Made by a program: the position numbers and the translations under genes
Assembly (NCBI GenBank): GCA_044221725.1
Contig: JBGAON010000005.1
Span: forward strand, 143,598-207,597
Reading direction: 5' to 3'
Source: Elusimicrobiota bacterium
GTDB taxonomy: Bacteria; Elusimicrobiota; Elusimicrobia; F11
Length of the DNA: 64,000 bases
Shown: positions 1-64,000 of the stretch, piece by piece
Layout of the letters: every line of letters begins with the position of its first letter
How positions within the stretch are numbered: position 1 is the stretch's first letter
Notes under the pieces: model-generated
Databases searched by the model: none
What the model saw: only the letters and a program-made list of their open reading frames with translations
What the model was told of the DNA's origin: nothing

Positions 1-43
1 TTTTCCGTCGGAAATTGTAAAATTTCCCTATGATCGTGTCGGT

Positions 44-73
44 TTGACACAAAACAATATGTTGTAGTAGAAA
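44..73 (+). promoter_or_regulatory. Putative sigma70 promoter of nrdJ with an NrdR box (52-67) in the spacer
   Basis: TTGACA at 44-49; AAACAATATGTTGTAG at 52-67 matches the NrdR-box consensus acaCwAtATaTwGtgt; weak -10 candidate TAGAAA at 68-73; lies directly upstream of a ribonucleotide reductase gene. Confidence 0.7.
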
Positions 74-115
74 GCCACTCTGCCCCAACGGGCGGTAGTG
101 TTCAAATTTTAAGAG

Positions 116-3100
116 GTGAGTTCCCCTATGCCGACTCCATCCCTAGCCAAACCCAGCAAAATCAAAAAAGGTCTTAAGATTGCACCACGGTTCTGTCCAA
201 CCGGTGTTGATCCGTTCGATGTCATTGAATGGGAGCAACGCAGTTCGATTATTTCGAACCCGGACGGCTCTGTTGTATTCAAAATGGAGAACGCGCGTAT
301 TCCGCGCGGCTGGTCGCAAGTGGCGACCGACATTTTGGCGCAAAAATATTTCCGCCGTGCCGGCGTTCCGGTCGCTTTGAAGAAAGTTGCCGAATCCGAT
401 GTTCCCGAGTGGTTGCAGCGTTCGGTTCCGGATACGGCCGAACTGTCCAAGCTTCCCGAAAGCCAACGCTTCACCGGTGAATCGGACGCCGCGCAGGTGT
501 TCAACCGGTTGGCCGGATGCTGGACCTATTGGGGCTACAAATACGGCTATTTCGCGTCCGAAGAGGATGCTCGCTCCTATTATAATGAGATGGTGGTGAT
601 GTTGGCCCGCCAAGTCGCCGCTCCGAATTCCCCGCAGTGGTTTAACACCGGTCTCAATTGGGCCTACGGAATTGAAGGACCGGCCCAAGGTCATTATTTC
701 GTCGACCCGGCCACGAGCCACATGCTTCGTTCGACGAATGCTTACGAACATCCGCAGCCACACGCATGCTTTATCCAATCGGTCTCCGACGATTTGGTGA
801 ACGAAGGTGGCATCATGGATCTGTGGGTGCGCGAGGCGCGCATCTTTAAGTACGGTTCCGGCACCGGTTCGAATTTTTCGTCGATCCGTGGTGTGGGGGA
901 GCCGCTAAGCGGCGGAGGAAAGTCCTCGGGCCTAATGTCGTTCTTGCGTATTGGTGACCGTGCGGCGGGCGCCATCAAATCCGGCGGCACCACGCGGCGC
1001 GCCGCAAAAATGGTGACGCTCGACGTCGACCACCCGGATGTCGAGGAATATATTAATTGGAAGGTCGTTGAAGAGCAGAAGGTTGCCGCGCTCGTGACCG
1101 GTTCCAAGCTCTGCGAAAAACATCTAAACGAAATCATCAAAGCCGCGCACGCGTGGCCCGAAGGGAAAGAGAAATTTGACCGCAAAAAGAATACGCGGCT
1201 TTCCGCCGCCATCCGCGCCGCGGCGGGTGCCTGCGTACCTGCCAATTATGTGGAGCGCGCGCTGCAGCTGGCGCAACAGGGTGTGACCGGCATCAAATTC
1301 CCGGTGTACAACACCGACTGGAACTCCGATGCGTACGTGACCGTGTCCGGACAGAATTCGAACAACTCGCTGCGCGTGACGAACGCCTTCATGGAAGCCG
1401 TGGAAAAAGGCGGCGAGTGGCAGCTCGTGTGGCGCACCGAAAAAGCGAAAGCCGCCCGCGAAGGCCGCGAGCCGAACCCGTGCAAAACAGTGGACGCCCG
1501 CGAACTGTGGGAACAAATCACTTACGCGGCCTGGGGCTGCGCTGATCCGGGTCTTCAGTACGACACAACGATCAACGAATGGCACACCTGTCCCGAAGAT
1601 GGTCGCATTAACGCGTCCAACCCTTGCAGCGAATACATGTTCTTGGACGACACCGCCTGCAACTTGGCGTCGCTCAATCTCATGAAATTCCACGACGAGA
1701 CCACGGGCCAGTTCAATATTGAACTTTATCGCCACGCCAACCGGTTGTGGACGATCACGCTCGAGATCAGTGTGCTCATGGCGCAGTTCCCGAGCGAAGC
1801 GATCGCCCAAAAGTCGTACGACTTCCGCACATTGGGCCTTGGTTACGCAAACTTGGGCGCGTACTTGATGGTGAACGGCATTCCATACGACTCGAAACAG
1901 GCGCTTGCCATTTGCGGTGCGCTCACAGCGATCATGCACTGCGTGGCCTATGCCACCTCCGCGGAAATGGCGCAAGTAAAAGGTCCGTTCCCACGTTACT
2001 TTGCCAATCGCGAGGCGATGCTCAAAGTTATCCGCAACCATCGTCGCGCCGCTTACAACGTGCCTCAGGAAGAGTATGAAGGCTTGACCGTTAAACCGAT
2101 GCCGATTGATCCGGCGAATTGCCCAGCGGACATGTTAAAAGCCGCTCGCGAAGATGCCGATCAAATGCTCGCGCTCGGTGAGCTGTACGGTTATCGGAAC
2201 GCGCAGGTGACGGTTATTGCTCCGACCGGCACCATCGGTCTTGTAATGGACTGCGACACCACCGGCATCGAGCCAGACTTCGCTCTCGTGAAATTTAAAA
2301 AGCTCGCGGGCGGTGGATATTTCAAAATTATTAATAGCTCCATTCCGCCGGCGCTTCGCAAACTCGGTTACACCACGCCACAGATTGAAGCGATTGTTCA
2401 ATATTGCCGTGGCGCCGGTTCCATTAAAGGCGCGCCGCACATCAATCCGGAATCGCTGAAAGCAAAGGGATTCACGGACGAGGTTCTCAAGAAAATTGAC
2501 GACTCTCTGCCGCAGGCGTTCGACATTAACTTCGTGTTCAACAAATTCTCCCTCGGCGAGGAATTCTGCACGAAGACGCTTGGTATTTCCGAGGCGCAGC
2601 TCAACGATTGGACATTCAACATGCTCAAGTTCTTGGGCTTCACCGGCGAACAAATTGCCGAAGCGAACGCCTATGTGTGCGGCACGATGATGCTGGAAGG
2701 TGCGCCGCACTTGAAAGAGGAGCATTTGGCTGTGTTCGATTGCGCGAACAAGTGCGGAACGAAAGGCAAACGCTTCATTGCTCCGCTCGCGCACATTGGA
2801 ATGATGGGCGCCGCGCAACCGTTTATCTCGGGTGCGATCTCAAAGACAATTAATTTTCCAGCCGAGGCGACGATCGACGACATCAAAGACGCGTACATGA
2901 AGTCGTGGCGTTACATGATCAAAGCGAACGCGCTGTACCGCGACGGTTCGAAACTCAGCCAGCCGCTGAACACCGCATCGGATTCGCAAGACGACGGTGC
3001 GGCCGCGCAAGAGCCGGTAGCATCCACGCCTCTGCAAATGGCCGAAAAGATTGTTCATCGCTACATTGCGAAACGCCGCCGGCTTCCGGATCGTCGTGCG

Positions 3101-3895
3101 GGCTACACACAGAAAGCAAAAATTGGCGGCCACACGGTTTATATTCGCACCGGCGAATACGAGGGTGGCGAGCTCGGCGAACTGTTCCTCGATATGCACA
3201 AGGAAGGTGCCGCGTTCCGCAGCCTCATGAACTGTTTCGCGATCGCGGTTTCGCTCGGTCTTCAACACGGCGTTCCGCTCGAAGAATTCGTCGAAGCCTT
3301 TGTGTTCACGCGGTTCGAACCGAACGGCATGGTGAACGGCAACCCGCGCATCAAAATGTCCACGTCGATTATCGATTACATCTTCCGCGAACTCGCGATC
3401 ACGTACTTGGATCGCCAAGACCTGGCGCAGGTTCAACTCGAAGACATTCGCGTCGATTCCGTCACGAAAGGTGTGGAGTTTGAATCCGAAGAAGTAATGT
3501 TCGAACGCGTGGTTCCGTTCCGCGAACCGTCGCCGTTTAAATTCACAACGCCGCGCTCGGGTCACGTTGAAAACGACAACGTCGAGAAACTCGATATTTC
3601 AAAACCGAAGTCCGACGAGCCGGTGCCAACAACGCCGCGCTTGGGCACCGTCGCTGCCACCGCCTCACCGGTGGTCAAAGAAGGAACAACGGTCGCCGGA
3701 TTTGTGGCCTCGGTCCCGGTGCAGTTGTCGTCCGCGGCGCGCCCCGGCAAATCCGACTCCGCCCGCCGCATGCACGAAGCGAAGCTCAAAGGCTACGAAG
3801 GCGACCCCTGCCGCGAATGCGGTCAGTTCACAATGGTGCGAAACGGCACGTGCCTCAAATGCAACACCTGCGGCGCCACCTCCGGCTGCTCGTAA
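116..3895 (+). CDS. nrdJ: Vitamin B12-dependent (class II) ribonucleotide reductase, 1259 aa
   Basis: Motifs [39 protein letters not shown] (thiyl-radical Cys), [30 protein letters not shown]; C-terminal TSCPD-like region and CxxC..CxxC-GCS tail. Confidence 0.97.
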
Positions 3896-3923
3896 GTTAG
3901 ACCGGTCTTCAATCTTAAAAGAC

Positions 3924-3966
3924 AACGCCCTCCGCATGGGTTCATGCGGAGGGCGTTTTGTTTATT
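3924..3966 (+). terminator. Rho-independent terminator after nrdJ
   Basis: Perfect 15-bp stem AACGCCCTCCGCATG / CATGCGGAGGGCGTT with a GGTT loop, followed by TTGTTTATT. Confidence 0.9.
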
Positions 3967-4974
3967 ACGTCGCGGGTATTATTTTGCTGTTCAACCAATT
4001 ATCCAAACAACAGTTTCCTCAAAGATTTAATTCGGGAGTTCCCCTCGTTTCTCGACGGTATTTTCGCTGCATTTTCGGATGCAATTTATCACGGAGCAAC
4101 GACGTGAATTGATGTAGCAAGTAAAAAGTTCGGTTATAAATTTAACTTGTATGCGTGACTTGCGAACCAAACAAGCGATCAAATGTTTAAGCCAACGTCG
4201 CTTCTCATTCAATCGTTGGTCGCGCGGAACGACGCTCGTCGAGCTCATGCTCGCTGTTGCTATTTTGAGCATTATTGGTTTGGGGCTCGTCGGTACATTT
4301 GGCAGCGTCGGCAGAGCCATTCAATTTTCAAAAAACCGAACGCTCGCTTCAAACTTGGCGCAGGAAAAAATTCAGATTCTAAAAGAACAAAGTTTCAATA
4401 GAGTTCTTGTCACGACAGCTCCCGCTTATTTAACCGCCTTTAGTCCTGCGGTGCCTTATGATCAGGGTTATTACACTCCCGAATCGATTTTGGAAGGAGG
4501 CAAAAACTTCACGCGCTACACCTATGTTGAAGTGACCGACGAAAACAGTGGTTCTCTGGTTTATTCTGGAGCCGCTCCTGATACGGGAATGAAAGCCATA
4601 ACGGTGACCGTAACATGGTCGGAAGGAACCAGCAGCAAAAAACTCCAAATAAGAAACATTCTTGGAAATATCAACATGAGAATGAACAACTCAATTGTTA
4701 AAGGAGTTGTTACCCGATTTGGCACCGCCACCGGAATTCAGGGTGCGCTTGTAACCATGGCCGAAAATGTAGGTTACCAGGATTACACGGACGCGAGTGG
4801 AAATTACCTTATCAATTTACTTCCCGGGACTTACACGATGAATGTTACCGCCAAAGGTTATTTTCCCGCCTATATGACACTTTCCGTTTCTCCGACAGCT
4901 ATCAATCAACCAATTTCTTTGGTGGCGATGGGCTCTGGCACCGTGCAAGGAACCGCGTGGATAAACGATCACTT

Positions 4975-6379
4975 CCGTCAATCCTTTTTTCAGTTGGAAT
5001 TGCCCATGGCTCTCAAGCCGCCATCAATAATTCCGCTTGTTGATTTTGCTGATTCATCCGTTGCATCGCCAGTCGTAACATCGGCAGCGAACGATACCCT
5101 TTAACCTTTCGCAGCTTTGGTTCGACCGTTATTAGAACTGTTCCCAACCATCGCTGCCGTTGATCAGAATTTTTCCAGTGACAGACTCGATTGGTTTTTG
5201 TTTCCACCAATTTGTTCACGTTTTCAATTACGTTCGTCGTTTTGAAACTGATGCCAAGCTGCTCAAAGATCCCAAGTTTCTGCAGCATTAGCGTGTCTTC
5301 GAATCCTTCGTCGAGGCTATTGGCTGCAGAAACATTTACCCGTGACAGCTCGGTTCGAATTTCTTTGAGTGCATTCTTGGCTTGCGTGTACGAACTCGTC
5401 TCATAAGCAACCTGTAGTTTTGGCCGGAAATAATTTTTGTCCGTCTCGCTCAAGTACGACAACACATCCTCGCGCTTGTGCCACGTGCACCGTTGGACAA
5501 ACGCCGTGTCCGGGAATTCGTCATCCACACCTTTGCGGATTCCTTTGCTTCCGTCCATGACGAACAGAATCTCTTTGTCCACACGAAGTCCACGCGCCTT
5601 CAACCCTTGAAAGAATTGTCGAATGACGCGGTGGTTCTCCGAACTCGTCTCTACAAACCCGAGAACCACTTTGTCGCCGGTCAGCGTGATCCCGACGGCG
5701 ATCACCATCTCCTTCTCACGCGAGAACGCTTTGCCGTCGATAAAAATCGCGATGATGTCGTAACTCGACAAGTTGCGTTCTTGCAGCGCACGTAGTTTCT
5801 TGGCAGACGAGCGGATCCACCGCCGGCTCACGCTGTTGCGCTTCAGTCCCATCGTTTGCGCGATCTGTAAGGCCGATTCCTCGTAATTGCCGGCGCTGAT
5901 CCCATGAATCATTCGCGACAGCGTCACCGCCTCGATTGTTGTCGGCTCCTGCAGCGCCGCATAACTCATTAGCGGTATTTCCTCGCCTGTCTTTTTGTTC
6001 CGAACACGCGGAACCAGCGTCCTCACTTTCTGGTCGTACATGTACACCGATCCAGCGTTGAAGCCGTGTCGTCCATTTTCATGACCTCGATTGTGATAGC
6101 GAGGTCCCGCCAACTTGAAAACTTCCGCTTGCAGTTTTTCTTTCACTGCGTTCAACCCCAACGGAATCAATGCTTGGATCATCGCTATCTTTGCCGTCTC
6201 TTCTGGATTTTCTTGCCGCAATTGCTCTCGCAGCATTTCTTTCTTCTTGATGCGTATACCTGGATTTTTTACTGTCATCTTCACCTGTGGCCTCCTTTCG
6301 GCTCTATGATTTCTCGTCGAAACCATTAAAGCGTCTGTGAGGTCATGGGTCAAATTTCAACTGAATTTAGGAAACCGCC
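4975..6379 (-). mobile_element. IS256-family insertion sequence, 1405 bp
   Basis: 9-bp direct repeat CGATCACTT at 4966-4974 and 6380-6388; imperfect terminal inverted repeats sharing TCCT...TTCAGTTG.AATT; encodes a Mutator-type transposase. Confidence 0.9.
5013..6353 (-). CDS. IS256/Mutator-family DDE transposase (true start may be the downstream MTVK Met near 6278)
   Basis: Motifs VPRVR, IFIDGK, VMDGSKG, QRCTWHK, TTNVIEN typical of IS256 transposases. Confidence 0.92.
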   Translation of the reverse strand: MTHDLTDALMVSTRNHRAERRPQVKMTVKNPGIRIKKKEMLREQLRQENPEETAKIAMIQALIPLGLNAVKEKLQAEVFKLAGPRYHNRGHENGRHGFNAGSVYMYDQKVRTLVPRVRNKKTGEEIPLMSYAALQEPTTIEAVTLSRMIHGISAGNYEESALQIAQTMGLKRNSVSRRWIRSSAKKLRALQERNLSSYDIIAIFIDGKAFSREKEMVIAVGITLTGDKVVLGFVETSSENHRVIRQFFQGLKARGLRVDKEILFVMDGSKGIRKGVDDEFPDTAFVQRCTWHKREDVLSYLSETDKNYFRPKLQVAYETSSYTQAKNALKEIRTELSRVNVSAANSLDEGFEDTLMLQKLGIFEQLGISFKTTNVIENVNKLVETKTNRVCHWKNSDQRQRWLGTVLITVEPKLRKVKGYRSLPMLRLAMQRMNQQNQQAELLMAA

Positions 6380-8151
6380 CGATCACTTGGTGATTAGCCA
6401 AGTTGTTGGAAACTCCATTAGTCCTTCTGGTTTTAATCAAGAATGGGTGGAAGTTTTTAATCCCACCACATGGACGTGGACTGCGTCGAATGTCGGACTT
6501 AAATTCCAACGCGCGCCCAGCATCGATCCTGTCCCCGTCAACATTGCGATTAACTACGTTTCTGCGTCCATCGCGCCGGGCCAATTTTATTTGTTTGCAA
6601 ACACAACCACGATCACGGCCTCCGGGGCACCGGTGAGCGCGGATGCGACTTGGAGTTTAACGGCTGGCACCAACGACACCGCTTTTAATCCACGGTTCAG
6701 TGCAGCGAGTCCCAACATCATCACTACCTACGAAGATTCAAGTGCGTGGGGGAGAGGAAGCCTGATACTTTACAATGTCGCCAACGGATACACATTGGAC
6801 ATGATGGGATGGAAAGGCGATGGTTCTCAGTCTCCTCCTCTTTACGAAGGAAGCCCCATGACGCAAGTTCAGGGACTGAATGATAGCGAGCAGTATTTCC
6901 GTCTTTCGAGTACGAGTGGTTATAACCCGGCTTATGGGCCGGCCTATGACTCAGGAAATAACGATGTGGATTTCGGGGCATTGAGTTCGGTGGGGTGGTT
7001 ACCGAAAAATACACTTACAGCGACGGTTCCAATTGTTTCTGGTGTCCCAGCGATAGGCGCTTTTGTGACAGCGACGGATGGTCTTTCGCAAGTAGCCAAT
7101 GCCAGTTCTTTCGGGAATCCTCCTTGCGCGCGGTTCCAATTAACATCGGTGGCAACGGGAACGTGGGTCGTATTCATCGCGAGCTCCAATGTATTCATGG
7201 AAATCTCGTCCGTTACTGTTTCGCCGAACGCCACGACGTATATTCCGAATGCCACAACGTCTCCTTCATGGCCCGCTAACGGATACAACGCGGTTGTTCT
7301 TTCATCGGCAGCGACCCAAGGATATGTTACGGGAACCGTGTTAAGCGCGATGGGCATCCCTATCAGTCCGTCCATCACGGTGAGTGCCAATGCTCTGACC
7401 GCCCAAGCAAACACTTCGAACGGGTCTTATCTTTTGCCTGTTCCGCCAGGCACTTATAACGTCATGGCCAATGCTCTCAATCAGAATTCACTTTACGTAT
7501 ACGATTCGTCGGAAAGCGTTGTGGTCGCGTTGGGAGAGGTTACGTCAAATGTCAATTTCACTTTGACCCAAGGTGGAAAGATTCGCGGGTTCTGCACCCG
7601 AGATGGCACAAACGCCCTGCCGGGAATTGTGTTTACCGCAGTAAATGCCGGTGGGGCCACAATCGATCAAGAAGTTTCGGGAAGCGATGGCAGGTATTTG
7701 CTGCAAAATCTATCGACGGGAACCTACACGGTTACTCCGACATTGGATTCCGGAGAAGTGGCATCGCCGACCAGTTCGGCCGTTACCGTAACGGCGGGCG
7801 CTGTTGTTTCGGCTGCCACGTTCACCATCACGGGAGCATTTGGAAGTGTGGCGGGCAGCGTGACCGATGCGGGAGCGGCCATAAAAACAGGCGTTGTTAT
7901 CGTTTGTTCGACAATGACATTGTCCAGCGGGCCACCGCGTTTGAGTTCAAGCACGTTGACCACTGCGGCGATCTATGTGAGCAACAGCTATGAAGATGGA
8001 ACCTATGCGATGGATGTTCGGGGCAGCACAAACACCACGTACGTTTTGTACGCGTATTACCCCAAATCCAATGGAATGGGATTTACCGTGAGCTCCCGCA
8101 CGGTGACCAATGTTTCTATCACGCCGGGCGTGCGAACATCGGGAGTCAATT

Positions 8152-8655
8152 TTGCTTTCTGATTTTAAAAGAAATCGGCATGGAACGACCCTGCTCGAGA
8201 TCACGATTGTGGTCGCTATCATGGGTGTGTTGGTGATGATTGCGCCGAATTTGTATCGGCAGGTTCGAAAATTTTTTTTCCTTAATAACGCACGTATCGA
8301 TCTTCAACGCGAAGCGCGCACCGTCATGGAACTCGTCACGCGACGTTTGCGGCAAGCGCAGCCAACAACGTTGGTGATGGATCAAGTAAGTGGACAGCCT
8401 TATTATTCGCGAATTGCCTTTACGGATATCGATTCAAAAGCCACGGTCTATTATCAAAACGGTAAAAATCTCATGATGGTCGTGAATGGTTCGACATCGA
8501 CGTTGACTGCGAACTTACGTTATCTCGCATTTGCTTTGCCCCGGTCGGATGATATGGGCATTGTTTCTGTTTCAATCACACTTGAGAAAACAATCTATCA
8601 AGGTCAAACGAAGGCTCTGCACATGGCTTCAGAAAAAGTTCGGGTGATGAATTAA
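8152..8655 (+). CDS. Minor pilin / pseudopilin (PilW/GspJ-like)
   Basis: RHG|TTLLEITIVVAIMGVL prepilin motif with E at +5. The ORF track starts at 8110, but the in-frame TTG at 8152 has GGAG at 8142-8145. Confidence 0.8.
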   Translation: MLSDFKRNRHGTTLLEITIVVAIMGVLVMIAPNLYRQVRKFFFLNNARIDLQREARTVMELVTRRLRQAQPTTLVMDQVSGQPYYSRIAFTDIDSKATVYYQNGKNLMMVVNGSTSTLTANLRYLAFALPRSDDMGIVSVSITLEKTIYQGQTKALHMASEKVRVMN

Positions 8656-10070
8656 TGAGAGACAAATCGAAAGGATTTGCGCTGCCGATTGTTTTGGCGA
8701 TTCTGTTGGTTTTCATGGTTCTGCTTCCGGCCATTGTTATGTTTACGCAACAGGACACGAAAATGTCGGTGAAGACAATAAAAACAAGCCTGGCCTTTAA
8801 CCTTGCCGAAGCAGGAATTGATAGAGGCATGTGGAAGCTAAAAAGTTCATCATCCACTTTCGCCGCCGCGTTGAACGGAACCGCTGTAACCGGTTACAAC
8901 TTTGATTCAACTTACACGGACGTTCCAGGGGGCAAATACCGCATTAAATTTTCTTCAGGTCCCGCGTCCAAGCAAGTAACAATTTGGGCCGAAGGACGCG
9001 ACACCGCCGGAAATCAAACCCGGTCCATCAAAGAAGTTGTACAGAATCAGACGATCTACAGTGCGTTGATGGCGGGTGGAAATATATCGTGGGCCAAAGG
9101 CTTGTGTGTCTATTGGGGACCCATCATGTCACAAGGAGATCTCACGCTAGCCGACGACAGCGTTGCGGGTTGGTATTTCCCATTAAAATACGCGAAGGGC
9201 ACCGTGATAGGGACGGCCACAAACCCGAGAGACACGAACAGTTTGACGCCACCCAACACGGACAACACGGAGTGGTGGTCCGAATACGACGGTGTTCCCG
9301 ATGTTCCTGTTCTTGATTTTGCTGCGCTGCGATCTTCTGCCGCCGCGACCGGTACGTTAAATGTGTACGGATGTCGTTCCACTCAGGGCGGTGCCGGCAC
9401 GAATAATAGTGCGACCGCGTGGGACACACGTGCCTCTTGCTCGTCGGCCGGCGCTCATGCCACCCATTTCGGTAACTCGTGGTGCCATCCGAAATCGGCG
9501 CGCAACACTCCCTCCACGAATTATGTTTGGTATTGGGATGGAGATGTCACATTGAGCGGCGCTTGGTGTGGTTCAAGTCCTTGCAATCAAAGCACGGGAT
9601 TAAGAGGCACTTTTATTGTTCGCGGCAATCTCACAATTGATACACCGGGCGAATACAATTACACGGGCAATGTGCCTACGAACGCATGGCAGCAAGAAAA
9701 CAAATTAACGAAAACGACGTTCGACAGTTCGTCGGCCTCCGAATATCCGGGAGATCTCGGGCTTCATAACAGCAAAGCCACGTATGCTTTCGGCACGGAT
9801 AGCTGGTGTCAACCTCTATCCGGTTGCGGATGGCGAGCCACCGTCGGTCTTAGAGGGTTTACCTATGTCGGCGGGAACCTAACCATTCTCCAATACCTTG
9901 ATTTCAATGGAGCGGTGTGGGTGAATGGAACGGTAACGGCAAGCGGAGGGACCTCCACCACTTTTTGCACCGTATTTTACGACGATACGTTAACGGTGCC
10001 GGCCCTTAATGTAATTCTCATTCGTGTATCATGGAACGAAGTGGCTCCGAGTTCCACTGTCTGGAACTGA
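8655..10070 (+). CDS. PilX/GspK-like minor pilin with extended Cys/Trp-rich beta C-terminal domain, 471 aa
   Basis: KG|FALPIVLAILL lacks E5, as is typical of PilX/GspK; AFNLAEAGID motif; start overlaps the previous stop (TAATG). Confidence 0.8.
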   Translation: MRDKSKGFALPIVLAILLVFMVLLPAIVMFTQQDTKMSVKTIKTSLAFNLAEAGIDRGMWKLKSSSSTFAAALNGTAVTGYNFDSTYTDVPGGKYRIKFSSGPASKQVTIWAEGRDTAGNQTRSIKEVVQNQTIYSALMAGGNISWAKGLCVYWGPIMSQGDLTLADDSVAGWYFPLKYAKGTVIGTATNPRDTNSLTPPNTDNTEWWSEYDGVPDVPVLDFAALRSSAAATGTLNVYGCRSTQGGAGTNNSATAWDTRASCSSAGAHATHFGNSWCHPKSARNTPSTNYVWYWDGDVTLSGAWCGSSPCNQSTGLRGTFIVRGNLTIDTPGEYNYTGNVPTNAWQQENKLTKTTFDSSSASEYPGDLGLHNSKATYAFGTDSWCQPLSGCGWRATVGLRGFTYVGGNLTILQYLDFNGAVWVNGTVTASGGTSTTFCTVFYDDTLTVPALNVILIRVSWNEVAPSSTVWN

Positions 10071-10099
10071 CCTGCGACCATACGAGCAGCGGAAAGTTG

Positions 10100-10152
10100 T
10101 TACAACAAATTTGCAAGTCCTTAAGATTGGCTTAAGACAGCTCTTGTCTAAT
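10100..10152 (+). promoter_or_regulatory. Conserved four-repeat operator/promoter, copy 1
   Basis: TTAC-aacaaat-TTGC-aagtcc-TTAA-gattggc-TTAA-11nt-TCTAAT, then 7 nt to the GTG start; same spacing as copies 2-4. Confidence 0.75.
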
Positions 10153-10159
10153 AGAAATT

Positions 10160-13100
10160 GTGAAAAAATCCCTCGTAAGGAGCGTTGCGGCGGCTCTATC
10201 GGTTGTTTATTTTGCAACGAACATTGCGTGGGCACACCAATCAGCCGTTGTCGAATTGGATTTCCGGTCTCACGCGACAATTTGGGCGGACCGCAAACCA
10301 ACAGAGCCGTACCCAAAGACTCCGCCAACAAAGCTCGCCGCCCTGCCTGCCAACATCAATGCGCAACTGCCCTCGATCAATCGCCAATTCTCTGCGATCA
10401 AAGAAAACGCCGCTTCGATTTCTTCCCGCATAAGTAATTCGCTTTCGGAGAAGAACGCGCAAATGCTGGCGCCGCTTTTTCGCACGCTGCCGCAAACCGC
10501 GGGCACAATTCGAAAAATTGAAGTACCGCGCGCGGAGCCGCGCGGAGTCGTCGTGCACATTCAGGATGTCCACCGAAATTTTGAAGCGCAAACGAATATC
10601 GGGAACGCCGTCGAGCAGCTGACCCGTGCGAATCTCGTTCAAGCGGTGGCGCTCGAAGGCGCGTTCGGTCCGATTGATTTGTCGTGGTACAACAATTATC
10701 CGTTTCAGGATTCGGTGAAAACCGTTGCCGACTACTTATTAAAGGAACACCGAATTTCTGGACCCATCCGTGCGGGTATGACCGCGGCGAAGAACCAGGA
10801 ACTAGGAACATCGTACATCGGTATTGACGATCCCACTCATTACGCCGCCAATGTCCGGGCCGTGCGCGCCGCAAAGACAGCCGAGACGAACATCAAAGAG
10901 GATCTCGAAAAACAAAATCGCGAGCTCGCCGCTGCGAAACTGAAATATTTCAGCGCTGCGCTAAGAGATTTCGATCGTCACGTGGAGGCTTATCGCCGCG
11001 GAAATGTTTCGTGGGGCGATCACGTGGAATATCTTTCCGACAAATCCGTAACGCGGGTTTCTCCACGCATCGACGCATTCCTTGTTGCATTAACGATGGA
11101 GAAAGAACTGAATGTTGCGGCGATCGAATCGGAGCGTGCGCGACTGCTTGAAAAGCTGGCGGGCAAGCTATCGAAGGGCGAAACGAACGAGTTGCTAGCG
11201 ATGAGCGCGGCTTTCCGTGATGGGCGCCTTAATCACGCTGACTTCTATTCGTTTTTGAAAAGATTCTGCCAACAGAAGTCCATCGACCTAGCGAGCTACC
11301 GTTCATTCGACGGGTATGTTCGTTACGTGTTGCTTTGCGAGCGTTTGGATGTGGAAGCAATTCTCGAAGAAGTGGCGACGCTCGAAAAAACAACCTATTC
11401 ATCGCTCGCACGAACAGAAAAAGAAAAGGAATTGGTGCAAACGGCGCGCGGGCTGTATTTGGCGGGGAAATTAACGGATTTTGCGCTGACGAAGGAAGAG
11501 TGGACGGAATATAGGAGTGAATTTATAACATGGGGAGGGAAAAGGCCCTTTGAAGAATTTTATAAGCAGGCCGAGCTTCGAGACTCGGCAATGGCCAATA
11601 ATCTCATCCACGTACTACGTAGCCGGTACAAAGTACCACGTACGTCTCTCAGCATCCTTGTCACCGGCGGCTTCCACTCGACCGGTATCGACCGCCAACT
11701 TGTGGACGCGGGATACACCGTCGTAACCTACATTCCGAAAATTTCGAAAGTCGACGACGTCGCGGGCTCTTCCTACCTCAGCGTGTTCACGCAGGAAAAA
11801 ACGCCGCTCGACCAACTGTTCGCGGGCGAGAAACTTTTCTTGGCCGAGAAGCCGGTTGCCTCTGCCGCAATGATGTCGTCGAGCGTGCACATGGTAAATC
11901 AAATTAATCATCGCGGCGCAGAATCTCCAGCACCATTGGATGTTCCAGCAAAAGACGTTGCCGAGACCAAGGTGAACGGTGACGAAGCGCAAATGCCGAT
12001 GAAGGGTGGTATTTTGAAAATTCGGGCGAGATCTGGTGGCTTGCTTGATATTCGATTCAACCCGTCATTGCTTCAGCGAATTGCGGGTGTAATCGCGGTG
12101 GGCGCCCTCATGTTGTTTGCTGGCGTTTTGCCCGCGCAAGATTTTGCGCAAGGTTCCCAGGGAGCGCCGGCGGCCACGGCGCAAGATGCGAATGCTGTCT
12201 CGCTTGCGTTGAAAATTACGGGCGTGTTCTTCGGCTTGTTTGCGGTGCTCCAAACCGTGATCACTGTTCAGCGCACATTCGAATGGAACCTTCGCGATTG
12301 GAAGCGCGGACAGGTGAGGCCAAGAGAGATGCTTTCCATGGCAGGCTCGTGGCTGTTCGTTGACATTTCTTTGCCCGCGATGTTCGGCACGGCGTGGATG
12401 ATTTTGCATCTTGGATACAACTTCGCGATTTCAAACATTGGGATGCGGGCGCTCCTTTTTGGAGCTGAGAAAGAATATTTCACTTTTATGGCGATGACAC
12501 TTTTCCTTGCGATCGTTCTTTTTCTGCTACGCGATCCCCGGTTGTATTCTGTCCGGCAGGAACGCGAAGGCGTGACGTCCGGGCCGGAGGGAAATAACGA
12601 CAGAGCGCATTTGCGCTATTTGGTCCCCTGGCTTTTTGCACCGATCATCGCCGGCGCGATGCCGAGCGCGATGTTGGCCCAGTCGGGCGCGCCGCCGGTG
12701 GAAAATTCGAATCGCGGTTTTTATCAAGCCGCCGCCAAGAATGCTGCGGTGGAAATTGCGCCGGAAGCTGACGCTGCTCAGCCGAAATGGAAGGAATTAA
12801 TGAACTTCGGTTTCCAATTCACGGCGACCGGTGACATTCGCGGCGGCTGGGGCAAAACCGATTTTGATTGGAACCGCACGAAAACCGAGCAGGCGAAATT
12901 GGTGGAGATGTTTAAAGGCAACGTGTACACGACGTTCGTGAATGATTTCGACCAAAAATTGAAAGACCGTGAGCTCACGGCCAAATTTCTCAAGAACCCG
13001 ACATGGCGCAAGAAAAAGATTGATGAGATGGTCGAGCTCGCAAAAGGCAGTCTCGGCGTCGGAATTGATTTTGAAAACATGTCGCGCAACAGCACGGCTG

Positions 13101-16100
13101 ATTTCAAGTTGTTCATTGAAGAGCTCGCCAAAGAACTCCACGCGAAAAATTCAAAGCTTTGTGTGATTGTCGAGCCCAAGACCGATACAAACGTCGGTGA
13201 TCGCGGACGCGCGATTGACTGGGCGCATCTCGCAAAACACGCCGACGAAGTTCAGGTGATGGCCTATTGGTACGGGCAAGGCCCCACCCGGCCCGACCAG
13301 ATTGCGCCGCTCAGTTGGATCAAGCAAATGGTCGCGCTCGCGGAAAAACAGGGACTCAAGGGAAAATTCACCGTCGCGCTCACCACATTCGGTTACGACT
13401 GGGCTTTGGATGGGTCCGGCCGGCAGGCGCTCAGCAAAACCGCGTTCTCGGAAATCGAAGCGCAGAAAGCGAATTGGAAGCGCTACGCGGACGGCGGCTC
13501 GATTTACTACGAATACACAGCGAACGACGGCAAGCAACACCGAGTTGTCACGGAAGATCTCGTCAGCATCCAACAAAAATACGAAGAGTTGAAAAAATTA
13601 CAGATCCCCGTCGTGTTGTGGGCGTTTGGTTTTGGTGACCCGGAAATTTTTAAGTGGGGTGAAAAAGCAGGTCTGTCCGTTTATCTTCCCTACTTTAGCG
13701 AGCCGGTCAAAGAGCTTTTGCGCAAACCGCAAACGCCGAAGACCGATAAGGTTGACCTGCAATTCCGCGGAAGCCCGTTTTTCCTCTTGGCATTGATCGG
13801 CCTGTTCATCGGTGCGCCGTTGTCGTTCGCGAATTCCAGTTCGGTCTCCAATTCCGCGAACGCCGGGACTCCGTCGGTTCCGGTTTTTGCTCAAGCTGGT
13901 TTGCTTAAAGAATATTGGTTCCTTCCTGTGATTGTTGGAATCGTAACTGCCGCGGTCATCTTTTTTATTTTGCGGAGCCGGTGGCCTAGCAATCCGCCGG
14001 CGACGGTTATGGAAGCGCCGACGCCGAATTACGCGTCGGACGAAGAACTTAAATCTTTCGTCGAGCGAAATCTTGCCCGATCGTATCTTGACGTGCCACG
14101 GATTTTGGTGGATGCACGACAAATAGTCGCCCCGCCTTCTGTTCAGGATCTGGTTGGTCGTCTTATTGCCGTGTGTGCTGATTTTGTTGCGACGGAACAG
14201 CGCATCGAAGACGCCGACGAAGCCGGATCAAAAATAACTGCTGTACTGAAAGCCATTCAATCCCGAGTGAAATTGAAAGTTGAAGCTCGTTACATCTCCC
14301 AACAAACGGCCGACGATTTTTGGATTACAGATGAGCAGCTTTTATCGAGAACCGCAGAATTCTTGGATTGGATGAATGATGGCCTTGCCGGCGAACGCAA
14401 AAAGCCGGCCACGATGATTCCCGAGCCAGATTTGGTATTGCCCACCGGCAATGAAGTGGGAACATCCTTCGTCGTAAGCATCGGCGGAACGAATGGTTTC
14501 TTGCAGGAAGTAACGCTGTTGGGCCACGGCGAATTTGAGAACAAAGGCAAAACGCGCGTCGATATTTTGCGCTACAAACAGGATATTTCGGGCATTTTCG
14601 ACGAATACGCCCAGGCGATTGCCGCGCGCATGGGAAACCAAAAAAAAGAGCAACGTTCGGTTGGTGTTGTTTGGGCGCATCCGGTTGAAAAGATCCGCGG
14701 GAAGGTGATCGCGCGCGGCTTGTCAAAAGGCTGGCTCGATCCGCAGAAGAAAGTTGTGGACCAGGATATTCAGCAATTGTTCAACGATGCGCTTCGACGT
14801 GCCGGTCTTGCGAACGTAACGGTCAGTATTGTCGTGAACGATACCTTTAATCCGCTGGCGGCACTGTCGTACATTCTTATTGGCAAACGCAAAAAGACCA
14901 AAGCGGCGCTTGCCGGTGCGATTTTGGGCACCGGTTCGAACGAAGCTTTCTTCGTGCCGGGATTTGGTTGGATAAACGGCGAGACCGGCGCCGATGATAT
15001 GACCAACCGCGATGGTTACGAACTATTTTCTACGCTCGAAGACAAAATTGTCGCTGCCGAAGATCCCGTCAATGAACACCGCTTTGAAAAACGTGTCGCT
15101 GGTAATTATCTCGCGAAGCTGTTTGTGCTGCGTCTCAAAGCAATCCGAAACGGAACAGGCATGTTTCGCTGGCTCGACGAAATTCCCCAATTTCGCGACG
15201 AAACATTGGACAGTTCGTTCCTGTCGTTTGTTGCGGACAAAAATATTCGGGACCTGATTTCCATTGAGCGAAAAATTCGGGAAATGTATTGGCGATCGCG
15301 CAAACATTCCCGTTTTGTTGCCAAGTTGTTGTCCCACACGGAAAAAACTTCTTTCGCGAGCGATCACGAATTGTTTGTGATGTACGAAGCCGTAAAAGCG
15401 ATTGCCGAACGATCCGCACGGCTTTTGGCCACGCATTACGCGGGTATCGCGCTGCGAAACGATCCGGAAATTAAGGAGCCGCAATGGTTCGCCGTTGAAG
15501 GCAGCGTGTTCAACAAATACCCGGGCTACAAAGCCATGGTGATGAATGCGATTGTGAAAATTGTCGGAGTGGAAAAAGCCGCCCGCATCGAATTGATCGG
15601 AGCCGAGGAAATTGCCCAAAATCTCGAAGGCGTGGGCGCTGCCATTCTCGCGATCACGGCGTACAACAAGCAGCGTGTTGCGCCACACGACGCGGTAAGA
15701 GTTTTTGAAGAGCTTCGCGCCGCGTCCGGCGGACGGCGGGTCACGGTTGTCGGAGCCAATGATTTTGCGGTGCAACATGAGGCTATTGGAAATCTGTTTA
15801 ACGTCGCGGGGCCCACGGAAATCGCTGTATTAACGGGAGGCAACTGGGCCCAAACCGGCGCGCGTGTCGAAGCGGCACCGCATACGAAAGCCATTGGAGT
15901 ATCGTCCGAAGATTTTCTGCAGTTGCTAAACATTTTCGCGGAAGCGTTCTCCAATTTGAATGGCGTGAACCAGCACATTGTTCAAGAATTCCGAGAGGCG
16001 GCGCAGCGATCGGGCGTGCTCGTGCCGAGAGAATTCTTGACTGGCCTTCACGTTACACCCGACGCGATTTACAACTCGCATCCGGCGGTCGGTGCACTGA

Positions 16101-17749
16101 ACGAGGCGCTCCAGCATCTTGCTTTACCGGCGGAGCACCCCATTCACTCTTTCGGGCCGAAAGATACGCACGTGTACTATCTGGACTTGGTTGTGCGGGA
16201 TCGTGAAGGAACTGTGCGCGTGGTACCCACCCATCGAAGCGCACCCATTATCGCGAGCGACGTCGAAATTCTCGGTATGGGACCTCGAACCATGGAAGTG
16301 TGGGCCAATATCATCGCGGAATCCGGTGGCATTATTCAGCTGGGCGCCGCACCGCACGTCGATCTGCCGACAGGCCAACATTACAGGGCGGCGGGGGTCA
16401 AAGCGCGCATGCACGATCTCGCCTCGCAAGGCCTCGTCGTTGAAGAATTCTTAGATGGAGTGACGCGCTACACATTGAAACTGCCGACAAACGCGGTCGA
16501 CTTGCGTGCGGACTCTGTTTCGACGAATTCTGGGGGCGCTGCGTCAGCGGCGGGCTATCACGGGCTTATCGTGTTTTTTACGCCGAGTCGAAAAGTTTTG
16601 ATCGCTTCCGTGCTTTTGTTGGTAACAGAAATTGGCGGACTTTTGTGGGGAAATTCCCATTCGTTGTTGCTTGGGGCCACCATCGCTGCCGCGGCTCCGT
16701 TTCATGTCGTTTTTGCGGAGCAAGGCAAAGATCCGTGGCTCGCGCGCGCCAATCAAAATGACCAGATGCTCGGTCATGTGTTGACTTGGGGGCTTTATCC
16801 GCTCGCGTTTCTTGCGATGCGCGGCTTATCGGCGATGATGTTGCCGTTGCCAGCGGTCGCTTATGTTCCTCTGGCCGCTGCGGTCGCCTATCATTTGCAA
16901 AAAGATTTTCGCTATTTCCGCCAAACGTTGAACCGCATTCGTGCTGCTGAAAAAATTGCGGCCGTGAATCACGCAATCGAAAGTTCCCCAGCGGATTCCA
17001 ACGGGAATGCGAGCGTGCAACACGTGCTCGCGAATCTTCGAGCGCGGGATCGCAAAGATGGCGGTCTCTCCAAAAATATTTCGGAACTCACGCCACATTT
17101 AACGAACAAAATTTGCACGTCACCGCTGTTGAGATGGTCGCGGATCGTCATGTTAAGCGCTGCAATGTTGGGGACGAACGGAATAAGCCAAGCGAACACC
17201 GCCAACGTGAAGCTCGACCGCGGGAGCAACATCGTCACGGTTGTGGTTATGGACGCGAGCGATGTCGAAGACAAAAAGGGAAGCCTGTTGCACGACACGC
17301 TGCGCAATATCGAAAAGCAGATTCGAGAGGGGAAGCTTGGCGCGACGGTCACCGTGGCCATCCCGGAATCGATGGTGGAAGACGCTTCCGCTCTCAGGGA
17401 AAGTGCCAAGCGATTGGCGCTTGATTTTGACGTTCCGGTCGTCGTGACGATTGACCGCGCGATAATCGGTCGAGGATTTGATCAACCGAACCGTTTCACG
17501 TTGAACCAACACTACGATGACGCTACGAGAGAAGTTGATAATCACGGTTCGCACAAGGCCGCGGAAAAAATTCGTTTCTACCAAAACAAAAATTTTGCGG
17601 GCGTGAACGTGAAAGTGGTGGCTTCGAAAGCGACGCCGTACACGGCGAATGGCGCGCTGACCCAAATTGCGCAGATGACAATTGCTGGCGTGACGATTTC
17701 TATCAGCGAAGCAATCAAGCTCGCCGAACTCGCCTACAAGATGGCGTAA
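10160..17749 (+). CDS. Giant protein 1 (2529 aa): signal peptide, conserved N-terminal domain, TM segments, GH18-like domain, hexokinase-like domain, TM module, C-terminal domain
   Basis: N-domain QDVH..EAQ, ALEG, GIDD, LTKEEW, GGFHS, YLSVFTQEKTPL (~10547-11841); GH18 GIDFE, DEVQVMAY, FGYDW, LWAFG (~12808-13641); hexokinase LPTGNE, IGGTN, VVNDT, ILGTGSN, FEKRVAGNYL, EGSVF (~14420-15650). Confidence 0.85.
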   Translation: MKKSLVRSVAAALSVVYFATNIAWAHQSAVVELDFRSHATIWADRKPTEPYPKTPPTKLAALPANINAQLPSINRQFSAIKENAASISSRISNSLSEKNAQMLAPLFRTLPQTAGTIRKIEVPRAEPRGVVVHIQDVHRNFEAQTNIGNAVEQLTRANLVQAVALEGAFGPIDLSWYNNYPFQDSVKTVADYLLKEHRISGPIRAGMTAAKNQELGTSYIGIDDPTHYAANVRAVRAAKTAETNIKEDLEKQNRELAAAKLKYFSAALRDFDRHVEAYRRGNVSWGDHVEYLSDKSVTRVSPRIDAFLVALTMEKELNVAAIESERARLLEKLAGKLSKGETNELLAMSAAFRDGRLNHADFYSFLKRFCQQKSIDLASYRSFDGYVRYVLLCERLDVEAILEEVATLEKTTYSSLARTEKEKELVQTARGLYLAGKLTDFALTKEEWTEYRSEFITWGGKRPFEEFYKQAELRDSAMANNLIHVLRSRYKVPRTSLSILVTGGFHSTGIDRQLVDAGYTVVTYIPKISKVDDVAGSSYLSVFTQEKTPLDQLFAGEKLFLAEKPVASAAMMSSSVHMVNQINHRGAESPAPLDVPAKDVAETKVNGDEAQMPMKGGILKIRARSGGLLDIRFNPSLLQRIAGVIAVGALMLFAGVLPAQDFAQGSQGAPAATAQDANAVSLALKITGVFFGLFAVLQTVITVQRTFEWNLRDWKRGQVRPREMLSMAGSWLFVDISLPAMFGTAWMILHLGYNFAISNIGMRALLFGAEKEYFTFMAMTLFLAIVLFLLRDPRLYSVRQEREGVTSGPEGNNDRAHLRYLVPWLFAPIIAGAMPSAMLAQSGAPPVENSNRGFYQAAAKNAAVEIAPEADAAQPKWKELMNFGFQFTATGDIRGGWGKTDFDWNRTKTEQAKLVEMFKGNVYTTFVNDFDQKLKDRELTAKFLKNPTWRKKKIDEMVELAKGSLGVGIDFENMSRNSTADFKLFIEELAKELHAKNSKLCVIVEPKTDTNVGDRGRAIDWAHLAKHADEVQVMAYWYGQGPTRPDQIAPLSWIKQMVALAEKQGLKGKFTVALTTFGYDWALDGSGRQALSKTAFSEIEAQKANWKRYADGGSIYYEYTANDGKQHRVVTEDLVSIQQKYEELKKLQIPVVLWAFGFGDPEIFKWGEKAGLSVYLPYFSEPVKELLRKPQTPKTDKVDLQFRGSPFFLLALIGLFIGAPLSFANSSSVSNSANAGTPSVPVFAQAGLLKEYWFLPVIVGIVTAAVIFFILRSRWPSNPPATVMEAPTPNYASDEELKSFVERNLARSYLDVPRILVDARQIVAPPSVQDLVGRLIAVCADFVATEQRIEDADEAGSKITAVLKAIQSRVKLKVEARYISQQTADDFWITDEQLLSRTAEFLDWMNDGLAGERKKPATMIPEPDLVLPTGNEVGTSFVVSIGGTNGFLQEVTLLGHGEFENKGKTRVDILRYKQDISGIFDEYAQAIAARMGNQKKEQRSVGVVWAHPVEKIRGKVIARGLSKGWLDPQKKVVDQDIQQLFNDALRRAGLANVTVSIVVNDTFNPLAALSYILIGKRKKTKAALAGAILGTGSNEAFFVPGFGWINGETGADDMTNRDGYELFSTLEDKIVAAEDPVNEHRFEKRVAGNYLAKLFVLRLKAIRNGTGMFRWLDEIPQFRDETLDSSFLSFVADKNIRDLISIERKIREMYWRSRKHSRFVAKLLSHTEKTSFASDHELFVMYEAVKAIAERSARLLATHYAGIALRNDPEIKEPQWFAVEGSVFNKYPGYKAMVMNAIVKIVGVEKAARIELIGAEEIAQNLEGVGAAILAITAYNKQRVAPHDAVRVFEELRAASGGRRVTVVGANDFAVQHEAIGNLFNVAGPTEIAVLTGGNWAQTGARVEAAPHTKAIGVSSEDFLQLLNIFAEAFSNLNGVNQHIVQEFREAAQRSGVLVPREFLTGLHVTPDAIYNSHPAVGALNEALQHLALPAEHPIHSFGPKDTHVYYLDLVVRDREGTVRVVPTHRSAPIIASDVEILGMGPRTMEVWANIIAESGGIIQLGAAPHVDLPTGQHYRAAGVKARMHDLASQGLVVEEFLDGVTRYTLKLPTNAVDLRADSVSTNSGGAASAAGYHGLIVFFTPSRKVLIASVLLLVTEIGGLLWGNSHSLLLGATIAAAAPFHVVFAEQGKDPWLARANQNDQMLGHVLTWGLYPLAFLAMRGLSAMMLPLPAVAYVPLAAAVAYHLQKDFRYFRQTLNRIRAAEKIAAVNHAIESSPADSNGNASVQHVLANLRARDRKDGGLSKNISELTPHLTNKICTSPLLRWSRIVMLSAAMLGTNGISQANTANVKLDRGSNIVTVVVMDASDVEDKKGSLLHDTLRNIEKQIREGKLGATVTVAIPESMVEDASALRESAKRLALDFDVPVVVTIDRAIIGRGFDQPNRFTLNQHYDDATREVDNHGSHKAAEKIRFYQNKNFAGVNVKVVASKATPYTANGALTQIAQMTIAGVTISISEAIKLAELAYKMA

Positions 17750-17827
17750 CACAATCCTAGTCGCTTTTTTCCGTCGATCTTTAAGCAAACACATCTATAA
17801 ATCAGTTCGTTTTTCGACGGAATTCGT

Positions 17828-17880
17828 TTACTGAAAATTTACTACTTCTTAAGGCAAACTTAATCCACTTCCGATAGCCT
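17828..17880 (+). promoter_or_regulatory. Conserved four-repeat operator/promoter, copy 2
   Basis: TTAC-tgaaaat-TTAC-tacttc-TTAA-ggcaaac-TTAA-11nt-TAGCCT; followed by a short leader with GGAGG (17901-17905) before TTG 17910. Confidence 0.8.
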
Positions 17881-17909
17881 GTCTTATAAGAATTCGGGGG
17901 GGAGGCCTT

Positions 17910-20900
17910 TTGATTCAATTCCGACGCGTATCCACGATGATATTTGCGCCAAAAACAATCGCGATTTTGTTGGTTTCGGTTCTCACATACGAAACTGTTG
18001 GTACACCTCTAGCAGAAGCCAGTCAATACAGCTCGCTGTGGTCCGAACGACGCAAAACTTCCTCTGCCACTCAAAACGAAAACGGCCAGAATCTTCTCGC
18101 TTCGCTTCCGTCCCAGTCTCTTCTGAAGCAAATGCCGTCGGTGAAAGCGGCGCTTCCGTCCTCCGTCGTAACAACACCGATCTCGAATGAAGCAAGAAAA
18201 ATTCCGCCGGTGTTGCGCGCGCTCGTGGCGGCTGTTCCCCAGAATCAGGGCATCGTGAGAGAAATTTATGCTCCTCTCTCATCGAGCAACGAACCGATTG
18301 TGTTGGCGCAAGACGTGCACATGAATTCGGAAGCGCAAATGAATTTGGCCGGGGTCATCCAAAATATTGTGCGCGAAAACAAAATTGATGTGATCGGAGT
18401 TGAAGGAGCGTTTGCGCCGTTCGATTTTGCTCTCGCACGCAAAAGCGGTTCAACGGAATCGCGCACACAATTGGCCAAGGCTTTTATGGACAAAAAACTC
18501 ATGGGCGCTGCTTCCTACATTGGTCTCGTGAACGATTCGCTACCGCCCATCGTCGGTGTCGACGATGAGAAACACTACGATGCGAACGTGCTTGCGTATT
18601 TGACGATCCGGCCGATGAAAAAGAAGACGCAGAAAGACCTTCAGAAGCTCAAGCGAAACTTGGATGAACGAAAGGCACAGGAATTCTCGAAAGAAATGCT
18701 CGCGTTCGACGCGTTGCGCAGCGGTTACCACGAAGGAACAATCCCGTTTGGTGTGTATGTAAAAAAGCTTTCGGCGCTCAGCTATCAGCTTGTTGATAGT
18801 TCGTCTTCGCCGGACAGCGGAAAGCGGATCGCTGAAAGCTCTCTCGCCGTTGAGCAGTTCATCGCCGCGTACGAAATGGAAAAGTCACTCGACTTTGCGC
18901 GCGTCGAAGCCGAACGCCGACGCGTGATCGAGAAACTCGCATCGGTGCTCAAAGGCGAGGATGTCACGACGCTCATCAATCACAGCGTTGCGTACAAGAA
19001 CGGACAGATCGGTTTTGGAACTTACTACCGTTTCCTTAAAAATTTGTGCGAAAGCAATGGCGTGCGCCTAAGCGACACGACCGCGTTCGATAACTACGTT
19101 CGTTATGTCTTGCTGTCCGACGGTATCAAAGCGGATCAATTGTTCGCAGAAATCACGAACATAGAAGACCGGGTGACAAAGGCGCTCGCACGCACGCCCG
19201 TCGAAAAGCAGTTGGCTGACGAAGCCGAGCATCTCGCGCTGGCGAACAAGCTCATTGAGTTTGAGTTGACGCCGGAGGAATGGGCCAAGTATTCGTCATC
19301 CGGGCATGATTTTGGCCGGGATCTAGGTGCTCTTGAGGATTTGACCGCTTTTGAAAATTTCTACCGTGAAGCCGATATCCGCAGCCACCGCATGCTCTCG
19401 AATTTGCTGGGACGAAATCGCCAGCGGGCATCGGTTCTGCTCACCGGCGGTTTTCACACCTCGCAAATGACGTCGTTGCTCAAAGAGAAGAAAATACCCT
19501 ACATCGTCGTGTCGCCGAAGCTCACAAAAGTCTCTGAGGACGAATCGGGCAGCGCGTACCTAAGCGAATTCTCACGGGAAAAAACTCCGCTTGAGAAAAT
19601 GTTCAGCGGTTCAAAACTTTTTGTTCTGCCAAAAACACAAATGGCCGGTTCGGCGGGCGGCCTCACAACATTCAAAGCGTTTGTGGTTTTCTTGATCGGT
19701 ATTGCCGGCCTATCCACGGGAAAAACCCGGGCGGATGTGGATTTGACCATCAACAATGTTCCGGTGCACGCGGTGGTTCAGCGCGGCGATATCCGCGGCG
19801 CTGTCGAAACCGTGGAGTTATCAGAGAAGGGTACCCCACAAACCTATTCTCTTTTGTATCCGTCGCTTTCAGCGCGCGGCATGGATTTCTTTTTTAATCG
19901 CGTCGCTTCACCGAAACGGCTCGTCATGGCCTTGGGCGGCATTTTAAGCGCTGTATTGCTGTCGCCCGCTCCGGCTCAAGCGGCTTTGGCCCCAAGGCTC
20001 TATGGCGTGGCCGCCGAAACGTTGTGGGGGGCCGCCGGTGGCGCGTTAATTTTTTCGCTTATCATCGGCAATTTTTTGTGGACCCGTTTCAATACACGGG
20101 AACCAAGAGTGAGCCCGCAACCCGACAATCGTTTTCGTCCAGGCCTCGACCAATTGGAGCAAAAAGAAACCCCGGCGAACCTGAACGTGTGGGTGGATCC
20201 GAATGGTGTTGTGCGCCCCGATGTTTTAACCGGGGGATTTAGCGATCAAGAATCAAAATCCGGTTTGCCGAGCGTGGAAGTTCGATTGGCCGATGGTTTC
20301 CATTTCTCGAACGGGGATCTCGTGCGCGTTTCGCTCAGTGGTCCGGCGGGTTCGCAATCTTCCGGCTGGGTTCCAGCGGCCGATCGCATGGTTTTCCCCT
20401 ACCACGGCGAAACGGGCATGGGGCTGCGCGCCGTGCATGCGGATGGAACAGACGCCGTCGCAACTGCCGTGCCGGGAAGTTTCGCAACGGCAATCCCCGT
20501 CTCGGAAGCGGCGCCTGGCAATCTCGGTTCGTTCGATTTGTTTACGGTGCGCACGCCTCCCGAAGAACCGGTTCAAGACCGAATCAGCGTGAACAACCAA
20601 AGCGTGAACGGTGACCGCGTGCAATTGCAGTATTCGTTACCGTCCGACATGTTGGTTCGGTTCTCGCACGTAAACGCCGGAGCCAACGGCCAAACCGAAC
20701 TTGGGTCGGGAACCGACTTTTTACCGGCGACACAGTTTAAAGACGGATACGCGATTCTCATTGCGAACGGACCGCTGAGAGCCGGGAATTCTGCTGATAT
20801 CGGATTTGCGGCGTATCGGTTGGATGCCTCGGGAAATTACGTCGAAGTGAAATTTCAGCCGGGGGAACCCGATTTGCCAATAACGGCCACGCTGGCGAAC

Positions 20901-23900
20901 GCCGCCATGATTCCTGACAACCGCTTAACACCCACCAACACCTACACGCTTCAGCCGGACGGAATGGGTGGGTTTTTCATGAACGTGCCGGCGGGCACAA
21001 AGAGCGTTGCTTTTACCGTGAACAGCTTGGCCAACGCCGATCAATTCGTTTTCACACAATCCCATAAAAATGGGAACGGCGACATCGTTGTGGATGCGTT
21101 GACGCCTTTTGCTTCGGACGACCAGCATCGTTACGTGTTGAACCTTTTACCGGGCGTGACCTCCGTCGGAATTGCGGCGTTTGCGGACAACCAGATTGTG
21201 AGCATTCCCGATTCCGAGTTTGCGATTGGTACGGTGTTTGAAAATATAGCGGCTGATGCGATGGCGAACAACGGCCGATTGCTCACATTGACGCAAGATC
21301 AAAAAGCGGCGTTCGTGGTGGTAGATCCGGCGAACACGGGACACGTTCAAATTTTCGCGCCCGATCAACCGAACGCGAACGAATTCTTCATTGTTCGTAA
21401 TCGCACGGACGAATTCGGCAACACGGTCGCTATTGACGCGCAGATCGTTCCTGATAATCAAACGTTCTATTCGGTGAATGTTGATGATCCTCGCACCACA
21501 TCGGTCAGTATTCGACCGTTATCCGTTTCTGATAAGGGTTTCTCCGCGGTGCCCTTTGCGAACGGACTTCTTAAAGCGGATTTAACCAGGCAGTCGGTCG
21601 CGAACGCACTTCCAATGACGGTCCGGCTGTTGCAGCCCGGGGACAAACAGGGAACGAGCTTCGTGATGACCGTGAATGCCGAGGTTCGGAACGTCAAGCT
21701 GCGCGTGAACGACTTGAACGGGGATCGGTTGTTCGTGACTTATTCCCAGGAAATTGCGTTCGAGGACGGAACAAAAGCAAATGTGCCAATGGTCGCCGCC
21801 ATCGAACCCGACAACGAAGGATCGTATTCGTTTAACAAGCCCGAGGGCGCAAGCGGATTTGGTTTCCAAGAATTGATTCGAAACGCGGACGGTAGTTTCG
21901 ATTTCACGACGATACCGTTGGACAGTATTGTTATCGCGCAAACGGCGAGGCGCGCGGACCCGAACGCGCGCGCAATGGAGCTTCGGATCTTAACCCCGGC
22001 ATTCTTTGCAAATGCCGAGGGCGTGAACGAGTTGCGCTCGAACATTCTTGGAATCGCCATTCCCGAAGGGGCACAAAGTTTCGATGTGAACGAGATCGGA
22101 CTGCGAATTCCTTTGAGCGACCACGTCAAATTTAATTTCACAAACGCCGAAGGGAAGATTATTTCCCAATTCGTATTGCCGCCTTTCGGTTCGTCCGCTT
22201 ATAACGCGCTCGTCTCGAGTGGAAAATTGCGTGTGACCGTGAACAACGGATACTTCACGTCAATCGTCCTCAATCTACAAACGGCTGGTGCCACGGCTTT
22301 TGCAATTGAAGTAACGCGGCCAAACGGAGCGCCCGAGCCTGTGGTGGGCACTGTTACCGTTCGCTTCTCTCCCACGGTGGGCCAACGCTCGATTGCGCCA
22401 ATAGCGGTTTCTCCTTCCACGAATCCCCAACCGGTGGTCAACATTTTCCCGCAGTTTCCGTCGAACCCCTCCGTGGGACTTATCGGTTTCGGCGGGTCGT
22501 CTCTCGATAACACAACGTCCTCTGTTTTCAGTTACAGCAACATGAGCGGGCGCTGGCAGTACGATATCGGTATCGGATGGTATTGGGTCGACTACACAAA
22601 GAGCGGTGCGCCCAGTATAACGCCTGCAAAGAATAGGCCTCAATTGGAAGATGTGCCGCTCAGCTACAGCATTGTTATTTCGTACCGGCTCGAGATTGGG
22701 AACGAGACGCCAAATGTTCAGGCGCTGTTGAGGAATGACGGTACCCTTATCGTTGAACGCGATATTAATATTGATCAGGCTCCGCTGGAGAGCGTGACGC
22801 TCAATGGCCTTGTCGACGACAATGGAAATCAAATTGAAAGCGTGAACGTCCGCTTCGTGGCGCGGGGGCGAGAGCGAGAACTCAAAAATCTTAAAGTCAC
22901 GAACGGGAAAATCAGAATTCGTACGCCGATTGATCTGCCGACCACGACGCGTTTTGAAATTCGGTCCGCCGAAGGCAAGCGTGTTGGAAAACCATCCCGC
23001 ATTGAAGTGAATCAAAATGATGAAGGCTTGCTGCCGGACCAAGCGCCGATTGTTGTCGATAAAATGCCGACGCCGTTAAAAACACAGTTGCCGTGGAAAG
23101 GTGTTCAGTTTGTATCGGCGCGTCACACGTCGCTGGGGGATGCTCCGGACGCGGCGGAACAAAATGCGGTGGCCGCAATCGAAGGTCCTTTTGTTGGACA
23201 AGCGTCGCAAACCAACGGAACGAGCCGTGCCAGTGAAACAACGTCCTCGCCGAGTTTTGTCGTGCGCGTGCTGTGGAATTATTTCGGTTGGTTGATTGGC
23301 CCCGTGTTGTTCGTGGCTTTTTTTATTCGAGAAACCGTCGAGAAGAAATTAAAAGCAATTCCACGCGCGGACAGCGCGCGCGAACCAATTGTGATCGACG
23401 GCCTGGTGCCACCACCGAACAATCTAATTCCCGCGGTTGCCGACATGCCGGCCGCGGTTCCCAATTCGACCGTCGCCGTCTCCGAAGGCCGCTCGCCTCC
23501 GGTGCGCCACCTCATTTTCGCCGCCGTTTTTTACGCCGCACTCTTTTTCGTCGTTCTTCCTTTTGTTTCTACCACGCTCGCTCATTGGGGCGACCTGTTG
23601 TCCGCTCTTCCGTCCACCAGCCCATGGATCTTCCCGGCTCGCGCGCTTCAATCGATAGTTGGTTTGTCGTCGTGGATGCTGTTCTTTACCGGCAATGTTG
23701 TCATGGTGCTCATGCTGCTCAATTTGCAAACGCGGTTTCACGTTGGGCGCAAGGCCTTGTTGGTTCAATCGCTGGTGTTGTCGGCCGCGGCGGCGGCCGG
23801 GCTTGTCAGCGTCAGCACGGGACTCTTTATTCTGGCAACAATTGGGTTTGTCGCGATCTCGCGCACGAGACTGGGAGCGGCGGTTGGTCAATGGATCGCA

Positions 23901-26900
23901 CATCCATTCAAAGAAGCGGACCCCAAAGAAAAGAAACAACTTTCGCTGCTCGGAAGATTTCAACAATCAATCACACATTTGCCGCTGGGTCTCATGAAGA
24001 CGATGTATTCGTTCGGCTTCGAACCGATCGATCGATTGGTTCTTTTGATGATGGGTCGCCCGGTCGCCGGCGAACGGAGCCGCTCGGAACGACTGTTCAA
24101 TCGCATGCCGCTTGTAGCGCAATTAATGGCGTTGCCGTTCTTCGCGGCGAATGCGCTTCTCGGCAAGCGCCTGAAACTTAAGCTCTACAGTTTCGCGACC
24201 CAGATCGTTCTCATCACTGTTTTCTCCGGACTCGCTGTTCTTATCGCGCCAATGTTCGGTTTGGACCCAACGCTCACGCTGTCGTGGATGATGAACTTCA
24301 ATATGCTGGATCCGACCGCCACCGGCTGGGCGCACAATGTGATTCAGGATGGTGGCGTCGTCGGTGCGCTGCTGCAAATTTTCACGGTCTTCGCGATTTT
24401 AAACTCCTATGTGCTGCAGGTGATTCTCACGTTCTTCTCATCGCGTCGCACGCAGCCGAATTTGGGAATTGGTCGCCGGTTTTCATTGTCGTTGCGCTCC
24501 GGGTTTTCGGCGTTCAAATTCCTCGAGGGTCTCCATTGGGTGAGTTTCGAAATCGAAATCCTCAAATACATGAGCGGCTTTGTTTCTCCGCTGCACGATT
24601 TGGTTTTGACGATTGAAGGGCACTCGGGTGTGCTCGGCGCCGGAGATGAAGCGGTGCAACGCGCGGTGGCACCGTTCGGCGTGAGCCCAGACAACCTCAC
24701 GCGATTTATTCCGTGGACCACGGGCTTGAGCCACAGCGAACTTATGCAACTTGCTCCCATTCAACGCACCATCCGTGATCAAGCAAAAGAATTATCGGCG
24801 GTCGTAAAGGCGAGGGACTTAAGTGAGGTCGCAAATCGCCAAGTGTGGCTAAAAGCGCTGCGATCGGAACGCGACACCGTGCTCAAGTCGATCAAGGCGC
24901 TCGAAGATCAGGCCGCGGTTTCACCGGCGGAGCGCGCGATGGTAGCGGAAAGAATGAGCGCGGAGAATAAATGGATTCAAGAAATCGACGCGCTCGCCGC
25001 TGCTGTAACGATCGATACGATTACGCTGGAGCAGAAGCAGATTGTTGTGGCCAAGCTTGGTGAGCGTCTGCAGAGTTCTGAAGCGCAACTCGCAAAGATT
25101 AAAGACGTCGCAACCAAAGCCACTGCCAAACATCGGTCGCACGTTGAGCTGGCGGCGCCGGCCGACACGAACAAAGAGGTCACGGTTCCTGCGGACACAA
25201 AGAACGGCGCGGGGGGCGGTGGGGACAAAAACAAAACTTTGAATAACGACGATACGGCGTCGCTTCCGAAGAATTCGGCCAACGTGCTTGCGTCCATTCA
25301 AAAGAACGTGGACGAATCCGTAAAACGCGGCGAGCGAGCAGTGGCCGCGGCCCAGCGTGAAACGGCCGCCAAAGATCGTGCCGTTGCGCAGAAAGAATTG
25401 GACGCGCTCGCGCCGGCGTTGACGGCGCTCGCGGGTCGCTACGAAAAGGTCACGAAAGAATTGCAGGCGCTTCGGGACCGGTTGAAAGCCGCGACATCCG
25501 AGAAAGTGGTTGGTGTTGATTTGCGCGCGGCAAACGAACGGTTCGATGCGGAATCGAAACGCACAAAAGACTTGGTGGCGCGGTACGACAACGACCAACG
25601 GCCGGATGTTCGACATTTCCTGAACATCGTTGAACGAAATGGAATCGTTTTGCGACCCGACAACACGTACGTGGCGCTCACGCGTGCGGATGTTCCGAAA
25701 CTGAAATTCGACGCCGCTGGAAAACTGACGCTCGCGGGCTCGAATGGCACCGTGTGGTTGGGCCAGCAAACAATTGAGCGCTTGCGCTTGCACGCCGTGG
25801 CCTCCGCTTTGGGTGCCGATGTGGAAGCGACGCTGCTGCAACTTGGAAGAAATCCCGTGGTCGACGCGCAGTTCGAGTTCGGCCGCGCCGTGTCGGTCGC
25901 ATCGGGTCGTGAATATAGCGTGCCGCAAAACCGCATTGGTGGTCTTGCGGTATCCAGCGATGGAAGCCTGGTGGCCGAGAGCGTTGAAGGCACGCTTCGA
26001 GTTCAATTGTCCGAGAAAGGTCTCGACGTGTTCGAGCCGATGTGGCTCGGCAAGAAAATCGAAGTTCTTGAGAAACAAGCAGAATCTTTGAAGCAGAAAA
26101 GAGTTCAAGATATCAGCGCTGCGCTTGAACAAAAAAATGAGGAATTGGCCTCGGTGGAAACGGATCGGAATGTTTTACGCGATCAGGTCGCAGCGCTCAT
26201 GGCCAGAATTAATGGCGAAACCGTTCCGCCAAACGTCGTTAATAACGATGTGGTGCTCGTTAATCACCGTGATAACGTTCAATCTTTTGCGGACCTCAAA
26301 GAAAAGGTTCTCGCCGAGTCCGAGAAGCTCAAACAGAAGAACCGCAATGACAAGGGCTTCACGCTCGAAGATCCAACCGATCCGCAATCGCTCTCTCGCG
26401 TTGTGCAATACACGAACACGCAAGAGATTCGCAACGAGCTGAAAGCCGGCAACATTGGCCGCGCGCGTGACCTGTTAAAGAAATCGCTGAAAGGCCCGTC
26501 GAGCCACGGCGGACTTGCCACCACCATTGATGTGCGCTCTTTTGATCTTCGTGCCAACGAGCAGAGCGAAGACTTTGGCCCGATGTTGCTCATGGTGCAA
26601 GCCGGTCTTGAGGTTCTCGTGACCGACGCTCAGAAAGGAAATTTCGACAAGGAGCTTTTCTTCCAATTGAAGGATCTGTTGGATTACGCCCTCTTTTATC
26701 AGTTGCCAACCGGGGAGATTCCGCACGGCGTCACCTGGCGTCTGCTCACGCCCGAACTTCAAATTGATGCGAAAGCGTTCCGCATGATGCATCTGCTTAC
26801 CGGTGAAGAAAAATATTTGAAGGCCGCCGACGCCTCCGAGCAGGCGCTCATGAAAATGTACGACCCCCAATCGAAGAAATTCCTTGCGCGCCGCGAAGAC

Positions 26901-29900
26901 GGAAGACTCGACGAACCGGCGGACGTGCCCGGCTGGGCCATGTCGCAGCTTGGTCCTGAGAAATTGAAAGAGCGCGGAGTCGATGTCGAAGCGCTCGTTC
27001 AACGCCTGCGCGAAATGCCCAAAGATCGGTTCATCGTTGAATGGCAAGTGAACCGCGCGTTTGGCCTCAAGCGCGGCATTGAATATTTGCGCAGCATCGG
27101 CAACAACGCCGCGGCCGACGCTGCTCAGAAAGATTTGGAAAAAATGACGAATTTCTTGTTGTCGCTGGGGATGGCGTACGCGTACGAGCGTGACCTGAAC
27201 AATCCTGACAAATGGGTTCCGGCGCTCGGCAAGAGCATGGATTGGGGGGTCACGACACAGAGCGGCACCGAGAGCAACACAACGCGTGTTGCGCTCGAAG
27301 CGCTTGCGCGCGGTACCGATCCGATGCGTACGTTGCCGGACGAAGCTTATGTAAAGGCGCGCGCGTCCGTTCCGAAAGACAATCCGGCGCGAAAACCTTA
27401 TTTCGGTCGCGGCACCGGTCCCACCTGGCGTACGAAAGAAGCGAGCCGCGATTTGTGGTTCGCCGATGCGCGCGCGAACGCGGCCAAGCAATTGTTGAAG
27501 CCCGACAACAATGTGTTGGCATTTATTCTGCCCGAAAAAATCGGCGATCCGGTTGAGAAAATTGAATATGCGGGCGCCGCCTCACAGGACAAGTTGCCGC
27601 CGATCGCGTTCAAAACCATTTGGTTGAGCGCTGCTCCGTCGTGGGCAAAATTCGATGCGGACGGTTGGGCTCTGGCGCCGGAAAATCTGTACCAAGCGGG
27701 CTACCGCGCAATTCAGCGGGATGAAAACGGTCGGCTTTATTTGTGGCGCCTTGGCGTCGACGTCGGAGAGGAAGCGCAACTCGAGAGAAACGAGGGAATT
27801 ATTGAGATGCGCGAATGGGTTCGCGGAAAGACGCGGCCGGGCCGTCAAATTTTTGTTGATCCGGAATCCGGGCGAACGAACTTTAATTGGTTCGCAAAAC
27901 GCGACACCGGCTATCTGTATCTGCTCATGCAAATCACGGGCGGCATCATCGTTAATGAATCACAGGCACGCGGGAACAATATCACGACGAGCATTGGAGC
28001 GTTCATTCTGCGGGAGCAGTTGATCGCCGATCTCGAAACGCGACGCACCGTGGAAGCGGTTGCCAAAAAGGTGACCGATCCTATTTTGCGCGCGACGCTG
28101 CTCGATACGCTCGCTCGCGGGGCGCGCACCGAAGACGATCCGGCGCTGCGTGCATTATCGCTCCGAATGGCGCAGGTATCGCACGACGAAGAATTTGTTC
28201 GCTTGCGGCGCTTGTTGCGCGCCGACCCGAAACTTCGTGCGGGTTCCGCGGAGCTCGAACGCTACAACGACGTTCGCGCTCAGGTGATGGACCGGCTCAC
28301 CGAAGTTTATGCCACGTATCGCAACGCGCGCCGCGCTATTTTCGCGTTGAACGATGTTGAAGCGCGGCTCGGCGATCGTCGGAATGCCGCGGATCTAAAA
28401 GTCATCAGCGATGCAAAGAATCAATTGTGGATTTCGGCGAACGGCAAGAGAGAAATTTTTGTGTTCGGAAAAGAAAACGTGATGGCCGCCGAACGGCTTC
28501 TGCCAATGCTCGCGGAGCCAGCGAAAGCGGAGTTGCAGCGCAAGATCGATTTCGCGAAGCAGCATGGGCTCGACCTCGAAACCCCGGTTTTGAAAATTGG
28601 CCCGCGCACGTTTGGGTTGCCGAGACAAACGGCGTTTGATCGCATTTATTTTGACCGTATTGATGCGAACGCTATTTCAATTTGGCTGAACGCTATGGCC
28701 GAGTTGGATCCGGCGAAGCAAGAGCAGCTCCGCCAAGAATACGAATGGGCACGTCGAACAATGACCGCGCGTTGGGACAAAGCCGGCTTCGTGATGATTC
28801 CGGGAGCGATTGCGACCGAAGAACGCGCCGCGCTCGCGCAAATGGCCGATGATGGCGTCGTGCGCGCCACGGAGAAACAGCCCCGTATTGTCGGAAGCGA
28901 GCCGATTTATCCGATGTCTCTCGAAGGCAAAGTGGAAGCCGTTGAAGAAATCCTTCCGCAAGACCGACGAATTGAAGGGAACACATGGGTTCGCATCACG
29001 CGCGCGAAGTTGCCGCCGGTGCTCGGTGTGCGCAGCCCGCGCGGAGAAATCATCGCGGTCATTCGGTCCAACGAGTTCGGAAAACTCAAGGTAAACGGTC
29101 GTCCACTCGAAGAGTTGAGATTTCCGCTGAACGAAATTACCAGCGTCTCCGGCGACGGCCTCTATTTAACGATGAACGAATTCGATCCGGTGCGCGGCCG
29201 CTTCGCTGGATATTCTACGTATCACTTTGGCGCCAACGAATCGAACTTTGCGGCGAAAGGCTTCATGACCACGGTGGGCCGGGCGTTGGTGGCAAGAAAT
29301 CCGCTGACCCGCGTCGAATTGACCGCCAATCCGAACATCGCGAGCGAAATCACGGCCCGTGTTCGTTCGAACAACGGTGACAGCTGGGTCGATACCTACA
29401 GTTATCCAACGTTCCAGGATCCGGAATCGAGAATCAAAGAACGCGTTTATCCGACGGGCCGTGTCGAGAAATACAGCGACTATCGGTTCAATGCCGTAAC
29501 GGGCCAATGGGTCGCGGGTCGCACCGAGATCTATCAAGCGGGCGCCTTGAAATCCGTGAAGCTTGTGACCGGCATCGACGAACGAGGTCGTGTTTCCATT
29601 GAAGAACAAACGGTGCTCATGCGGCCCAAAGCCGGCAACGCGAAAGAATACGAACCGCGATTTGTTCCGACGCGCCGCGACCTCATGGACGGCCCGCATT
29701 TGGTAATGCGCGATGATCTCTCGAAAAACGAGCGCACCATTTACAATCTCGAACGCGAAAAAGAATACGAGCGTGCCGGATTCCGAGTGGAAGTGCCCGC
29801 GGAAGCCTTCGAACTGAGAAACGGCGCCGTCGGGAACAAAGTCGCTGACTTCACGGTGAGCGTGGAAGAATCAAACGCCGTGCTCGCGTCGGTCACGATC

Positions 29901-32900
29901 ACGCGCACCACCGTGAACGGGAAAGAACAAGAGGTCGATGTGTATGTTCGGTCGCCGGCGAATTATTCCGACGGCAATGGTCAGCCCATGGCGACGCGCC
30001 TCAAACACAAATACGTCATCGCTCGAGCGGATCGCTCCGCCAGCGGCTTGGGCCCAATTCTTTCGCGCACGCACGAAGAAGTGTTCTACGAAGACGAAGC
30101 GGCGCGCATTCCGGATTTCTTGCTTAAAGCCGTCAGCGAAATGAAGCGAAAAAACACGGGTCGTGCGTCGGAAGTGGGGCGCGTGGTGCGGCTTTTGCAG
30201 GCCGACGGTCGCAATATTATCGATGCGGACGGTGTCGCGCCGGTGGTGCGTCATTCGGTCAATCTTGGTTTCGACTATTCGATGTTCAATGACAAAAACG
30301 TTCATGCGCGTTTGTCCGGCAGTGTTGCGAGCGTTCGTGTCGATCATGCGAAAGACACCAGCGGACGTTGGTACACGAGGAAGCCGATGATTGAGTTTTA
30401 TCAAGGCGAGATGAACGTGGCCCGGTTGGACCGCGAAAAGGGAGTGGCTTCGTTCAAACGGTCCGAAGGTGAAATCAACGATCCACAAAAATTTCCAGAC
30501 CGTGAAAGAGCCGGTTGGGACGATTTTGAATTTAAAGCAGCGGACAAAAATTCCGCCGGCGATATCGGTGATCTCAAGTATTACAGTATCGATGCACAGA
30601 TTTTCGATCTGCTAGCAAACCCGAATTCTATTCCGGCCGCGAAGCGTGCGTTTCAGTCTTATCAGTTGAACCGGCTGACACAAAATTTCCAGTGGAACGA
30701 AACGGTGATCATGGACGAATGGGGGCATGCGCTCGCGTACATTCGTCCGGATCCGCTGTACTTCGATATCAACCGTCGTGTGATCGCGATCAATGGATAC
30801 GACGGCAAACAAGAAAACGTCGAGACCGGGAACGTGCGCGAGACAATCGTGCGAGCCTACGATCAGATTTCGAAATCCATTGGTTTGGAAGACCTTGGAA
30901 AAGCGACCGCGCAATTACCGAATGGCATTATTAATTTCAACAATCCAAACGTGGCGGGCTTGAACGAAAAAGGCGTGTCGCTTTTTGAAATTGTGGACTA
31001 CCGAAGCGCCAAGAGGTTTTTCGCGTTCTTTGACACGTTGCACGAAAATTCGTCGATCGCGCGCATTGAAGGCGATGGTGCGCGAAATTTGCGGCGCATT
31101 ATTCTTCCGCGATACAAAATCGATGTGCCGGCAAACGAGCGGGATAAATTCAACATCCTCGGCGATCTCGAGGCCACGGGCGAGCGTACGTTCGAAATGG
31201 ATAACGGAACCGTTGGCAACCAAACGTATCGTTCGCGTGTGGTGCTCGACAGAAACTTAATTCCGCGGTTGATTGCACAAATGGAAAACGAGGGACTGAA
31301 CCTCGTAGCGAAAGCGATTCAGGGACCGCAAGTCCTCGCGTACGAAGTGGAGTCGCTACAAAAACCAAATCCGCAGGACCCGAACGCCGAACAGAAGGTG
31401 ATGTCGAAATTTACGGCCATCTTCAATAAATTCCAACAGCACGTGAAGATCGACCAGCGGCCGAACGAGCAGCGCCTCATGCGCACAAACATCAATTTTG
31501 CGTTTTTCGATCCGGAGCGTCCGTGGGTGGACTTGGGCGGGATCAGTTACGACTATCGGGGCGACAAAATCGGAGAGGCGGTCGGCTTGTCCGTGACGCT
31601 AAAACCCGGTGATTCGCGTTACGATATTCCGGGCACAAAACGCGTCATGGTGCGCACACTGGGGCTCAAGTCCGGATTCATCGAACATCGTTCGAACGAC
31701 GACGGTGTGGTGGAAGCACAAGATACGGGGGAATTCGTTTTTCCGCGCGAAGGAACCAATAATTATGACGAGCTATACGCACGCGTGTTTGAAGAGCGCT
31801 CCCGCATCACGCTCGAATCGTTGAAAACAGGAAAATGGGAAGAAGCGCAACGCGCCGCCGAAAACGATTACCGGTATTACGCGCGCCTCGCTTTTGACTT
31901 CAAACCGTACAGGAATTTCACGGCCTCGCATTTGCGTCAGCTTGGTGCCGCCTATCAAACGAAGGCGTTTCTTTATTCGAACAACGTGCTGTCACCGTTC
32001 GCGAGCAGCACTTCAACGATGATCAATATTATGACCGACGATGCGCTCGGTTTTCTTGTGGAATCGTTCCGGATGGGAACCGGTATCTATCGAGGCGAAG
32101 AACTTATCACGACGCGCAAAGAAACCATTGTGAACGGCGACAAAGTTATGGTGTCGCATGGTCGGTGGAAAACCGGCGCCGTTAAACCCGAAGGGGTTTC
32201 GTTGGAGAAGTGGGTCGCTGACAACTTCGTGGAGCGGTTGCGGTTCTTCTCGTTCATTGATCCGACGTATCCGGGTTCGTTGGCGCACCACGGAATCGCG
32301 AACATAACCGCGGTGTTCCGCGCAAGCGAGAAAGGTCTTGTGATGTCCTCGCGCGCAAACTCCACGAGACTTCTTCCGAACGGCGACGTGTTCTTCGGAA
32401 CGTTGCGCGGCGTTAGCGATGTTGCACTCCCGGCGGATCTCACGCCATTCCAATTGTTGGAATACGCGCGGAAAAATGTGCCGACGCTGCCGATAACACC
32501 AATTGCAATCGAAGGTGAAAGAAAAGACGCTCTTGGGCGCTTGAAGGCGAAATTCAGCGGATACCAAGAAGCCAATGAAAAAGGTTACCCGAGCGATCTC
32601 ACCGCTCCACAACGCGTGGTGTTCTTGGAATATCCGGTGGACATCAAAGATTTCGGTTCGGTGTTTGCGTGGCACGAACTTTTGTCCGACCGCGGAATCG
32701 AGTACGAATTCAGCCGGGGTAAATTCAATCGCGAAGCTTATGGCGACAGTCGTCGCCTGGATACATTTAGCAATCTTCGCATTGTGAACACGCGCGTCGA
32801 CGGCGTCGTCCATCGTGTGTTGAATTACACGGTGGACAGTCGACGGTCCGGCGGCGCGATCCTTGAAAAAGAAGTGAACCTCGATGGTTTGCCCGAGGAC

Positions 32901-35900
32901 GACATTTACGCGGGCGAATTTGGCATCGATTCGCGCAACCTCATTTATTACGGTCTCGATCAATTGCCGGCGCGCAGCATCGGAAAAACGGGAGAACGCG
33001 AAAGCTTGCGTCATTTGTTCCAGTACGCGACGCTCGAAAAAAATGGGCACAAATACCTAATTACCCGAACGTTGGACCTCACGCGCAATCCCGCATTGGA
33101 GCGGATTTATCCGGACGACATGGAAGTTCGGCGCGACGGTATCGTGATCTACAAACGCGTGAATGGACAGATCTCACCGTACGAAGACAATCTCGTTCTC
33201 GACCCGCGCAACGAATTCAATCGCAGCCTGGTTGCAAAATTGTTTGGCCAATGGTTGCGCCCGTCGTGGGCAAAGGAAGCGGAGCGTTTGATCGCGGAAG
33301 CCGACGCGAACGGTTTGTTCGAGTTCACCGAAGGCTCGCGCCAATATATTCGGGAGTCCGGAAAGAATTTCGGTCAACTTAAAGGCGCCGCGCAGCTCGC
33401 TTATTACGAAAAAGGCATTCACTTGAACGCCATTTTTGCATTGGCCATTTCCAGCATGCTCGCGTTTGGTGTGTTCATGTGGAAATATTTCTTGCCGTGG
33501 CGTGCGTTTCGGCGCGCGCCGTTCCGAGCGAACGGAATGTCCAAGGCCGAAGTGGGACAATTTTTGTCGCCGACCGACACGGCGGCGTACATTTCGTTCC
33601 GTAACCGCGTCGGATTTATAAATGAGACCGACAAAGAAGCACTGCGCCGCGTGATGAAGCACAGTCGCGATAAAGCCACGTTCGAAAAATTCTGGAACCG
33701 GTTGTCGTTCCACGAAGGTGGGAACGTCACACCGACTTACAAAGCCGCGTTGCGCGTGACGACCGCCGCACTCGAGGCGACCAATTTCCGGACGGAAGGA
33801 ACCGAATTGGGCCAAGCGAGCGACGTGTTAGGGCCGATCATGGCGCCGATTCACAGTTTTGTTGATAACAGATTCCTCTCCGCCCGGCAGATTGCAACGA
33901 TCATTAACGATGTTGCCGATCGTGCAACCAATGGCGGAGTTAATCGCGTCCAACTGCGCGAGCGCATTTTGCAACAACTGATCAAGAACGCGTATTTCAA
34001 TGATTTCGGAATGAAAGAAAGCGTGAAAGAAGTTTTCCGTGTTGAAATTCGAAAACTGTTTGAAGCCTCGGGTTTTCGGCTCGGTGAGTTCGACACGGAA
34101 TATTACGTGGAACATGCGATCGCCGAATTGGGTGCGGTTCCGATGGATTACGTGGCCGCTGCTTATGTGGCCGACGATTCTCCAAACAAAGAATTGGTTA
34201 CCGCAAAGAACACGTCCAAGTTCATCAAAAATATTTTTATCGCGGAAAACCGGCGCTTGTGGCGTCCGGAAGATGAGAATGAATCGACGCGAAATCATGG
34301 TCAGTCGGTATTGGGCTGGGGGGCAACGACGCTCGAAGAATATGTGCTCTTAAACACGATTGTGCCGCGGTTCATTCCGGTCATGAACACAAACACGCCG
34401 GCGGCTCACTACTACGCGAATCAAATTTTGCAAAAGATTCGCAGCGGAGCTTCGCACGAGAATATTCAACAGTTCATGAAACGCCACGAGCGGTTCTGGT
34501 ACCAGGTTCATAAAGACCAAATGACCGTTCGCCTTGAAACGAATCGCGACATGCGTATTCCCGGGTTGTCCTATGAAAACGACACCGAAAAGACCTGGAC
34601 ATTCTTGGCAACGTGGGACGAATTCAATGAATTCTTCCGTTACCTGCAGTGGGGTTCGGACATGACGCTTGATGGTCGGTTGCCTGAGAATCTGCGGAAC
34701 GATGCGGCGTTCATCCGTCGTTTCCGCGAGAACCAGACGCGCGCAGGGGAATTGCTTCGAAAGGTGAGTGACGGTGAATTTGATTTCGGACGTCCCCAGG
34801 CGAATTTGCGTTCGGACGTAATTCAGCGCGCGGTCAACGACGGCATGCGCCCGCTCGTGCGCGATACACAAAACGCACTGAACATTCCGCGTTACGATTC
34901 AGAGGGCAACGAGAATGACACGATCGCCTATGTTTATAAACTAATCACGGATCCGCGCGTGTGGCGCGCACCGACGATGGCGCGACTTGTGAAAACCGTT
35001 TTCACGGCCGGCTTGGCCGCGTTCATGATTCAGGTCGGTGTCGAGCTTCCGTATGTCGGCGGCGTGGTGGCGCTCGCGTTCGCGTTAAGCCAGGTTCATT
35101 ACACGCGGTTCGTTACATCATCGAATGTTGGCGTGATTCGCCAGGTTTTATCGTGGGGGGCACTGGCGGTTGTAGCGTTCCTCCTATTATTAGGCCCCGG
35201 TTTGGCCTTTGTCGGTTACGATTTCGCAACCACGTTCCCCATCATGGGAATTGATACTTCGGTTAAAGATGTGATGTTGACGGTTGGTACCGCGGCCATC
35301 GTTCCGTTCCTCATGGGTATCTATATGAACAAGACCGTGTACCCGGGTCGCCAAGGCAAAGACACTCTTCGCAACATGCGCGCTGCGTTCTTCTGGTCAA
35401 TGGTCACCGTAATTTCTCTAGCGTTTGCGTTCTTTGTGTGCGCGTTTTTGGTTGTCACCATTGTGTTTATGCCGGTTCCGTTTGAAGTGAGCGGCCTCGG
35501 TGTGCTCGCGCCGTGGACGCGCGTCGGATTTTTGATGCTTGGCATGGGCCCTCTGCGCGATATGTTTTTCCTTACGTATTTCGGTGTCGCGAATTTGCTG
35601 AAAGGTATCGTGCGCATTTATGTGCTTCGCGAATACGAATTTGCGAAAGCGCGCACGTACGACACGAACGCGCATGGGTGGCAAAAAATCTATCGCGTGC
35701 TTCCTCCCGCGCGCGCGGTGTTCCTAGCTTCGGCTGTGGCGCTTGCCGTTACAACGGTTGTGCTGGCGGTCGGCGGAACGTTGGCGCCGCTTTACGTGGC
35801 GTTGGGGCTCGTCGTAGCCGCGGTGGTTTTCATGTCGTCCATCGGAATGCAGGACCACAGCAAAGGCGCCGTGCAACTGGTGCCCCAAATGGTCGCCAAC

Positions 35901-38900
35901 GACCCGGAAATTCTCACGGTGATTCGCGAGGTGTTCTTGCCAGATTGGCTCGGCGAAGCGTATTTGACCCGACAGGAACACGACCGAATCTTAAACGCCA
36001 TCAATGCGCTTCAACCGGAAGTTGAGCGTTTGCAAAATTCTCGAATCTTTGATGACTCCAACGAAGGGAACGGTTTGCTGCGCTTAATCAATAAAGACGT
36101 TCATGCAAGCGCCGCAATGAAAAATCTCGTGGACGCGCTGAGCGAAAAAAATATTTCTCTGCCGGAGATGCGAGGTTTTATTCAAGACGTCGTGAACAAA
36201 GCGTTCCGCAAAGACATTCCGGCGGCCCCGAAGAATTTCGACGAACTTCGCTCGGTGACGTATCAGATCAGCGGATACAACGAGCCTCCCTATGTTTTAT
36301 GGGAAGAGTTCAATAAGAAGACGAACGAACAAACGCAGTTCGGTATGTTGGCGGCGTCTTATCCGGAACAATTCGCGCTTCTGGTCAACAGACTTCAGTC
36401 GGAGGGTCTGTTGTCGCTTCAACAGCGACTGGATTTGGAATTCGCGAAAACGAAACCAAGCCATATTGTTAACACGTTGAAGCGGGGTGTGGACGACCAG
36501 GCGATCAAGCAAATAGAACACTGGTTCAACATGCGTTCTCAAACAATCTACGCAAACTTTCAAGGTGCCGTGAAAGCGCGAGCGGTGTATTCCTATTACA
36601 TTCGTAAGTTCTATCGCGAGAAAACTGGCTCCGATCCAGCCCCTGACGTTCTCAAGAAGCTGGTGGAACAGAAAGTGCAAGTCGTCATTAACCACACGAT
36701 GGCCGCCGATGAATTTATTCGGTTCTTACGTGAAGCATTTAAAGGCAAGTCCTTTAACAACCATTCGTTGAACAATCTGTCACTGAACGAGTACATGGAC
36801 CTCATGAAACAAGGATTGGATTTCCCTGCGGAGACCAATAACAATAAATTGAAATCAGGGTTTCCATTCCCGGCGTGGAACCATTCGACGGCGAAGAGTT
36901 ACATGGATTTCCTTGTTAAAGAAAACGTCGATCTGCAATACGGTGCCCGCGCGCAAAAATCCGACGCACACCAAGAGAAATACGAAGGATGGATGCACAC
37001 GGACATGAACGTGCGTGGTGAAGTTGTCATTGCCTGCGACTTTGATATGCGCCACGACATTCAAGAAACATGGATGGTTCCGAACGTGGGCCGCGAATAC
37101 GACATCGACCCAACGTTCGGTGTTGGTGTCTACTCCGGATACATCTTCACGGAACCGATTTCGCCGCAGGCGCTCGTGATGGCGAAGATGGAAATGGGCT
37201 GGTTACAGGGCGAGCAGCCGACGAAGCGCGAAATCGGCACTTTAGAAGCGTACGGAAAATTCACTTATCGTCGTCAGATGATCAGCAACCTGGAAGCGTT
37301 GCCCGCTCACCTCGTTGCCGAAGATGCGAAAACAGCCGAGCGCGTTTTGACTTTTGGAGGATCAACTGGGCACCTTAGTTACTACAAGCTCGGAAAAGGG
37401 CTCAGCAATCAATGGGGCGGTTCCTTAAATCCATTGCGCAAATGGTCCGGCGACGCGCCGGAGTCGATTTACTCTCCTTTGTTTGTGAAGTTTATGTTCA
37501 GCCCTTATCAGCACTGGACGGTGAAATTGGATGCGTTGATGAGCTATGCGTTTTATCTGAAGAAGCCATCGGTGTTTCGAACGACGATCAATGTTCTCGT
37601 GCTTTTCTATTTATTGAACTTCAATCCGTGGACCGGATTGCCTCTGACGATGTTCCTTTCAAGTTTGATCATTTCGCAAGCTATCGGTTACGGTGCGATG
37701 ATGCTGTACGTGGAAAAACACGGCTGGATCAAAGGTGTCGCAATGTTCGCTCGCGACATGGTATGGCCAATTTTCCCGTTCGCAACCACGATCATTCCTC
37801 AATATTCCGACTCGGTAACGAAGGGATTTATGAAGAAGGCAAAATTCCTGCGCACCGGCGGTAAAGGTGGCGCGCTCGGCCGCTACGATTTCGAAGATCT
37901 TTTTATATTTATGCAATACGGCGTTTTCCCGGGCGTTATCATGACGTTCCTGGTCGGATTTGCATCGTTTGATGTTTTGAAATTTTCGATCTGGTTCCCA
38001 CAGATACTTATGGTGTCGTATGGGTTTTGGACCGCCGCGTTTCTGTTTAACTCAACGTTTGATCGGCAAACAGTTTGGACTCGTCTCGCTCGGTTTGTTT
38101 ACGTTGGGGCATTGATTGCCGCGGTTGTCGTACCGCTGGTGTTGGATTTCCCAATTATTGCGATGCTCGCGCCGACGCTTGTGCTCATTTATTGGGTGGA
38201 TGCGAAGGTATTTAAACAACGGACGCGCTGGCAAAACATCGGAGATATTTTCTGGCGTGCGCCCAAAGCAGTTTTAAAAGACGCACTTAACAATTCTACA
38301 CGGTTGCTCGAAATAGTGACGCAACCGATCGCAACGGTCGTCGCTTTGCAACGAGCGATTCCTTTGCCATTCCGGATTACAACGTTGGGTTTAACTGCGG
38401 CGCTAATCGTCATTGTGAATCAGGCGACGTTCTACGTTTTTGCCGGTGTTCTGATTGCGCTTATCGTTGGTGGCGCTGTTTCGCCTCGCTTTGAAAGATG
38501 GCTGCACCGCCCAAGTTATTCGTGGTCGCGCCTTGCTGGAACGGACGAGGAAATCTATCGAAAATCTTTAATCGCCATAAAAATGGCGCAGTTGTTAAAA
38601 GTAAGCCCGCCGGATCTGGGTGTATTAAATAGCTTTGTCGGTCCTTACTTTGCACAGGGCGATGATGGCAACCGAAGAAACGATACTCCAGGGTTTTATA
38701 ACTCTTTAGCATCGATGATGACGGGTCCGGCGCGACAAAATCCATCCAGGGTTCTGTTAGATAAAATCAGCCGGCACACCTCAAATGTCGAAAACCACGT
38801 TGCTGCTGTCGTTCCTCGTTACGATTTATATCGTTCCGCGTTTGATGACTTGAACGACTACCGCGGGCGAAATCCATCCGATAAAAATGGAATTGATCAA

Positions 38901-41900
38901 CGACAGAAACGCCTAAATGAAGTTATCAACGCGTATACGAATTATCAAACCGCCCAAAAGGAATTGGCGGATCTAAGGAAGAGCAACACACCAGACCAGG
39001 CCAAAGCAAACGAGCTACAAGAAAAGATCACAAGAAATGAAGGCATGCTTGGAAATAGCGGTGATTATAAACGCTTCGTAAGTTTAGCGGAATCAATTCT
39101 AAATTTCGGTCCAACCGTTATTCCGACGAACGAACCGGTGTGGAACGATCGTTTGGAAGATTTGATTGAGGGCGGGAATGTGACCGTCGAGTCCGCGTGG
39201 GCGCGAATTTCGGCGAGCGAACGTCGGTCGCTGTTGGATATGCACGATAACGATTTGGGCCGCGCCCAAACTTATCTGTGGGACCGCTTGAGAAATTATA
39301 TCGATGCGCGCATTCGCATTGAGATTGAATACGTGTTGCTCGCCGACCATGCTTCGTTGCTGTCGGATGTGCGCGCTGAATTCATTCGTGTTCGTGCGCT
39401 CGGCGCGGAAAATCCCGATTTCAATCGTGAGCGACAGGCGTTATTGGACCGTATCGTGGAATCGGACGCGATGCGTCCATCAACGGAAATTTTGTTGAGT
39501 CTTTCGAACCCGGCCGACATTCAGCAAAGGATTTATCAAGCTCTGAATGATCTTGTGCCAGTCCCGGCAGCGCGTCAAGAACAACAAACTGTGGAACTGA
39601 CGCCACTTCCGCCGCCACCGGCACCACCAACAGCGGAGCAAGTTGCCGCCCAGAATGCCGCTCAAGCAGCGCAGGCAGCGAAAGCCGCACGAAACAGAAC
39701 GGCTGCGCGCGTTTTTGGTGTGCTGATCGAAAACCGGGAACGATTGCTGGGCCGGTACGGAAGCCGCCTGCGCCAGCTGAGCCGCGTGAACCCGTTGTCC
39801 GTGGATAGCAACGAAGTGAAATCGGTTCTGAACGCGATCGTGAAAGATTCTCGTTTCGCCCCAGCATGGCCGATTTATCTTGAGCTTTCGGGAAACAACG
39901 AACAAGAAGCGCAGAAATTGTTGCTGAACGATGTCGTCACGCTCATCGATTTGCAAACGACCGCAGAAGCAGAATACGCAAGTGATCCTTTGGCGCTGAA
40001 AGATTTGGCGCTCAGCGTTCAAGAGGAAGCGCTCATAATTAAGCGAAACGGTGGACTTTCGCAGGGAGACAAGCGCGCATTTGAACAGAGGGTTTTCCGG
40101 TTCCTTGGCGCGTCGGCGACAGAGATATTAAAGGACAAGAAAACAACGGTTGATGCTGCCACGCGGGTTTCTGACTACGAGATTGTGCAGAAGGCGTACG
40201 ACGAAGCCGTCAAATTAGCGGAAGCGGACATCACAAAAGAAATCAATCCGCTCAAAGGCGACGCGTTCCGCCACCATCTCGAGAACAGTCGGTTGAATGC
40301 GGCGCTTCAAGACACAACCATCAGCGAATGGAAACGTTGGAATCTCCGTTCAAAACGCGACCGCGAGATCGCGGCGTTCGCTAGGGATTTCGTGAAACTG
40401 GTCAACGCGCAGAAACGGGTTTCGCCAGCGGCAACGGTGGCGCTCAAGGCGCGTTGGGAAAGCGAAGGTCTTAACGGTCGCGCACCGCCCAGCTCAGATA
40501 TCGTTAAAGAGGCCTATTGGAAAATCCCGTCTTCTCTAAGAAAAACCTATTCCGAAGTTACCGGATTCAATCCATCCTCATCCGAACCAAGGGTCTCCGC
40601 GGTTGGAGTAAACGCCGATGCGATCGGCGATGACGTGGCCCGCCAACTGCTACGGGACGCGTACGACAGCAACTACGTTATTGAAGGCTCCAAAAATTCC
40701 GCTGGCGACGCGGAACTGGACCTAAACGAACAAAACAAAGCTATTGCTCAGCGTCTGATCGGTAGCGACGGCATGTCCGCTCTTAAAGCGGCGGTGGAAC
40801 TTGCGCTATCCATTGTTGATAACGGTGATGACGATGGTTACCGCACCCGCGATCAGATAAAAGAAATCACAAAAGACGGTCGCGTCGTCTTTGTCTTCAT
40901 CGAATCGAATCACCCGACGTGGAAAAACAATTTCTTCCTTTGTTTCAATAGCTCGGACGAAAACATTCTTGCGCTTGGCGGCCGCGGATTGAACAAAGAT
41001 CAGCGCAAAGCTTACGTGCCGGCGGCGCTTGTTGTCGGTCTCATGGGAATGCGTACGGCCCACGAAAACGGTTCCAAAACAAAGCTGAGCCGGCAAGAAA
41101 TCGATTTGGTGTTGCGCCTTATTGTGCGCCACGAACTTCAGCACGCGGCCGAAAAAGAAAAGGGGAATGCCACGTGGTTGAATCACGATGCCGAAGTCAC
41201 GGAAATTCTGAATTTGCTCGCGAAGGGCGGCTTCTTCCCTGGCGCGAGCGCGCAGCCAGGCAATACGCCAGACGTTGCGAAAATAGCTGTGGTCGGCGGT
41301 CTTGTTGATGAGGCAAATAAAGACGGACGGATCGTGTCACTATTAGCGCCGGTGACCGCCGATTCTCCTGTTCGTTACCGTTACGCGAAAGCGGAACAAA
41401 ACCTTAACGGCGCGCCGGATATTAATTTGGCGATTGAGCGCGTGTTCGAAATGCAACGCGAAGCCGTCAACACCGATTTCGACAACGCCGGTAAAGGAAA
41501 ATACTTCAAGATACTCGCGACCAGCGGTTCAATCCTCACGCGTCGCATAAAAGTTGGCGCCAATCAGTTCGTGCGGTTTGTTGTGAACATTGCGCGGCAA
41601 TCGAAACCGGGCGGATTGGGGCTTTCGCCAGTTTGTTTCCTCTGTTGGAACACGGTTCGCACAAGCTTCCCGCACGAGTTCGGCATGGTGCTCGGAAACC
41701 TGCGAATTTATTTCAATCCCACCGCGGTGTGGCCGCCGACGGTGTTTGGTCCCGCGTCGGAACAGCCGCAAGCGCTCGTCGTGACATTGAATGATCAGGA
41801 GCATCCGAGCGTTTCTCAAGGAAACATTAGTAAGGTGAACACACTTCAAGAGTTGCTCACGCAGTGGGTGCGCGCGAACCAATCCCCCAGTTTGCAAGAT

Positions 41901-44498
41901 GCCGATGAACAGCGCAGCGCGATGCTTGCGCCGAAACATCGCTTCCGAATGGCGATCAATGGCTTGGGCGCCGGCGCCAGTCAAGACCATATCCACGCGC
42001 ATTGGGTGCGTGAGCGTTTTGAAATTGAATCCGTGAAAATTAACGATGTCGTTGATTATCCGGCGCAGGCGCGGGTGACAATCGGCACTGTCGATATTTT
42101 GCCGGCGGCTATCGGTGCAACCGCCGAACCGGTTCTCGGTTTGGCACTCGAGGCGAACATCAACGATGTCCCGACTCTCGCGCAGGCCCTTAGTGATGCG
42201 CTAACAAAAATCAGCAAGCACGGCGAAGGATACGATGTCTTTTTCTATCAGACCGTCGCCAACAACGCGACCGTCCTACGTGTAATTGTGACCGGTCGTC
42301 GCTTTGAGCGGACAAAAACGTTTGACGCCCCTTGGGGTGCCAATCAGGTGACGATGCGCGAAGTAACAATCGAAACCGAAACTGGGAAGGGACTTTTTGA
42401 AAAATCCACAAACGACGAACTGCTGCAGGCCTATCGCGAAGCGCTCGCGGAGACTTCTTACACAGCCGATCAAACGCGAACGCTGCTCAAGGAAATCCTT
42501 CGGCCAAACTTTGAATTTGGAAATGTCGTCCGGTTTTCCAACGACCCGGTTGCCGGACGGACATTCCGAATCGGAGGACCGATTGATCAAACGAATCTGT
42601 GGTATTCGGCAGCGGATAGCACGCGAGGCGAAGCGAATTCCGTCATTGTGACGGAGAAGGATTACGGTCCGACCATCGAAGTCGACAACGAATTCATGGG
42701 CGTCAGGACTTACAAAAAAGTATTGGAAGACCCGGCGACCGGAATTGCGTTATATGAATTCGGCGGCTACGCGGCGGCTGACCAGCAGCACAACATCGGA
42801 CAACATGGTTTCCCGTTCGGACTTTACCGAAACGTGGATGTGAAACGTCTGATCACTATTCTTAGCGACGTTCAGCGCGGTGTCGATCCAGCAACAATCC
42901 CAATAACATCACTGAAAACAAGTGAGCGAACTCCTTCTTCTTCGTTTACGCCGGTCTATTCTTATGCAATCTCAGGTTATTTTGGCGGACGCACACATCA
43001 CGCGGAAAAACCGGTCTACTCAAATTATGTGTTCTATGTTCCGGCCAACCAACAGAAGCCATTCAGCCGCGCCTTTGAACCGCAGGATCGCGAAGTGGGT
43101 GCGGATCACAAAACCGCGTCGTGGAGTACTGTCGCACGTCAGAAGGGAATGTTCCTGGAGTACACGATCAAAGGAACGGAAACCCCCGTCAGTTACGACG
43201 ATGCGGTGCTTGTTCGCGACTTAACCGAAGCAAATGTGCTCTCCAGAGAAAATCCCACGTCGCGCGCCGAAGCGCTTCGTTTGCTCGGACGAACAGAAGA
43301 CCAACAGCGACAGTTTGAAAAACAGATTTTGGAGGAACTGACGACCGGTTCGCCGGCCCAATCCCGCTCACCGATTTTCCAATTCGCAATCACATTCTTC
43401 TTTGCGGGGTTGGCATCTGTTGCCGGGACGCTTTCGTGGTTGCTCACAAACCAAATTGCACGAGAGGCCTGGATTTTTATTGCCGCGTCTTTGACCGTGA
43501 CCGGATTGGTCTTTGGTTGGGGCGTGTACGAAGCGATATCTGTTACCATCGCGAAGCGGACGTACGAACGGCATCCGTTGTCGACGGACGAAGCGAATTT
43601 ACGGCTCGGCCGCGCCCTTGAGCGAATTCCGGCGGATCTGTTGAGCGGCAAGACCACGATCAGGCTCGCCGAGAACAATGAGCTCGCTCTTTTTGAATCC
43701 GGTCGCACCGAAGAAAGCACGGTCATAATCCACCCCGCTTTCGTTGATAACTTGAATATTTTGTTGCACGAACTGAGCCACCGTGATGGTGCTGGGGAGC
43801 TCCGGGCGCGCTTCCGCGAATGGAAACTGGCGTGGAGAATCGCTACGAACGAACGCGTGCAAAAACAACTTGATCAAGATGCGCGCACATTCGCTTATAT
43901 ACGGGTTGCGCACGAAGCAAGCGTTGGCACAGGAGCGAGCAAACAAGGGCTTGTGAGTCTTTTATCCGGCATAAATGTCGCAGGGCCCATTGGGCTCGAA
44001 GAGTTCGTAACGAACCCGCGGCAAATTGCGCATCGTGTGTACGCGGCGCGCAAAAAACTTTCGGAACAATCCGCTAACGCGTTTATGTCCACGCCGGCGA
44101 ACGTCGAAGGCGTTTTGAAATTGGTTTATATCCCGAGAGCGAAATCGGCTCCAGCGATTGCGCAAGAAATTTCGGCACTCTTGCAGTTGCCGGCGGCAAA
44201 GAATCGGAGAATAGATATCGTCGTAAAGACGCACGAAGAACTGGAGCGTATGAATGTTAGCGATCTTTTGTCTGTTGACGGGCAGCGCGCCGCCGCGCTT
44301 CGCCTCGTGTTTGCTGAAGGCGCGCAGCGGCCGAAGAATTTTGAGAATCTCATTCGGACCATTGGCGCGAGTTACCGTTCCGTTAATTTCGATTGGGGCA
44401 TGTTAAACGCTGATGGCACGTTCGTGCGGAAAATGAGTATCTCCGAGTCTTTTGAGTTGCGCCGGTTTGAGGATGCTATCGTAGGTTCGCAAGCGTAG
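17910..44498 (+). CDS. Giant protein 2 (8862 aa): conserved N-terminal domain, beta-rich extracellular-like region, TM bundles, coiled coil, possible (alpha/alpha) glycosidase-like region, long beta-strand region, GT48 beta-1,3-glucan-synthase-like domain, HExxH motifs, HIT-type phosphorylase, C-terminal domain
   Basis: Uninterrupted 26.6-kb ORF; N-domain QDVHMNSEAQ..YLSEFSREKTPLE (~18295-19622); FKS-like motifs ~36230-37870; CFLC and NGLGAGASQDHIHAH ~41628-42002; HELQH at 41130 and HELSH at 43767. Alternative start ATG 17937. Confidence 0.85.
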   Translation: MIQFRRVSTMIFAPKTIAILLVSVLTYETVGTPLAEASQYSSLWSERRKTSSATQNENGQNLLASLPSQSLLKQMPSVKAALPSSVVTTPISNEARKIPPVLRALVAAVPQNQGIVREIYAPLSSSNEPIVLAQDVHMNSEAQMNLAGVIQNIVRENKIDVIGVEGAFAPFDFALARKSGSTESRTQLAKAFMDKKLMGAASYIGLVNDSLPPIVGVDDEKHYDANVLAYLTIRPMKKKTQKDLQKLKRNLDERKAQEFSKEMLAFDALRSGYHEGTIPFGVYVKKLSALSYQLVDSSSSPDSGKRIAESSLAVEQFIAAYEMEKSLDFARVEAERRRVIEKLASVLKGEDVTTLINHSVAYKNGQIGFGTYYRFLKNLCESNGVRLSDTTAFDNYVRYVLLSDGIKADQLFAEITNIEDRVTKALARTPVEKQLADEAEHLALANKLIEFELTPEEWAKYSSSGHDFGRDLGALEDLTAFENFYREADIRSHRMLSNLLGRNRQRASVLLTGGFHTSQMTSLLKEKKIPYIVVSPKLTKVSEDESGSAYLSEFSREKTPLEKMFSGSKLFVLPKTQMAGSAGGLTTFKAFVVFLIGIAGLSTGKTRADVDLTINNVPVHAVVQRGDIRGAVETVELSEKGTPQTYSLLYPSLSARGMDFFFNRVASPKRLVMALGGILSAVLLSPAPAQAALAPRLYGVAAETLWGAAGGALIFSLIIGNFLWTRFNTREPRVSPQPDNRFRPGLDQLEQKETPANLNVWVDPNGVVRPDVLTGGFSDQESKSGLPSVEVRLADGFHFSNGDLVRVSLSGPAGSQSSGWVPAADRMVFPYHGETGMGLRAVHADGTDAVATAVPGSFATAIPVSEAAPGNLGSFDLFTVRTPPEEPVQDRISVNNQSVNGDRVQLQYSLPSDMLVRFSHVNAGANGQTELGSGTDFLPATQFKDGYAILIANGPLRAGNSADIGFAAYRLDASGNYVEVKFQPGEPDLPITATLANAAMIPDNRLTPTNTYTLQPDGMGGFFMNVPAGTKSVAFTVNSLANADQFVFTQSHKNGNGDIVVDALTPFASDDQHRYVLNLLPGVTSVGIAAFADNQIVSIPDSEFAIGTVFENIAADAMANNGRLLTLTQDQKAAFVVVDPANTGHVQIFAPDQPNANEFFIVRNRTDEFGNTVAIDAQIVPDNQTFYSVNVDDPRTTSVSIRPLSVSDKGFSAVPFANGLLKADLTRQSVANALPMTVRLLQPGDKQGTSFVMTVNAEVRNVKLRVNDLNGDRLFVTYSQEIAFEDGTKANVPMVAAIEPDNEGSYSFNKPEGASGFGFQELIRNADGSFDFTTIPLDSIVIAQTARRADPNARAMELRILTPAFFANAEGVNELRSNILGIAIPEGAQSFDVNEIGLRIPLSDHVKFNFTNAEGKIISQFVLPPFGSSAYNALVSSGKLRVTVNNGYFTSIVLNLQTAGATAFAIEVTRPNGAPEPVVGTVTVRFSPTVGQRSIAPIAVSPSTNPQPVVNIFPQFPSNPSVGLIGFGGSSLDNTTSSVFSYSNMSGRWQYDIGIGWYWVDYTKSGAPSITPAKNRPQLEDVPLSYSIVISYRLEIGNETPNVQALLRNDGTLIVERDINIDQAPLESVTLNGLVDDNGNQIESVNVRFVARGRERELKNLKVTNGKIRIRTPIDLPTTTRFEIRSAEGKRVGKPSRIEVNQNDEGLLPDQAPIVVDKMPTPLKTQLPWKGVQFVSARHTSLGDAPDAAEQNAVAAIEGPFVGQASQTNGTSRASETTSSPSFVVRVLWNYFGWLIGPVLFVAFFIRETVEKKLKAIPRADSAREPIVIDGLVPPPNNLIPAVADMPAAVPNSTVAVSEGRSPPVRHLIFAAVFYAALFFVVLPFVSTTLAHWGDLLSALPSTSPWIFPARALQSIVGLSSWMLFFTGNVVMVLMLLNLQTRFHVGRKALLVQSLVLSAAAAAGLVSVSTGLFILATIGFVAISRTRLGAAVGQWIAHPFKEADPKEKKQLSLLGRFQQSITHLPLGLMKTMYSFGFEPIDRLVLLMMGRPVAGERSRSERLFNRMPLVAQLMALPFFAANALLGKRLKLKLYSFATQIVLITVFSGLAVLIAPMFGLDPTLTLSWMMNFNMLDPTATGWAHNVIQDGGVVGALLQIFTVFAILNSYVLQVILTFFSSRRTQPNLGIGRRFSLSLRSGFSAFKFLEGLHWVSFEIEILKYMSGFVSPLHDLVLTIEGHSGVLGAGDEAVQRAVAPFGVSPDNLTRFIPWTTGLSHSELMQLAPIQRTIRDQAKELSAVVKARDLSEVANRQVWLKALRSERDTVLKSIKALEDQAAVSPAERAMVAERMSAENKWIQEIDALAAAVTIDTITLEQKQIVVAKLGERLQSSEAQLAKIKDVATKATAKHRSHVELAAPADTNKEVTVPADTKNGAGGGGDKNKTLNNDDTASLPKNSANVLASIQKNVDESVKRGERAVAAAQRETAAKDRAVAQKELDALAPALTALAGRYEKVTKELQALRDRLKAATSEKVVGVDLRAANERFDAESKRTKDLVARYDNDQRPDVRHFLNIVERNGIVLRPDNTYVALTRADVPKLKFDAAGKLTLAGSNGTVWLGQQTIERLRLHAVASALGADVEATLLQLGRNPVVDAQFEFGRAVSVASGREYSVPQNRIGGLAVSSDGSLVAESVEGTLRVQLSEKGLDVFEPMWLGKKIEVLEKQAESLKQKRVQDISAALEQKNEELASVETDRNVLRDQVAALMARINGETVPPNVVNNDVVLVNHRDNVQSFADLKEKVLAESEKLKQKNRNDKGFTLEDPTDPQSLSRVVQYTNTQEIRNELKAGNIGRARDLLKKSLKGPSSHGGLATTIDVRSFDLRANEQSEDFGPMLLMVQAGLEVLVTDAQKGNFDKELFFQLKDLLDYALFYQLPTGEIPHGVTWRLLTPELQIDAKAFRMMHLLTGEEKYLKAADASEQALMKMYDPQSKKFLARREDGRLDEPADVPGWAMSQLGPEKLKERGVDVEALVQRLREMPKDRFIVEWQVNRAFGLKRGIEYLRSIGNNAAADAAQKDLEKMTNFLLSLGMAYAYERDLNNPDKWVPALGKSMDWGVTTQSGTESNTTRVALEALARGTDPMRTLPDEAYVKARASVPKDNPARKPYFGRGTGPTWRTKEASRDLWFADARANAAKQLLKPDNNVLAFILPEKIGDPVEKIEYAGAASQDKLPPIAFKTIWLSAAPSWAKFDADGWALAPENLYQAGYRAIQRDENGRLYLWRLGVDVGEEAQLERNEGIIEMREWVRGKTRPGRQIFVDPESGRTNFNWFAKRDTGYLYLLMQITGGIIVNESQARGNNITTSIGAFILREQLIADLETRRTVEAVAKKVTDPILRATLLDTLARGARTEDDPALRALSLRMAQVSHDEEFVRLRRLLRADPKLRAGSAELERYNDVRAQVMDRLTEVYATYRNARRAIFALNDVEARLGDRRNAADLKVISDAKNQLWISANGKREIFVFGKENVMAAERLLPMLAEPAKAELQRKIDFAKQHGLDLETPVLKIGPRTFGLPRQTAFDRIYFDRIDANAISIWLNAMAELDPAKQEQLRQEYEWARRTMTARWDKAGFVMIPGAIATEERAALAQMADDGVVRATEKQPRIVGSEPIYPMSLEGKVEAVEEILPQDRRIEGNTWVRITRAKLPPVLGVRSPRGEIIAVIRSNEFGKLKVNGRPLEELRFPLNEITSVSGDGLYLTMNEFDPVRGRFAGYSTYHFGANESNFAAKGFMTTVGRALVARNPLTRVELTANPNIASEITARVRSNNGDSWVDTYSYPTFQDPESRIKERVYPTGRVEKYSDYRFNAVTGQWVAGRTEIYQAGALKSVKLVTGIDERGRVSIEEQTVLMRPKAGNAKEYEPRFVPTRRDLMDGPHLVMRDDLSKNERTIYNLEREKEYERAGFRVEVPAEAFELRNGAVGNKVADFTVSVEESNAVLASVTITRTTVNGKEQEVDVYVRSPANYSDGNGQPMATRLKHKYVIARADRSASGLGPILSRTHEEVFYEDEAARIPDFLLKAVSEMKRKNTGRASEVGRVVRLLQADGRNIIDADGVAPVVRHSVNLGFDYSMFNDKNVHARLSGSVASVRVDHAKDTSGRWYTRKPMIEFYQGEMNVARLDREKGVASFKRSEGEINDPQKFPDRERAGWDDFEFKAADKNSAGDIGDLKYYSIDAQIFDLLANPNSIPAAKRAFQSYQLNRLTQNFQWNETVIMDEWGHALAYIRPDPLYFDINRRVIAINGYDGKQENVETGNVRETIVRAYDQISKSIGLEDLGKATAQLPNGIINFNNPNVAGLNEKGVSLFEIVDYRSAKRFFAFFDTLHENSSIARIEGDGARNLRRIILPRYKIDVPANERDKFNILGDLEATGERTFEMDNGTVGNQTYRSRVVLDRNLIPRLIAQMENEGLNLVAKAIQGPQVLAYEVESLQKPNPQDPNAEQKVMSKFTAIFNKFQQHVKIDQRPNEQRLMRTNINFAFFDPERPWVDLGGISYDYRGDKIGEAVGLSVTLKPGDSRYDIPGTKRVMVRTLGLKSGFIEHRSNDDGVVEAQDTGEFVFPREGTNNYDELYARVFEERSRITLESLKTGKWEEAQRAAENDYRYYARLAFDFKPYRNFTASHLRQLGAAYQTKAFLYSNNVLSPFASSTSTMINIMTDDALGFLVESFRMGTGIYRGEELITTRKETIVNGDKVMVSHGRWKTGAVKPEGVSLEKWVADNFVERLRFFSFIDPTYPGSLAHHGIANITAVFRASEKGLVMSSRANSTRLLPNGDVFFGTLRGVSDVALPADLTPFQLLEYARKNVPTLPITPIAIEGERKDALGRLKAKFSGYQEANEKGYPSDLTAPQRVVFLEYPVDIKDFGSVFAWHELLSDRGIEYEFSRGKFNREAYGDSRRLDTFSNLRIVNTRVDGVVHRVLNYTVDSRRSGGAILEKEVNLDGLPEDDIYAGEFGIDSRNLIYYGLDQLPARSIGKTGERESLRHLFQYATLEKNGHKYLITRTLDLTRNPALERIYPDDMEVRRDGIVIYKRVNGQISPYEDNLVLDPRNEFNRSLVAKLFGQWLRPSWAKEAERLIAEADANGLFEFTEGSRQYIRESGKNFGQLKGAAQLAYYEKGIHLNAIFALAISSMLAFGVFMWKYFLPWRAFRRAPFRANGMSKAEVGQFLSPTDTAAYISFRNRVGFINETDKEALRRVMKHSRDKATFEKFWNRLSFHEGGNVTPTYKAALRVTTAALEATNFRTEGTELGQASDVLGPIMAPIHSFVDNRFLSARQIATIINDVADRATNGGVNRVQLRERILQQLIKNAYFNDFGMKESVKEVFRVEIRKLFEASGFRLGEFDTEYYVEHAIAELGAVPMDYVAAAYVADDSPNKELVTAKNTSKFIKNIFIAENRRLWRPEDENESTRNHGQSVLGWGATTLEEYVLLNTIVPRFIPVMNTNTPAAHYYANQILQKIRSGASHENIQQFMKRHERFWYQVHKDQMTVRLETNRDMRIPGLSYENDTEKTWTFLATWDEFNEFFRYLQWGSDMTLDGRLPENLRNDAAFIRRFRENQTRAGELLRKVSDGEFDFGRPQANLRSDVIQRAVNDGMRPLVRDTQNALNIPRYDSEGNENDTIAYVYKLITDPRVWRAPTMARLVKTVFTAGLAAFMIQVGVELPYVGGVVALAFALSQVHYTRFVTSSNVGVIRQVLSWGALAVVAFLLLLGPGLAFVGYDFATTFPIMGIDTSVKDVMLTVGTAAIVPFLMGIYMNKTVYPGRQGKDTLRNMRAAFFWSMVTVISLAFAFFVCAFLVVTIVFMPVPFEVSGLGVLAPWTRVGFLMLGMGPLRDMFFLTYFGVANLLKGIVRIYVLREYEFAKARTYDTNAHGWQKIYRVLPPARAVFLASAVALAVTTVVLAVGGTLAPLYVALGLVVAAVVFMSSIGMQDHSKGAVQLVPQMVANDPEILTVIREVFLPDWLGEAYLTRQEHDRILNAINALQPEVERLQNSRIFDDSNEGNGLLRLINKDVHASAAMKNLVDALSEKNISLPEMRGFIQDVVNKAFRKDIPAAPKNFDELRSVTYQISGYNEPPYVLWEEFNKKTNEQTQFGMLAASYPEQFALLVNRLQSEGLLSLQQRLDLEFAKTKPSHIVNTLKRGVDDQAIKQIEHWFNMRSQTIYANFQGAVKARAVYSYYIRKFYREKTGSDPAPDVLKKLVEQKVQVVINHTMAADEFIRFLREAFKGKSFNNHSLNNLSLNEYMDLMKQGLDFPAETNNNKLKSGFPFPAWNHSTAKSYMDFLVKENVDLQYGARAQKSDAHQEKYEGWMHTDMNVRGEVVIACDFDMRHDIQETWMVPNVGREYDIDPTFGVGVYSGYIFTEPISPQALVMAKMEMGWLQGEQPTKREIGTLEAYGKFTYRRQMISNLEALPAHLVAEDAKTAERVLTFGGSTGHLSYYKLGKGLSNQWGGSLNPLRKWSGDAPESIYSPLFVKFMFSPYQHWTVKLDALMSYAFYLKKPSVFRTTINVLVLFYLLNFNPWTGLPLTMFLSSLIISQAIGYGAMMLYVEKHGWIKGVAMFARDMVWPIFPFATTIIPQYSDSVTKGFMKKAKFLRTGGKGGALGRYDFEDLFIFMQYGVFPGVIMTFLVGFASFDVLKFSIWFPQILMVSYGFWTAAFLFNSTFDRQTVWTRLARFVYVGALIAAVVVPLVLDFPIIAMLAPTLVLIYWVDAKVFKQRTRWQNIGDIFWRAPKAVLKDALNNSTRLLEIVTQPIATVVALQRAIPLPFRITTLGLTAALIVIVNQATFYVFAGVLIALIVGGAVSPRFERWLHRPSYSWSRLAGTDEEIYRKSLIAIKMAQLLKVSPPDLGVLNSFVGPYFAQGDDGNRRNDTPGFYNSLASMMTGPARQNPSRVLLDKISRHTSNVENHVAAVVPRYDLYRSAFDDLNDYRGRNPSDKNGIDQRQKRLNEVINAYTNYQTAQKELADLRKSNTPDQAKANELQEKITRNEGMLGNSGDYKRFVSLAESILNFGPTVIPTNEPVWNDRLEDLIEGGNVTVESAWARISASERRSLLDMHDNDLGRAQTYLWDRLRNYIDARIRIEIEYVLLADHASLLSDVRAEFIRVRALGAENPDFNRERQALLDRIVESDAMRPSTEILLSLSNPADIQQRIYQALNDLVPVPAARQEQQTVELTPLPPPPAPPTAEQVAAQNAAQAAQAAKAARNRTAARVFGVLIENRERLLGRYGSRLRQLSRVNPLSVDSNEVKSVLNAIVKDSRFAPAWPIYLELSGNNEQEAQKLLLNDVVTLIDLQTTAEAEYASDPLALKDLALSVQEEALIIKRNGGLSQGDKRAFEQRVFRFLGASATEILKDKKTTVDAATRVSDYEIVQKAYDEAVKLAEADITKEINPLKGDAFRHHLENSRLNAALQDTTISEWKRWNLRSKRDREIAAFARDFVKLVNAQKRVSPAATVALKARWESEGLNGRAPPSSDIVKEAYWKIPSSLRKTYSEVTGFNPSSSEPRVSAVGVNADAIGDDVARQLLRDAYDSNYVIEGSKNSAGDAELDLNEQNKAIAQRLIGSDGMSALKAAVELALSIVDNGDDDGYRTRDQIKEITKDGRVVFVFIESNHPTWKNNFFLCFNSSDENILALGGRGLNKDQRKAYVPAALVVGLMGMRTAHENGSKTKLSRQEIDLVLRLIVRHELQHAAEKEKGNATWLNHDAEVTEILNLLAKGGFFPGASAQPGNTPDVAKIAVVGGLVDEANKDGRIVSLLAPVTADSPVRYRYAKAEQNLNGAPDINLAIERVFEMQREAVNTDFDNAGKGKYFKILATSGSILTRRIKVGANQFVRFVVNIARQSKPGGLGLSPVCFLCWNTVRTSFPHEFGMVLGNLRIYFNPTAVWPPTVFGPASEQPQALVVTLNDQEHPSVSQGNISKVNTLQELLTQWVRANQSPSLQDADEQRSAMLAPKHRFRMAINGLGAGASQDHIHAHWVRERFEIESVKINDVVDYPAQARVTIGTVDILPAAIGATAEPVLGLALEANINDVPTLAQALSDALTKISKHGEGYDVFFYQTVANNATVLRVIVTGRRFERTKTFDAPWGANQVTMREVTIETETGKGLFEKSTNDELLQAYREALAETSYTADQTRTLLKEILRPNFEFGNVVRFSNDPVAGRTFRIGGPIDQTNLWYSAADSTRGEANSVIVTEKDYGPTIEVDNEFMGVRTYKKVLEDPATGIALYEFGGYAAADQQHNIGQHGFPFGLYRNVDVKRLITILSDVQRGVDPATIPITSLKTSERTPSSSFTPVYSYAISGYFGGRTHHAEKPVYSNYVFYVPANQQKPFSRAFEPQDREVGADHKTASWSTVARQKGMFLEYTIKGTETPVSYDDAVLVRDLTEANVLSRENPTSRAEALRLLGRTEDQQRQFEKQILEELTTGSPAQSRSPIFQFAITFFFAGLASVAGTLSWLLTNQIAREAWIFIAASLTVTGLVFGWGVYEAISVTIAKRTYERHPLSTDEANLRLGRALERIPADLLSGKTTIRLAENNELALFESGRTEESTVIIHPAFVDNLNILLHELSHRDGAGELRARFREWKLAWRIATNERVQKQLDQDARTFAYIRVAHEASVGTGASKQGLVSLLSGINVAGPIGLEEFVTNPRQIAHRVYAARKKLSEQSANAFMSTPANVEGVLKLVYIPRAKSAPAIAQEISALLQLPAAKNRRIDIVVKTHEELERMNVSDLLSVDGQRAAALRLVFAEGAQRPKNFENLIRTIGASYRSVNFDWGMLNADGTFVRKMSISESFELRRFEDAIVGSQA

Positions 44499-45546
44499 AA
44501 GTTCGCATAGTAAGTGCAACAGTAAGTAGTTGAGGAGTTGGTTATCCCTTTAAACTGAGGGATACCATGAAATACAAGCACTTAACCGACGGCGAACGAG
44601 AAACGTTGTCGTATATGAGAGCTTGTGGCAAATCGATACGAGAGGCAGCGTTCTATTTGAATCGAGCGCCCAGTACGATTGCCAGAGAAATACGGCGCAA
44701 TAAGAGTCGAGCACGTTATCGGTCCCATCTGGCCCATCGGGCTGCTATAGATCGACGCCATCAGACGCTCCGACGTCAACATCGGTTTAAAGCTGATCCT
44801 CAGCTGAGAGATCGTGTTATCGAATGGCTTAAGGCAGGATGGTCCCCTGAGATTATCGCAGGCCGACTGAAGCGTGAAGCCCATGGCAAGTCCGTAATAC
44901 ATCATGAGACCATCTATCGTTGGATTTATCGATACGATCGATCTCTCATCAAGTGTCTCGTCCGATCACATCCTCGTCGGTATCGTCGTCATCAACGGCG
45001 CTGGCCGAATCGAATTATCCCTCGACGGATTTCAATTCTCCAGCGCCCCGATTTCATTAACCAGCGCAAACAACCAGGGCATTGGGAATCTGACTTGGTG
45101 TGGGGATCTGGACGCGCTGCTCTGCAAGTGCTTGTCGAACGAAAAACCCGTTTCGTCTTTATTCGCAGAACCCGCAATAAATCCGCTCAAGCCAATTACG
45201 ATGCGCTCTCTGAAGCATTGGAACAAATCCCAACTTCTTTACGGCGCACCATCACGTATGATAATGGAAGCGAGAACACACTGCATTGTGAACTCAATGA
45301 CCGTTTCCAACTGCAATCGTTCTTCTGTCAGCCGTATCACGCCTGGGAAAAGGGAACCGTAGAAAACACCAACGGTCTGATCCGTCGATACTTCCCCAAA
45401 CGCACCAACTTCGATACCATCTCAGTTCACCAAATCGAAGACGTTCAACGTCGCCTTAACAACAGACCTAGAAAATGTCTTCGCTTTCAAACAGCCGGGG
45501 AAGCCTATTCTTCCACCTTCCGTTGCACTTAAAACGCGAATTCAGC
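44496..45546 (+). mobile_element. IS30-family insertion sequence, 1051 bp
   Basis: 26-bp imperfect inverted repeats TAGAAGTTCGCATAGTAAGTGCAACA (44496-44521) and CGTTGCACTTAAAACGCGAATTCAGC (45521-45546); flanking 3-bp direct repeat GCG at 44493-44495 and 45547-45549. Confidence 0.88.
44567..45532 (+). CDS. IS30-family transposase, 321 aa
   Basis: YKHLT..ER, STIAREIRRN HTH, WSPEIIAG, HETIYRWIY, GHWESDLV, LVERKTR, TITYDNGSE, WEKGTVENTNGLIRRYFPK. Confidence 0.96.
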   Translation: MKYKHLTDGERETLSYMRACGKSIREAAFYLNRAPSTIAREIRRNKSRARYRSHLAHRAAIDRRHQTLRRQHRFKADPQLRDRVIEWLKAGWSPEIIAGRLKREAHGKSVIHHETIYRWIYRYDRSLIKCLVRSHPRRYRRHQRRWPNRIIPRRISILQRPDFINQRKQPGHWESDLVWGSGRAALQVLVERKTRFVFIRRTRNKSAQANYDALSEALEQIPTSLRRTITYDNGSENTLHCELNDRFQLQSFFCQPYHAWEKGTVENTNGLIRRYFPKRTNFDTISVHQIEDVQRRLNNRPRKCLRFQTAGEAYSSTFRCT

Positions 45547-45555
45547 GCGTAAGAT

Positions 45556-45608
45556 TTACATTTTGTTTACGCGTTCTTAAGGAATTCTTAATCCGCGGCG
45601 ATTAGTAT
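45556..45608 (+). promoter_or_regulatory. Conserved four-repeat operator/promoter, copy 3
   Basis: TTAC-attttgt-TTAC-gcgttc-TTAA-ggaattc-TTAA-11nt-TAGTAT, then 6 nt to ATG 45615. Confidence 0.85.
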
Positions 45609-45614
45609 TTCTTT

Positions 45615-48600
45615 ATGATCTACGCCGATCGAGAGCAAGTTTCAGTATTTGTTCGACTCAAAAAACTCACTGCGGTTTCCATCCTTTTTAGTTTCACGTT
45701 CAACCAAATCCTTTTCGCGCATGTGCCCGAGACATCGGTTTGGTCCGAACGCCAACGAGCCCAGCCGTCATCCCGGCACGTATTTGGCCGGGATTCACGT
45801 GTTCTCCACGAAAACCTAGGTCTCGTACCAAAGGAACGTACCGGGACGATGGGTTCTCTCGCCGCCTTCTCCACGCTTCGTGAAACCTACAAAGGCGGGT
45901 CTGGTACATCCCTCCTTATTATTCAGGATATTCACTTAAACACCGAGGCCCAAGCGAACATTGTGAAAATGTTCGACGTGCTGAAAAAAGAAGGGCGCCT
46001 TGGCACCATCGCCACCGAAGGCGTTTCCGGAAAATTCAATTTCGCACAGTTTTTTGCGCCGGGCAATGAGTCGGCTCGCAAAGTGGTGGCCCAGGCATTT
46101 TTGAACGATAAACGAATTGCAGCTCCGTCGTATTTTGGCGTTACCGCTCAGCAGCCAAACGCGAACGTGTTTGGCGTTGATGATGAGTCGCTCTATGCTC
46201 GAAATGTGCAGGCGTATGTTGACAGCTCGAAAAAACAGAAGGAGCTAGTTAAGAATATAGAAATCGAGCGCCGTGCCGTGGCTGAGCAGAAAAGAAAAAT
46301 ATTCAACGCCGACTTGATGCGTTTGGATTCGATAGTTGATTCGTATCAGGCGGGCAGCCTTCCGCTTGGAAAATTTTTGCCGCACCTTACGTTCACGTCG
46401 CCGGCGTTAAAGAAGTTCGCGGAAGCGTATGCGCTCGAGCAGAAAATCGATTTTGATCGCGTCGCGCGCGAACGCCGCTCCGTCATGGAAGTGCAAGCGC
46501 TTTCCGTTTCTCAGAAGAAAATGTTCGGCGATTATTTGCGCTACGTCGATTTGGCAAACAGCATCAACGCCGATGAACTTGTTCGCGAATTGCAGGCGGC
46601 CACGAAAGCATCGTTGCTGGTTCTCGCAAAAACGCCAGCCGAACGCGAGCTGCTGCAAGCGTCTCGCGCGCTCGTTCTAAAAACACATCTTGTTAAGTTC
46701 TCCCTAACGCCGGAGGAATGGAAAGAGATCCGTGGCCTCAAAGGTGTCGGCTTTAAGCCGTTCGACGATTTTTATTCGCTGGCGGACTCTCGCAGCGAAA
46801 AGATGGTCGAGAACCTGTTGAACGAAAGCTCAAAGCCATCCGTTCTTGTGATCGGCGGTTTCCACACGCCGGGGGTCACGGCAGCGCTCAAAAAGCGCGG
46901 CATTGGTTATTCTGTCCTCACACCGAAAGTTACGAAGCTCGAAGATTCCGATTCCTCGTATCTGTCCATCTTCACGCGTGAAAAGACGCCAATCGAGAAA
47001 TTGTTCGCTGGTGAAAAGCTTACGATCCTACCGCAGCAAGTGTTGATCGGAGGAAACGGTCGGCTTGCGCAACAGTCCAATGACTTGTTTCGCCTCGAGT
47101 TGGCTTTCACGGAACTCGCTGCACAAATTCGTGCGATGCGCATTCACCGGTATCAGAGCACCGTTGGTGAGAACATTGCTTACACCAACATTCAAGGTCA
47201 GGATTATTATGGAATTGATCCGACGCTGGGAATCAATGTGCCGAAGGGATTCGAGAGACACGGCCTTATCACGGCGCCGGATGGAACGCGTGTCCTTCTC
47301 CTCGAGCGAACGTCCAAGAGCATTTTCTCCATTGAAGGATTGAAAGGTGCCGTACAAGCACTTAAAGATGTTAACAGCGTAATAGCAGCGAATCGTTACA
47401 CGATAACGCTTCTGGCGGGCTTGGTGTTGTTCGCATCGACGGGAAAAACATTCTTCCTTGGAATTGCGGCGCTTCCTTTTATTTTCGGCCTCACGATCGT
47501 TTCTTCCCCGGTCGGCGCGTCCAATTGGGTAGAAGAAAACACGCCTGGTTTGGCGGGCAAGAATATCATCGAAGTAACAATGGAGATGGCGTTACCCGAT
47601 GCTGCGATCGAGGAGCTTTCGCGCCGCGGTGCAACCGATGACGAGCTCCGCGCCGTTGCCATGGCTTCTTCGACGGGCGGGATCGGTCCGTTGTTGCACG
47701 AGCGCGTTATTGCGCAGTCCAATTTGGGAGCCCACGTTACCGCGGTTTCGCTTTTGTACGACAAAGTGTGGGTTCAGAAATTCAAAAAAGACAAAGACGG
47801 TCATGACATCATCAATCTCGAGAAAGTGGAAGTCGGGCATCTGCTGCGAAATTATTTCGAAAAAATGCCGTTCACGATTGATCTTGAAATGTACGACGAA
47901 TCCATTGTCACCGCAGAGGTGTACCGCGCACCAACTGGCCTTTACGGACGTGCCAACGTGTATTTCCTTTATCACCCGTCGATGACCGAAGTGGTGTACC
48001 CCGGCGAAAGAGATTTTCCGGATCCCCAAGAACCCGAAAAAACCACAAAGCGACGGCAGTTTAAAGAGACCAGCCGGTTGCAACAAAACTGGTTGGTGGG
48101 CCGGGGAACCTTGGCGTTGCTCGAAAAACTGAACGAACAGACCAACGTGGCGCCCGATGTTATCGTCATGAGCGAAATGCCGACGGTGTTTGTTCATCAC
48201 CGAATGTTTTTGGATCGGTTCTCGGAACACCCACTGTTCCGAAAAGCAAGTTATATTTTCAATGATCACACGCCGCTCGAATATGCGCATCCGAAATGGA
48301 TGTGGCATGAACTGAAGAACATGCGACTTGACCCGCGCTATTACGAAGGAATTCCGTCCGTGTGGGGAAGCAAAGATGGGGAGCGGGCCGTTGATGGCAC
48401 CGCGATGATCATCAACGCGGCGGATGCCGTTTATGGCGTTGCGAAAAAGCACGGTGAAGTGATGCGCCGCATGCCGCTCTTAAACGAGTTTGCGTCAAAA
48501 ATCGACTCCATCACGAATGGCGTCAGCCCGAAATGGATGGCGAAAGAGTTTGGAAGTATCGAAAACGTGAAGCGGTTATCAAACACGCAACTTCTCGAAA

Positions 48601-51542
48601 TCAAAAATAAAAAGCGAATGGAGTTGTTCCGTTGGATCGAGAAACGTAACGGGATGAGAGCCGGATGGGCAGACGACATGATTGCCGCAAACAATCCCAT
48701 TGGTTTGTGGACGCGCAGAATTGTCGGTTACAAGCGTATGGACGTGTTCACGCGGCTCATTGAAGATGAGCACATGCGAGAAGAGTTTCTTAAATCCGGA
48801 ATTGTCTTCGTTATTGGAGGACGTATTCATCAAGACGATACGTTCGGCCAAGACCATTACGCTCGAATCCAGAAAGTTGTTCACAGGGATCCTCGGCTCA
48901 AAGACTTCGTGGTGTTTTTTGACAATTACAATACCTGGGAAGCGAAGCGATTGATGCAGGGTGTGGATTTTTCGACGATGCTCGCCGACGATGGCTACGA
49001 AGCATCGGCGACGGGGTTCCAAAAGGCATTGTCCAACGGTGCTCTTATTATTGCGAGCCGTGACGGCGCTGTTCCCGAGTCCGTCGTTTTTTATGAACCA
49101 AACTCGGACGAGAATGAAGCCAACGGCTTTGAAGTGCCCTACGTCAGCCAATTTAATCCGGAGAACGGAGCGTGGAAAATGGGTCCGACGCCACAAGGGC
49201 TCTTGCACGCGTTTTCATCGTTCCGTCACGTTTTTAACGAAAAAGAAACATTGGGCCGAATGGTTCGCAACGCGTTCAATCTTTCGCCGCGCGTTGACGT
49301 CACTCGCACAGCGATCGACATGCTTACTTTCTTCGAAGATGTCATTGAAGGAAAAGAAATTAAAGACAGTTATTTCCAAAATGGCCGACTGCGGGTTCGG
49401 GAAATAATATCGGGGATCAATTTCGAGCCGGGCGTTCGCGAACGAATTATCGGCCAACTCGAATTGGTGGAAGGTTTTTCCTGGAAATATCTTCGCTACG
49501 GTCACGATGAGCAGATTCTCCCGTCGAATTTATTGAACTTCCGTACGAAACCGGATGAGAGACCGGATCGGGGGCTCGCGGCCATGGCGGCGGCCGTCGC
49601 TTATATTCGGTCCATTGGAACGGTGGGCGAATGGTCGTTGGCTTATCACGCTGCGAATCACGGCGGTATCGGCGACATCCCAACATTTTTCTCGGAAGCC
49701 ATCGCGAAGATTCCTGAATTGGCTCCGTTGCGAGACGCGGTGCTGAATATTGGAGAAGCCGCGAAAACGAGCAACAAGCCACAGCATGTCCTGAATCTCA
49801 ATCGCATTATTCTTGGAATGATGGAAGCGTTGGTGGAAAGCCTGCGGGAACGCATTCCGATTCGGCAAGAGGAAACGGGAAAATTGAGCGCTCGTCGGCA
49901 GGTTCGTCTTTCGAATTTGCTCCGTTCAAAAATTCAATTTGAAACGCCCGTCCCGAGACTCCAGCAACTTGATCACAATAAAGTCGGCGCTTCTATTCGA
50001 TTTCATCTGGAAAATCACATGATTCCACGAACGGAATTTTTTATTCATTGGGGAGAAGTCGGTAAGCCGAACTGGCAGATTGTGCATGTAAACCCCGAAG
50101 AAATACATCTGTTGGCAAACAATGTGTCGGTGTTGTCCAAGACCATCGATGTCATCAAACCCGGACGCTACGGCGTCACGGTGTTTGCTGTTCCAAAAGG
50201 AGTGGGAGCCGATCCGAAGCACGATGAGCTTCGCGTCTATTCGGCGAGTTATTTCGGTGAAGTGGCGGAGTTTCAGGTCCACGACGAAATGGGCGTGCAA
50301 ATGGCAGGGCATTCGCCGGCGCCCGTTCCGGGTGCGATCGGAATTCTTCCGAATTCAAAAATGAGTTTCGCTGATCGCGGTGCGGCGGAAGGCGCGGCGA
50401 CGTCCGTGCTCGGAATGGCACTTTTCGCGGGCGTGAATGCGCTCGTCGCGCTTCGTCTCGCGGAATCGCACGTGATCGCTGCATCGTTTGAGCCGTTTGT
50501 TCGGTGGAGCATGGCAACCGCGATTACTTTGATTGTTTCGTTCGCGTTGATTTACGCGGCGCATCGCGCGCTCGGCGTAAAACTGCCGGGGCAGAAGGAA
50601 CCGAGTTTCGATCAAAATAGCGTTTGGTCCGCGACACGGGCGGCCAGCGTGAGCTTGTTCGCACCGCTCCTTGCATCGTTTGCCGTTTTTGCACCAATGT
50701 GGGCAACGCTTCCGCTCGTTGGAGTCGGATTTGCCGCGGGAACGCTGTTGCACCGCGAGAAAAACAGGCCTGCCGATTATTATCCACTGACGAACGCCGA
50801 AGCAAAATTGGCGAAAAGTTATGCGCAGCGAACGAAAACGGAAACTTCCGCTGAGATTCTCGCACGTGTTTCGAAATTAACCGAAATTCGCAATGCGGAA
50901 CTTGTTACGTATACGACGGAACGTCAGAACCTCTATCGTCACGCGTCCGCGCACGCAGCGGAGCCTTTGAACGCGTTTGCACGCGAAGCCGCTCGATCGG
51001 GCGCACGTCCGAATGTGAAAGTCTTGTCACTTGATAAGCAGCTAAAGACCGGTGATATCGGAATGCTTGTTCCACAGGCAAACAATGCCGCCGAACTCGC
51101 AGCCGAAATTCGTGCAGCGCTTAAACTGGCGCAGCAAAAAGAGATGCGCCAGGTTTCTGTTTATATGATCGCATCGAAAGCGGACATCTTTCAGGAAGTT
51201 CGAAATCCGGACACGACGACGCTGACGCACGCTGAAATTGGAGCGATCACGTTCATCGACGAAACCGCGGTGGACACGAATGAAGAAATCGCCGAGCGCT
51301 TACTGGACCCCACGATTGGCACGGACGGAAAATTTGACTTGCTCGTGCACGGCGCGCAGGCACTTCCGAAAGCGCTTGCACAATCGTTGGCCGAACTGGG
51401 TCGCACCGAAAAATACGCAAACAAGGTGAAGCTCAGCATCGCGGATGAGATTTCCGCTAATGCACGCGCGATGGAGTTTTCTGATATGCGCGACATCGAA
51501 GCGCTGCTTAAGTTCTTCGAGCTCGTCGGGAAGTACGCGTAA
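45615..51542 (+). CDS. Giant protein 3 (1975 aa): conserved N-terminal domain, TM, GT35 alpha-glucan phosphorylase-like domain, possible carbohydrate-binding module, TM module, C-terminal domain
   Basis: N-domain QDIHLNTEAQ..YLSIFTREKTPIE (~45909-47027); GT35 motifs TMEM, TGGIG, RLQQ..LVG, DHTP, GVAKKHG, ITNGV, RRIVGYKR, EASATGFQKALSNG with the PLP Lys (~47560-49350); FFIHWG module ~49940-50290. Confidence 0.87.
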   Translation: MIYADREQVSVFVRLKKLTAVSILFSFTFNQILFAHVPETSVWSERQRAQPSSRHVFGRDSRVLHENLGLVPKERTGTMGSLAAFSTLRETYKGGSGTSLLIIQDIHLNTEAQANIVKMFDVLKKEGRLGTIATEGVSGKFNFAQFFAPGNESARKVVAQAFLNDKRIAAPSYFGVTAQQPNANVFGVDDESLYARNVQAYVDSSKKQKELVKNIEIERRAVAEQKRKIFNADLMRLDSIVDSYQAGSLPLGKFLPHLTFTSPALKKFAEAYALEQKIDFDRVARERRSVMEVQALSVSQKKMFGDYLRYVDLANSINADELVRELQAATKASLLVLAKTPAERELLQASRALVLKTHLVKFSLTPEEWKEIRGLKGVGFKPFDDFYSLADSRSEKMVENLLNESSKPSVLVIGGFHTPGVTAALKKRGIGYSVLTPKVTKLEDSDSSYLSIFTREKTPIEKLFAGEKLTILPQQVLIGGNGRLAQQSNDLFRLELAFTELAAQIRAMRIHRYQSTVGENIAYTNIQGQDYYGIDPTLGINVPKGFERHGLITAPDGTRVLLLERTSKSIFSIEGLKGAVQALKDVNSVIAANRYTITLLAGLVLFASTGKTFFLGIAALPFIFGLTIVSSPVGASNWVEENTPGLAGKNIIEVTMEMALPDAAIEELSRRGATDDELRAVAMASSTGGIGPLLHERVIAQSNLGAHVTAVSLLYDKVWVQKFKKDKDGHDIINLEKVEVGHLLRNYFEKMPFTIDLEMYDESIVTAEVYRAPTGLYGRANVYFLYHPSMTEVVYPGERDFPDPQEPEKTTKRRQFKETSRLQQNWLVGRGTLALLEKLNEQTNVAPDVIVMSEMPTVFVHHRMFLDRFSEHPLFRKASYIFNDHTPLEYAHPKWMWHELKNMRLDPRYYEGIPSVWGSKDGERAVDGTAMIINAADAVYGVAKKHGEVMRRMPLLNEFASKIDSITNGVSPKWMAKEFGSIENVKRLSNTQLLEIKNKKRMELFRWIEKRNGMRAGWADDMIAANNPIGLWTRRIVGYKRMDVFTRLIEDEHMREEFLKSGIVFVIGGRIHQDDTFGQDHYARIQKVVHRDPRLKDFVVFFDNYNTWEAKRLMQGVDFSTMLADDGYEASATGFQKALSNGALIIASRDGAVPESVVFYEPNSDENEANGFEVPYVSQFNPENGAWKMGPTPQGLLHAFSSFRHVFNEKETLGRMVRNAFNLSPRVDVTRTAIDMLTFFEDVIEGKEIKDSYFQNGRLRVREIISGINFEPGVRERIIGQLELVEGFSWKYLRYGHDEQILPSNLLNFRTKPDERPDRGLAAMAAAVAYIRSIGTVGEWSLAYHAANHGGIGDIPTFFSEAIAKIPELAPLRDAVLNIGEAAKTSNKPQHVLNLNRIILGMMEALVESLRERIPIRQEETGKLSARRQVRLSNLLRSKIQFETPVPRLQQLDHNKVGASIRFHLENHMIPRTEFFIHWGEVGKPNWQIVHVNPEEIHLLANNVSVLSKTIDVIKPGRYGVTVFAVPKGVGADPKHDELRVYSASYFGEVAEFQVHDEMGVQMAGHSPAPVPGAIGILPNSKMSFADRGAAEGAATSVLGMALFAGVNALVALRLAESHVIAASFEPFVRWSMATAITLIVSFALIYAAHRALGVKLPGQKEPSFDQNSVWSATRAASVSLFAPLLASFAVFAPMWATLPLVGVGFAAGTLLHREKNRPADYYPLTNAEAKLAKSYAQRTKTETSAEILARVSKLTEIRNAELVTYTTERQNLYRHASAHAAEPLNAFAREAARSGARPNVKVLSLDKQLKTGDIGMLVPQANNAAELAAEIRAALKLAQQKEMRQVSVYMIASKADIFQEVRNPDTTTLTHAEIGAITFIDETAVDTNEEIAERLLDPTIGTDGKFDLLVHGAQALPKALAQSLAELGRTEKYANKVKLSIADEISANARAMEFSDMRDIEALLKFFELVGKYA

Positions 51543-51580
51543 AATCGCGTCGTTTCTTCGTCGCAGAAAATAGCGTTCCG

Positions 51581-51633
51581 TTACAGAAAATTTACGCGTT
51601 CTTAAGGCGAACTTAAGACAGCATTCGTATAGT
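51581..51633 (+). promoter_or_regulatory. Conserved four-repeat operator/promoter, copy 4
   Basis: TTAC-agaaaat-TTAC-gcgttc-TTAA-ggcgaac-TTAA-11nt-TATAGT, then 6 nt to ATG 51640. Confidence 0.85.
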
Positions 51634-51639
51634 GGTTCC

Positions 51640-54600
51640 ATGAGATTTTCGTTACGAAAAGGCAGTGCCGCCTTTATTGCCGGTTCTCTTTTTATCACCC
51701 AGGTTCTCACGAATCCGATGTTGGTGCAAACCTGTTTTGCGCAAAACACCGGATTTGGATTGCGCGCCAGCGCCGATATCTGGACGGAACGTTCGAACCA
51801 AATTGCTCGCCTAAAATCTCCGCAAGCCGACATTTTTCCAACGCGAGCCGCCGATAACGCGTTTAAACCTTTCTTCCAATCCGTCAATCCATTCGCGCGC
51901 GTGGGCGAAACACACATCGAGAACAACGGCGGCCCCACGGTGTTGTTGCTGCAAGACGTTCACATGAATCTTGAGGCGCAAAAGAACATCGGCGAAGTCT
52001 TGTTGCGCACGCCGAAGAATTCCGTGATCGGCGTGGAAGCGGCCGTTGGCCCTTTTGATTTTTCGAAATTCCGTTCTTATCCGGAACCCAAAATTCTCGC
52101 GAACATCGCGTCCGTATTGCTGCGCGAAAATTATATTTCGGCGATTTCGTGGATGGGACTCACGGCCAAGGGCTCGCTGCCAACGATTGTCGGCGTCGAT
52201 GATTCCAGTTTGTATGTGAAGAACGTCGACGCGTTCAAGAACACAATTGCGATAAAAGCGGATCGGTTATCCAGCATCGAAACGGCCCTGCAAAAACTCG
52301 CGCATGAAAAAGCCGATTTGTTCTCCGCTGAAGAAAAAGCGCTCGATGCGTTGATCACGAATTACGAAGCCGGCAACGTCACGCTCGCCGCGTATATCCA
52401 ATCGTTGGAACAATCGGTTTCAATGGATGCGTTCCCATCGCTAAAAACGTTGTCGGCCGCGCTTCAGCTGGAAGCGCGTTTGGATCAGAAACAAGCCGAA
52501 CAAGAAAGGGAACGGCTTGTTCGAAAGATTTCCGCCACCGATTCCGCCGCGCTCCAACAATTAACAGCCCTCAGTATTTCGCACGGCGCCGGCGAAATGG
52601 AGGCTACGACGTTTTATTCCGAGTTCCGCTCCATATTAAATGCGCATCATATTTCGCTCGCAGCGTACCCGCATTTTTCCACCTACGTCGAATACGCAGC
52701 GCTCGCCGACGGCATCAAGCAAGAAAGAATCTTCAAAGAAATTCAGGATTTGACGAAAGCCGCGATCGGAAAAATCGCGCGCCGTGAGCAAACGAAGCAG
52801 CTTTTTAAACAAGGCCGCACGCTTTTTCTTGCAAAGAAGCTTGTAAATTTCGAACTGACACCGGAAGAGTGGAAGGAATATCAAGTGGGTCCTGGATTGC
52901 GACATTCCAGGACGACAGCGTCAGTACCTTCCGGTACGAACTTGGAGGCTTTTTTCGACTTCTACCGCTATGCCGAAGCGCGCAACGAGAAGATGGTGAA
53001 CAATCTTTTGAACGCGCGGGGGAATTCGAACACGATCGTTTTGCTTGCCGGTGGTTTCCACTCCGCTGGTATTCGCGCGCTTCTTCGTGCGCGCGGTGTA
53101 TCGTACGCGGTGCTCACGCCGCGCATTTCCCAAGACAATCTTGGAAACGGATCTGCTTACTTGGGCAGTTTCATTCGTGATCGCACGCCACTCGAAAAGC
53201 TTTTCTATGGAGAAAAACTAACGGTTGCTGCGGCGGATACCATTCTTGGCCCATCGAACCCAATTGCTCCGGGCCGCCGCTGGTTGCCCGCGGCTGCCAT
53301 CTCGTTGACCGCGGTGCTCGCGGCCGCGTACTTTGCTACGGGCGCAAATCCGAATTTGGAATTGGCCACGCTCTCGGCCTGGATAGCGGGCATTTCGGGC
53401 GGTGTCGCGATTCTGTTGAGCGCCCAAGACCGTCGGGCGCACCTCAATATAAATGGAACAGAAATTGAAGCGGGAGCCGAACTTTCGGCGCCCGCCTATC
53501 GCACGATCAAAGATGTTCCGGGCCTCGGCAACGTGGGATGGAACACGCACCGCTCCTTTGGCACCGTGATCAAAGGCATTGCGCTGGTTGTTTTTGGAAT
53601 TGCGTTTATCAAGTTACTGACGAACGTTTTCGAACCGTTTGTAAAAGCGCGCGACGTGATTGCCGTTGGACATTCTCCGTCATTTCCTATGCGCACGGGT
53701 TTTTTCCGATGGGGATTCTTGCTCACGATTGGCGTCGCTTTCTTGAGCATGGTGACAACCACCCGAGCGTACTTCCATCGGTTTGCGCCGGAAAAAAGTT
53801 TCGGTGACCTTCCTGTTGAGAAGCTCAATTCGATGTCGGACGTCGAATTGTGGAACGAGATAAAAAAGAACGGATACATTCGAATTCATGAACGGCTTCC
53901 TTATCTGCCCCACGGCGGCAGCCGCGTGGAAGGACGGCTTTGGAATTACTTCCTAACCCATTCGGTGGACGAGCTTGTCCCCGATTTCCAAAAAATGGAC
54001 GCGTGGACCGTGGCCCAAGTTTTGCAGAACGAAAACATCATGAATCATGAGCACCGGTTGGCGAAACCGCACAAAATCATGATGGCGCTGTCGCACGAGC
54101 AGCGCTCCGATGTGAGCGACAACATGAAGCTCAAATATTACCGCCAGCTAATGGATCCAACGCGTGTAAAAAAAGTGGTCTACATTGCGAGCGAGGTTCG
54201 CGGAATTTTCCACACAGGCGGCATTGGGGTTGTGGCGGACAGTTTCCCGCGCGCGATGCAGGGGTTTGGTCACGATGTGAGTCAGATCCTTCCTTATTAT
54301 GAGGGCGTCGGTATCGAAGAAGAGATTTCCAAGAATGTTGCGGCCGGGATTTGGACGAAAAAAGAATTGTTCCAGAAAATCAATGTGCCAATGGATGGGC
54401 ATATCGTTACCGCGACGGTCGTTCAGATTGATCGGCGCGATCTGCCAACGCTTTATCTGATTCAGAATCCGGAATATTTTGGCCGATACACCATGGGGAA
54501 AGACAAGCGGGGCAAATTAAATCCCTACTTCCCGGCGAATTTGCCCAATTCGCACGCGAGCTTCACCGAAAGAGAGATGTTGACGCTCGAACGGTTCATT

Positions 54601-57600
54601 TTCTTTGCGAAAGCTTGCATGATGGCCATGCCGGTGCTCAATTTGAACGGCAATGGCGAGGCGCCCGACGTCGTGCACGTGAACGATTGGCAAACCACGC
54701 TCCTGGCGCCGTGGCTGCTGTATTTGCGCGCGACCACGCCCGTCGAATTTCAGCACGATGCCGAAGCCAACCCGTACATGCGCGGCATGAATCCGGCCAC
54801 TTTTTCTCGGCTAAAGACGTATTTCCAGAAAACGCAAACGGTGTCCACTCAGCACAACGCGGTCTATCAGGGTCTTTTCTCCGAAAGCGCGCGCTACGAA
54901 AACACGTTTGATCGGTTGAAAGACAATTCGTGGGAATTGTTTAAGAAAACCGGACTTCCTTGGGATCCGTTCTTCATGCAGACGGACCAAAAAACCGGTG
55001 TTACCGAAGAGAAACAGCCGTTTTCGCTGCGTCTCCATGGACAATTCAATTTTTCTTTAGCAATGAAGTCCGCTGATGCGAGTTACACCGTGAGCGAAGC
55101 GCATGCCACGGAATTGGCGGAAGGTGCGTATCCGGAATTGCCCCGGTTTTATTATTCGCTCACAATGGATGAGCGTTTCACCGGTATCAATAACGCCCCG
55201 GATGTGGAGCTTCGCAATCCGCGAAACCTTAAAGGGATTATTGCCTATGGTGTGACCGATGTTGAAGAGAAAAAGCCACTCAACAAAATTGCGTTGCTTG
55301 AAAAAGTCGGTCTTGCGAGCGGAAACAAGTCCGATGACGAGGCCAAGTTTGTGGTGGGTGTTGTCGCCCGCGCTGAAAAGGAAAAAGGGTTCGACCTTAT
55401 TCTCGAGGCGTTACCCGAAGTGTTGCAGGGGCATGAGCACGACACCGTCGTGGTTGTGCTCGCGAGCGGAAACCCGGAATACGAACGCCGCATGCGCGAA
55501 TTGCAGGCGAGTTATCCGCGTAACATCAAATACATCGACAAATTCCTTCCCGAGCTAGAGCCCATGATTACCGTGGGATCCGATTCGCTGCTCGTTCCGT
55601 CCATTTTTGAGCCGTCGGGCCTCACGCATTACGACGCGATGATCGCTGGCACGTTGCCGATTGTGGCCCCCAGCGGTGGGTTGAATGTGGTACGGGATCC
55701 GTCGGAGGGCATCGAAGCCGCCATTGGCTTCATGATGCGCAGCAAGACCTCGATCGAATTGTCGAAAAAAATAGAAGAAGCGCGTCAAATGTTTTTGAAC
55801 GACAAATCGTCGTGGAACCGAATGATCGACAACGCGATGAACACGGACTTCAGTTGGCCCGACTCCGTGGACAAAGTGATGGACTTGTACGAACGGGCGG
55901 AATTTTTTGCGCGCATTCAAAAAAACAACAAGATATCGATCAAATCTCCGCGCGGAAAACGGCCGCGGCCACAACTCGTTCTCAATTTCATCTTCAATCT
56001 CGCGCAGAATCTCGAGCAAAGATACGCCGACCCGATCAGCGGTCATGATCTTTATAAGAATAGTTTTTGGGGCGCGCCAAAATACGAAGCCGGATTTTTG
56101 TTTGCACTATTGGCGGGCACGTTTGCTGGATTCGCGGTCGTTCTGCCGGTGACCTGGATGGCGTTGGCCGCCGCCACCATCACCACGATGGTAACGTTTC
56201 TGTTGCTCCATCCGATTCGAGCTGGCCCTTCCAAGGGATCGCCCTCGCTACTTGAATACCGATCGCTCGGTATCCTTTTCATATTCCTGCCGTTTCTCCT
56301 TATTATTGGGCCTTTAGCGCTTGTTGGTTTGTCTTATATTCCCAATGATCGAACCATTCTTCGCGGGAGCATTTTGGCCGCCAGCCTCGCGATCGGAGCT
56401 ATCTCAACCATGCCCGGTCACGCCTGGTGGAACAATCATTCGCCGAAACCTCTCACCGCCGCGCACGCATCGTATGGCGCGCTCGATAAATACTTGACCG
56501 GTACTGCTGTTAGAGAATTGTTGGCTTTTCGCGGGATGCAATTTCGATACGATGAATCCGATTTTCAATATTTTGCAACCAATCCTCGTATCGTTGGTTT
56601 CGATCGCAAGACACAGAAGATCGTTCTTCAACCGTTGTTTAATTTCTTGGATCCAATTCCGCCAGCGAACTCTCCAGCCGCTGAAAGAAAAGTGATCGTT
56701 GACAGAAATATGGAATCCATTCTTCGTCTTTCGCCCCCGATCAATCAACAAGGGCAAATCAATCGTGAAGAGTACCACCGCGTCATAAACGATGCTTTTG
56801 AAGGAAAGCTTGATAAGGTCGAGAAATATCGGGTTATCGATAAAATCGCCTCGCACCCCGATCGGATCTTTGACGCGACCGCGGTTTCCGCGCGGGAACA
56901 TCAGATTTCCTTTGTTCGCCTCATCGAGCGTTACGAGCGAGGGGAAATAGCGATCTTTTCCTTGCTCGGCGGTGCCGGCAGTCGTGTGATTCAGAAAAGT
57001 AAGAAAATCAAAGAAAGCATTACCAAGGCGATTCTTTCTACGATTGGTATCCAGATTCCAGCAATTGGACTCGGTACCGGCCCCAAACATCCGCTCTTCC
57101 TGACAATATTTAAGCATTCGATGCTCGTTACGGTTAAAGCCGTGGCACTTGTGTTTAATACACAGTTGGGTGTTAATGACCACAATATCATGGCCGCGGT
57201 GCAAGACGATCCGCATATGACTCGCGCGATCAGTGAGAAGGTCGAAATCTTAAAGAGTCCTGGCAGCGGTATCCCCATGCAGCGCGTGGCCGACAAAAAA
57301 ACCAAGAAGCCGGGTGGCGTGCTATGGACCAACAAGAACGGTAAAGAAATTCCTGACAGCGACGTTAATGTGCGCGAAGGGAATGCGATAACGCGGCCGC
57401 GCGGTCCGGGCGCGTTTTCGGTTTTGATTGCCGCGGCGGTGGATGGCACGCTGCTCAAGTTGCACCGCGATGGCCGTTTGTACGGCCTCATTAGCAACGG
57501 AGAAGATTTGGGGGCCATGCCAAACGAAATGGCGGCCAACTTTATGGAAGAGAATAATCTTCCCATTACGTTTTTCCTTGCCGAGCGCGATGTGAAATAT

Positions 57601-60450
57601 CAATTCAAGATTAATGGCCGAACCTACTCAGGAAAGATCCGTGGACAAAAATCGGTTGTACCGGAACAAGATTTGAAACCGGATTCGGGCGTGCCGAACG
57701 GTGAGGACTACGAGTTCTTTGTCGATGGACCCAACAACTTTGTTATCGAAAGACCGAACAAAGATCCTCGCGGACGGTTTGTTCCGCTTCTCAAGAAAAA
57801 GGGTACCAATGAGATTGTTACGCCCACCGATGAACAGGTGTCGTTGATCGAGCCAGACACGGGCGGCGCTTTGGTGATTGATGAGAAAGGAAATTTCGTC
57901 ATTGTCGACAAATTTCAGTACGCGGGCACCGACGTTGCTGACCGTATCGACAACGACCGTTACTACAATACAAATCAGGTTCAGTTTAAAATCGCTGACA
58001 TGCTGCGTTTCTTTGGTCTTATGGACGCAAACGGATCAACGGAGAGATTTGAAGCGATGTCCCCTCAGATGCGGCTCGACACGGTTTTAAAAGCCACGCG
58101 GGATCTTCCGTATTCGATGGAAGACATTGATTCCGGGGCCGCGCTCTTGCCGGTGCGAATTCTTGCCACGGTCTTGAAAAAAATGAAAGGCGGCTTTGTG
58201 GTCATTGACCCCTTCGCCGAGGCCACGCCGTTTAACGGCTATCTCGGTTTCAAAGATTGGAACGATCACATCTTAAAGGCCACTCCGATTAAAAGGATTT
58301 TTACTCACATTGTTGAAGCGCTCGCGAAAAGAGGACGTTTCCCCGCTGTCAGAGGGGAAATAACGGTCGATAACTTCATCCCGACGTTTACTCCAATCTA
58401 CGCGGCGGCCATGGATCATGTTGCGCATCACTTGAACGGCATAGACGATCGGGCCGATTACGATTGGATGGCTTCATCGGTTGGCACCAAGGAGAAGCCG
58501 GAACCAACGCCGGACACCGTGTTGCAGTTGACGCGATCGGGAATTCTGAACCTCTACAAAAAAGACGTTCGTCGGTATTCTTTCCTACGGGAAAACATGA
58601 ATATTCACAAGGGAAAAGAACAGCAGGACAGATACGTCACGTGGAAAGTGCGGCAAATTTTTATGCGCCTGTTCGCAATGAAAAAGTTCAAACTGGTTTT
58701 TGAGAAATACGGAATTCAAACCGGAGTTTCGAAGGAAGATCCGTACGTGCGTTTGTTGCTCTACACACGCATCGATGATGAACTTGCGGCCGAAGTTGGT
58801 GGTTCGATTGAAAGACTTCATCTTCAGGGCGGATCGACGGATTTGGATGAGGAAGACCTTGAGCTTGGCGAATATAGCCCGCTGGAATCTTCATTGGATG
58901 TGCGACCGGTTCATTCCGTGAGTTTTTTACGTCCTTCCCGTACCGCCCCTTTTGTTGAGGAGCTGACGGTGCTCATTTATGGCCCCATCTTCGCGACCAC
59001 ATTTGTGTTCATCCAAAATTCATTCGTCTCGTTTGGAATAACGCTCGCTGTGTTGATTTTTATCGCGGGATTTTTAGCGATGATACACACCGAGGTTTTC
59101 TTGCCCAATACGGACGGGACTTACGCGCGTACGGCCGCACGCCCGTCCGACAAAATAAAAATTTTTGGTTTGTTGTTCTCTTTCGCGATTCCATACTTGT
59201 TTATCTTAACCGTCGTGAGCTTCTATATTAATGTTCCACCGAATCTCAGCTTTATTGAATCGCAACGGGCGATGCGCTCGTTGCCAATCGCGGCGATCGT
59301 TTTCGCCGGTCTGCCAGCGCTGTTGCACTTGGCGTATGTGCGGCGTGTTATTCCCTTCTTTTTGCATCGCTTCAATATTCGTTTGCCGTTCGCAACGATC
59401 GCTGCAGAGCCACTGACCGACCGGGATCAAATCAAGAGAATGAGTAGTGAGCTTACCCCCGAGGCCCAAAGCCTTTTCGTCTCGCTGCTTTTAAAATCAA
59501 TGCCGCCGATGGAGCAGCTCGGTTTGGAAAAAATGGTGGAGCCGAAGATCGAATCTTTAACGATGATGCCCATTAATCGTGTTTGGAACAGTGATGAGCG
59601 GATTGCCGAACGAACGGACGCTGCGATAGCCGTCTATGCTGTTCTCTACAAAGCAGAAATTTATCGGCACGTGAATCATTTGGCGCGTCAAATTTCCGTC
59701 GGAGCGAAGGTGGACGCCAACATTATCAACCGAATTGCGTCGCTCACGGGCACGCTAAATACTTTGGGCAGAGGAGTAAATTCCGAACGGGATCACGCCT
59801 TGCAGGCTCAGCTCGCAACCTTGGGCGCTCTCGCGAGGGCTGCAGAGATTTCCCAATTCGATGTCAATGTCGTGCGAGGATTGCTCGAGAAAACAACGAA
59901 AGAGGCCCCGTTGGCGGCGGATGGCACCGTGAAACCGGCCGATGTAGAAACCAATAGAAATGATTACGGTATCTTTTCGTACCCTGACTTGAGTGGAAAC
60001 GCCGACTCCAAAGGCGCTCAGACGGCGCTCGCTGAAATTGGCCAGTTCGTTAAGGCGGCTTCGTTGCCCGGGGCGGAACGGAAATTTGGTTACGTGATTA
60101 TCACGTTGCGTTCGATTGAGGAAAAGGTAGCGGCATTGAATTTCCTCAGTGAAAGAATTCCTGGCGCCATGTTTAAAGAAGGGGATAATATTCGCTTCGA
60201 AATCCAGGCCCGCACGAATCCTCAACCGTTTATTGCCGACCTTAAAAACAAAGGACTGAACAAGATGTTCGGGTATCCGATCGGAAGCGCCAATTTCGAA
60301 ACGAACTGGGATATTTCCGGCTTATCATCAGAAGACTTGGCGCTTTTCTCTCTGCGTCTAATCGGCCTCGAAAGTGGGGAATTGTTTAACCTGGACGACC
60401 ACTTCCGCCAAGCCGAAAAGAACATCCAGCTCGCCGAACAGGGCGCTTAG
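51640..60450 (+). CDS. Giant protein 4 (2936 aa): conserved N-terminal domain, TM segments, GT5 glycogen-synthase-like domain, TM module, UDPGP-family pyrophosphorylase-like domain, TM module, C-terminal domain
   Basis: N-domain QDVHMNLEAQ..YLGSFIRDRTPLE (~51937-53220); GlgA motifs YIASE..HTGGIG, HVNDWQT, HNAVYQG, KGFDL, PSIFEPSGL (~54166-55890); UDPGP motifs LLGGAGSR, PRGPG, ISNGEDLGA, GGALV, YNTNQ (~56940-58270). Confidence 0.87.
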   Translation: MRFSLRKGSAAFIAGSLFITQVLTNPMLVQTCFAQNTGFGLRASADIWTERSNQIARLKSPQADIFPTRAADNAFKPFFQSVNPFARVGETHIENNGGPTVLLLQDVHMNLEAQKNIGEVLLRTPKNSVIGVEAAVGPFDFSKFRSYPEPKILANIASVLLRENYISAISWMGLTAKGSLPTIVGVDDSSLYVKNVDAFKNTIAIKADRLSSIETALQKLAHEKADLFSAEEKALDALITNYEAGNVTLAAYIQSLEQSVSMDAFPSLKTLSAALQLEARLDQKQAEQERERLVRKISATDSAALQQLTALSISHGAGEMEATTFYSEFRSILNAHHISLAAYPHFSTYVEYAALADGIKQERIFKEIQDLTKAAIGKIARREQTKQLFKQGRTLFLAKKLVNFELTPEEWKEYQVGPGLRHSRTTASVPSGTNLEAFFDFYRYAEARNEKMVNNLLNARGNSNTIVLLAGGFHSAGIRALLRARGVSYAVLTPRISQDNLGNGSAYLGSFIRDRTPLEKLFYGEKLTVAAADTILGPSNPIAPGRRWLPAAAISLTAVLAAAYFATGANPNLELATLSAWIAGISGGVAILLSAQDRRAHLNINGTEIEAGAELSAPAYRTIKDVPGLGNVGWNTHRSFGTVIKGIALVVFGIAFIKLLTNVFEPFVKARDVIAVGHSPSFPMRTGFFRWGFLLTIGVAFLSMVTTTRAYFHRFAPEKSFGDLPVEKLNSMSDVELWNEIKKNGYIRIHERLPYLPHGGSRVEGRLWNYFLTHSVDELVPDFQKMDAWTVAQVLQNENIMNHEHRLAKPHKIMMALSHEQRSDVSDNMKLKYYRQLMDPTRVKKVVYIASEVRGIFHTGGIGVVADSFPRAMQGFGHDVSQILPYYEGVGIEEEISKNVAAGIWTKKELFQKINVPMDGHIVTATVVQIDRRDLPTLYLIQNPEYFGRYTMGKDKRGKLNPYFPANLPNSHASFTEREMLTLERFIFFAKACMMAMPVLNLNGNGEAPDVVHVNDWQTTLLAPWLLYLRATTPVEFQHDAEANPYMRGMNPATFSRLKTYFQKTQTVSTQHNAVYQGLFSESARYENTFDRLKDNSWELFKKTGLPWDPFFMQTDQKTGVTEEKQPFSLRLHGQFNFSLAMKSADASYTVSEAHATELAEGAYPELPRFYYSLTMDERFTGINNAPDVELRNPRNLKGIIAYGVTDVEEKKPLNKIALLEKVGLASGNKSDDEAKFVVGVVARAEKEKGFDLILEALPEVLQGHEHDTVVVVLASGNPEYERRMRELQASYPRNIKYIDKFLPELEPMITVGSDSLLVPSIFEPSGLTHYDAMIAGTLPIVAPSGGLNVVRDPSEGIEAAIGFMMRSKTSIELSKKIEEARQMFLNDKSSWNRMIDNAMNTDFSWPDSVDKVMDLYERAEFFARIQKNNKISIKSPRGKRPRPQLVLNFIFNLAQNLEQRYADPISGHDLYKNSFWGAPKYEAGFLFALLAGTFAGFAVVLPVTWMALAAATITTMVTFLLLHPIRAGPSKGSPSLLEYRSLGILFIFLPFLLIIGPLALVGLSYIPNDRTILRGSILAASLAIGAISTMPGHAWWNNHSPKPLTAAHASYGALDKYLTGTAVRELLAFRGMQFRYDESDFQYFATNPRIVGFDRKTQKIVLQPLFNFLDPIPPANSPAAERKVIVDRNMESILRLSPPINQQGQINREEYHRVINDAFEGKLDKVEKYRVIDKIASHPDRIFDATAVSAREHQISFVRLIERYERGEIAIFSLLGGAGSRVIQKSKKIKESITKAILSTIGIQIPAIGLGTGPKHPLFLTIFKHSMLVTVKAVALVFNTQLGVNDHNIMAAVQDDPHMTRAISEKVEILKSPGSGIPMQRVADKKTKKPGGVLWTNKNGKEIPDSDVNVREGNAITRPRGPGAFSVLIAAAVDGTLLKLHRDGRLYGLISNGEDLGAMPNEMAANFMEENNLPITFFLAERDVKYQFKINGRTYSGKIRGQKSVVPEQDLKPDSGVPNGEDYEFFVDGPNNFVIERPNKDPRGRFVPLLKKKGTNEIVTPTDEQVSLIEPDTGGALVIDEKGNFVIVDKFQYAGTDVADRIDNDRYYNTNQVQFKIADMLRFFGLMDANGSTERFEAMSPQMRLDTVLKATRDLPYSMEDIDSGAALLPVRILATVLKKMKGGFVVIDPFAEATPFNGYLGFKDWNDHILKATPIKRIFTHIVEALAKRGRFPAVRGEITVDNFIPTFTPIYAAAMDHVAHHLNGIDDRADYDWMASSVGTKEKPEPTPDTVLQLTRSGILNLYKKDVRRYSFLRENMNIHKGKEQQDRYVTWKVRQIFMRLFAMKKFKLVFEKYGIQTGVSKEDPYVRLLLYTRIDDELAAEVGGSIERLHLQGGSTDLDEEDLELGEYSPLESSLDVRPVHSVSFLRPSRTAPFVEELTVLIYGPIFATTFVFIQNSFVSFGITLAVLIFIAGFLAMIHTEVFLPNTDGTYARTAARPSDKIKIFGLLFSFAIPYLFILTVVSFYINVPPNLSFIESQRAMRSLPIAAIVFAGLPALLHLAYVRRVIPFFLHRFNIRLPFATIAAEPLTDRDQIKRMSSELTPEAQSLFVSLLLKSMPPMEQLGLEKMVEPKIESLTMMPINRVWNSDERIAERTDAAIAVYAVLYKAEIYRHVNHLARQISVGAKVDANIINRIASLTGTLNTLGRGVNSERDHALQAQLATLGALARAAEISQFDVNVVRGLLEKTTKEAPLAADGTVKPADVETNRNDYGIFSYPDLSGNADSKGAQTALAEIGQFVKAASLPGAERKFGYVIITLRSIEEKVAALNFLSERIPGAMFKEGDNIRFEIQARTNPQPFIADLKNKGLNKMFGYPIGSANFETNWDISGLSSEDLALFSLRLIGLESGELFNLDDHFRQAEKNIQLAEQGA

Positions 60451-60543
60451 CCTAAACATCTCGTCAAATAGGTCGTTTTCCACTTGCCGTGATTATTGAC
60501 ACCCCCCGTGGCATTCCCATGACACGCGCGTTACACTCGATTC

Positions 60544-61380
60544 ATGGGTATGGAGATTGTCCGTTTAGGCGAATCTGATGTCAGGCAGCTCTCCGGTGAA
60601 AAAGAAGAACTTGGAGAGTTGTCGTTCGTAACCCACAACCTTCCTGAAAAGAACCTGTCTATTTGGATGATGACGGCAACCCGCGGTCAGCAACTGGTTC
60701 CCTGGTGGAATTACGACGCGAAAATTGACGGTGATTTGCAACGGCTCAACGATTTTTGGGGCGTGTCGAGCGCTCAGGGATTTTTCGATTGCCTGTACCT
60801 TTCCCAATTCAAAAAAATGGCGAGCAACAATTTTTATGTGATTGCTCCAGGTTATCTGCGCACCGATGGGTGGGACAAGATGCCCGAAGCGTCCCGTGTC
60901 GCGTATTTGCGGGGGCAAGGTTGCGTTTACCGATTGGAAGGGGCGTTCGATTCGAAGCTCACAATTAACTGGGTGCCTTTTGCGCAGCCGCAGAGTCTCG
61001 TCAAAGATCCGTCGTTTGGCGCATTGTGGCCGATGTTCACGGCGGCCCGCAACGATGATGTCGCCAACAGTCTTGGATTTTTCTCTCTTTCCGATATTCA
61101 TCAGCTGCCAAAAGTGGTGGGCATGCTGATTTCGCAAAGCAACAATCGCTCACTGGAATTGGCGTCCGCCGTCGATTGGTTCGGGTTGTATTCATCGCCG
61201 ATAACGCCCGATCATACCGCCTGCTCTGTCGTGTACACAAAACACGTGAGCGTGATGGCGAAGCTCGCCGAATTCCAGCAGAAATTTCAGCACGTGCTCA
61301 ATGAAGCCCGAGCCACATTGAAAGCCAACCCCGCTCCTCAAACCGCATTCAAAGTGCTGTCTCGCTATATCGCTATTTGA
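60544..61380 (+). CDS. Hypothetical protein, 278 aa
   Basis: Long ORF filling the intergenic gap; TACACT (60532-60537) lies 6 nt before the ATG, suggesting a leaderless promoter; no family recognised. Confidence 0.7.
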   Translation: MGMEIVRLGESDVRQLSGEKEELGELSFVTHNLPEKNLSIWMMTATRGQQLVPWWNYDAKIDGDLQRLNDFWGVSSAQGFFDCLYLSQFKKMASNNFYVIAPGYLRTDGWDKMPEASRVAYLRGQGCVYRLEGAFDSKLTINWVPFAQPQSLVKDPSFGALWPMFTAARNDDVANSLGFFSLSDIHQLPKVVGMLISQSNNRSLELASAVDWFGLYSSPITPDHTACSVVYTKHVSVMAKLAEFQQKFQHVLNEARATLKANPAPQTAFKVLSRYIAI

Positions 61381-61401
61381 TTACGATATAATTTCAGCAC
61401 T

Positions 61402-63015
61402 TTGAAACTTCGCCACGCCGCCCCGTTCCTGTTGTTTTTCCTCCTATCAATGGCGCGCGCAGACAACCTTCAGCCAACGATTCGCTCAATCCTCATCAAT
61501 CGAAAAAACGTTTTTGAAACGGGCTCGCGCACCGACAATGTTTTCCCGTATTCGTGGGCCAACAAAATTCACATCGTGACCAAAGAGGACACCATCCGCC
61601 ATGCGCTGCTATTTAAGGAAGGCGACGCTCTCGATGCTGAGAAAATTTCGGAATCCGAGCGGTTGTTGCGCCGGCAGGGAAATTTTCGCTACGTGAAAAT
61701 AACGCCGCTTGAGAATATGAATGGGCAGGTGGACGTGAAGGTAGAAACCGAGGACGTGTGGACCACGGCACTCGAATTGTCGTTCGGTCTGGCGGCGGGG
61801 AAACGGTCGTACTCGTTTGGTATTAACGAACAGAACTTCTTGGGGCGCGGAAAAGAAATCGGCGCGTTTGTGAGCAAAAATATCGACCGGACCACGCGCG
61901 GTGCCGTGTATCGCGATCCGCAAATTTTGGGTACGCGGTGGGAATTTTTCGGCGGTTACGGAAAAGACGAAAAAGGAAAGGAGTGGGAAACCGATCTCAC
62001 ACGCCCCTTTTATTCCGCCCTCGTGACGCATTCGGAAGGCGTCTTGCTCGGCGATCGCCAGAACGAAGACCGCTTGTTCGATGATGGAGACGAGGTTGCA
62101 ACGTTCGATCATCACTCGCGAAACGCTCGCGTGTTTGGTGCGGTGGCGCTCGTGGCGAGCATGAAACGTGTGCGGCGTGTATCGCTTGCCTACGAAAATA
62201 ATCTCGATGAATTTTCCAACGCCAAAGGACCGCAGTCGCCGGCTTTGCCAGAAGAGCGCCGTGTAAACCCCATTCTTCTCGGTTATCAGCACGAAAATAT
62301 TCGATTCCACAAAGTTCGCGGTGTGACGACCTTTGACCGCGACGAAGACATCAACTTGGGCGGCTCCTTTATCGCTGAAGCGGGGCCCACAAACGAACAC
62401 ACCGGAGCCACGCAGCGTGGGTGGTTCGGGCGAGCACGGATTACGAAAAATTTCCATTTCCAAGAAAACCAAGTCTGGTTCAATTCGATTGAAGTCGACG
62501 GGCGACAGGAACATGACGACGTGCAAAACGGTGTTCTGCGGTTGCAGACGCAATACTATTTGCTGGATTGGTTGCCGTTGCACACGGCGAGTCTTCGCAG
62601 CGAATATGTGGTCTCAAAGAACTTGGATCCGGAACGCGAATTTTTGCTCGGTGGCGAAAATGGATTGCGCGGATATTCGGTTCGACAATTCAGCGCCACG
62701 GACCGAATTCTTTTCACGCTTGAGGACCGTCGCGGTCTATTGTATGACTGGCTGCATTTGATCAGCATTGGGTGGGCCTGGTTCATGGATTCGGGTGCCG
62801 TGTGGGAAAAGGGTTCGTTCCCGGATGCCAATCAGTTCCGCACCGACGTAGGAGGAGGAATTCGCTTTGCACCATCAAGGTCCACCAATCCGGGCCTCAT
62901 CCGTATCGATGTCGCGTACGCGCTGCAAGACAACAACCGCTCCTCGCGCTTTGTCCTTAATATTGGCGCCGACCTTTCGTTTGGAGATCGCCCTGCTCGA
63001 AAGTTTGATCGCTAG
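61402..63015 (+). CDS. Omp85 (BamA/TamA-like) outer-membrane beta-barrel with a single POTRA domain, 537 aa
   Basis: Signal peptide (..LSMARA); POTRA-like IRHALLFKEGD..ESERLLR; EQNFLGRG barrel start; LGGENGLRGY (loop-6 VRGF/Y-like motif); GGGIRF..IRIDVAY. Confidence 0.85.
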   Translation: MKLRHAAPFLLFFLLSMARADNLQPTIRSILINRKNVFETGSRTDNVFPYSWANKIHIVTKEDTIRHALLFKEGDALDAEKISESERLLRRQGNFRYVKITPLENMNGQVDVKVETEDVWTTALELSFGLAAGKRSYSFGINEQNFLGRGKEIGAFVSKNIDRTTRGAVYRDPQILGTRWEFFGGYGKDEKGKEWETDLTRPFYSALVTHSEGVLLGDRQNEDRLFDDGDEVATFDHHSRNARVFGAVALVASMKRVRRVSLAYENNLDEFSNAKGPQSPALPEERRVNPILLGYQHENIRFHKVRGVTTFDRDEDINLGGSFIAEAGPTNEHTGATQRGWFGRARITKNFHFQENQVWFNSIEVDGRQEHDDVQNGVLRLQTQYYLLDWLPLHTASLRSEYVVSKNLDPEREFLLGGENGLRGYSVRQFSATDRILFTLEDRRGLLYDWLHLISIGWAWFMDSGAVWEKGSFPDANQFRTDVGGGIRFAPSRSTNPGLIRIDVAYALQDNNRSSRFVLNIGADLSFGDRPARKFDR

Positions 63016-63787
63016 TCTTTTCGCTGCTGTGCTTTTGTTGGTGTCGCCATTCGTGTGCGCTGACGAACTTGTGTTGAAAGAAGGGAAATCAATCCAAGGA
63101 AAAATCACGAAAGAAGACGCTGACGAGTACACCATTCTTATGGGCTCTCAAATGTATTTGCGCGTGGCGAAAGAAAAAGTGGCGCGCGTCGTGCGTGATA
63201 CGCCGGCAAAACCCAACAAGCCCATTGTCCGGACACCGGTCGCGTCGCCAAAAGCAGTTAATGTCTCGACGGCAGTCGCCGCAGTTCCGTCGCCATCGTC
63301 CAATGCTCCGGTGGCCGCAACAGCCGTGAAACCATCGCCGGCCAAGGCAACTCCATCTCCTGGAGTCGTTGCGACGCCGAGCATAAGTCCCGCAAAAGTC
63401 ACCGAGCCACCACAGCAAACGGTAAAGAAAGGTGTCGTCACAATTGAGGAGAATGTGGCGGCATCAAAAACCGGGAAAACCACGCTGCAGACGGTGTGGG
63501 AAGGAACGCCTGAGAAAGAGGCCAATCAAACCAAGTGGAAAGCCGTGATCTTGCGCGCGACGATCGCGAACGATCCAACATCCCCGCACGCAAAACAGGA
63601 AGTGGACTCGCTGCGTTCTTCGCTTTCTTCGTTCGCTGAAGAACTGACGGCGTTGCGCGCCAACGACGAGAAAACGCTGCGGTCCGAAACCGACCGGTTG
63701 TTGGCGGTCATGCAGGATCACGCCAAAAAAAGATTGCAAGGGTTGGCGCGTCGCGAAAAAAAAGAATTTGACAAAAAACAAAAATAA
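62981..63787 (+). CDS. Secreted hypothetical protein with Pro/Ala/Thr-rich linker
   Basis: Signal-like LFAAVLLLVSPFVCA|DELVLKEGKSIQGKI; the ORF track extends to 62867, but an in-frame TTG at 62981 or 63005 is a more plausible start. Confidence 0.7.
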   Translation: MEIALLESLIASLFAAVLLLVSPFVCADELVLKEGKSIQGKITKEDADEYTILMGSQMYLRVAKEKVARVVRDTPAKPNKPIVRTPVASPKAVNVSTAVAAVPSPSSNAPVAATAVKPSPAKATPSPGVVATPSISPAKVTEPPQQTVKKGVVTIEENVAASKTGKTTLQTVWEGTPEKEANQTKWKAVILRATIANDPTSPHAKQEVDSLRSSLSSFAEELTALRANDEKTLRSETDRLLAVMQDHAKKRLQGLARREKKEFDKKQK

Positions 63788-63881
63788 CTTAAGATCTCCG
63801 TCGACAAACCCTCCCGTCCCCTCCTTGTTTTAAAATTCAATCGACCCCCTCCTCGACGCAAGTTTCATTCGTGGAGATGTT

Positions 63882-64000
63882 ATGTGGAAGAGCCGTTCGT
63901 TTGGTGGATCTGTTGTGGAAATGGCATTCGTGGCGCCGCTGGTCGCGTTCGTGTCGCTTCTGTTTCTAAATCTCGTTTGCGTGGCTCTTGATCAAATTCG
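63882..64000 (+). CDS. TadE-like pseudopilin, 5' part (runs off the window)
   Basis: GGAG at 63873-63876, then MWKSRSFG|GSVVEMAFVAPLVAFVSLLFL, matching the TadE G-x4-E-x-A-x3-P pattern; absent from the ORF track because it is truncated. Confidence 0.65.
   Translation, partial: MWKSRSFGGSVVEMAFVAPLVAFVSLLFLNLVCVALDQI

Follow-up and report, generated by a model that had tools for sequence, protein, structure and literature searches.

A four-gene array of giant proteins belongs to a large Elusimicrobiota family with a conserved head, a conserved tail, a shared upstream motif and variable cargo

Gene content of the array

The window analysed here, a stretch of 64,000 nucleotides from the genome of an Elusimicrobiota bacterium, contains four adjacent giant genes on the plus strand, with a transposase gene between the second and the third. 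The features are listed below by position in the window, with PWM scores for the upstream motifs.

10100-10135, plus strand: motif of gene 1, TTAC-N6-TTTGC-N6-TTAA-N7-TTAA (regular-expression match at C2:153697-153732; 43.3 bits)
10160-17749, plus strand: gene 1, ORF of 2529 aa; hydrophobic clusters at aa 635-840, 1200-1276 and 2135-2244, GH18 module at aa 943-1141, hexokinase domains at aa 1381-1832
10160-12019, plus strand: head of gene 1, with signal, W-x-D-R and a predicted TIKI/ChaN/Ere-like alpha/beta core
17693-17746, plus strand: tail of gene 1, the last 18 aa, amphipathic with an Ala end (position statistics over 135 C-termini)
17828-17863, plus strand: motif of gene 2 (49.3 bits)
17910-44498, plus strand: gene 2, 8862 aa; signal, WSER, head to aa ~620, six hydrophobic clusters, Ala-ended tail
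34977-38519, plus strand: gene 2 aa 5690-6870, soluble stretch flanked by two multi-helix hydrophobic clusters
44442-44495, plus strand: tail of gene 2, equivalent to that of gene 1
44567-45532, plus strand: IS30-family transposase ORF, 321 aa (HTH_38 + rve)
45556-45591, plus strand: motif of gene 3 (42.2 bits)
45615-51542, plus strand: gene 3, 1975 aa; signal, WSER, head, hydrophobic clusters at aa 588-636 and 1593-1709, alpha-glucan phosphorylase module at aa 687-1156, Ala-ended tail
51486-51539, plus strand: tail of gene 3, equivalent to that of gene 1
51581-51616, plus strand: motif of gene 4 (50.6 bits)
51640-60450, plus strand: gene 4, 2936 aa; signal, WTER, head, hydrophobic clusters, GlgA-like glycogen/starch synthase module at aa 845-1420, UDPGP-like stretch at aa 1600-2450 (lead only), Ala-ended tail
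60394-60447, plus strand: tail of gene 4, equivalent to that of gene 1

The four ORFs total 16,302 aa, and their frames of 1975-8862 aa are uninterrupted. Directly behind the hydrophobic signal-like segment, at 42-48 residues from the N-terminus, the proteins carry IWADR, LWSER, VWSER and IWTER, respectively, and their heads of about 560 aa are 29-31% identical to one another. An earlier note on this DNA had described the signal-like N-terminus, W-x-[DE]-R, head, Ala-ended helix and upstream motif as common to the four genes, and all of these were confirmed. The end of the IS element, placed by its end pattern at about 45545, lies 10 nt ahead of the gene 3 motif. The array is the sole tight cluster of a 26-member paralogous family in this genome. 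In the tree of heads, its members are spread over three clades, each with its own support; the array thus did not arise by recent tandem duplication.

An independent wastewater DNA run from another study matched 29 of the 30 bins of positions 10000-29999 at ≥99% identity. Three RNA libraries matched 21-25 of the same 30 bins, in short contigs for which DNA carry-over is possible. One of these short contigs (17833-18107) crosses the proposed gene 2 promoter; its strand and start are not readable, the RNA contigs being too short to give starts, strand or full-length transcripts.

Head, tail and upstream element of the family

The same head opens 26 ORFs of the 2.8-Mb genome, always at the N-terminus, with a total of 60,316 aa (6.4% of the genome). 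Members are 775-8862 aa long, most of them 1,000-4,000 aa. Of 201 genomes sampled from the phylum, 62 carried the head at E≤1e-10, as did 32 of 77 genera, with 20-50 first-look family candidates per genome. Public protein clusters with the head numbered 9,846 representatives at E≤1e-3 and 6,591 at E≤1e-30; among the best 150 of these, 133 have at least 1000 aa and the head begins in the first ~35 residues in all but two (residues 154 and 215), which argues against a mainly stand-alone domain. The architectures of family members are not fixed. Relatives are called "hypothetical protein" or named by their cargo in the source records, and no named family for the chassis was found in these annotations, as the earlier note had supposed. 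It had also pointed to giant proteins of Omnitrophota-type predatory or epibiotic bacteria; the phylum here is Elusimicrobiota, not Omnitrophota, and all 79 loci from named records come from Elusimicrobiota MAGs. The four array genes are part of a large, previously undescribed Elusimicrobiota protein family and not a stand-alone system, and the proposed constant chassis with variable cargo holds more generally than for the array. The habitat of the genome is a bioreactor or wastewater, and its other giants, of 18,006 and 13,689 aa, lack the head.

In an AF2 model of gene 1 aa 100-575 (pLDDT 89), the alpha/beta core of the head is interrupted by a helical insert of ~265 aa. The five best VIA-align rows for this model (ChaN, Z 8.9; EreC, 8.4; 2qgm, 8.3; 2rad, 8.3; HopBA1, 7.7) are all TIKI-superfamily structures, a Z of 8-9 being only moderate. 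For the head, no PDB match was obtained by Foldseek with the model at E≤1e-3 or at the sequence level, and no Pfam match in the four array proteins. Among the 22 paralogues outside the window, four matched PF04187 weakly, of which one (L029) scored above the cut-off (30.4 vs 27.7 bits). The model predicts that the head is a TIKI/ChaN/erythromycin-esterase fold. Its D-x-H, E, R and H are invariant in an alignment of 93 sequences, and these D, H, E, R and H residues match the 2His/2Glu + Arg set of TIKI enzymes given in the available text of PMC6254334. The end of the head is strongly conserved in the same alignment (Y440, L441, F444, P450, L451 and L460 at ≥90%) and without confident structure in the model (pLDDT <50 at residues 434-448 and 456-463). 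This conserved domain probably lies outside the cytoplasm and is probably an active hydrolase or ligand site.

W.[DE]R was found within the first 90 aa of 15 of the 26 family members, compared with 14 of 1260 other ORFs of ≥300 aa. At the other end, Ala is the last residue in all four array genes and in 21 of 26 members versus 149 of 1286 ORFs of ≥300 aa; the same ending was detected in 115 of 179 relatives and in 24 of 33 complete ORFs of other MAGs. A PSSM from 109 foreign tails, thus trained on other genomes, put 15 own members in the top 19 of 2,176 ORFs, with genes 1, 3, 4 and 2 in places 4, 6, 7 and 18. This C-terminal likeness is limited to about the last 18-30 residues and is not domain-sized.

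A 36-nt element, TTAC-N6-TTTAC-N6-TTAA-N7-TTAA, is located 24-47 nt ahead of each array start codon. The pattern has 15 sites in the genome, 13 of them ahead of family genes, and no site in five shuffled genomes. PWM matches of ≥14 bits lie just upstream of 24 of 26 members, with 39 such matches genome-wide, and a PWM match was found at 50 of 66 family loci of other MAGs versus 0 of 66 intragenic control windows. The element is composed of four boxes, (G/T)TTAC twice and then CTTAA twice, spaced 10-11 bp (about one helical turn), which stop ~10 bp ahead of a -10-like TAnAAT close to the start codon; behind the gene 1 motif the -10-like box lies near the GTG start. A scan of two intergenic regions revealed no promoter of the sigma-70 consensus type. 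The upstream motif is a predicted family-specific promoter element. Activator-dependent promoters of the PhoB/OmpR type have tandem direct repeats that replace the -35 box, and the family element resembles them in its repeated boxes 10-11 bp apart ahead of a -10-like box. It differs in that it permits a second reading, as two -35/-10 pairs that overlap and have 16-nt spacers, by analogy with ECF-type promoters. The co-regulation proposed for the array is suggested by the shared motif, but it is not confined to the four genes and would concern the whole family.

Hydrophobic clusters and cargo of the bodies

With the heads masked, BLASTP revealed only four pairs with similar bodies among the 26 paralogues and none among the four array genes, in line with the earlier view of unrelated middles subdivided by hydrophobic segments. 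Hydrophobic clusters subdivide each of the four array proteins. Strongly hydrophobic segments are present in 113 of 115 complete-looking relatives (median 6, up to 27), in which their number grows with protein length (r = 0.69). A member reads as the family promoter element, a Sec-type signal-like segment, usually W-x-[DE]-R, the TIKI-type head, a variable body made of soluble modules with clusters of hydrophobic helices between them, and the amphipathic Ala-ended helix. Hydropathy and the positive-inside rule gave a contradictory topology in gene 1, where the loop ahead of the first body helix is K/R-rich, and the two hydrophobic clusters of gene 3 put the phosphorylase on opposite sides.

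Gene 1 matched PF00704 (41.5 bits), PF00349 (70.7) and PF03727 (79) in Pfam, and glucokinase (1e-15) and YdhD-type GH18 (5e-13) in the PDB. The phosphorylase module of gene 3 (PF00343, 51.2 bits) is 41% identical to a free 569-aa paralogue, and the GlgA module of gene 4 matched PF08323 with 104.6 bits; both score under the NCBIfam whole-protein cut-offs (TIGR02094, 103 against 191.7 bits; TIGR02095, 236 against 328 bits). The UDPGP-like stretch of gene 4 is a lead only (Atlas 0.93, PF01704 clusters). Gene 2 beyond the head gave no Pfam or PDB sequence match anywhere. Its stretch aa 5690-6870 had an ESM Atlas score of 0.90 (179/256 features), a language-model lead, and a six-sequence alignment contains invariant D, ED and R-[KF]-[WFY]-x-G, which we take to be processive GT2 motifs; the AF2 model (pLDDT 35.7) gave no usable structure. 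As a lead only, this stretch resembles a processive GT2 of cellulose-synthase or glucan-synthase type.

Judged by sequence similarity, the glucose/glucan theme of the array is firm for genes 1, 3 and 4 (Pfam/NCBIfam) and a lead for gene 2, so the carbohydrate payload proposed earlier stands for this cluster, but not for the family. Pfam scans of the other members in this genome revealed PP2C+FHA, HD+ADK+DHQ synthase, 2-hydroxyacid dehydrogenase, PRK, WD40, ADK, sigma70+Ser/Thr kinase, beta-CASP and GGDEF; many additional enzyme families are cargo in relatives from other genomes, and much cargo is non-enzymatic (TPR, WD40, large unknown regions). Across the family, the cargo is made up of diverged extra copies of common cytoplasmic enzymes and regulators, with no special place for glucan enzymes. 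Free-standing adk, glgA and phosphorylase are also encoded in this genome, so the giants are dispensable for core metabolism. When the phosphorylase and GlgA modules were compared with five relatives, the best matches in all five were ORFs standing on their own, 490-672 aa long, and the GH18+hexokinase query matched just one 381-aa ORF in one of the five.

Proposed role and comparison with known systems

We tentatively prefer, at a little under even chances, to regard the members as polytopic membrane proteins that keep enzyme modules tethered and may also regulate or process them. They would be made under one common transcriptional control as polytopic cytoplasmic-membrane proteins and would hold the modules at the membrane, while head and tail would be a common handle on all members for regulation, processing or turnover. 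The array modules would add up to a membrane-bound glucose/glucan set: GH18 with hexokinase, a possible processive glucan synthase, alpha-glucan phosphorylase, and a GlgA-like synthase with a possible UDP-glucose pyrophosphorylase. In two members, L028 and L030, the signal is the only hydrophobic segment, which counts against tethering; L028 carries a P-loop kinase-like module, which outside the cytoplasm would be without ATP.

It is unlikely, though worth considering, that the TIKI-type head and/or signal peptidase cuts the giants at membrane-adjacent junctions, freeing or separately anchoring the modules as in viral polyproteins. Some TIKI-fold proteins are proteases (Tiki and RRSP, in the available text of PMC6254334), while many others act as esterases or bind ligands (ChaN, Ere). 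All 93 aligned heads keep the catalytic-type residues, and the conserved but unstructured head end has the appearance expected of a docking or cleavage motif; however, there is no conserved junction motif and no similarity between bodies. Several internal hydrophobic segments of genes 1 and 3 appear to end small-x-small ahead of a soluble module, an A-x-A reading made by eye.

Rather improbable is a role as transmembrane sensor-effectors, in which an extracytoplasmic ligand-binding or ligand-cleaving head would steer cytoplasmic modules, one signal giving many outputs. Relatives such as ChaN and PrgY-type proteins have small ligands or peptides as binding partners, and control is typically exerted at hexokinase, glycogen synthase and phosphorylase. 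Signalling outputs are found among the cargo (GGDEF, Ser/Thr kinase, PP2C+FHA, ECF-like sigma and HD, with RelA/SpoT-type HD in relatives), and L025 has the order head, ~5 helices, GGDEF. Nevertheless, Pfam scans revealed no HAMP, PAS or DHp transmitter modules between head and outputs, the bodies run to thousands of residues and cross the membrane several times, and the non-enzymatic cargo does not fit.

Still more doubtful is delivery, a possibility raised in the earlier note, with the ends as trafficking signals, the clusters inserting into a host or prey membrane and the modules acting in the target cell. The constant ends and variable middle agree with it, as do domains common in eukaryotes or effectors (hexokinase PF00349/PF03727, WD40, PP2C, Ser/Thr kinase, SNF2), the signal and kinase-like module of L028 without further hydrophobic segment, the TIKI fold of the effectors HopBA1 (VIA-align), PMT and RRSP (available text of PMC6254334), and the loose tie of giant proteins in these phyla to host-associated or predatory life in the available text of PMC11573180 and PMC12057145. 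Against it, the neighbourhood survey found no secretion, chaperone or immunity-like gene recurring beside the 26 members, the variable part is internal and the cargo not toxin-like, the relatives are rich in hydrophobic segments, the apparent synthase-like module of gene 2 between multi-helix clusters suggests residence in the producer's membrane, and each of the 20-50 first-look candidates per genome has its own promoter. An artefact, with the giant ORFs being chimeras of the assembly or functionless, decaying pseudogenes, as the metagenome-derived source and the domain-poor gene 2 might suggest, is next to impossible given the intact frames, the independent DNA run, the presence of the sequence in RNA libraries, the same architecture in 62 of 201 genomes and the promoter, head and tail conserved across genera.

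Polymorphic toxin systems reportedly have trafficking-like ends, exchanged cargo and many paralogues, and the family shares these traits, with ends that are conserved and cargo that is exchanged rapidly. Compared with toxins so described, its variable part is internal with a conserved extreme C-terminus, its cargo consists of housekeeping enzyme and regulator copies in polytopic proteins, and neither immunity genes or cassettes nor a linked secretion system turned up beside the 26 members. The toxin analogy of the earlier note was therefore dropped, and toxin-like delivery is unsupported. MARTX toxins are likewise giant proteins in which the ends are constant and the enzyme modules arrayed between them can be exchanged; for the family, Pfam scans and the neighbouring genes revealed no RTX-type repeats, cysteine-protease processing domain or type I secretion genes, and multi-helix hydrophobic clusters lie between its modules. 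The MARTX module RRSP has the TIKI fold (available text of PMC6254334), whereas in the family the TIKI domain is the constant head and not cargo.

In related phyla, the giant genes described from Omnitrophota and other members of the PVC group (bioRxiv 10.1101/2023.11.21.568195; PMC11573180) are likewise very long ORFs with transmembrane helices. The available text of these papers gives Elusimicrobiota as enriched in proteins of >5,000-10,000 aa, without function, and describes no shared head, tail or promoter; "Tiki" and "polyprotein" are absent from the main text of the former. Most family members, at 1,000-4,000 aa, are under those size thresholds.

The head is closest to the TIKI/TraB-PrgY/ChaN/erythromycin-esterase superfamily, with the same predicted alpha/beta core and best matches to ChaN, EreC, two Bcr135/136-type structures and HopBA1. 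Tiki and PrgY are membrane-tethered with the domain outside the cell. The acid-x-His, Glu, Arg and His of the head resemble the 2His/2Glu + Arg of TIKI enzymes, with Asp where the available text of PMC6254334 describes the first Glu. The head differs from the superfamily in the ~265-aa helical insert that splits its core, and in this family it stands at the front of proteins 775-8862 aa long, with 26 copies in a single genome.

The four-gene array and its cargo

Four giant genes, summing to 16,302 aa, were found side by side on the + strand of the window, with intergenic gaps of 161 nt (genes 1/2), 1117 nt (genes 2/3) and 98 nt (genes 3/4).

Genes, mobile element and gene 1 domains of the array
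10160-17749, + strand: gene 1, 2529 aa
Gene 1, aa 943-1141: GH18 domain (PF00704, 41.5 bits, above cut-off)
Gene 1, aa 1381-1832: hexokinase domains (PF00349, 70.7 bits, and PF03727, 79 bits, both above cut-offs)
17910-44498, + strand: gene 2, 8862 aa
44567-45532, gene 2/gene 3 gap: IS30-family transposase ORF (HTH_38 PF13936, 53.5 bits; rve (DDE) PF00665, 35.5 bits)
45615-51542, + strand: gene 3, 1975 aa
51640-60450, + strand: gene 4, 2936 aa

The earlier note had described four giant ORFs with a common signal-like start, W-x-[DE]-R motif, N-terminal domain, Ala end and upstream motif, and all of these were present in genes 1-4. Each protein opens with a basic and then hydrophobic signal-like segment, followed by IWADR, LWSER, VWSER and IWTER, respectively; Ala is the last residue in 4/4, and hydrophobic clusters subdivide each chain. 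The heads (the shared N-terminal domain, first ~560-620 residues) of genes 2-4 align with that of gene 1 at 29-31% identity. The middles had been called unrelated, and BLASTP beyond the heads indeed revealed no similarity among genes 1-4; only four similar body pairs exist among all family members, that is, ORFs of this genome opening with the same head.

The array is the sole tight family cluster in the genome, two other pairs of members lying ~6 kb apart. In the tree of the 26 heads of the genome, genes 3 and 4 grouped with member L018 (support 95/88), gene 2 grouped with members L013 and L015 (99/93), and gene 1 fell within a 14-member clade (99/93). The four heads are therefore spread over three separately supported clades, which argues that the array is not a recent tandem duplication.

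Gene 1 matched YdhD-type GH18 enzymes and glucokinases in the PDB, and BLAST of its hexokinase part against the genome found no further homologue. Gene 3 contains an alpha-glucan phosphorylase module (PF00343, 51.2 bits, cut-off 27; TIGR02094, 103 bits, under the 191.7 cut-off), which shares 41% identity over 596 columns with a free 569-aa phosphorylase paralogue of the same genome. Gene 4 contains a GlgA-like module composed of GT5 catalytic and GT1 C-terminal domains (PF08323, 104.6 bits, cut-off 22.7; PF00534, 45.5 bits, cut-off 26.4), matching starch/glycogen synthases of the PDB at 1e-26 to 1e-21. Because gene 4 scored 236 bits against the whole-protein model TIGR02095, under its cut-off of 328, the module is a diverged paralogue and not a GlgA equivalog. 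The ESM Atlas placed gene 4 aa 1600-2450 beside UDP-glucose pyrophosphorylase clusters (score 0.93), a lead only to a UDP-glucose-pyrophosphorylase-like module.

Outside the head of gene 2, no Pfam match was found in two halves at E<=0.01, ten ~980-aa pieces gave solely non-credible sub-threshold Pfam rows at E<=1, and the halves had no sequence match in the PDB by phmmer. The ESM Atlas likened aa 5690-6870 to cellulose-synthase-like GT2/glucan synthases (score 0.90). In a 6-sequence alignment of this region, D, ED and R-[KF]-[WFY]-x-G were invariant, which we take to resemble the processive GT2 motifs (D, DxD, xED, QxxRW); the AF2 model of aa 6150-6870 from the 6-row alignment had pLDDT 35.7, unusable for fold comparison. 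As a lead only, aa ~6150-6870 may represent a putative processive GT2 glucan/cellulose synthase among transmembrane helices. Genes 1, 3 and 4 carry Pfam domain matches but gene 2 an Atlas lead; the glucose/glucan theme, which the earlier note had extended to the whole array, is therefore firm in the former three and tentative in gene 2, the largest.

Module queries recovered none of genes 1-4 as giants when five related genomes were searched. The phosphorylase and GlgA modules matched best to free-standing proteins (490-672 aa) in 5/5, and the GH18 plus hexokinase query found only a 381-aa ORF in 1/5. Cargo thus turns over quickly and comes from ordinary genes.

Around the array, an Omp85/POTRA outer-membrane protein (537 aa) is encoded shortly 3' of gene 4 (61402-63015), and a paralogue (542 aa; contig C5:147833-149461) adjoins family member L023; such pairing was seen in just 2/26 members. 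The upstream flank contains five ORFs (116-3895, 4151-5104, 5013-6353 on the - strand, 6345-8162 and 8110-8655), whose products are a class II ribonucleotide reductase with TSCPD domain, two CarboxypepD_reg-domain proteins, a Mutator-family transposase (- strand) and a pilin-like protein with an N-terminal methylation motif.

Head, tail and modules across the family

The Pfam model PF04187 (Cofac_haem_bdg; ChaN, TIKI superfamily) had no match in genes 1-4 and matched 4/22 non-window paralogues weakly, above the cut-off in L029 only (30.4 vs 27.7 bits) and under it in L016, L028 and L026. The AF2 model of gene 1 aa 100-575, based on an alignment of 93 heads (pLDDT 89, pTM 0.87), comprises an alpha/beta core with a central parallel sheet between helices, interrupted by a ~265-residue all-helical insert. 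Exhaustive VIA-align ranked ChaN (2g5g, Z 8.9), EreC (6xcq, 8.4), 2qgm (8.3), 2rad (8.3) and HopBA1 (5t09, 7.7) as first to fifth, with 165-196 residues aligned at rmsd 4.2-6.7, which are matches of moderate strength; 2qgm and 2rad are Bcr135/136-type proteins, and the effector PMT reached Z 6.0. Foldseek of the model against the PDB gave none at E<=1e-3 (EreC was rank 3, E 0.05), and the head sequence gave only chance-level rows in the PDB. ChaN, EreC, Bcr135/136-type proteins, HopBA1 and PMT are all in the structure list of the TIKI superfamily in the available part of PMC6254334, which gives the catalytic set as 2His/2Glu plus a conserved Arg. The 93 heads share five invariant residues, D37 and H39 (D-x-H), E67, R375 and H407 (model numbering), whose order and spacing along the sequence fit the set as given in that part. 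We take the head to be a TIKI-fold domain, forming a new branch of that superfamily, which retains hydrolase-type residues and is putatively active. At its end (gene 1 aa ~533-560) all members have the highly conserved stretch S-x-Y-L-S-x-F-x-x-E-K-T-P-L-x-K-L-F-x-G-E-K-L-F-L, with model pLDDT <50 at aa 533-547 and 555-562, which is a candidate linear motif for docking or cleavage.

Searching the genome (2.82 Mb, 5 contigs) with the head profile revealed 26 ORFs with the head, N-terminal in 26/26, with lengths of 775-8862 aa and a total of 60,316 aa (6.4% of the genome). Across the phylum, 62/201 sampled genomes (32/77 genera) match the head at E<=1e-10, and positive genomes often hold 20-50 first-look candidates each, with open frames up to ~11,800 aa; in one family of small genomes the head was found in 0/58. 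The loci from named records belong to Elusimicrobiota MAGs in 79/79, including Candidatus Obscuribacterium magneticum. Among 1.84 billion cluster representatives, head matches numbered 9,846 (E<=1e-3), 8,505 (E<=1e-10) and 6,591 (E<=1e-30). Of the best 150 representatives, all except two (head starts 154 and 215) have the head beginning no later than residue ~35, and 133 are at least 1000 aa long (median of the 150, 2158); an Ala end occurs in 0/17 of the shorter ones, as expected of truncated records. The N-domain profile search could have undone the constant chassis of the earlier note; it returned mostly long proteins with N-terminal head and varied bodies, and no named family among the source names. 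Relatives are named 'hypothetical protein' or after their cargo.

Elusimicrobiota are described as rich in huge proteins without assigned function in the available parts of PMC11573180 and bioRxiv 10.1101/2023.11.21.568195, and these parts of the giant-gene papers do not describe the head, tail or promoter marks; the words 'Tiki' and 'polyprotein' are absent from the main text of the preprint bioRxiv 10.1101/2023.11.21.568195. No description of the family was found in the openly accessible main texts searched.

The Ala end was found in 21/26 members of the genome vs 149/1286 background ORFs, in 115/179 relatives (fragments counted in) and in 24/33 complete ORFs of other MAGs. The last ~16 residues have helix-like hydrophobic spacing at -15, -11, -8, -5 and -4, with R/Q at -7. 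A tail matrix built from 109 tails of other genomes placed members at ranks 1-7, 9-12, 15, 16, 18 and 19 of the 2,176 ORFs of this genome, and 14 members remained within the top 24 when the last residue was removed. A conserved C-terminal domain was rejected in favour of the ~18-aa tail alone, since the final 285 aa of each of genes 1-4, searched iteratively by phmmer/hmmsearch against 135 family C-termini, recovered the queries only. Tail rank 8 is an 8369-aa ORF (L116 and L117; C5:256705-281814) with the tail ...KSQA, a family-like signal start, no TIKI head and the top promoter-motif score of the genome (53.4 bits), which looks like a head-less variant of the family chassis. The genome also contains further head-less giant ORFs of 18,006, 13,689, 8,766, 8,021 and 7,987 aa (C2:219210-273230, C3:407319-448388 and others), several of which share a different C-terminal pattern (...G-x-Y-x-Y ... 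V-V-x-R/K) that is probably another sorting signal.

Outside the window, cargo in this genome included PP2C with FHA; HD with adenylate kinase and dehydroquinate synthase; 2-hydroxyacid dehydrogenase; PRK/uridine kinase; WD40 (two members); adenylate kinase; sigma-70 r2/r4 with Ser/Thr kinase; metallo-beta-lactamase/beta-CASP nuclease; and GGDEF. Ten of the 22 paralogues had no family match beyond the head, and L018 gave only a sub-threshold Metallophos row. Relatives elsewhere add TPR, inositol monophosphatase, NUDIX, GT1, PEP-utilising domains, LMW phosphatase, cytidine deaminase, SNF2, PfkB, radical SAM, aldo-keto reductase, YvcK, RelA/SpoT-type HD and others. The modules are extra, diverged copies of ordinary cytoplasmic enzymes and regulators: a free adk (229-aa frame) scored 162.8 bits vs 59.8 in the giant, and a free glgA (485-aa frame) 274.9 vs 84.5. 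These two genes and the free phosphorylase rule out the giants as sole copies of essential enzymes. Member L020 (C5:197522-203413) contains an ECF-like sigma module (regions 2 and 4; aa 812-963) flanked by hydrophobic clusters, plus a Ser/Thr kinase domain (aa 1225-1473); L020 was rejected as a conserved family regulator, its sigma region matching just free ~280-aa ORFs in five relatives.

The family promoter

Nearly all members are preceded by the consensus gTTACaaaanaTTTAC-N6-TTAAg-N5-cTTAAtcc, with TAnAAT ~8 nt on and the start codon mostly 6-8 nt later. The strict pattern has 15 genome sites, 13 of them directly 5' of family genes, and 0 in five shuffled genomes. With a matrix from these 15 sites, 39 genome sites scored at least 14 bits, and 24/26 members have one; in other MAGs a site lies <=500 nt 5' of the head in 50/66 loci vs 0/66 windows inside genes. 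Between genes 1 and 2 and between genes 3 and 4, no sigma-70 consensus promoter was found, and the two promoter-like sites in the IS region of the gene 2/3 gap were not above shuffled controls. One weak hairpin is located at 51535-51550 in the gene 3/4 region.

The four direct repeats, a helical turn apart and ending ~10 bp before the -10 box, presumably resemble an OmpR/PhoB-type activator-dependent promoter, and by this analogy we infer that the family promoter may be of that type. The position of the -10 box would give leaderless mRNAs. Alternatively, the repeats could form two overlapping -35/-10 pairs, each with a 16-nt spacer. The motif also precedes L115, a HAMP-HisKA-HATPase histidine kinase (C2:23207-24763; 18.9 bits) and candidate part of the regulatory circuit; L113, a TPR protein immediately after member L029 (C2:130474-132303; 24.8 bits); and L112, a UPF0004/radical-SAM protein after member L028 (C3:793681-794916; 47.3 bits). 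An RNA-library contig (17833-18107) runs across both the proposed gene 2 promoter and the gene 2 start codon, and could reflect gene 1 read-through, DNA carry-over or a start farther upstream than proposed.

An IS30 element or its end (...GAATTCAG) sits 7-10 nt 5' of the first TTAC box of family promoters, at 44567-45545 in the window and at C1:244467-245445, C3:310961, C3:449431 and C4:616252. A second 321-aa IS30 transposase copy precedes member L024. All 5/5 genome sites matching the IS-end pattern adjoin family promoters, including those of gene 3 and L024 with intact 321-aa transposases, a count that is not independent, the pattern being derived from the same sites. This suggests a target preference of IS30 for the family promoter region.

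Possible function and comparison with known systems

The promoter, head and tail are conserved, the body is variable and contains membrane-type segments, and the modules are copies of cytoplasmic proteins; this much is observed. The reading that we favour, which is quite possible but short of probable, is one of tethering and control: family proteins would reside in the cytoplasmic membrane of the producer with the head outside, the modules would be held on alternating sides of the membrane, and the common head and tail would give common control of the members. Hydrophobic segments after residue 560 were found in 113/115 complete-looking relatives (median 6, more with length). Topology is the chief weakness of every model, since crude hydropathy and positive-inside counts gave contradictory results.

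It is unlikely that the proteins are instead polyproteins, processed by the head or by signal peptidase; if they are processed, they would be cellular polyproteins. That they act as sensor-effector receptors seems less likely again. Delivery as effectors, which the earlier note had proposed against a host or prey cell, ranks lower still and is improbable in our view, but two members with a signal and no further hydrophobic segment, one of them with a kinase-like module, fit it better than they fit the tethering model. Metagenomes from 9 studies, sampling bioreactors, wastewater and sludge, contain the stretch, and that it is an artefact is hardly credible. An independent DNA run covered 29/30 bins of 10000-29999 (51/52 pieces at >=99% identity) and three metatranscriptome libraries of another study covered 21-25/30 bins, all as short contigs that report presence in the RNA libraries, not transcript starts or structure, and do not bridge long distances.

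In a wider and rather doubtful version, many Elusimicrobiota would have a single regulon of ~20-50 giant polytopic proteins per genome, capturing duplicated cytoplasmic enzymes and regulators, whose maturation or control would depend on an active TIKI-type head and the Ala-ended tail, as cellular polyproteins or membrane 'enzyme racks'. If true, such a regulon of captured enzymes would organise metabolism and signalling in a way so far undescribed in bacteria. Should the modules be active, genes 1-4 would bind glucose/glucan metabolism physically to the membrane. One concrete family is now defined behind many Elusimicrobiota giants, searchable by three independent marks (head profile, tail profile and promoter motif). 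With ~6% of a small genome devoted to it and modules copied from ordinary enzymes, the giant-gene problem becomes testable, and questions are raised on the side of the modules, the cutting of the proteins, the ligand or substrate of the TIKI head and the regulator that reads the promoter.

The earlier note had likened the array to polymorphic toxin systems, an analogy that does not hold. Polymorphic toxins have a variable C-terminal toxin domain and an adjacent immunity gene; the family instead has a conserved tail at the C-terminus and no recurrent immunity-like neighbour. Within 4 kb of the 26 members no gene family stood beside more than three members, the three-member set being the IS30 transposase and the others pairs at most. 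The N-domain of polymorphic toxins is tied to a secretion route (T5SS, T6SS, T7SS and others), whereas the family head is a TIKI fold behind a Sec-type signal, and Pfam scans of family members revealed no secretion-system domains. MARTX toxins are characterized by glycine-rich RTX-type repeats, an internal cysteine-protease domain and type I secretion genes, none of which was found by Pfam in genes 1-4 or the window flanks. The family as a whole lacks the defining features of polymorphic toxin systems and MARTX toxins, and we rate it as most like modular giant envelope proteins with constant ends.

What the first reader, a model, noticed from the sequence alone, without database searches (positions are those of the whole stretch)
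10100..51640. Identical four-repeat operator with a fixed-position -10 box upstream of every giant gene
Seen: at 10100, 17828, 45556 and 51581 the pattern TTAC-N6-T-TT(A/G)C-N4-(T/C)C-TTAA-G-N5-C-TTAA recurs with exact 11/10/11-bp spacing. Exactly 15 bp after the start of the last repeat comes a -10-like hexamer (TCTAAT, TAGCCT, TAGTAT, TATAGT), and there is no canonical -35. Established: direct repeats on one helix face replacing the -35 are typical of OmpR/PhoB-family activators; Bacillus PhoP boxes are four TT(A/T/C)ACA repeats at ~11-bp period. Inference: each giant gene has its own promoter, and all four form one regulon switched on by a single response regulator, perhaps under phosphate or prey-contact signalling.
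Basis: partly seen in the sequence, partly recalled or inferred. Interest (0 to 1): 0.85.

Follow-up and report, generated by a model that had tools for sequence, protein, structure and literature searches.

The report
Shared four-repeat promoter of giant genes
A conserved promoter built from four evenly spaced short repeats sits in front of about forty genes, most of them giant secreted-protein genes, in this uncultured Elusimicrobiota bacterium and its relatives, which gives a first testable handle on how such giant genes are switched on together.

Summary
The pattern TTAC-N7-TTRC-N4-YCTTAAG-N5-CTTAA occurs exactly at window 10100, 17828, 45556 and 51581, with 0 expected by chance. A TAnnnT hexamer starts 15 nt after the last TTAA, and none of the sites has a -35. 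It is not confined to the window. A PWM finds about 40 sites in the 2.8-Mb genome; 38 of 40 lie in the roughly 5 % of the genome that is non-coding, and 39 of 40 point at a gene start. They precede 25 of the 26 members of one giant-protein family that shares an N-terminal domain, plus 13 unrelated genes (PorV-like barrels, a histidine kinase, other giants). The start codon usually falls at the predicted +1, so the transcripts are probably leaderless. The motif is present in 11 of 11 genomes of the same family, 10 of 15 of a sister family (a decayed variant in the rest) and 1 of 1 of a third, and in 0 of 116 genomes of 12 other families. The geometry matches operators of OmpR/PhoB-type activators: PmrA and CtrA boxes have the same half-site sequence and the same position. 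Two clade-restricted regulators (L001, L002) are the best candidates, but binding is not shown, and a within-clade co-occurrence test did not discriminate. The phosphate idea is unsupported: the pst/phoU cluster has no motif. Verdict: a genuine, apparently unreported regulon promoter of a known mechanistic kind.

The parts
10100..10135 (+). Operator copy 1: TTACA / TTTGC / CTTAAG / CTTAA at 11/10/11 spacing (PWM 31.8 bits)
10147..10152 (+). -10-like hexamer TCTAAT. Predicted +1 is at 10159 and the GTG start codon at 10160, so the transcript is essentially leaderless.
   Evidence: geometry read by hand
10160..17749 (+). 2529-aa member of the giant N-terminal family. Holds GH18 and Hexokinase_1/2 domains.
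17828..17863 (+). Operator copy 2 (PWM 41.5 bits)
17875..17880 (+). -10-like hexamer TAGCCT. Predicted +1 is at about 17887.
   Evidence: geometry read by hand
17896..17905 (+). G-rich Shine-Dalgarno-like run (GGGGGGGAGG) 4 nt before the TTG start at 17910. This one gene has a leader of about 23 nt.
17910..44498 (+). 8862-aa member of the giant N-terminal family
44496..45546 (+). IS30-family element (transposase ORF 44567-45532, HTH_38 + rve). Its end lies 10 nt before operator copy 3. A second, 100 % identical copy stands in the same position before another operator at C1:245456.
45556..45591 (+). Operator copy 3 (PWM 40.2 bits)
45603..45608 (+). -10-like hexamer TAGTAT. Predicted +1 at 45615 is the A of the ATG, so the transcript is leaderless.
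45615..51542 (+). 1975-aa member of the giant N-terminal family. Holds a carbohydrate phosphorylase-like domain.
51581..51616 (+). Operator copy 4 (PWM 46.2 bits, the best site in the genome)
51628..51633 (+). -10-like hexamer TATAGT. Predicted +1 at 51640 is the A of the ATG, so the transcript is leaderless.
51640..60450 (+). 2936-aa member of the giant N-terminal family. Holds starch-synthase-like Glyco_transf_5 and GT1 domains.

Best explanation
The four repeats are the activator-binding part of a clade-specific class of sigma-70-type promoters.

What the sequence shows. Four half-sites sit on one face of the helix: TTACA, TTACA, CTTAAG and CTTAAT, with starts 11, 10 and 11 bp apart. A TAnAAT -10 box begins 11-12 nt after the last TTAA, and there is no -35. 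Taking +1 as the seventh base after the hexamer, the proximal TTAAG pair spans about -39 to -23. That is the position PhoB and PmrA occupy at promoters where they replace the -35. The distal TTACA pair spans about -59 to -44.

What is inferred. Two dimers of OmpR/PhoB-family response regulator(s) bind the two pairs. The proximal dimer recruits RNA polymerase through sigma region 4, and the distal dimer stabilises it. Transcription starts at or within a few bases of the start codon, so most of these very long mRNAs are leaderless.

The regulon. In this genome it is about 40 promoters. They drive 25 of the 26 members of a giant protein family (775-8862 aa) that shares a signal-peptide-like N-terminus and a ChaN/Tiki-like domain. 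They also drive PorV/UPF0164-type outer-membrane barrels, a histidine kinase and a few other giants. Together this is about 11 % of all coded residues.

The regulators. The most likely ones are L001 (C5:212300-212992) and L002 (C2:273275-273979), singly or together. The signal is unknown.
For: Motif reality and placement:
- 4 exact window matches against 0 expected.
- The genome PWM gives 49 raw hits at 18 bits or more, against 0 in a Markov-shuffled genome; this collapses to 40 non-overlapping sites.
- 38 of 40 sites lie in non-coding DNA, which is 4.9 % of the genome. 39 of 40 are assigned to a gene start on the same strand.

Geometry:
- TAnnnT lies 11 or 12 nt after the motif in 26 of 40 sites.
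- A start codon lies 20-27 nt after the motif in 28 of 40. The distance from motif start to start codon is 59-60 nt in 13 of 39 sites and 52-66 nt in 24 of 39.
- Only the repeat columns carry information; the spacer columns are near 0 bits.

Size and family link:
- The motif precedes 0 of 1040 ORFs of 100-300 aa, but 10 of 15 ORFs of 2000-4000 aa and 5 of 8 ORFs of 4000 aa or more.
- 25 of 26 members of the N-terminal family carry it, and so do 13 unrelated genes.

Conservation:
- Strict pattern: 11 of 11 same-family genomes in 8 genera, 2 of 3 genomes of family f10, 0 of 26 others, and 0 hits for the reversed control.
- Core pattern over 201 genomes of the class: f1 11/11, f10 10/15, f15 1/1, f7 3/57 (the listed hits are AT-rich and do not resemble the motif), the other 12 families 0/116. 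I count 6 reversed-control hits in all.
- Family members in relatives are only 33-40 % identical, yet 11 of 12 relatives' loci carry the motif upstream; the twelfth has only 53 nt of upstream sequence.

No canonical -35: 0 of 40 regulon promoters have one, against 12 of 691 other intergenic regions.

Precedents:
- The pmra-box (two XTTAAY hexamers 5 nt apart) overlaps the -35. The PhoB site on pstS is given as -41 to -25, four bp upstream of the pmra-box position.
- The CtrA box is TTAA-N7-TTAA at the -35 position.
- PhoP binds 11-nt direct-repeat units, up to six per operator, cooperatively.

Regulators:
- Nine OmpR-type genes are present.
- L001 has orthologues at 84-94 % identity in 10 of 11 f1 genomes and at 61-62 % in 3 of 3 f10 genomes, and nothing above 47 % elsewhere. 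L002 shows the same pattern.
- L001 lies in a signalling cluster directly upstream of a motif-driven 8766-aa gene in G000 and in G007. In two f10 genomes the motif heads the operon that contains the L001 orthologue.
- In family f4, an OmpR-type gene whose recognition helix and wing nearly match those of L002 is divergently placed next to a five-repeat array. That array has 11/11/10/11 spacing and a TAAAAT 15 nt after the start of the last repeat, in front of a large gene whose product has a hydrophobic, signal-peptide-like N-terminus.
Against: - No binding, transcription-start or expression experiment exists. The only RNA data are assembled contigs, which cannot show a start.
- One RNA-library contig (X3, record 19) spans 51476-51682, which is upstream of the predicted +1. 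That means read-through transcription or DNA carry-over.
- The sharper co-occurrence test failed to discriminate. L001 orthologues are present in 5 of 5 f10 genomes that lacked the exact motif as well as in 5 of 5 that had it; for L002 the figures are 3 of 5 and 4 of 5. So the regulator/motif co-distribution is at clade level and may be shared ancestry. Those 'motif-less' genomes turned out to hold a decayed variant, which removes the contradiction but also the test.
- L005 is even better conserved in f1 (88-98 % identity, 11 of 11) and cannot be excluded.
- None of the nine regulators reaches an NCBIfam equivalog cut-off. L001's nearest solved relatives are generic (RegX3, MtrA, RpaA), with PmrA/BasR far down the list.
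- In G000 no regulator gene lies behind a motif.
- The PWM was trained and scored on the same genome, and the gene set is a crude ORF set. Several start codons are therefore uncertain.
- Most regulon genes are paralogues, so part of the promoter similarity is inherited rather than independent.
Confidence: 0.6

Rival explanations
1. The repeats are read by something other than an OmpR/PhoB-type response regulator. That could be an alternative sigma factor with an extended upstream element, or a clade-specific DNA-binding protein of another fold. The element would still be a regulon promoter.
For: - Ten Sigma70_r2 matches exist, of which about seven or eight lie in small open frames of 187-284 aa. 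None was profiled across relatives.
- No regulator was shown to bind.
- The within-clade co-occurrence test for L001 and L002 was uninformative.
Against: - The downstream hexamer is a housekeeping-type TAnAAT at a fixed distance.
- Four equally phased half-sites reaching to about -59 are not what a single sigma contacts.
- The half-site sequence and position equal those of known OmpR-family boxes.
- Operator-like arrays lie beside OmpR-type genes in three families.
- The column counts show no -24/-12 (sigma-54) pattern.
Confidence: 0.2
2. The repeats are an operator for repression or silencing rather than activation. A response regulator or other protein would occupy the -60 to -23 region and keep costly giant genes off until it is released.
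For: - The sites overlap the region that RNA polymerase must contact.
- In six G000 promoters (S12, S21, S22, S35, S36, S39) and the G007 orthologue of S35 (L030), a TTAC-N7-TTAC pair lies over the -10/start region. PhoP-type regulators can repress from that position (passage of PMC2275107).
- CtrA sites are reported to both induce and repress.
Against: - None of the 40 promoters has a -35-like hexamer, while canonical promoters do exist in this genome. Unaided initiation should therefore be weak, and an activator is the simpler reading.
- The proximal pair sits where PhoB and PmrA activate.
Confidence: 0.12
3. The similarity has no regulatory function. It would be inherited by gene duplication within the giant family, or be an RNA element of a long 5' leader, or merely a target site for the IS30-type element.
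For: - 25 of 38 motif genes of 300 aa or more are paralogues.
- IS30-type ends sit exactly 10 nt upstream of five operators.
- One RNA contig crosses a promoter.
Against: - Spacer columns are unconserved while the repeat columns are near-invariant.
- The motif outlasts protein divergence to 33-40 % identity across 8 genera.
- It precedes 13 unrelated genes.
- 38 of 40 sites are non-coding, with fixed orientation and fixed distance to the start codon.
- There is no Rfam match in the window. Folding z-scores are +0.57, -0.37, -1.54 and +0.47, with no shared structure.
Confidence: 0.05

Closest known systems
PmrA (BasR) box promoters of Enterobacteria (pbgP/arn, ugd, pmrCAB)
   Same: The proximal half here, YTTAAK-N5-CTTAA, has the form of the pmra-box: two XTTAAY hexamers 5 nt apart that overlap and replace the -35. 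That box is bound by a dimer of an OmpR/PhoB-family regulator that contacts sigma region 4 (passages of PMC10570014). By my geometry the pair here spans about -39 to -23, within 2 bp of the positions quoted there for the PhoB site and the pmra-box.
   Different: - There is a second, distal TTACA pair, so four half-sites in all.
- The target genes are giant secreted proteins, not lipopolysaccharide-modifying enzymes.
- No PmrA orthologue is present: the best NCBIfam PmrA scores are 159.8 and 160.7 bits against a cut-off of 330.
- The phylum is Elusimicrobiota.
- The transcripts are mostly leaderless.
CtrA box promoters of Alphaproteobacteria
   Same: The proximal half reads TTAA-N7-TTAA and sits at the -35 position, as at most CtrA-activated promoters. 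Some CtrA promoters carry extra upstream sites (passages of PMC11264516).
   Different: - No CtrA orthologue is present: the CtrA model scores 143-152 bits against a cut-off of 350.
- The upstream sites here are a different half-site (TTACA) at strict helical phase, not irregularly spaced.
- There is no link to the cell cycle or to the replication origin.
Pho boxes of PhoB/PhoP (E. coli, Bacillus, Streptomyces)
   Same: Direct-repeat units of about 11 nt on one helix face, two to six per operator, with cooperative binding, activation from the -35 region, and occasional sites over the -10 that repress (passages of PMC2275107). I recall, but did not see in any text, that the Bacillus core site is four repeats between about -60 and -20; that would be the closest match in layout.
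   Different: The genome's own pstS-phoU cluster and its adjacent, class-wide PhoB-like regulator L003 carry no copy of the motif. This is therefore not the Pho regulon.
Giant-gene loci of Omnitrophota and other phyla
   Same: Small genomes that spend a large share of their coding capacity on multi-thousand-residue proteins. Elusimicrobia are listed among the phyla prone to huge proteins (passage of PMC11573180). Feature-based look-alikes of the N-terminal domain are unnamed clusters from Elusimicrobiota and Omnitrophota.
   Different: The two giant-gene papers I searched do not contain the word 'promoter' (0 occurrences in each; passage searches only). They report no shared promoter or regulon.

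Membership tests
OmpR/PhoB-type activator-dependent (class II) promoter | Direct-repeat half-sites at about one helical turn (10-11 bp) | tested here: met
   Repeat starts lie at 0, 11, 21 and 32 in all 40 sites. Information is confined to these columns.
OmpR/PhoB-type activator-dependent (class II) promoter | The proximal pair overlaps or replaces the -35, a recognisable -10 follows at a fixed distance, and there is no -35 consensus | tested here: met
   TAnnnT lies 11-12 nt after the last TTAA in 26 of 40 sites. 0 of 40 have a TTGACA-like -35, against 12 of 691 other intergenic regions. The consensus scan finds nothing at the four window sites.
OmpR/PhoB-type activator-dependent (class II) promoter | A cognate winged-helix response regulator is encoded in the genome | tested here: met
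   Nine Trans_reg_C matches above the cut-off. Two (L001, L002) are restricted to the motif-bearing clade.
OmpR/PhoB-type activator-dependent (class II) promoter | The regulator binds the repeats and activates transcription when phosphorylated | not testable with these tools
   Needs EMSA or DAP-seq and in-vitro transcription.
PmrA regulon | Box of two XTTAAY hexamers 5 nt apart at the -35 | tested here: met
   The proximal half is YTTAAK-N5-CTTAA. Definition from passages of PMC10570014.
PmrA regulon | A PmrA/BasR orthologue and lipopolysaccharide-modification target genes | tested here: not met
   The best scores to the PmrA model are 159.8 and 160.7 bits against a cut-off of 330. BasR is only the 23rd-24th PDB hit for L001. 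The targets are giant secreted proteins.
CtrA regulon | TTAA-N7-TTAA at the -35 | tested here: met
   Definition from passages of PMC11264516.
CtrA regulon | A CtrA orthologue | tested here: not met
   The CtrA model scores 143.0 bits (L001) and 151.8 bits (L002) against a cut-off of 350. The record titles of the closest relatives say Elusimicrobiota.
Pho regulon | The motif stands in front of the pst/phoU genes and is tied to the PhoB orthologue | tested here: not met
   pstS lies at C3:149408 and phoU at C3:153090, next to regulator L003. No motif of 6 bits or more lies within 7 kb of L003. L003 is class-wide, in 29 of 40 relatives, unlike the motif.
Leaderless mRNA | A -10 box 6-8 nt upstream of the start codon, with no room for a Shine-Dalgarno site | tested here: met
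   Window: predicted +1 equals the A of the ATG at 45615 and 51640, and lies 1 nt before the GTG at 10160. Genome: a start codon lies 20-27 nt after the motif in 28 of 40 sites.
Leaderless mRNA | A mapped 5' end at the start codon | tested here: inconclusive
   Only assembled RNA contigs were available. Depth was 1-7 and there were no start or end pile-ups.
Sigma-54 or ECF-sigma promoter | -24/-12 GG/GC elements, or an ECF-type -35/-10 pair | tested here: not met
   The column counts show only the four repeats and a TAnAAT hexamer. Sigma factors were counted but not profiled across relatives.

The most novel reading that the evidence does not exclude
Two paralogous, clade-restricted response regulators (L001 and L002) each read one module of a composite operator: TTACA pairs and TTAAG pairs. 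By shuffling these modules (A-A-B-B, B-B-B then A-A over the start site, or A-A-A alone) the cell wires a graded programme. That programme deploys, from leaderless mRNAs of up to 27 kb, a surface and secreted arsenal amounting to about a tenth of its proteome. The same protein-DNA complex also guides IS30-type elements to insert exactly 10 bp upstream of the operator.
Probability: 0.15. Interest if true: 0.8.

Novelty: new member of a known kind. Interest (0 to 1): 0.6.

Why it matters
How giant genes are regulated, and whether they are expressed as single units, is an open question. The Omnitrophota giant-gene preprint raises it in its conclusions (passage seen).

This finding offers several things:
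- A short, conserved DNA signature predicts which genes belong to one programme, in an uncultured Elusimicrobiota lineage that puts 21 % of its coded residues into ORFs of 1000 aa or more.
- It names two or three candidate regulators that can be tested in vitro without culturing the organism.
- It predicts that mRNAs of 6-27 kb are translated without a leader.
- It can serve as an annotation tool, because it fixes the true start codons of giant genes and marks regulon members in related MAGs.

If the regulon responds to a host or prey cue, the adjacent kinase cluster is the place to look for the sensor.

Tried and rejected
Things that led nowhere or were rejected:

- RNA evidence: one search found four metatranscriptome runs (X1-X4, a single wastewater study). 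They are held only as contigs. Laid on window 44000-61999 they cover the genes patchily (25, 22, 17 and 18 of 30 bins) at low depth and show no starts. This gives no verdict on the transcription starts.
- Equivalog naming of the nine regulators gave nothing above any cut-off.
- The within-f10 test of regulator against motif did not discriminate. The test was then undermined by finding the decayed operator variant in the 'motif-less' genomes.
- I found no link between the presence of L002 and an intact fourth repeat.
- Terminator scan: the counts are not clearly above the shuffles. Only a weak 5-bp stem at 51535-51550 lies in a gap.
- NCBIfam on the first 200 aa of the four window giants gave no meaningful hit. 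I did not fold the N-terminal domain. Its ChaN/Tiki assignment rests on one Pfam hit above the cut-off (30.4 against 27.7 bits) and one below it.
- RNA-element reading: rejected.
- Phosphate regulon: rejected.
- Literature: searches for Elusimicrobia with 'giant' and with 'promoter' or 'leaderless' listed no paper on such a promoter.
- Correction: my notebook says 7 reversed-control hits. Recounting the table gives 6.

Full report
1. THE OBSERVATION

A search for TTAC-N7-TTRC-N4-YCTTAAG-N5-CTTAA with up to three mismatches returns exactly four matches in the 64-kb window. All four are exact and on the + strand, at 10100, 17828, 45556 and 51581, and none appeared in 100 shuffles.

In an alignment of the four regions only the repeat bases and a downstream TAG are invariant; the spacers differ. 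So these are copies of a motif, not of a sequence.

The hexamers TCTAAT, TAGCCT, TAGTAT and TATAGT start at 10147, 17875, 45603 and 51628, which is 15 nt after the start of the last TTAA in each case. A sigma-70 consensus scan finds no promoter at any of the four places.

Each site precedes one of the four ORFs of 1900 aa or more in the window (2529, 8862, 1975 and 2936 aa).

2. IT IS A GENOME-WIDE ELEMENT

The window is C2:143598-207597 of a 2.82-Mb assembly in 5 contigs, 52 % G+C and 94 % complete.

- The exact pattern occurs 6 times in the genome, 24 times with up to 3 mismatches and 31 times with up to 4.
- An iterated 38-column PWM converges on 40 non-overlapping sites. At 18 bits or more the genome gives 49 raw hits (register shifts included), against 0 in a first-order Markov shuffle of the genome. 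The matrix was trained on the same genome, so these scores are optimistic.
- Placement does not depend on that training. 38 of 40 sites lie in DNA not covered by my crude ORF set, which is 4.9 % of the genome. 39 of 40 lie just upstream of an ORF start on the same strand.
- Column statistics show information only at the four repeats (starts at 0, 11, 21 and 32) and at a TAnAAT hexamer at positions 47-52.
- TAnnnT lies 11 or 12 nt after the motif in 26 of 40 sites.
- A start codon lies 20-27 nt after the motif in 28 of 40 sites. The distance from motif start to start codon is 59 or 60 nt in 13 of 39 sites.

With the usual distance from the -10 to the start site (established knowledge), +1 falls on position 59. 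In the window that is the A of the ATG at 45615 and at 51640, and one base before the GTG at 10160. Only the 8862-aa gene has a leader, of about 23 nt, with a G-rich Shine-Dalgarno-like run before its TTG at 17910. The leaderless reading rests on this geometry alone.

3. WHAT THE PROMOTERS DRIVE

The link with gene size is steep. The share of ORFs with the motif upstream:

| ORF length (aa) | With motif |
|---|---|
| 100-300 | 0 of 1040 |
| 300-600 | 5 of 871 |
| 600-1000 | 6 of 201 |
| 1000-2000 | 12 of 58 |
| 2000-4000 | 10 of 15 |
| 4000 or more | 5 of 8 |

Size itself is not the criterion. ORFs of 13689, 8021 and 7987 aa lack the motif.

The better predictor is the N-terminus.
- A BLAST clustering of the first 150 residues of all 1153 ORFs of 300 aa or more gives one cluster of 26 proteins (775-8862 aa). 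25 of them carry the motif.
- They share a hydrophobic, signal-peptide-like start, often followed by E-x-N-x-W-x-E-R-R, then a variable linker and a conserved block (QD[VI]H-x-N-x-EAQ ... EGAFG ... G[VI]DD).
- Pfam sees this block only weakly, as Cofac_haem_bdg of the ChaN/Tiki superfamily: 30.4 bits against a cut-off of 27.7 in one protein, and below the cut-off in another.
- Feature-based look-alikes are unnamed clusters from Elusimicrobiota and Omnitrophota.

The other 13 motif genes of 300 aa or more are unrelated at the N-terminus. They include three PorV/UPF0164-type barrels, a HAMP histidine kinase, a TPR protein, a protein with a Por_Secre_tail hit just below the cut-off, a MiaB-like enzyme, and the 18006-, 8766- and 8369-aa giants.

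By my sum of the ORF lengths over the total, motif-driven genes hold about 11 % of all coded residues.

4. CONSERVATION

By the record titles of the nearest relatives, the organism is an Elusimicrobiota MAG lineage.

- The strict pattern is found in 11 of 11 other genomes of the same family (8 genera), 2 of 3 genomes of family f10 and 0 of 26 genomes of eleven other families. The reversed control gives 0 hits.
- A core-only pattern (TTAM-N7-TTAM-N6-TTAA-N7-TTAA) over 201 genomes of the class gives f1 11/11 (9-23 copies each), f10 10/15 (up to 41 copies), f15 1/1 and f7 3/57. The f7 hits that are listed are AT-rich and do not resemble the motif. Twelve other families give 0/116. I count 6 reversed-control hits in all.
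- In 21 sites from 20 fetched loci the downstream anatomy is the same, and 17 are followed within 200 nt by a frame that stays open to the end of the locus.
- The giant family is expanded in every f1 genome (11-36 matches at E of 1e-40 or less), yet the best cross-genome matches are only 33-40 % identical. Even so, 11 of 12 relatives' loci carry the motif upstream, and the twelfth has only 53 nt available.

The cis-element is therefore much better conserved than the proteins it precedes. This argues for selection on the element rather than simple inheritance.

The five f10 genomes without the exact core pattern do have the family (7-17 members each). 9 of 14 evaluable upstream regions hold an exact TTAC-N7-TTAC (control windows 6 of 280), and 6 of 14 also have the third TTAA. 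A TATACT-type hexamer sits at the same +47 offset, while the fourth repeat has decayed.

5. MODULARITY

Scanned separately, the TTACA pair (A) and the TTAAG pair (B) occur together at +21 in 19 cases. Other arrangements also exist.

- In six G000 promoters (S12, S21, S22, S35, S36, S39) and the G007 orthologue of S35 (L030), three or four TTAA repeats come first, and a TTAC-N7-TTAC pair lies over the -10/start region.
- In S35 and L030, 19 nt around that TTAC pair are identical while the spacers differ.
- Three TTAC repeats at 11-bp spacing, with no TTAA half, occur 11 times against 0 for the reversed control. Ten of them are on contig C5, several before ORFs with lipoprotein- or signal-peptide-like N-termini.
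- Such triple arrays are more widespread in the class than the composite operator. They are found in 11/11 f1 genomes and also in f2, f4, f5, f6, f8, f10 and f11, and control hits are few.

The TTACA module is therefore probably the older one, and the composite is a clade-specific elaboration. Whether one protein reads both half-site types, or two proteins read one each, is open.

6. WHICH REGULATOR

Nine OmpR/PhoB-type genes are present, and none reaches an equivalog cut-off. Orthologue profiles over the same 40 relatives:

| Regulator | f1 genomes | f10 genomes | Elsewhere |
|---|---|---|---|
| L001 | 10/11 (84-94 % identity) | 3/3 (61-62 %) | at most 47 % |
| L002 | 10/11 (75-87 %) | 3/3 (57-61 %) | none |
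| L005 | 11/11 (88-98 %) | 0/3 | none |
| L003 | present | present | class-wide, 29/40 |
| L004, L008, L009 | 6/11, 6/11, 2/11 | 0/3 | none |

The two KdpE-like genes (L006, L007) were not profiled. So L001 and L002 share the motif's clade.

Context adds to this.
- L001 lies in a cluster of an FtsH-like protease, a HlyD-type protein, a kinase, L001 itself, a hybrid kinase and a sigma-54 activator. This cluster sits directly upstream of the motif-driven 8766-aa gene, both here and in G007.
- In two f10 genomes the motif heads the operon that holds the L001 orthologue; in one of them it is preceded by three more phased TTACA repeats.
- In family f4, an OmpR-type gene is transcribed divergently from a large gene whose product has a hydrophobic, signal-peptide-like N-terminus. 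The 82-nt gap holds five repeats at 11/11/10/11 spacing, a TAAAAT 15 nt after the start of the last repeat, and an ATG 9 nt further on.
- That f4 regulator is closest to L002 (44.9 % identity) and L001 (44.7 %), and its recognition helix and wing nearly match those of L002.

Against this, the test I designed to separate the candidates failed. L001 orthologues are in 5 of 5 'motif-less' and 5 of 5 motif-bearing f10/f15 genomes; L002 is in 3 of 5 and 4 of 5. Relatives are not independent, so the co-distribution is no more than a clade-level coincidence of ranges. No regulator gene in G000 lies behind a motif. L001's nearest solved relatives are generic members of the family.

7. COMPARISON WITH KNOWN SYSTEMS

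- The proximal half has the form of the pmra-box: two XTTAAY hexamers 5 nt apart that overlap the -35.
- The same paper gives the PhoB site on pstS as -41 to -25, four bp upstream of the pmra-box (passages). My -39 to -23 lies between the two.
- The half-site spacing is also that of the CtrA box, TTAA-N7-TTAA at the -35 position (passages).
- Operators of several 11-nt direct-repeat units bound cooperatively, with occasional repressing sites over the -10, are described for PhoP (passages).
- Membership in these three regulons fails on the tested features. There is no PmrA or CtrA orthologue, and there is no motif at the pst/phoU cluster.

So this works like those systems but belongs to none of them.

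Canonical TTGACA-17-TATAAT promoters do exist in this genome (12 of 691 intergenic regions against 1 of 637 coding controls) but in 0 of 40 regulon promoters. This supports dependence on an activator.

8. RIVALS

- Another kind of factor, such as a sigma factor (ten Sigma70_r2 matches), is not excluded, because nothing was shown to bind.
- Repression rather than activation is possible, especially where TTAC pairs lie over the start site.
- A functionless inherited similarity, an RNA element or a mere IS target are unlikely, for three reasons: the placement statistics, the conservation, and the absence of any Rfam match or shared fold.

9. LIMITS

- Genes are crude longest-ORF calls, not a gene finder's.
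- Start codons are the first in frame.
- 'Signal peptide' is judged from hydrophobicity only.
- RNA data are contigs from one study.
- Papers were seen as search listings and passages only, and supplements were closed.

10. VERDICT

The element is a real, conserved promoter of a regulon of giant surface or secreted proteins, and I found no report of it in my searches. It is most probably operated by one or two OmpR/PhoB-family response regulators. The mechanism is a known kind; the regulon, the composite layout and the leaderless giant transcripts are new.

Noticed in passing
window 44496-45546; also G000 C1:244396-245446, C3:310954, C3:449424, C4:616245: An IS30-family element (transposase with HTH_38 + rve) is present in two 100 % identical copies. 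Three further ends or remnants finish with ...GAATTCAG. All five lie exactly 10 nt upstream of the first TTAC of an operator. GAATTCAG-N10-TTAC occurs 6 times, against 0-1 at every other gap from 6 to 14 nt, and 5 of the 6 precede a full operator. This suggests site-specific insertion next to this promoter.
   Followed up: partly
window 10160-17749, 45615-51542, 51640-60450; G000 C3:791181; C5:199955-200158: The giant proteins, which have signal-peptide-like N-termini, embed domains that are normally cytoplasmic enzymes: hexokinase plus GH18, glycogen-phosphorylase-like, starch-synthase-like GT5/GT1, and PRK/uridine-kinase-like. One 1963-aa member even holds a Sigma70_r2 match (E = 3.9e-10).
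   Followed up: no
G000 C5:462-464 kb and C5:570-605 kb: A separate promoter class has three TTAC(A) repeats at 11-bp spacing and no TTAA half. It occurs 11 times against 0 for the reversed control, ten of them on contig C5, several before ORFs with lipoprotein- or signal-peptide-like N-termini. Similar triple arrays occur in many families of the class.
   Followed up: partly
L150 (G014:C3:32500-38500) 3099-3180; the same arrangement in L151 (G024): In family f4 an OmpR-type regulator gene is divergent from a large gene whose product has a signal-peptide-like N-terminus. The 82-nt gap holds five phased repeats (TTACA three times, then TTCAA and TTTAG), a TAAAAT at the same offset as in the window, and an ATG 9 nt further on.
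   Followed up: partly
G000 C5:207942-215491 (locus L110): A signalling cluster sits upstream of the 8766-aa gene: an FtsH-like AAA/M41 protease, a HlyD-type protein, a HAMP histidine kinase, the OmpR-type regulator L001, a hybrid receiver-kinase and an NtrC-type sigma-54 activator.
   Followed up: partly
window 61402-63015: An Omp85/POTRA outer-membrane protein gene follows the last giant gene of the window, after a 278-aa ORF with no Pfam match.
   Followed up: no
G000 C5:256552 and C5:256647: Two complete operators stand 95 bp apart in front of the 8369-aa gene. The upstream one is of the all-TTAA type, and the downstream one is of the TTAC/TTAA type with an extra phased TTACA before it.
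   Followed up: no
G000 C3:188842: A strong operator (37 bits) with a CATAAT -10 has no ORF of 100 aa or more assigned to it. It may drive a small gene or a non-coding RNA.
   Followed up: no
G000 C4:359653: This 2258-aa ORF is the only member of the 26-protein N-terminal family without a detected operator.
   Followed up: no

Follow-up and report, generated by a model that had tools for sequence, protein, structure and literature searches.

Do the signal-peptide-like segments inside the giant proteins of this Elusimicrobiota bacterium mark sites at which signal peptidase releases separate mature proteins, as proposed in the initial annotation, or do they thread an intact chain through the membrane? 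The window, i.e., the whole stretch of 64,000 nucleotides that was analyzed, holds four tandem giant genes (A to D) encoding proteins of 2529, 8862, 1975, and 2936 residues. We consider, with a probability of roughly 60%, that four of the five segments (s1 to s3 and s5) are membrane-spanning helices in giant modular proteins of the inner membrane that form a lineage-specific family, s4 being the exception.

Giant genes, common head, and internal segments

The giant genes form a family of 26 paralogous long open reading frames in this genome, totaling 60,593 codons (6.4% of the genome). The head is the only part common to all members and was also found at 78 loci in named Elusimicrobia/Elusimicrobiota assemblies. 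The family layout consists of an N-terminal signal, a TIKI/ChaN-fold head, and membrane-helix clusters between unrelated enzyme modules. In A, the order is N-terminal signal, TIKI-like head, five-helix block, GH18, two helices, hexokinase, helix cluster, and C-terminal domain.

10160..17749 (+), giant gene A, 2529 residues (open reading frame list, translation, Pfam, hydropathy scan)
10160..10237 (+), N-terminal signal-peptide-like helix of A, with K/R, a hydrophobic stretch, and A-W-A followed by H
10412..11755 (+), head of A, residues ~85-532, TIKI/ChaN/erythromycin-esterase fold with a helical insert (PF04187, AF2, VIA-align)
12797..13684 (+), GH18-like module of A, residues ~880-1175 (PF00704, 41.5 bits for a cut-off of 29.6; alignment)
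14300..15655 (+), hexokinase module of A, residues 1381-1832 (PF00349, PF03727)
16568..16888 (+), helix cluster of A, residues ~2137-2243 (hydropathy scan)
17910..44498 (+), giant gene B, 8862 residues, with signal, TIKI-like head, and ~24 membrane helices in clusters
19656..19712 (+), first hydrophobic helix after the head of B, residues 583-601, followed by K-T-R
45615..51542 (+), giant gene C, 1975 residues, with the family head, a tight two-helix unit, and an alpha-glucan phosphorylase-like module
51640..60450 (+), giant gene D, 2936 residues, with the family head, four helices, a GlgA-like glycogen synthase module, and more helix clusters

The listing of N termini revealed that the N-terminal signal pattern is kept across the family. 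In the AF2 model (mean pLDDT, 79; head, >90), the N terminus of A forms a helix (residues 2-36) and a disordered linker (residues 29-84). VIA-align comparison of the head returned ChaN 2g5g (Z 9.3), EreC 6xcq (Z 8.0), 2qgm (Z 7.8), and HopBA1 5t09 (Z 7.4), the top rows (Z 9.3 to 6.4) comprising ChaN, EreC, Bcr136, HopBA1, Bcr135, a TraB-family chain, and RRSP. PF04187 matched 31 of the 50 aligned head members, these matches being weak (best E value, 4.1e-7), and the head of A matched no library model at its cut-off. Polar residues D136, H138, N140, Q144, E166, D223, E314, R326, R474, and H506 are invariant among the 50 members. Pfam and NCBIfam revealed no protease family in A to D and no domain at all in B, which contains H-E-L-Q-H at residue 7741 and H-E-L-S-H at residue 8620, both in a soluble context. 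The modules that follow the segments across the family are mostly of cytoplasmic type (hexokinase, GlgA-like, phosphorylase-like, sigma-70, adenylate kinase, dehydroquinate synthase, kinases, and GGDEF). Cargo of the paralogues includes WD40; PP2C with FHA; dehydroquinate synthase with adenylate kinase and HD; metallo-beta-lactamase/beta-CASP; protein kinase with sigma-70 r2/r4; 2-hydroxyacid dehydrogenase; and GGDEF.

All five segments were recovered in frame on the + strand within A and B, at 0 to 6 nucleotides from the coordinates initially annotated (in brackets below).

12074-12142 (+), s1, A residues 639-661 (~12068-12140)
12194..12250 (+), partner helix of s1, A residues 679-697, after a 19-residue K/R-free loop and before a K/R-rich loop
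12611-12685 (+), s2, A residues 818-842 (~12617-12682)
13766-13837 (+), s3, A residues 1203-1226 (~13772-13834)
13916..13972 (+), partner helix of s3, A residues 1253-1271, by hydropathy, followed by R-S-R
17132-17197 (+), s4, A residues 2325-2346 (~17129-17197)
19914-19985 (+), s5, B residues 669-692 (~19911-19985)
20022..20078 (+), partner helix of s5, B residues 705-723, followed by a K/R-rich stretch

The order s2, GH18, s3 was as annotated, but the segments do not flank the domain immediately, s2 ending ~40 residues before it and s3 starting ~30 residues after it. Strong hydrophobicity marks the cores of s1, s3, and s5 (best Kyte-Doolittle means over 11 residues, 2.75, 3.09, and 2.35, respectively); s2 (2.10) and s4 (1.98) score lower than the 10th percentile (2.22) for the 336 N-terminal signal candidates from the same genome. 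The best 19-residue mean is 1.66 for s2, which contains three prolines, and 0.83 for s4. Segments s3, s4, and s5 have a tripartite shape with small residues at -3 and -1; s1 has Leu at -3 and Ala at -1, and s2 has Met at -3. The h-regions of s3 and s5 span 13 to 14 residues (14 in s5) and precede Pro-containing c-regions, s3 ending in L-S-F-A before N-S and s5 in S-P-A-P-A-Q-A. Judged from sequence, this shape is that of a cleavable signal rather than of a long anchor.

Each of s1 (the first helix after the head of A), s3 (downstream of GH18), and s5 is the first of a two-helix unit, with a second strong helix 13 to 28 residues downstream in the hydropathy scan and an inter-helix loop carrying 0 or 1 K/R. 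No segment of A is more hydrophobic than the partner of s3 (KD 2.67). The motif D-h-x-F-(N/R) lies 4 to 8 residues upstream of s1, s3, and s5, and these are exactly the 3 of its 9 occurrences in the family that precede a helix. Upstream of s2 lie a strong helix and then a loop containing 6 K/R; downstream, the K/R count is low.

Frequency and conservation of the signal-like pattern

The pattern (basic, hydrophobic, small at -3/-1) was scored with three rules, which are crude home-made stand-ins for SignalP. The loose rule was set so that all five segments fit, and the third rule adds P/G at -8..-4 and a polar residue at +1..+3. The control consisted of the cores of 241 ordinary multi-pass proteins from the same genome; the N-terminal signal candidates are putative, having been picked by n- and h-region alone. 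The four window giants contain 102 internal hydrophobic cores, of which s1 to s5 are a hand-picked five. Cores fitting the rules were as follows.

Strict rule: window giants, 10/61; 26 paralogues, 36/219; ordinary multi-pass proteins, 247/1589; signal candidates, 209/333
Loose rule: window giants, 20/102; 26 paralogues, 52/411; ordinary multi-pass proteins, 328/1936; signal candidates, 205/336
Third rule: window giants, 11/102; 26 paralogues, 31/411; ordinary multi-pass proteins, 134/1936; signal candidates, 127/336

Under the strict rule, window giants, paralogues, and ordinary proteins all gave 16%. Window giants and ordinary proteins gave 19.6% versus 16.9% under the loose rule (Fisher p = 0.50), and p was 0.16 for the third rule. 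Protein A alone gave 4/19 under the third rule, which was written after those four segments had been seen. The signal-like pattern is no commoner in the window giants than among ordinary membrane helices. Because the signal-like stretches occur at the frequency of ordinary helices, they most likely reflect membrane threading rather than cutting sites.

Among 62 non-redundant family members, 19 have a first post-head core that fits the loose rule, a mild enrichment over the 280 of 1589 matched controls (p = 0.017); given a basic flank, the counts are 19/31 and 280/715 (p = 0.023), although these p values overstate the effect since the family sequences are related. In several relatives, this helix ends in textbook c-regions, e.g., S-P-A-Q-A. 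The turn-forming small residues of short two-helix loops could be an alternative source of the enrichment. Flanking charges place the N end of the first post-head helix inside in 42 and on the opposite side in 10 of the 62 members.

Conservation of residues -1 and -3 in orthologues had been suggested as a check on the sites. The only homologue of s4 (P0005) aligns over the segment and retains its short hydrophobic stretch but carries a His at -3, a Pro at +1, and a Glu within the stretch. Segment s4 therefore fails as a cleavage site. It was also rejected as a membrane helix based on its 19-residue hydropathy; it lies within a conserved C-terminal domain and is probably a helix buried in this soluble domain. 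No orthologue was found for s3, for s1 among 12 relatives, or for s5, the matches in 12 relatives ending before the segment; with the queries used, no orthologue with any of the five sites was detected.

Origin of s2 and fate of the chain

Capture of secreted genes in frame with their leaders, the other initial proposal, is supported for s2, one of the five segments. Alignment with relatives widens the Pfam span of GH18 (A residues 943-1141) to about residues 880-1175, and s2 shares alignment columns with the N-terminal signal peptides of five stand-alone secreted GH18 relatives; a sixth also begins with a leader. Together, s2 and GH18 are colinear with the entire stand-alone proteins, the ends of which correspond to the start of the linker leading to s3. 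This positional evidence supports capture of one module with its leader, homology of the leader being putative, and s2 probably descends from the leader of a secreted GH18 gene that became part of the chain, in which it may now serve for internal export or persist as a relic. The GH18 module of A keeps the final Asp and Glu of the acid motif, which are the most important residues for GH18 catalysis, and has Leu and Gly at two earlier acidic positions; the five relatives keep all four. The hexokinase module has no second copy in the genome by tblastn and occurs in 3 of 300 other genomes of the phylum, each time in a long open frame. Since exactly two strong helices separate GH18 from hexokinase, the two modules must share a membrane side.

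In the arrangement that we favor, a Sec-type signal would open each giant, followed by a hydrolase-like head of TIKI/ChaN fold and then by a chain of unrelated enzyme and signaling modules, between which lie single helices, two-helix units, or larger bundles. Without being cleaved, the helices would serve as start- and stop-transfer sequences, by which the chain is threaded and tethered. A fraction of them would read as Sec signals because helices with their N end inside have the layout of a signal peptide, namely, a basic flank, a hydrophobic core, and, at the opposite end, small or turn-forming residues. We infer both that the helices are not cut and the membrane side of each module. Exporting cytoplasmic-type cargo behind a cleaved signal would make little sense, and the pairing of s1, s3, and s5 with second strong helices also fits uncut helices. 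Other observations fit them less well: the enrichment after the head, the signal-like shape of s3 and s5, and the N-end-inside orientation, which is the one that signal peptidase needs. In addition, the N-terminal signal would put the head outside whereas the charge bias would put its C-terminal flank inside, and GH18, which has secreted relatives, is forced onto the same side as a hexokinase of cytoplasmic type.

True polyprotein processing is unlikely. Signal peptidase I would then cut some N-in/C-out helices at their periplasmic ends (s5, s3, s2, and the first post-head helix in general being the best candidates), and the head and modules would become separate membrane-anchored or periplasmic proteins, like viral envelope polyproteins. 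The small -3/-1 residues and tripartite shape of s3, s4, and s5, the short h-regions and Pro-rich c-regions of s3 and s5, the two-helix units led by s1, s3, and s5 with their common upstream motif and K/R-poor loops, the location of s2 between a basic loop and a module with secreted relatives, the post-head enrichment, and the presence of two Peptidase_S26 genes in the genome all speak for such processing. Cutting of giant bacterial proteins is an open question in the available text of the literature (10.1101/2023.11.21.568195; 10.64898/2026.06.07.730766). Cleavage of the giants by signal peptidase is nonetheless generally unsupported: the pattern occurs at its base rate, position -3 holds Leu (s1) or Met (s2), s4 is neither conserved nor sufficiently hydrophobic, no orthologue keeping a site was found with the queries used, and the cargo is mostly cytoplasmic in type, the hexokinase-like module of another giant having no helix within 420 residues upstream. 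No recurring junction or cleavage motif was found, no 5-mer occurring more than twice in the cargo parts and R-S-E-x-R occurring 5 times in 290,779 residues. Should the N-terminal signal export the head, the first post-head helix would run from outside to inside, leaving its "site" on the cytoplasmic side. The check initially suggested, SignalP on N-truncations, readily gives false calls; in the available text of the 2026 Omnitrophota preprint, where giants were split into chunks, internal signals called on the later ones are described as artifacts (10.64898/2026.06.07.730766).

Processing by another protease at other sites, which would make the signal-like helices irrelevant to cutting, is quite improbable. 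Candidates would be the TIKI-like head itself, whose invariant polar set would suit an active enzyme, or the pair of H-E-x-x-H modules that B carries in a soluble context. The superfamily of the head fold includes proteases, such as Tiki and RRSP; because it also holds esterases and heme-binding proteins, the fold gives no activity. The lack of a recurring cleavage motif and of any Pfam or NCBIfam protease family in A to D also argues against such processing, whereas the Omnitrophota authors, in the available text, propose peptidase domains as processing enzymes (10.1101/2023.11.21.568195; 10.64898/2026.06.07.730766). It is likewise very doubtful that s2, and perhaps other segments, came from signal peptides of captured secreted genes and have decayed to the point of no longer spanning the membrane, GH18 then being cytoplasmic beside hexokinase and possibly a non-enzymatic module. 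The weak hydrophobicity of s2 in both scans, its prolines, the common side of GH18 and hexokinase, and the two acidic positions missing from GH18 are consistent with decay; the retained Asp and Glu, and the change from a K/R-rich loop to low K/R across s2, as in a working N-in/C-out helix, are not.

Comparison with known systems

In the available text of the reports on Omnitrophota, giants are likewise encoded by very long open reading frames and described as membrane proteins with an N-terminal signal and many helices among metabolic, regulatory, and glycan-active domains, topology predictions being unreliable and cutting of the product an open question (West-Roberts et al. 2023, 10.1101/2023.11.21.568195; 10.64898/2026.06.07.730766). 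The present family differs by its phylum, Elusimicrobiota, by smaller proteins (0.8-8.9 kaa), by a TIKI-fold head and a DNA element upstream, both common to all members, and by the absence from A to D of C39 or S8 peptidase and SecA-like domains detectable by Pfam. The head has the fold of the TIKI/TraB-PrgY/ChaN/GumN/erythromycin-esterase superfamily (PF04187 and relatives; Z 9.3 for ChaN 2g5g) and is placed as in PrgY and Tiki, where the domain lies behind a signal and before membrane helices. Unlike other members, it has a helical insert of ~250 residues, a first motif Q-D-V-H instead of the G-x-x-H form of the superfamily, and giant variable chains joined to it.

In viral envelope polyproteins (flavivirus and hepacivirus structural regions), stop-transfer and signal-like helices alternate at module boundaries and host signal peptidase cuts the chain. 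The order at s2 (strong helix, basic loop, signal-like helix, exported-type domain) is similar. In the giants, however, candidate sites are not conserved, most modules are of cytoplasmic types, neither a dedicated protease nor a repeated junction motif was found, and cutting is putative. M13 procoat is a helical hairpin cut by signal peptidase, and Bradyrhizobium FbcH is a cytochrome b/c1 precursor with an internal signal. The s1, s3, and s5 units share the procoat geometry of a signal-like helix, a short loop, and a second helix, with a basic flank after the partner helices of s1 and s5, but they lie deep inside chains of thousands of residues, their orientation and any processing being putative. 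In pattern frequency, length, and hydrophobicity range, the helices resemble the uncleaved signal-anchor and start-/stop-transfer helices of ordinary multi-pass proteins. Unlike those proteins, which form one compact core, the giants have helices that separate very large unrelated soluble modules.

Giant genes and the TIKI-headed family

Four giant genes lie in tandem in the window and are accompanied by two transposase genes and four copies of an upstream DNA element.

10160-17749, forward strand: giant gene A, ORF of 2529 aa
17910-44498, forward strand: giant gene B, ORF of 8862 aa
45615-51542, forward strand: giant gene C, ORF of 1975 aa
51640-60450, forward strand: giant gene D, ORF of 2936 aa
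44567-45532, forward strand: IS30-like transposase gene (HTH_38 and rve), between B and C
5013-6353, reverse strand: Mutator-family transposase gene, upstream of the giant cluster
10100-10135 (A), 17828-17863 (B), 45556-45591 (C) and 51581-51616 (D): upstream DNA element copies, located by pattern search

Proteins A to D display ~30% identity over about 600 N-terminal residues, referred to as the head, and share nothing beyond. Searching the 2.82-Mb genome with a head profile recovered the four proteins with E values of 1e-260 to 1e-297 and returned 38 matches in all, located in 26 long open frames of 775 to 8881 codons that total 60,593 codons (6.4% of the genome). The genomes of close relatives each contained 6 to 31 head matches, in frames of up to 12,118 codons. 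When one genome per species was scanned with a head pattern, 78 loci were detected, all in assemblies titled Elusimicrobia, Elusimicrobiota or Candidatus Obscuribacterium magneticum. In the window giants, as in the family, the head directly follows an N-terminal signal and precedes a variable, helix-clustered cargo that differs between paralogues. This TIKI-headed giant family is the larger object of interest. A narrow literature search, which is a thin basis for calling the family unpublished, found no paper on it.

Pfam assigned a GH18 domain (aa 943 to 1141) and a hexokinase (aa 1381 to 1832) to A, a phosphorylase-like domain to C, and a GlgA-like glycogen synthase domain to D. Neither Pfam nor NCBIfam assigned any domain to B. 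The soluble parts of B contain two H-E-x-x-H motifs, at aa 7741 to 7745 (41130-41144) and aa 8620 to 8624 (43767-43781), and these stretches could be zinc-protease-like modules. No paralogue matched A past aa 640. The cargo of the paralogues includes WD40 propellers, PP2C with FHA, dehydroquinate synthase with adenylate kinase and HD, metallo-beta-lactamase/beta-CASP, a protein kinase with sigma-70 regions 2 and 4, 2-hydroxyacid dehydrogenase, and GGDEF. Since an ordinary stand-alone glycogen synthase (482 aa) and alpha-glucan phosphorylase (569 aa) are also encoded elsewhere in the genome, the corresponding modules of the giants are extra, divergent copies. Hexokinase-like modules were found in 3 of 300 other genomes of the phylum, each within a long frame, one of which has no helix in the 420 residues upstream of the module. 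Past the hexokinase of A, a stretch of ~60 residues (~2004 to 2066; 16169-16357) matched 11 database proteins (E ≤ 0.001), some of which are other giants, since their lengths span 195 to 4679 aa. The segment looks like a small shared module.

Among 50 aligned members, 31 gave weak matches to PF04187 (ChaN, Tiki superfamily) at E ≤ 1, the best being 4.1e-7; the head of A scored 15.2 bits, below the cut-off of 27.7. An AlphaFold2 model based on the 50-sequence alignment had a mean pLDDT of 79, with values >90 over aa ~90 to 530. VIA-align placed ChaN (2g5g) at the top (Z of 9.3, 193 aligned residues, rmsd of 5.9), followed by EreC (6xcq; Z of 8.0), 2qgm (7.8) and HopBA1 (5t09; 7.4), and by the lower superfamily rows 2rad (7.3), 8bqs_DQ (7.0) and RRSP (5w6l; 6.4). 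Foldseek with the whole head model returned no match at E ≤ 0.001, and searching PDB sequences with a profile of the head gave no meaningful match. As modelled, the head shares the fold of the TIKI/ChaN/erythromycin-esterase superfamily. Ten polar residues of the head are invariant across the alignment.

The N-terminus of the family is stereotyped, with K/R ahead of a hydrophobic stretch patterned as L-S-L-V-Y-F-x-T-N-C-A-F-A, then a His and x-P-E-x-N-F-W-x-E-R-R-K. The model displays a separate helix (residues 2 to 36) followed by a disordered linker (29 to 84). The putative signal (Y-F-x-T-N-C-x-F-A) is unusually conserved, as would not be expected of a standard Sec leader, and W-x-E-R-R-(K/R), located ~10 residues past the putative cleavage site (aa 42 to 47 of A; 10283-10300), is near-invariant. 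This conservation may reflect a dedicated step in targeting or anchoring.

The conserved upstream element, TTAC..TTTnC..TnCTTAAG-(4-6)-CTTAA, is located 24 to 47 nt 5' of each of the four giant starts. A strict version of the pattern had five matches in the whole genome, all preceding family ORFs, the fifth lying ahead of a 1925-aa paralogue encoded on another contig. Pairing of the two CTTAAG-type words could give a hairpin, or the words could act as an operator.

Frequency of signal-like helices

The initial annotation had described five internal segments resembling signals for signal peptidase I: s1 (A 639 to 661), s2 (A 818 to 842), s3 (A 1203 to 1226), s4 (A 2325 to 2346) and s5 (B 669 to 692). 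All five peptides were recovered in frame in A or B, at offsets of 0 to 6 nt from the coordinates first given. Each fits a loose rule for the n-h-c layout, with a basic flank, a core of ~7 to 15 residues and a polar c-region. The residues at -3 and -1 of the proposed sites are S and A in s3 and s4 and A and A in s5. At -3, s1 has Leu and s2 has Met; two residues further on, s2 offers an alternative A-Q-S site. Of the 336 N-terminal signal candidates of the genome, 90% have stronger cores than s2 and s4.

Two controls were drawn from the same genome, namely these 336 candidates (basic n-region, hydrophobic stretch and no later helix) and the internal cores of 241 ordinary multi-pass proteins of ≤ 900 aa; the internal cores of the 26 paralogues provided a third comparison set. 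A core was defined as an internal hydrophobic stretch with a best 11-residue Kyte-Doolittle mean of ≥ 1.6. Proteins A to D contain 102 cores, including the five segments.

Cores fitting three pattern rules, which are crude stand-ins for SignalP
Rule: window giants; family; multi-pass proteins; signal candidates
Strict: 10/61; 36/219; 247/1589 (16% in each of these three sets); 209/333 (63%)
Loose (fits all five segments): 20/102 (19.6%); 52/411 (12.7%); 328/1936 (16.9%); 205/336 (61%)
Loose plus helix breaker at -8 to -4 and polar residue at +1 to +3: 11/102; 31/411; 134/1936; 127/336

The window giants did not differ from ordinary multi-pass proteins under the loose rule (Fisher test, P = 0.50), and the addition of the breaker and polar positions gave P values of 0.16 for the window and 0.67 for the family against controls. 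Because none of the three rules revealed an excess in the window, the signal-like pattern is at the level of the membrane-helix background. Nor were the sets separated by length or hydrophobicity, the median uncharged run being 18 residues in signal candidates versus 21 in helices, with 20 to 46 in the five segments. A cleavage-site matrix trained by expectation-maximization on the N-terminal signals of the genome drifted into the hydrophobic core, placing sites inside h-regions, and was dropped. The five-segment observation is real, and its frequency is unexceptional. Since the pattern is as frequent in ordinary multi-pass proteins encoded by this genome, signal-like internal helices are not by themselves evidence for cutting. 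Our main explanation is that the segments are uncleaved membrane helices, with the exception of s4.

Conservation of the sites and origin of the GH18 segment

Homologues spanning s1, s2, s3 or s5 were not found with the following queries. A word-index search with A 620 to 1300 matched only A itself, and a phylum-wide genome search retrieved the GH18 part only, in 12 of 301 genomes including this one; GH18 is the only relative-bearing part of A beyond the head. None of 12 relatives matched A 560 to 720, nothing was found for B 690 to 1790 in 30 relatives, and B 540 to 760 matched relatives over the end of the head only.

Segment s4 could be compared with a homologue. An exhaustive HMMER search with A 1833 to 2529 returned 15 proteins at E ≤ 0.001, among which P0005, a database protein of 1176 aa, matches the last ~225 residues of A with its own C-terminus (pairwise E of 1e-17; 26% identity over 239 columns). 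The hydrophobic stretch is kept (R-I-V-M-L-S-A-A-M-L in A versus R-C-V-A-L-S-A-A-V-L in P0005) and the c-region differs (T-N-G-I-S-Q-A before N in A versus E-I-Q-L-L-H-G-A before P in P0005). The conservation of small residues at -1 and -3, which had been proposed as a check, did not extend to this only homologue, in which the stretch contains a Glu, position -3 is His and position +1 is Pro. Signal peptidase I does not tolerate Pro at +1. We therefore rejected s4 as a polyprotein cleavage site, the site not being kept in P0005. Because its best 19-residue hydropathy is only 0.83, s4 is best read as a predicted helix of a conserved soluble C-terminal domain. No stand-alone relative of s4 plus the C-terminal module was found among proteins of 115 to 368 aa. 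P0005 is itself a multi-helix protein, and deep within it lie two twin-arginine-like stretches, R-R-N-F-L and R-R-K-F-L, each leading into a hydrophobic run.

Segment s2 precedes a GH18 domain that scores 41.5 bits against PF00704 (cut-off, 29.6). In its acid motif, the final Asp and the Glu are kept and are invariant in A3, the alignment of this part of A with stand-alone relatives; Leu and Gly occupy the two earlier acidic positions. The genome encodes three stand-alone GH18 paralogues (342, 491 and 648 aa), and relatives encode others in open frames of 361 to 383 codons. Judged by eye, each of the six stand-alone proteins examined has a signal-like N-terminus separated from the domain by a few residues, and five were aligned. 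In A3, s2 falls in the columns of the stand-alone leaders, and the stand-alone proteins stop where the linker of A to s3 starts. Because both the leader columns and the protein ends coincide, a complete secreted precursor is colinear with the part of A that starts at s2 and stops just short of s3. The proposal that secreted genes were captured in frame with their leaders thus holds for s2 and GH18 as a reading of this alignment; for the remaining segments no such correspondence was found. This segment would represent one clear fusion of a secreted gene, leader position included, into a giant chain, and bears on mosaic assembly. Two of the stand-alone paralogues, C5:39755-41230 and C1:235659-237605, carry similar C-terminal tails of ~70 residues past Pro/Thr-rich linkers, which by eye resemble a secretion-sorting tail.

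Polyprotein reading, topology and comparison with other giants

The initial annotation had also proposed that signal peptidase cuts the giants into separate mature proteins. As a general account, this proposal found no support, the pattern occurring at its background rate and no recurrent junction motif being detected. The R-S-E-x-R junction motif had 5 occurrences in 290,779 residues of long ORFs, which is the chance level, and no 5-mer had more than two occurrences in the cargo of A to D. Two short candidate split forms, in which a head-only gene would be followed by a gene starting at a signal-like helix, were uninformative. In locus L041 of a relative, the family gene is disrupted by an insertion sequence; the second case (L015) contains apparent frameshifts.

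The first hydrophobic core past the head departed from this background, fitting the loose rule in 19 of 62 nonredundant members versus 280 of 1589 matched controls (P = 0.017), or in 19/31 versus 280/715 when a basic flank was present (P = 0.023), P values that overstate the effect because the sequences are related. In some relatives this helix closes with a textbook c-region, such as S-P-A-Q-A. Tight turns between helices would likewise be expected to carry small and turn-forming residues. The 12 residues before the helix contain more K and R than those after it in 42 of the 62 members (10 display the reverse), and the same bias was found in two-helix clusters (15 versus 0). By the positive-inside rule, this bias corresponds to the orientation of a signal. 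Segments s1, s3 and s5 each belong to a unit composed of D-h-x-F-(N/R), 4 to 8 residues, the helix, a loop of 13 to 28 residues with 0 or 1 K/R, and a second helix. The motif occurs nine times in the 26 paralogues and is followed by a helix in three cases, which are exactly s1, s3 and s5. Just upstream of s1, residues 604 to 635 of A (11969-12064) form a small four-strand beta unit in the model (pLDDT of 55 to 72) that bears D-I-R-F-N, the motif also recurring ahead of s3 and s5.

We consider it unlikely that the TIKI-headed giants are genuine bacterial polyproteins in which a procoat-like unit provides a signal peptidase I site. Such a unit would comprise a beta mini-domain with D-h-x-F-(N/R), a signal-like helix with a small-residue end, a loop with at most one K/R, and a second helix. 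Cutting at this unit would detach the head and free the enzyme modules as separately anchored proteins, so that one promoter and one targeting event would bring a set of borrowed enzymes to the envelope. The genome contains two Peptidase_S26 genes. The candidate cut sites have been narrowed to s5, s3, s2 before GH18 and, family-wide, the first post-head helix, and cutting at these positions may be regarded as a live minority possibility. Reading the segments other than s4 as uncleaved membrane helices remains our preferred explanation.

Topology raises a further difficulty. Flanking charges favor an inside N-end and an outside C-end for s1, s2, s3 and s5, an orientation that conflicts with export of the head and with helix parity between domains. 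The N-terminal signal and the linker argue for export of the head, whereas the charge bias argues for a cytoplasmic location of its C-terminal flank. In A, GH18 and hexokinase are located on the same side of the membrane, since exactly two strong helices (1206 to 1224 and 1253 to 1271) intervene; these modules differ in type, GH18 having secreted relatives whereas hexokinase requires ATP. Only B has a consistent path, in which the head is outside, helix 583 to 601 is followed by K-T-R and a cytoplasmic stretch, s5 runs outward, and, after a 15-residue loop, helix 705 to 723 runs inward to a K/R-rich flank. A TopPred-like, charge-optimized topology was rejected, as it fitted the other giants only by inventing helices in folded soluble domains, such as A 304 to 322 within the helical insert of the head (pLDDT >90). 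The family-wide proposal that two-helix hairpins keep all large modules on one side was also rejected, the commonest cluster size being one (35 of 83 at the middle threshold) and the loops of two-helix clusters showing no average depletion in K/R. The puzzle of an exported-looking head, cytoplasmic-type cargo and an opposite charge bias concerns a family that occupies 6% of the genome.

Our search of the literature for bacterial polyproteins with internal signals found nothing usable. In the literature on such proteins, whether the giant genes of uncultured bacteria produce one enormous protein or pieces is an open question. The closest system described there is that of the Omnitrophota giants, which combine a signal and many helices with metabolic and regulatory domains. 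The accessible portions of two reports on these proteins leave cutting open, naming peptidase domains, with signal peptidase not among them, and their authors meet the same topology difficulty (10.1101/2023.11.21.568195; 10.64898/2026.06.07.730766). The second report treated internal signals called on later chunks as artefacts and suppressed them, and, of 916 long proteins, 39% were classed as having a signal plus helices and 46% as having helices only (10.64898/2026.06.07.730766).
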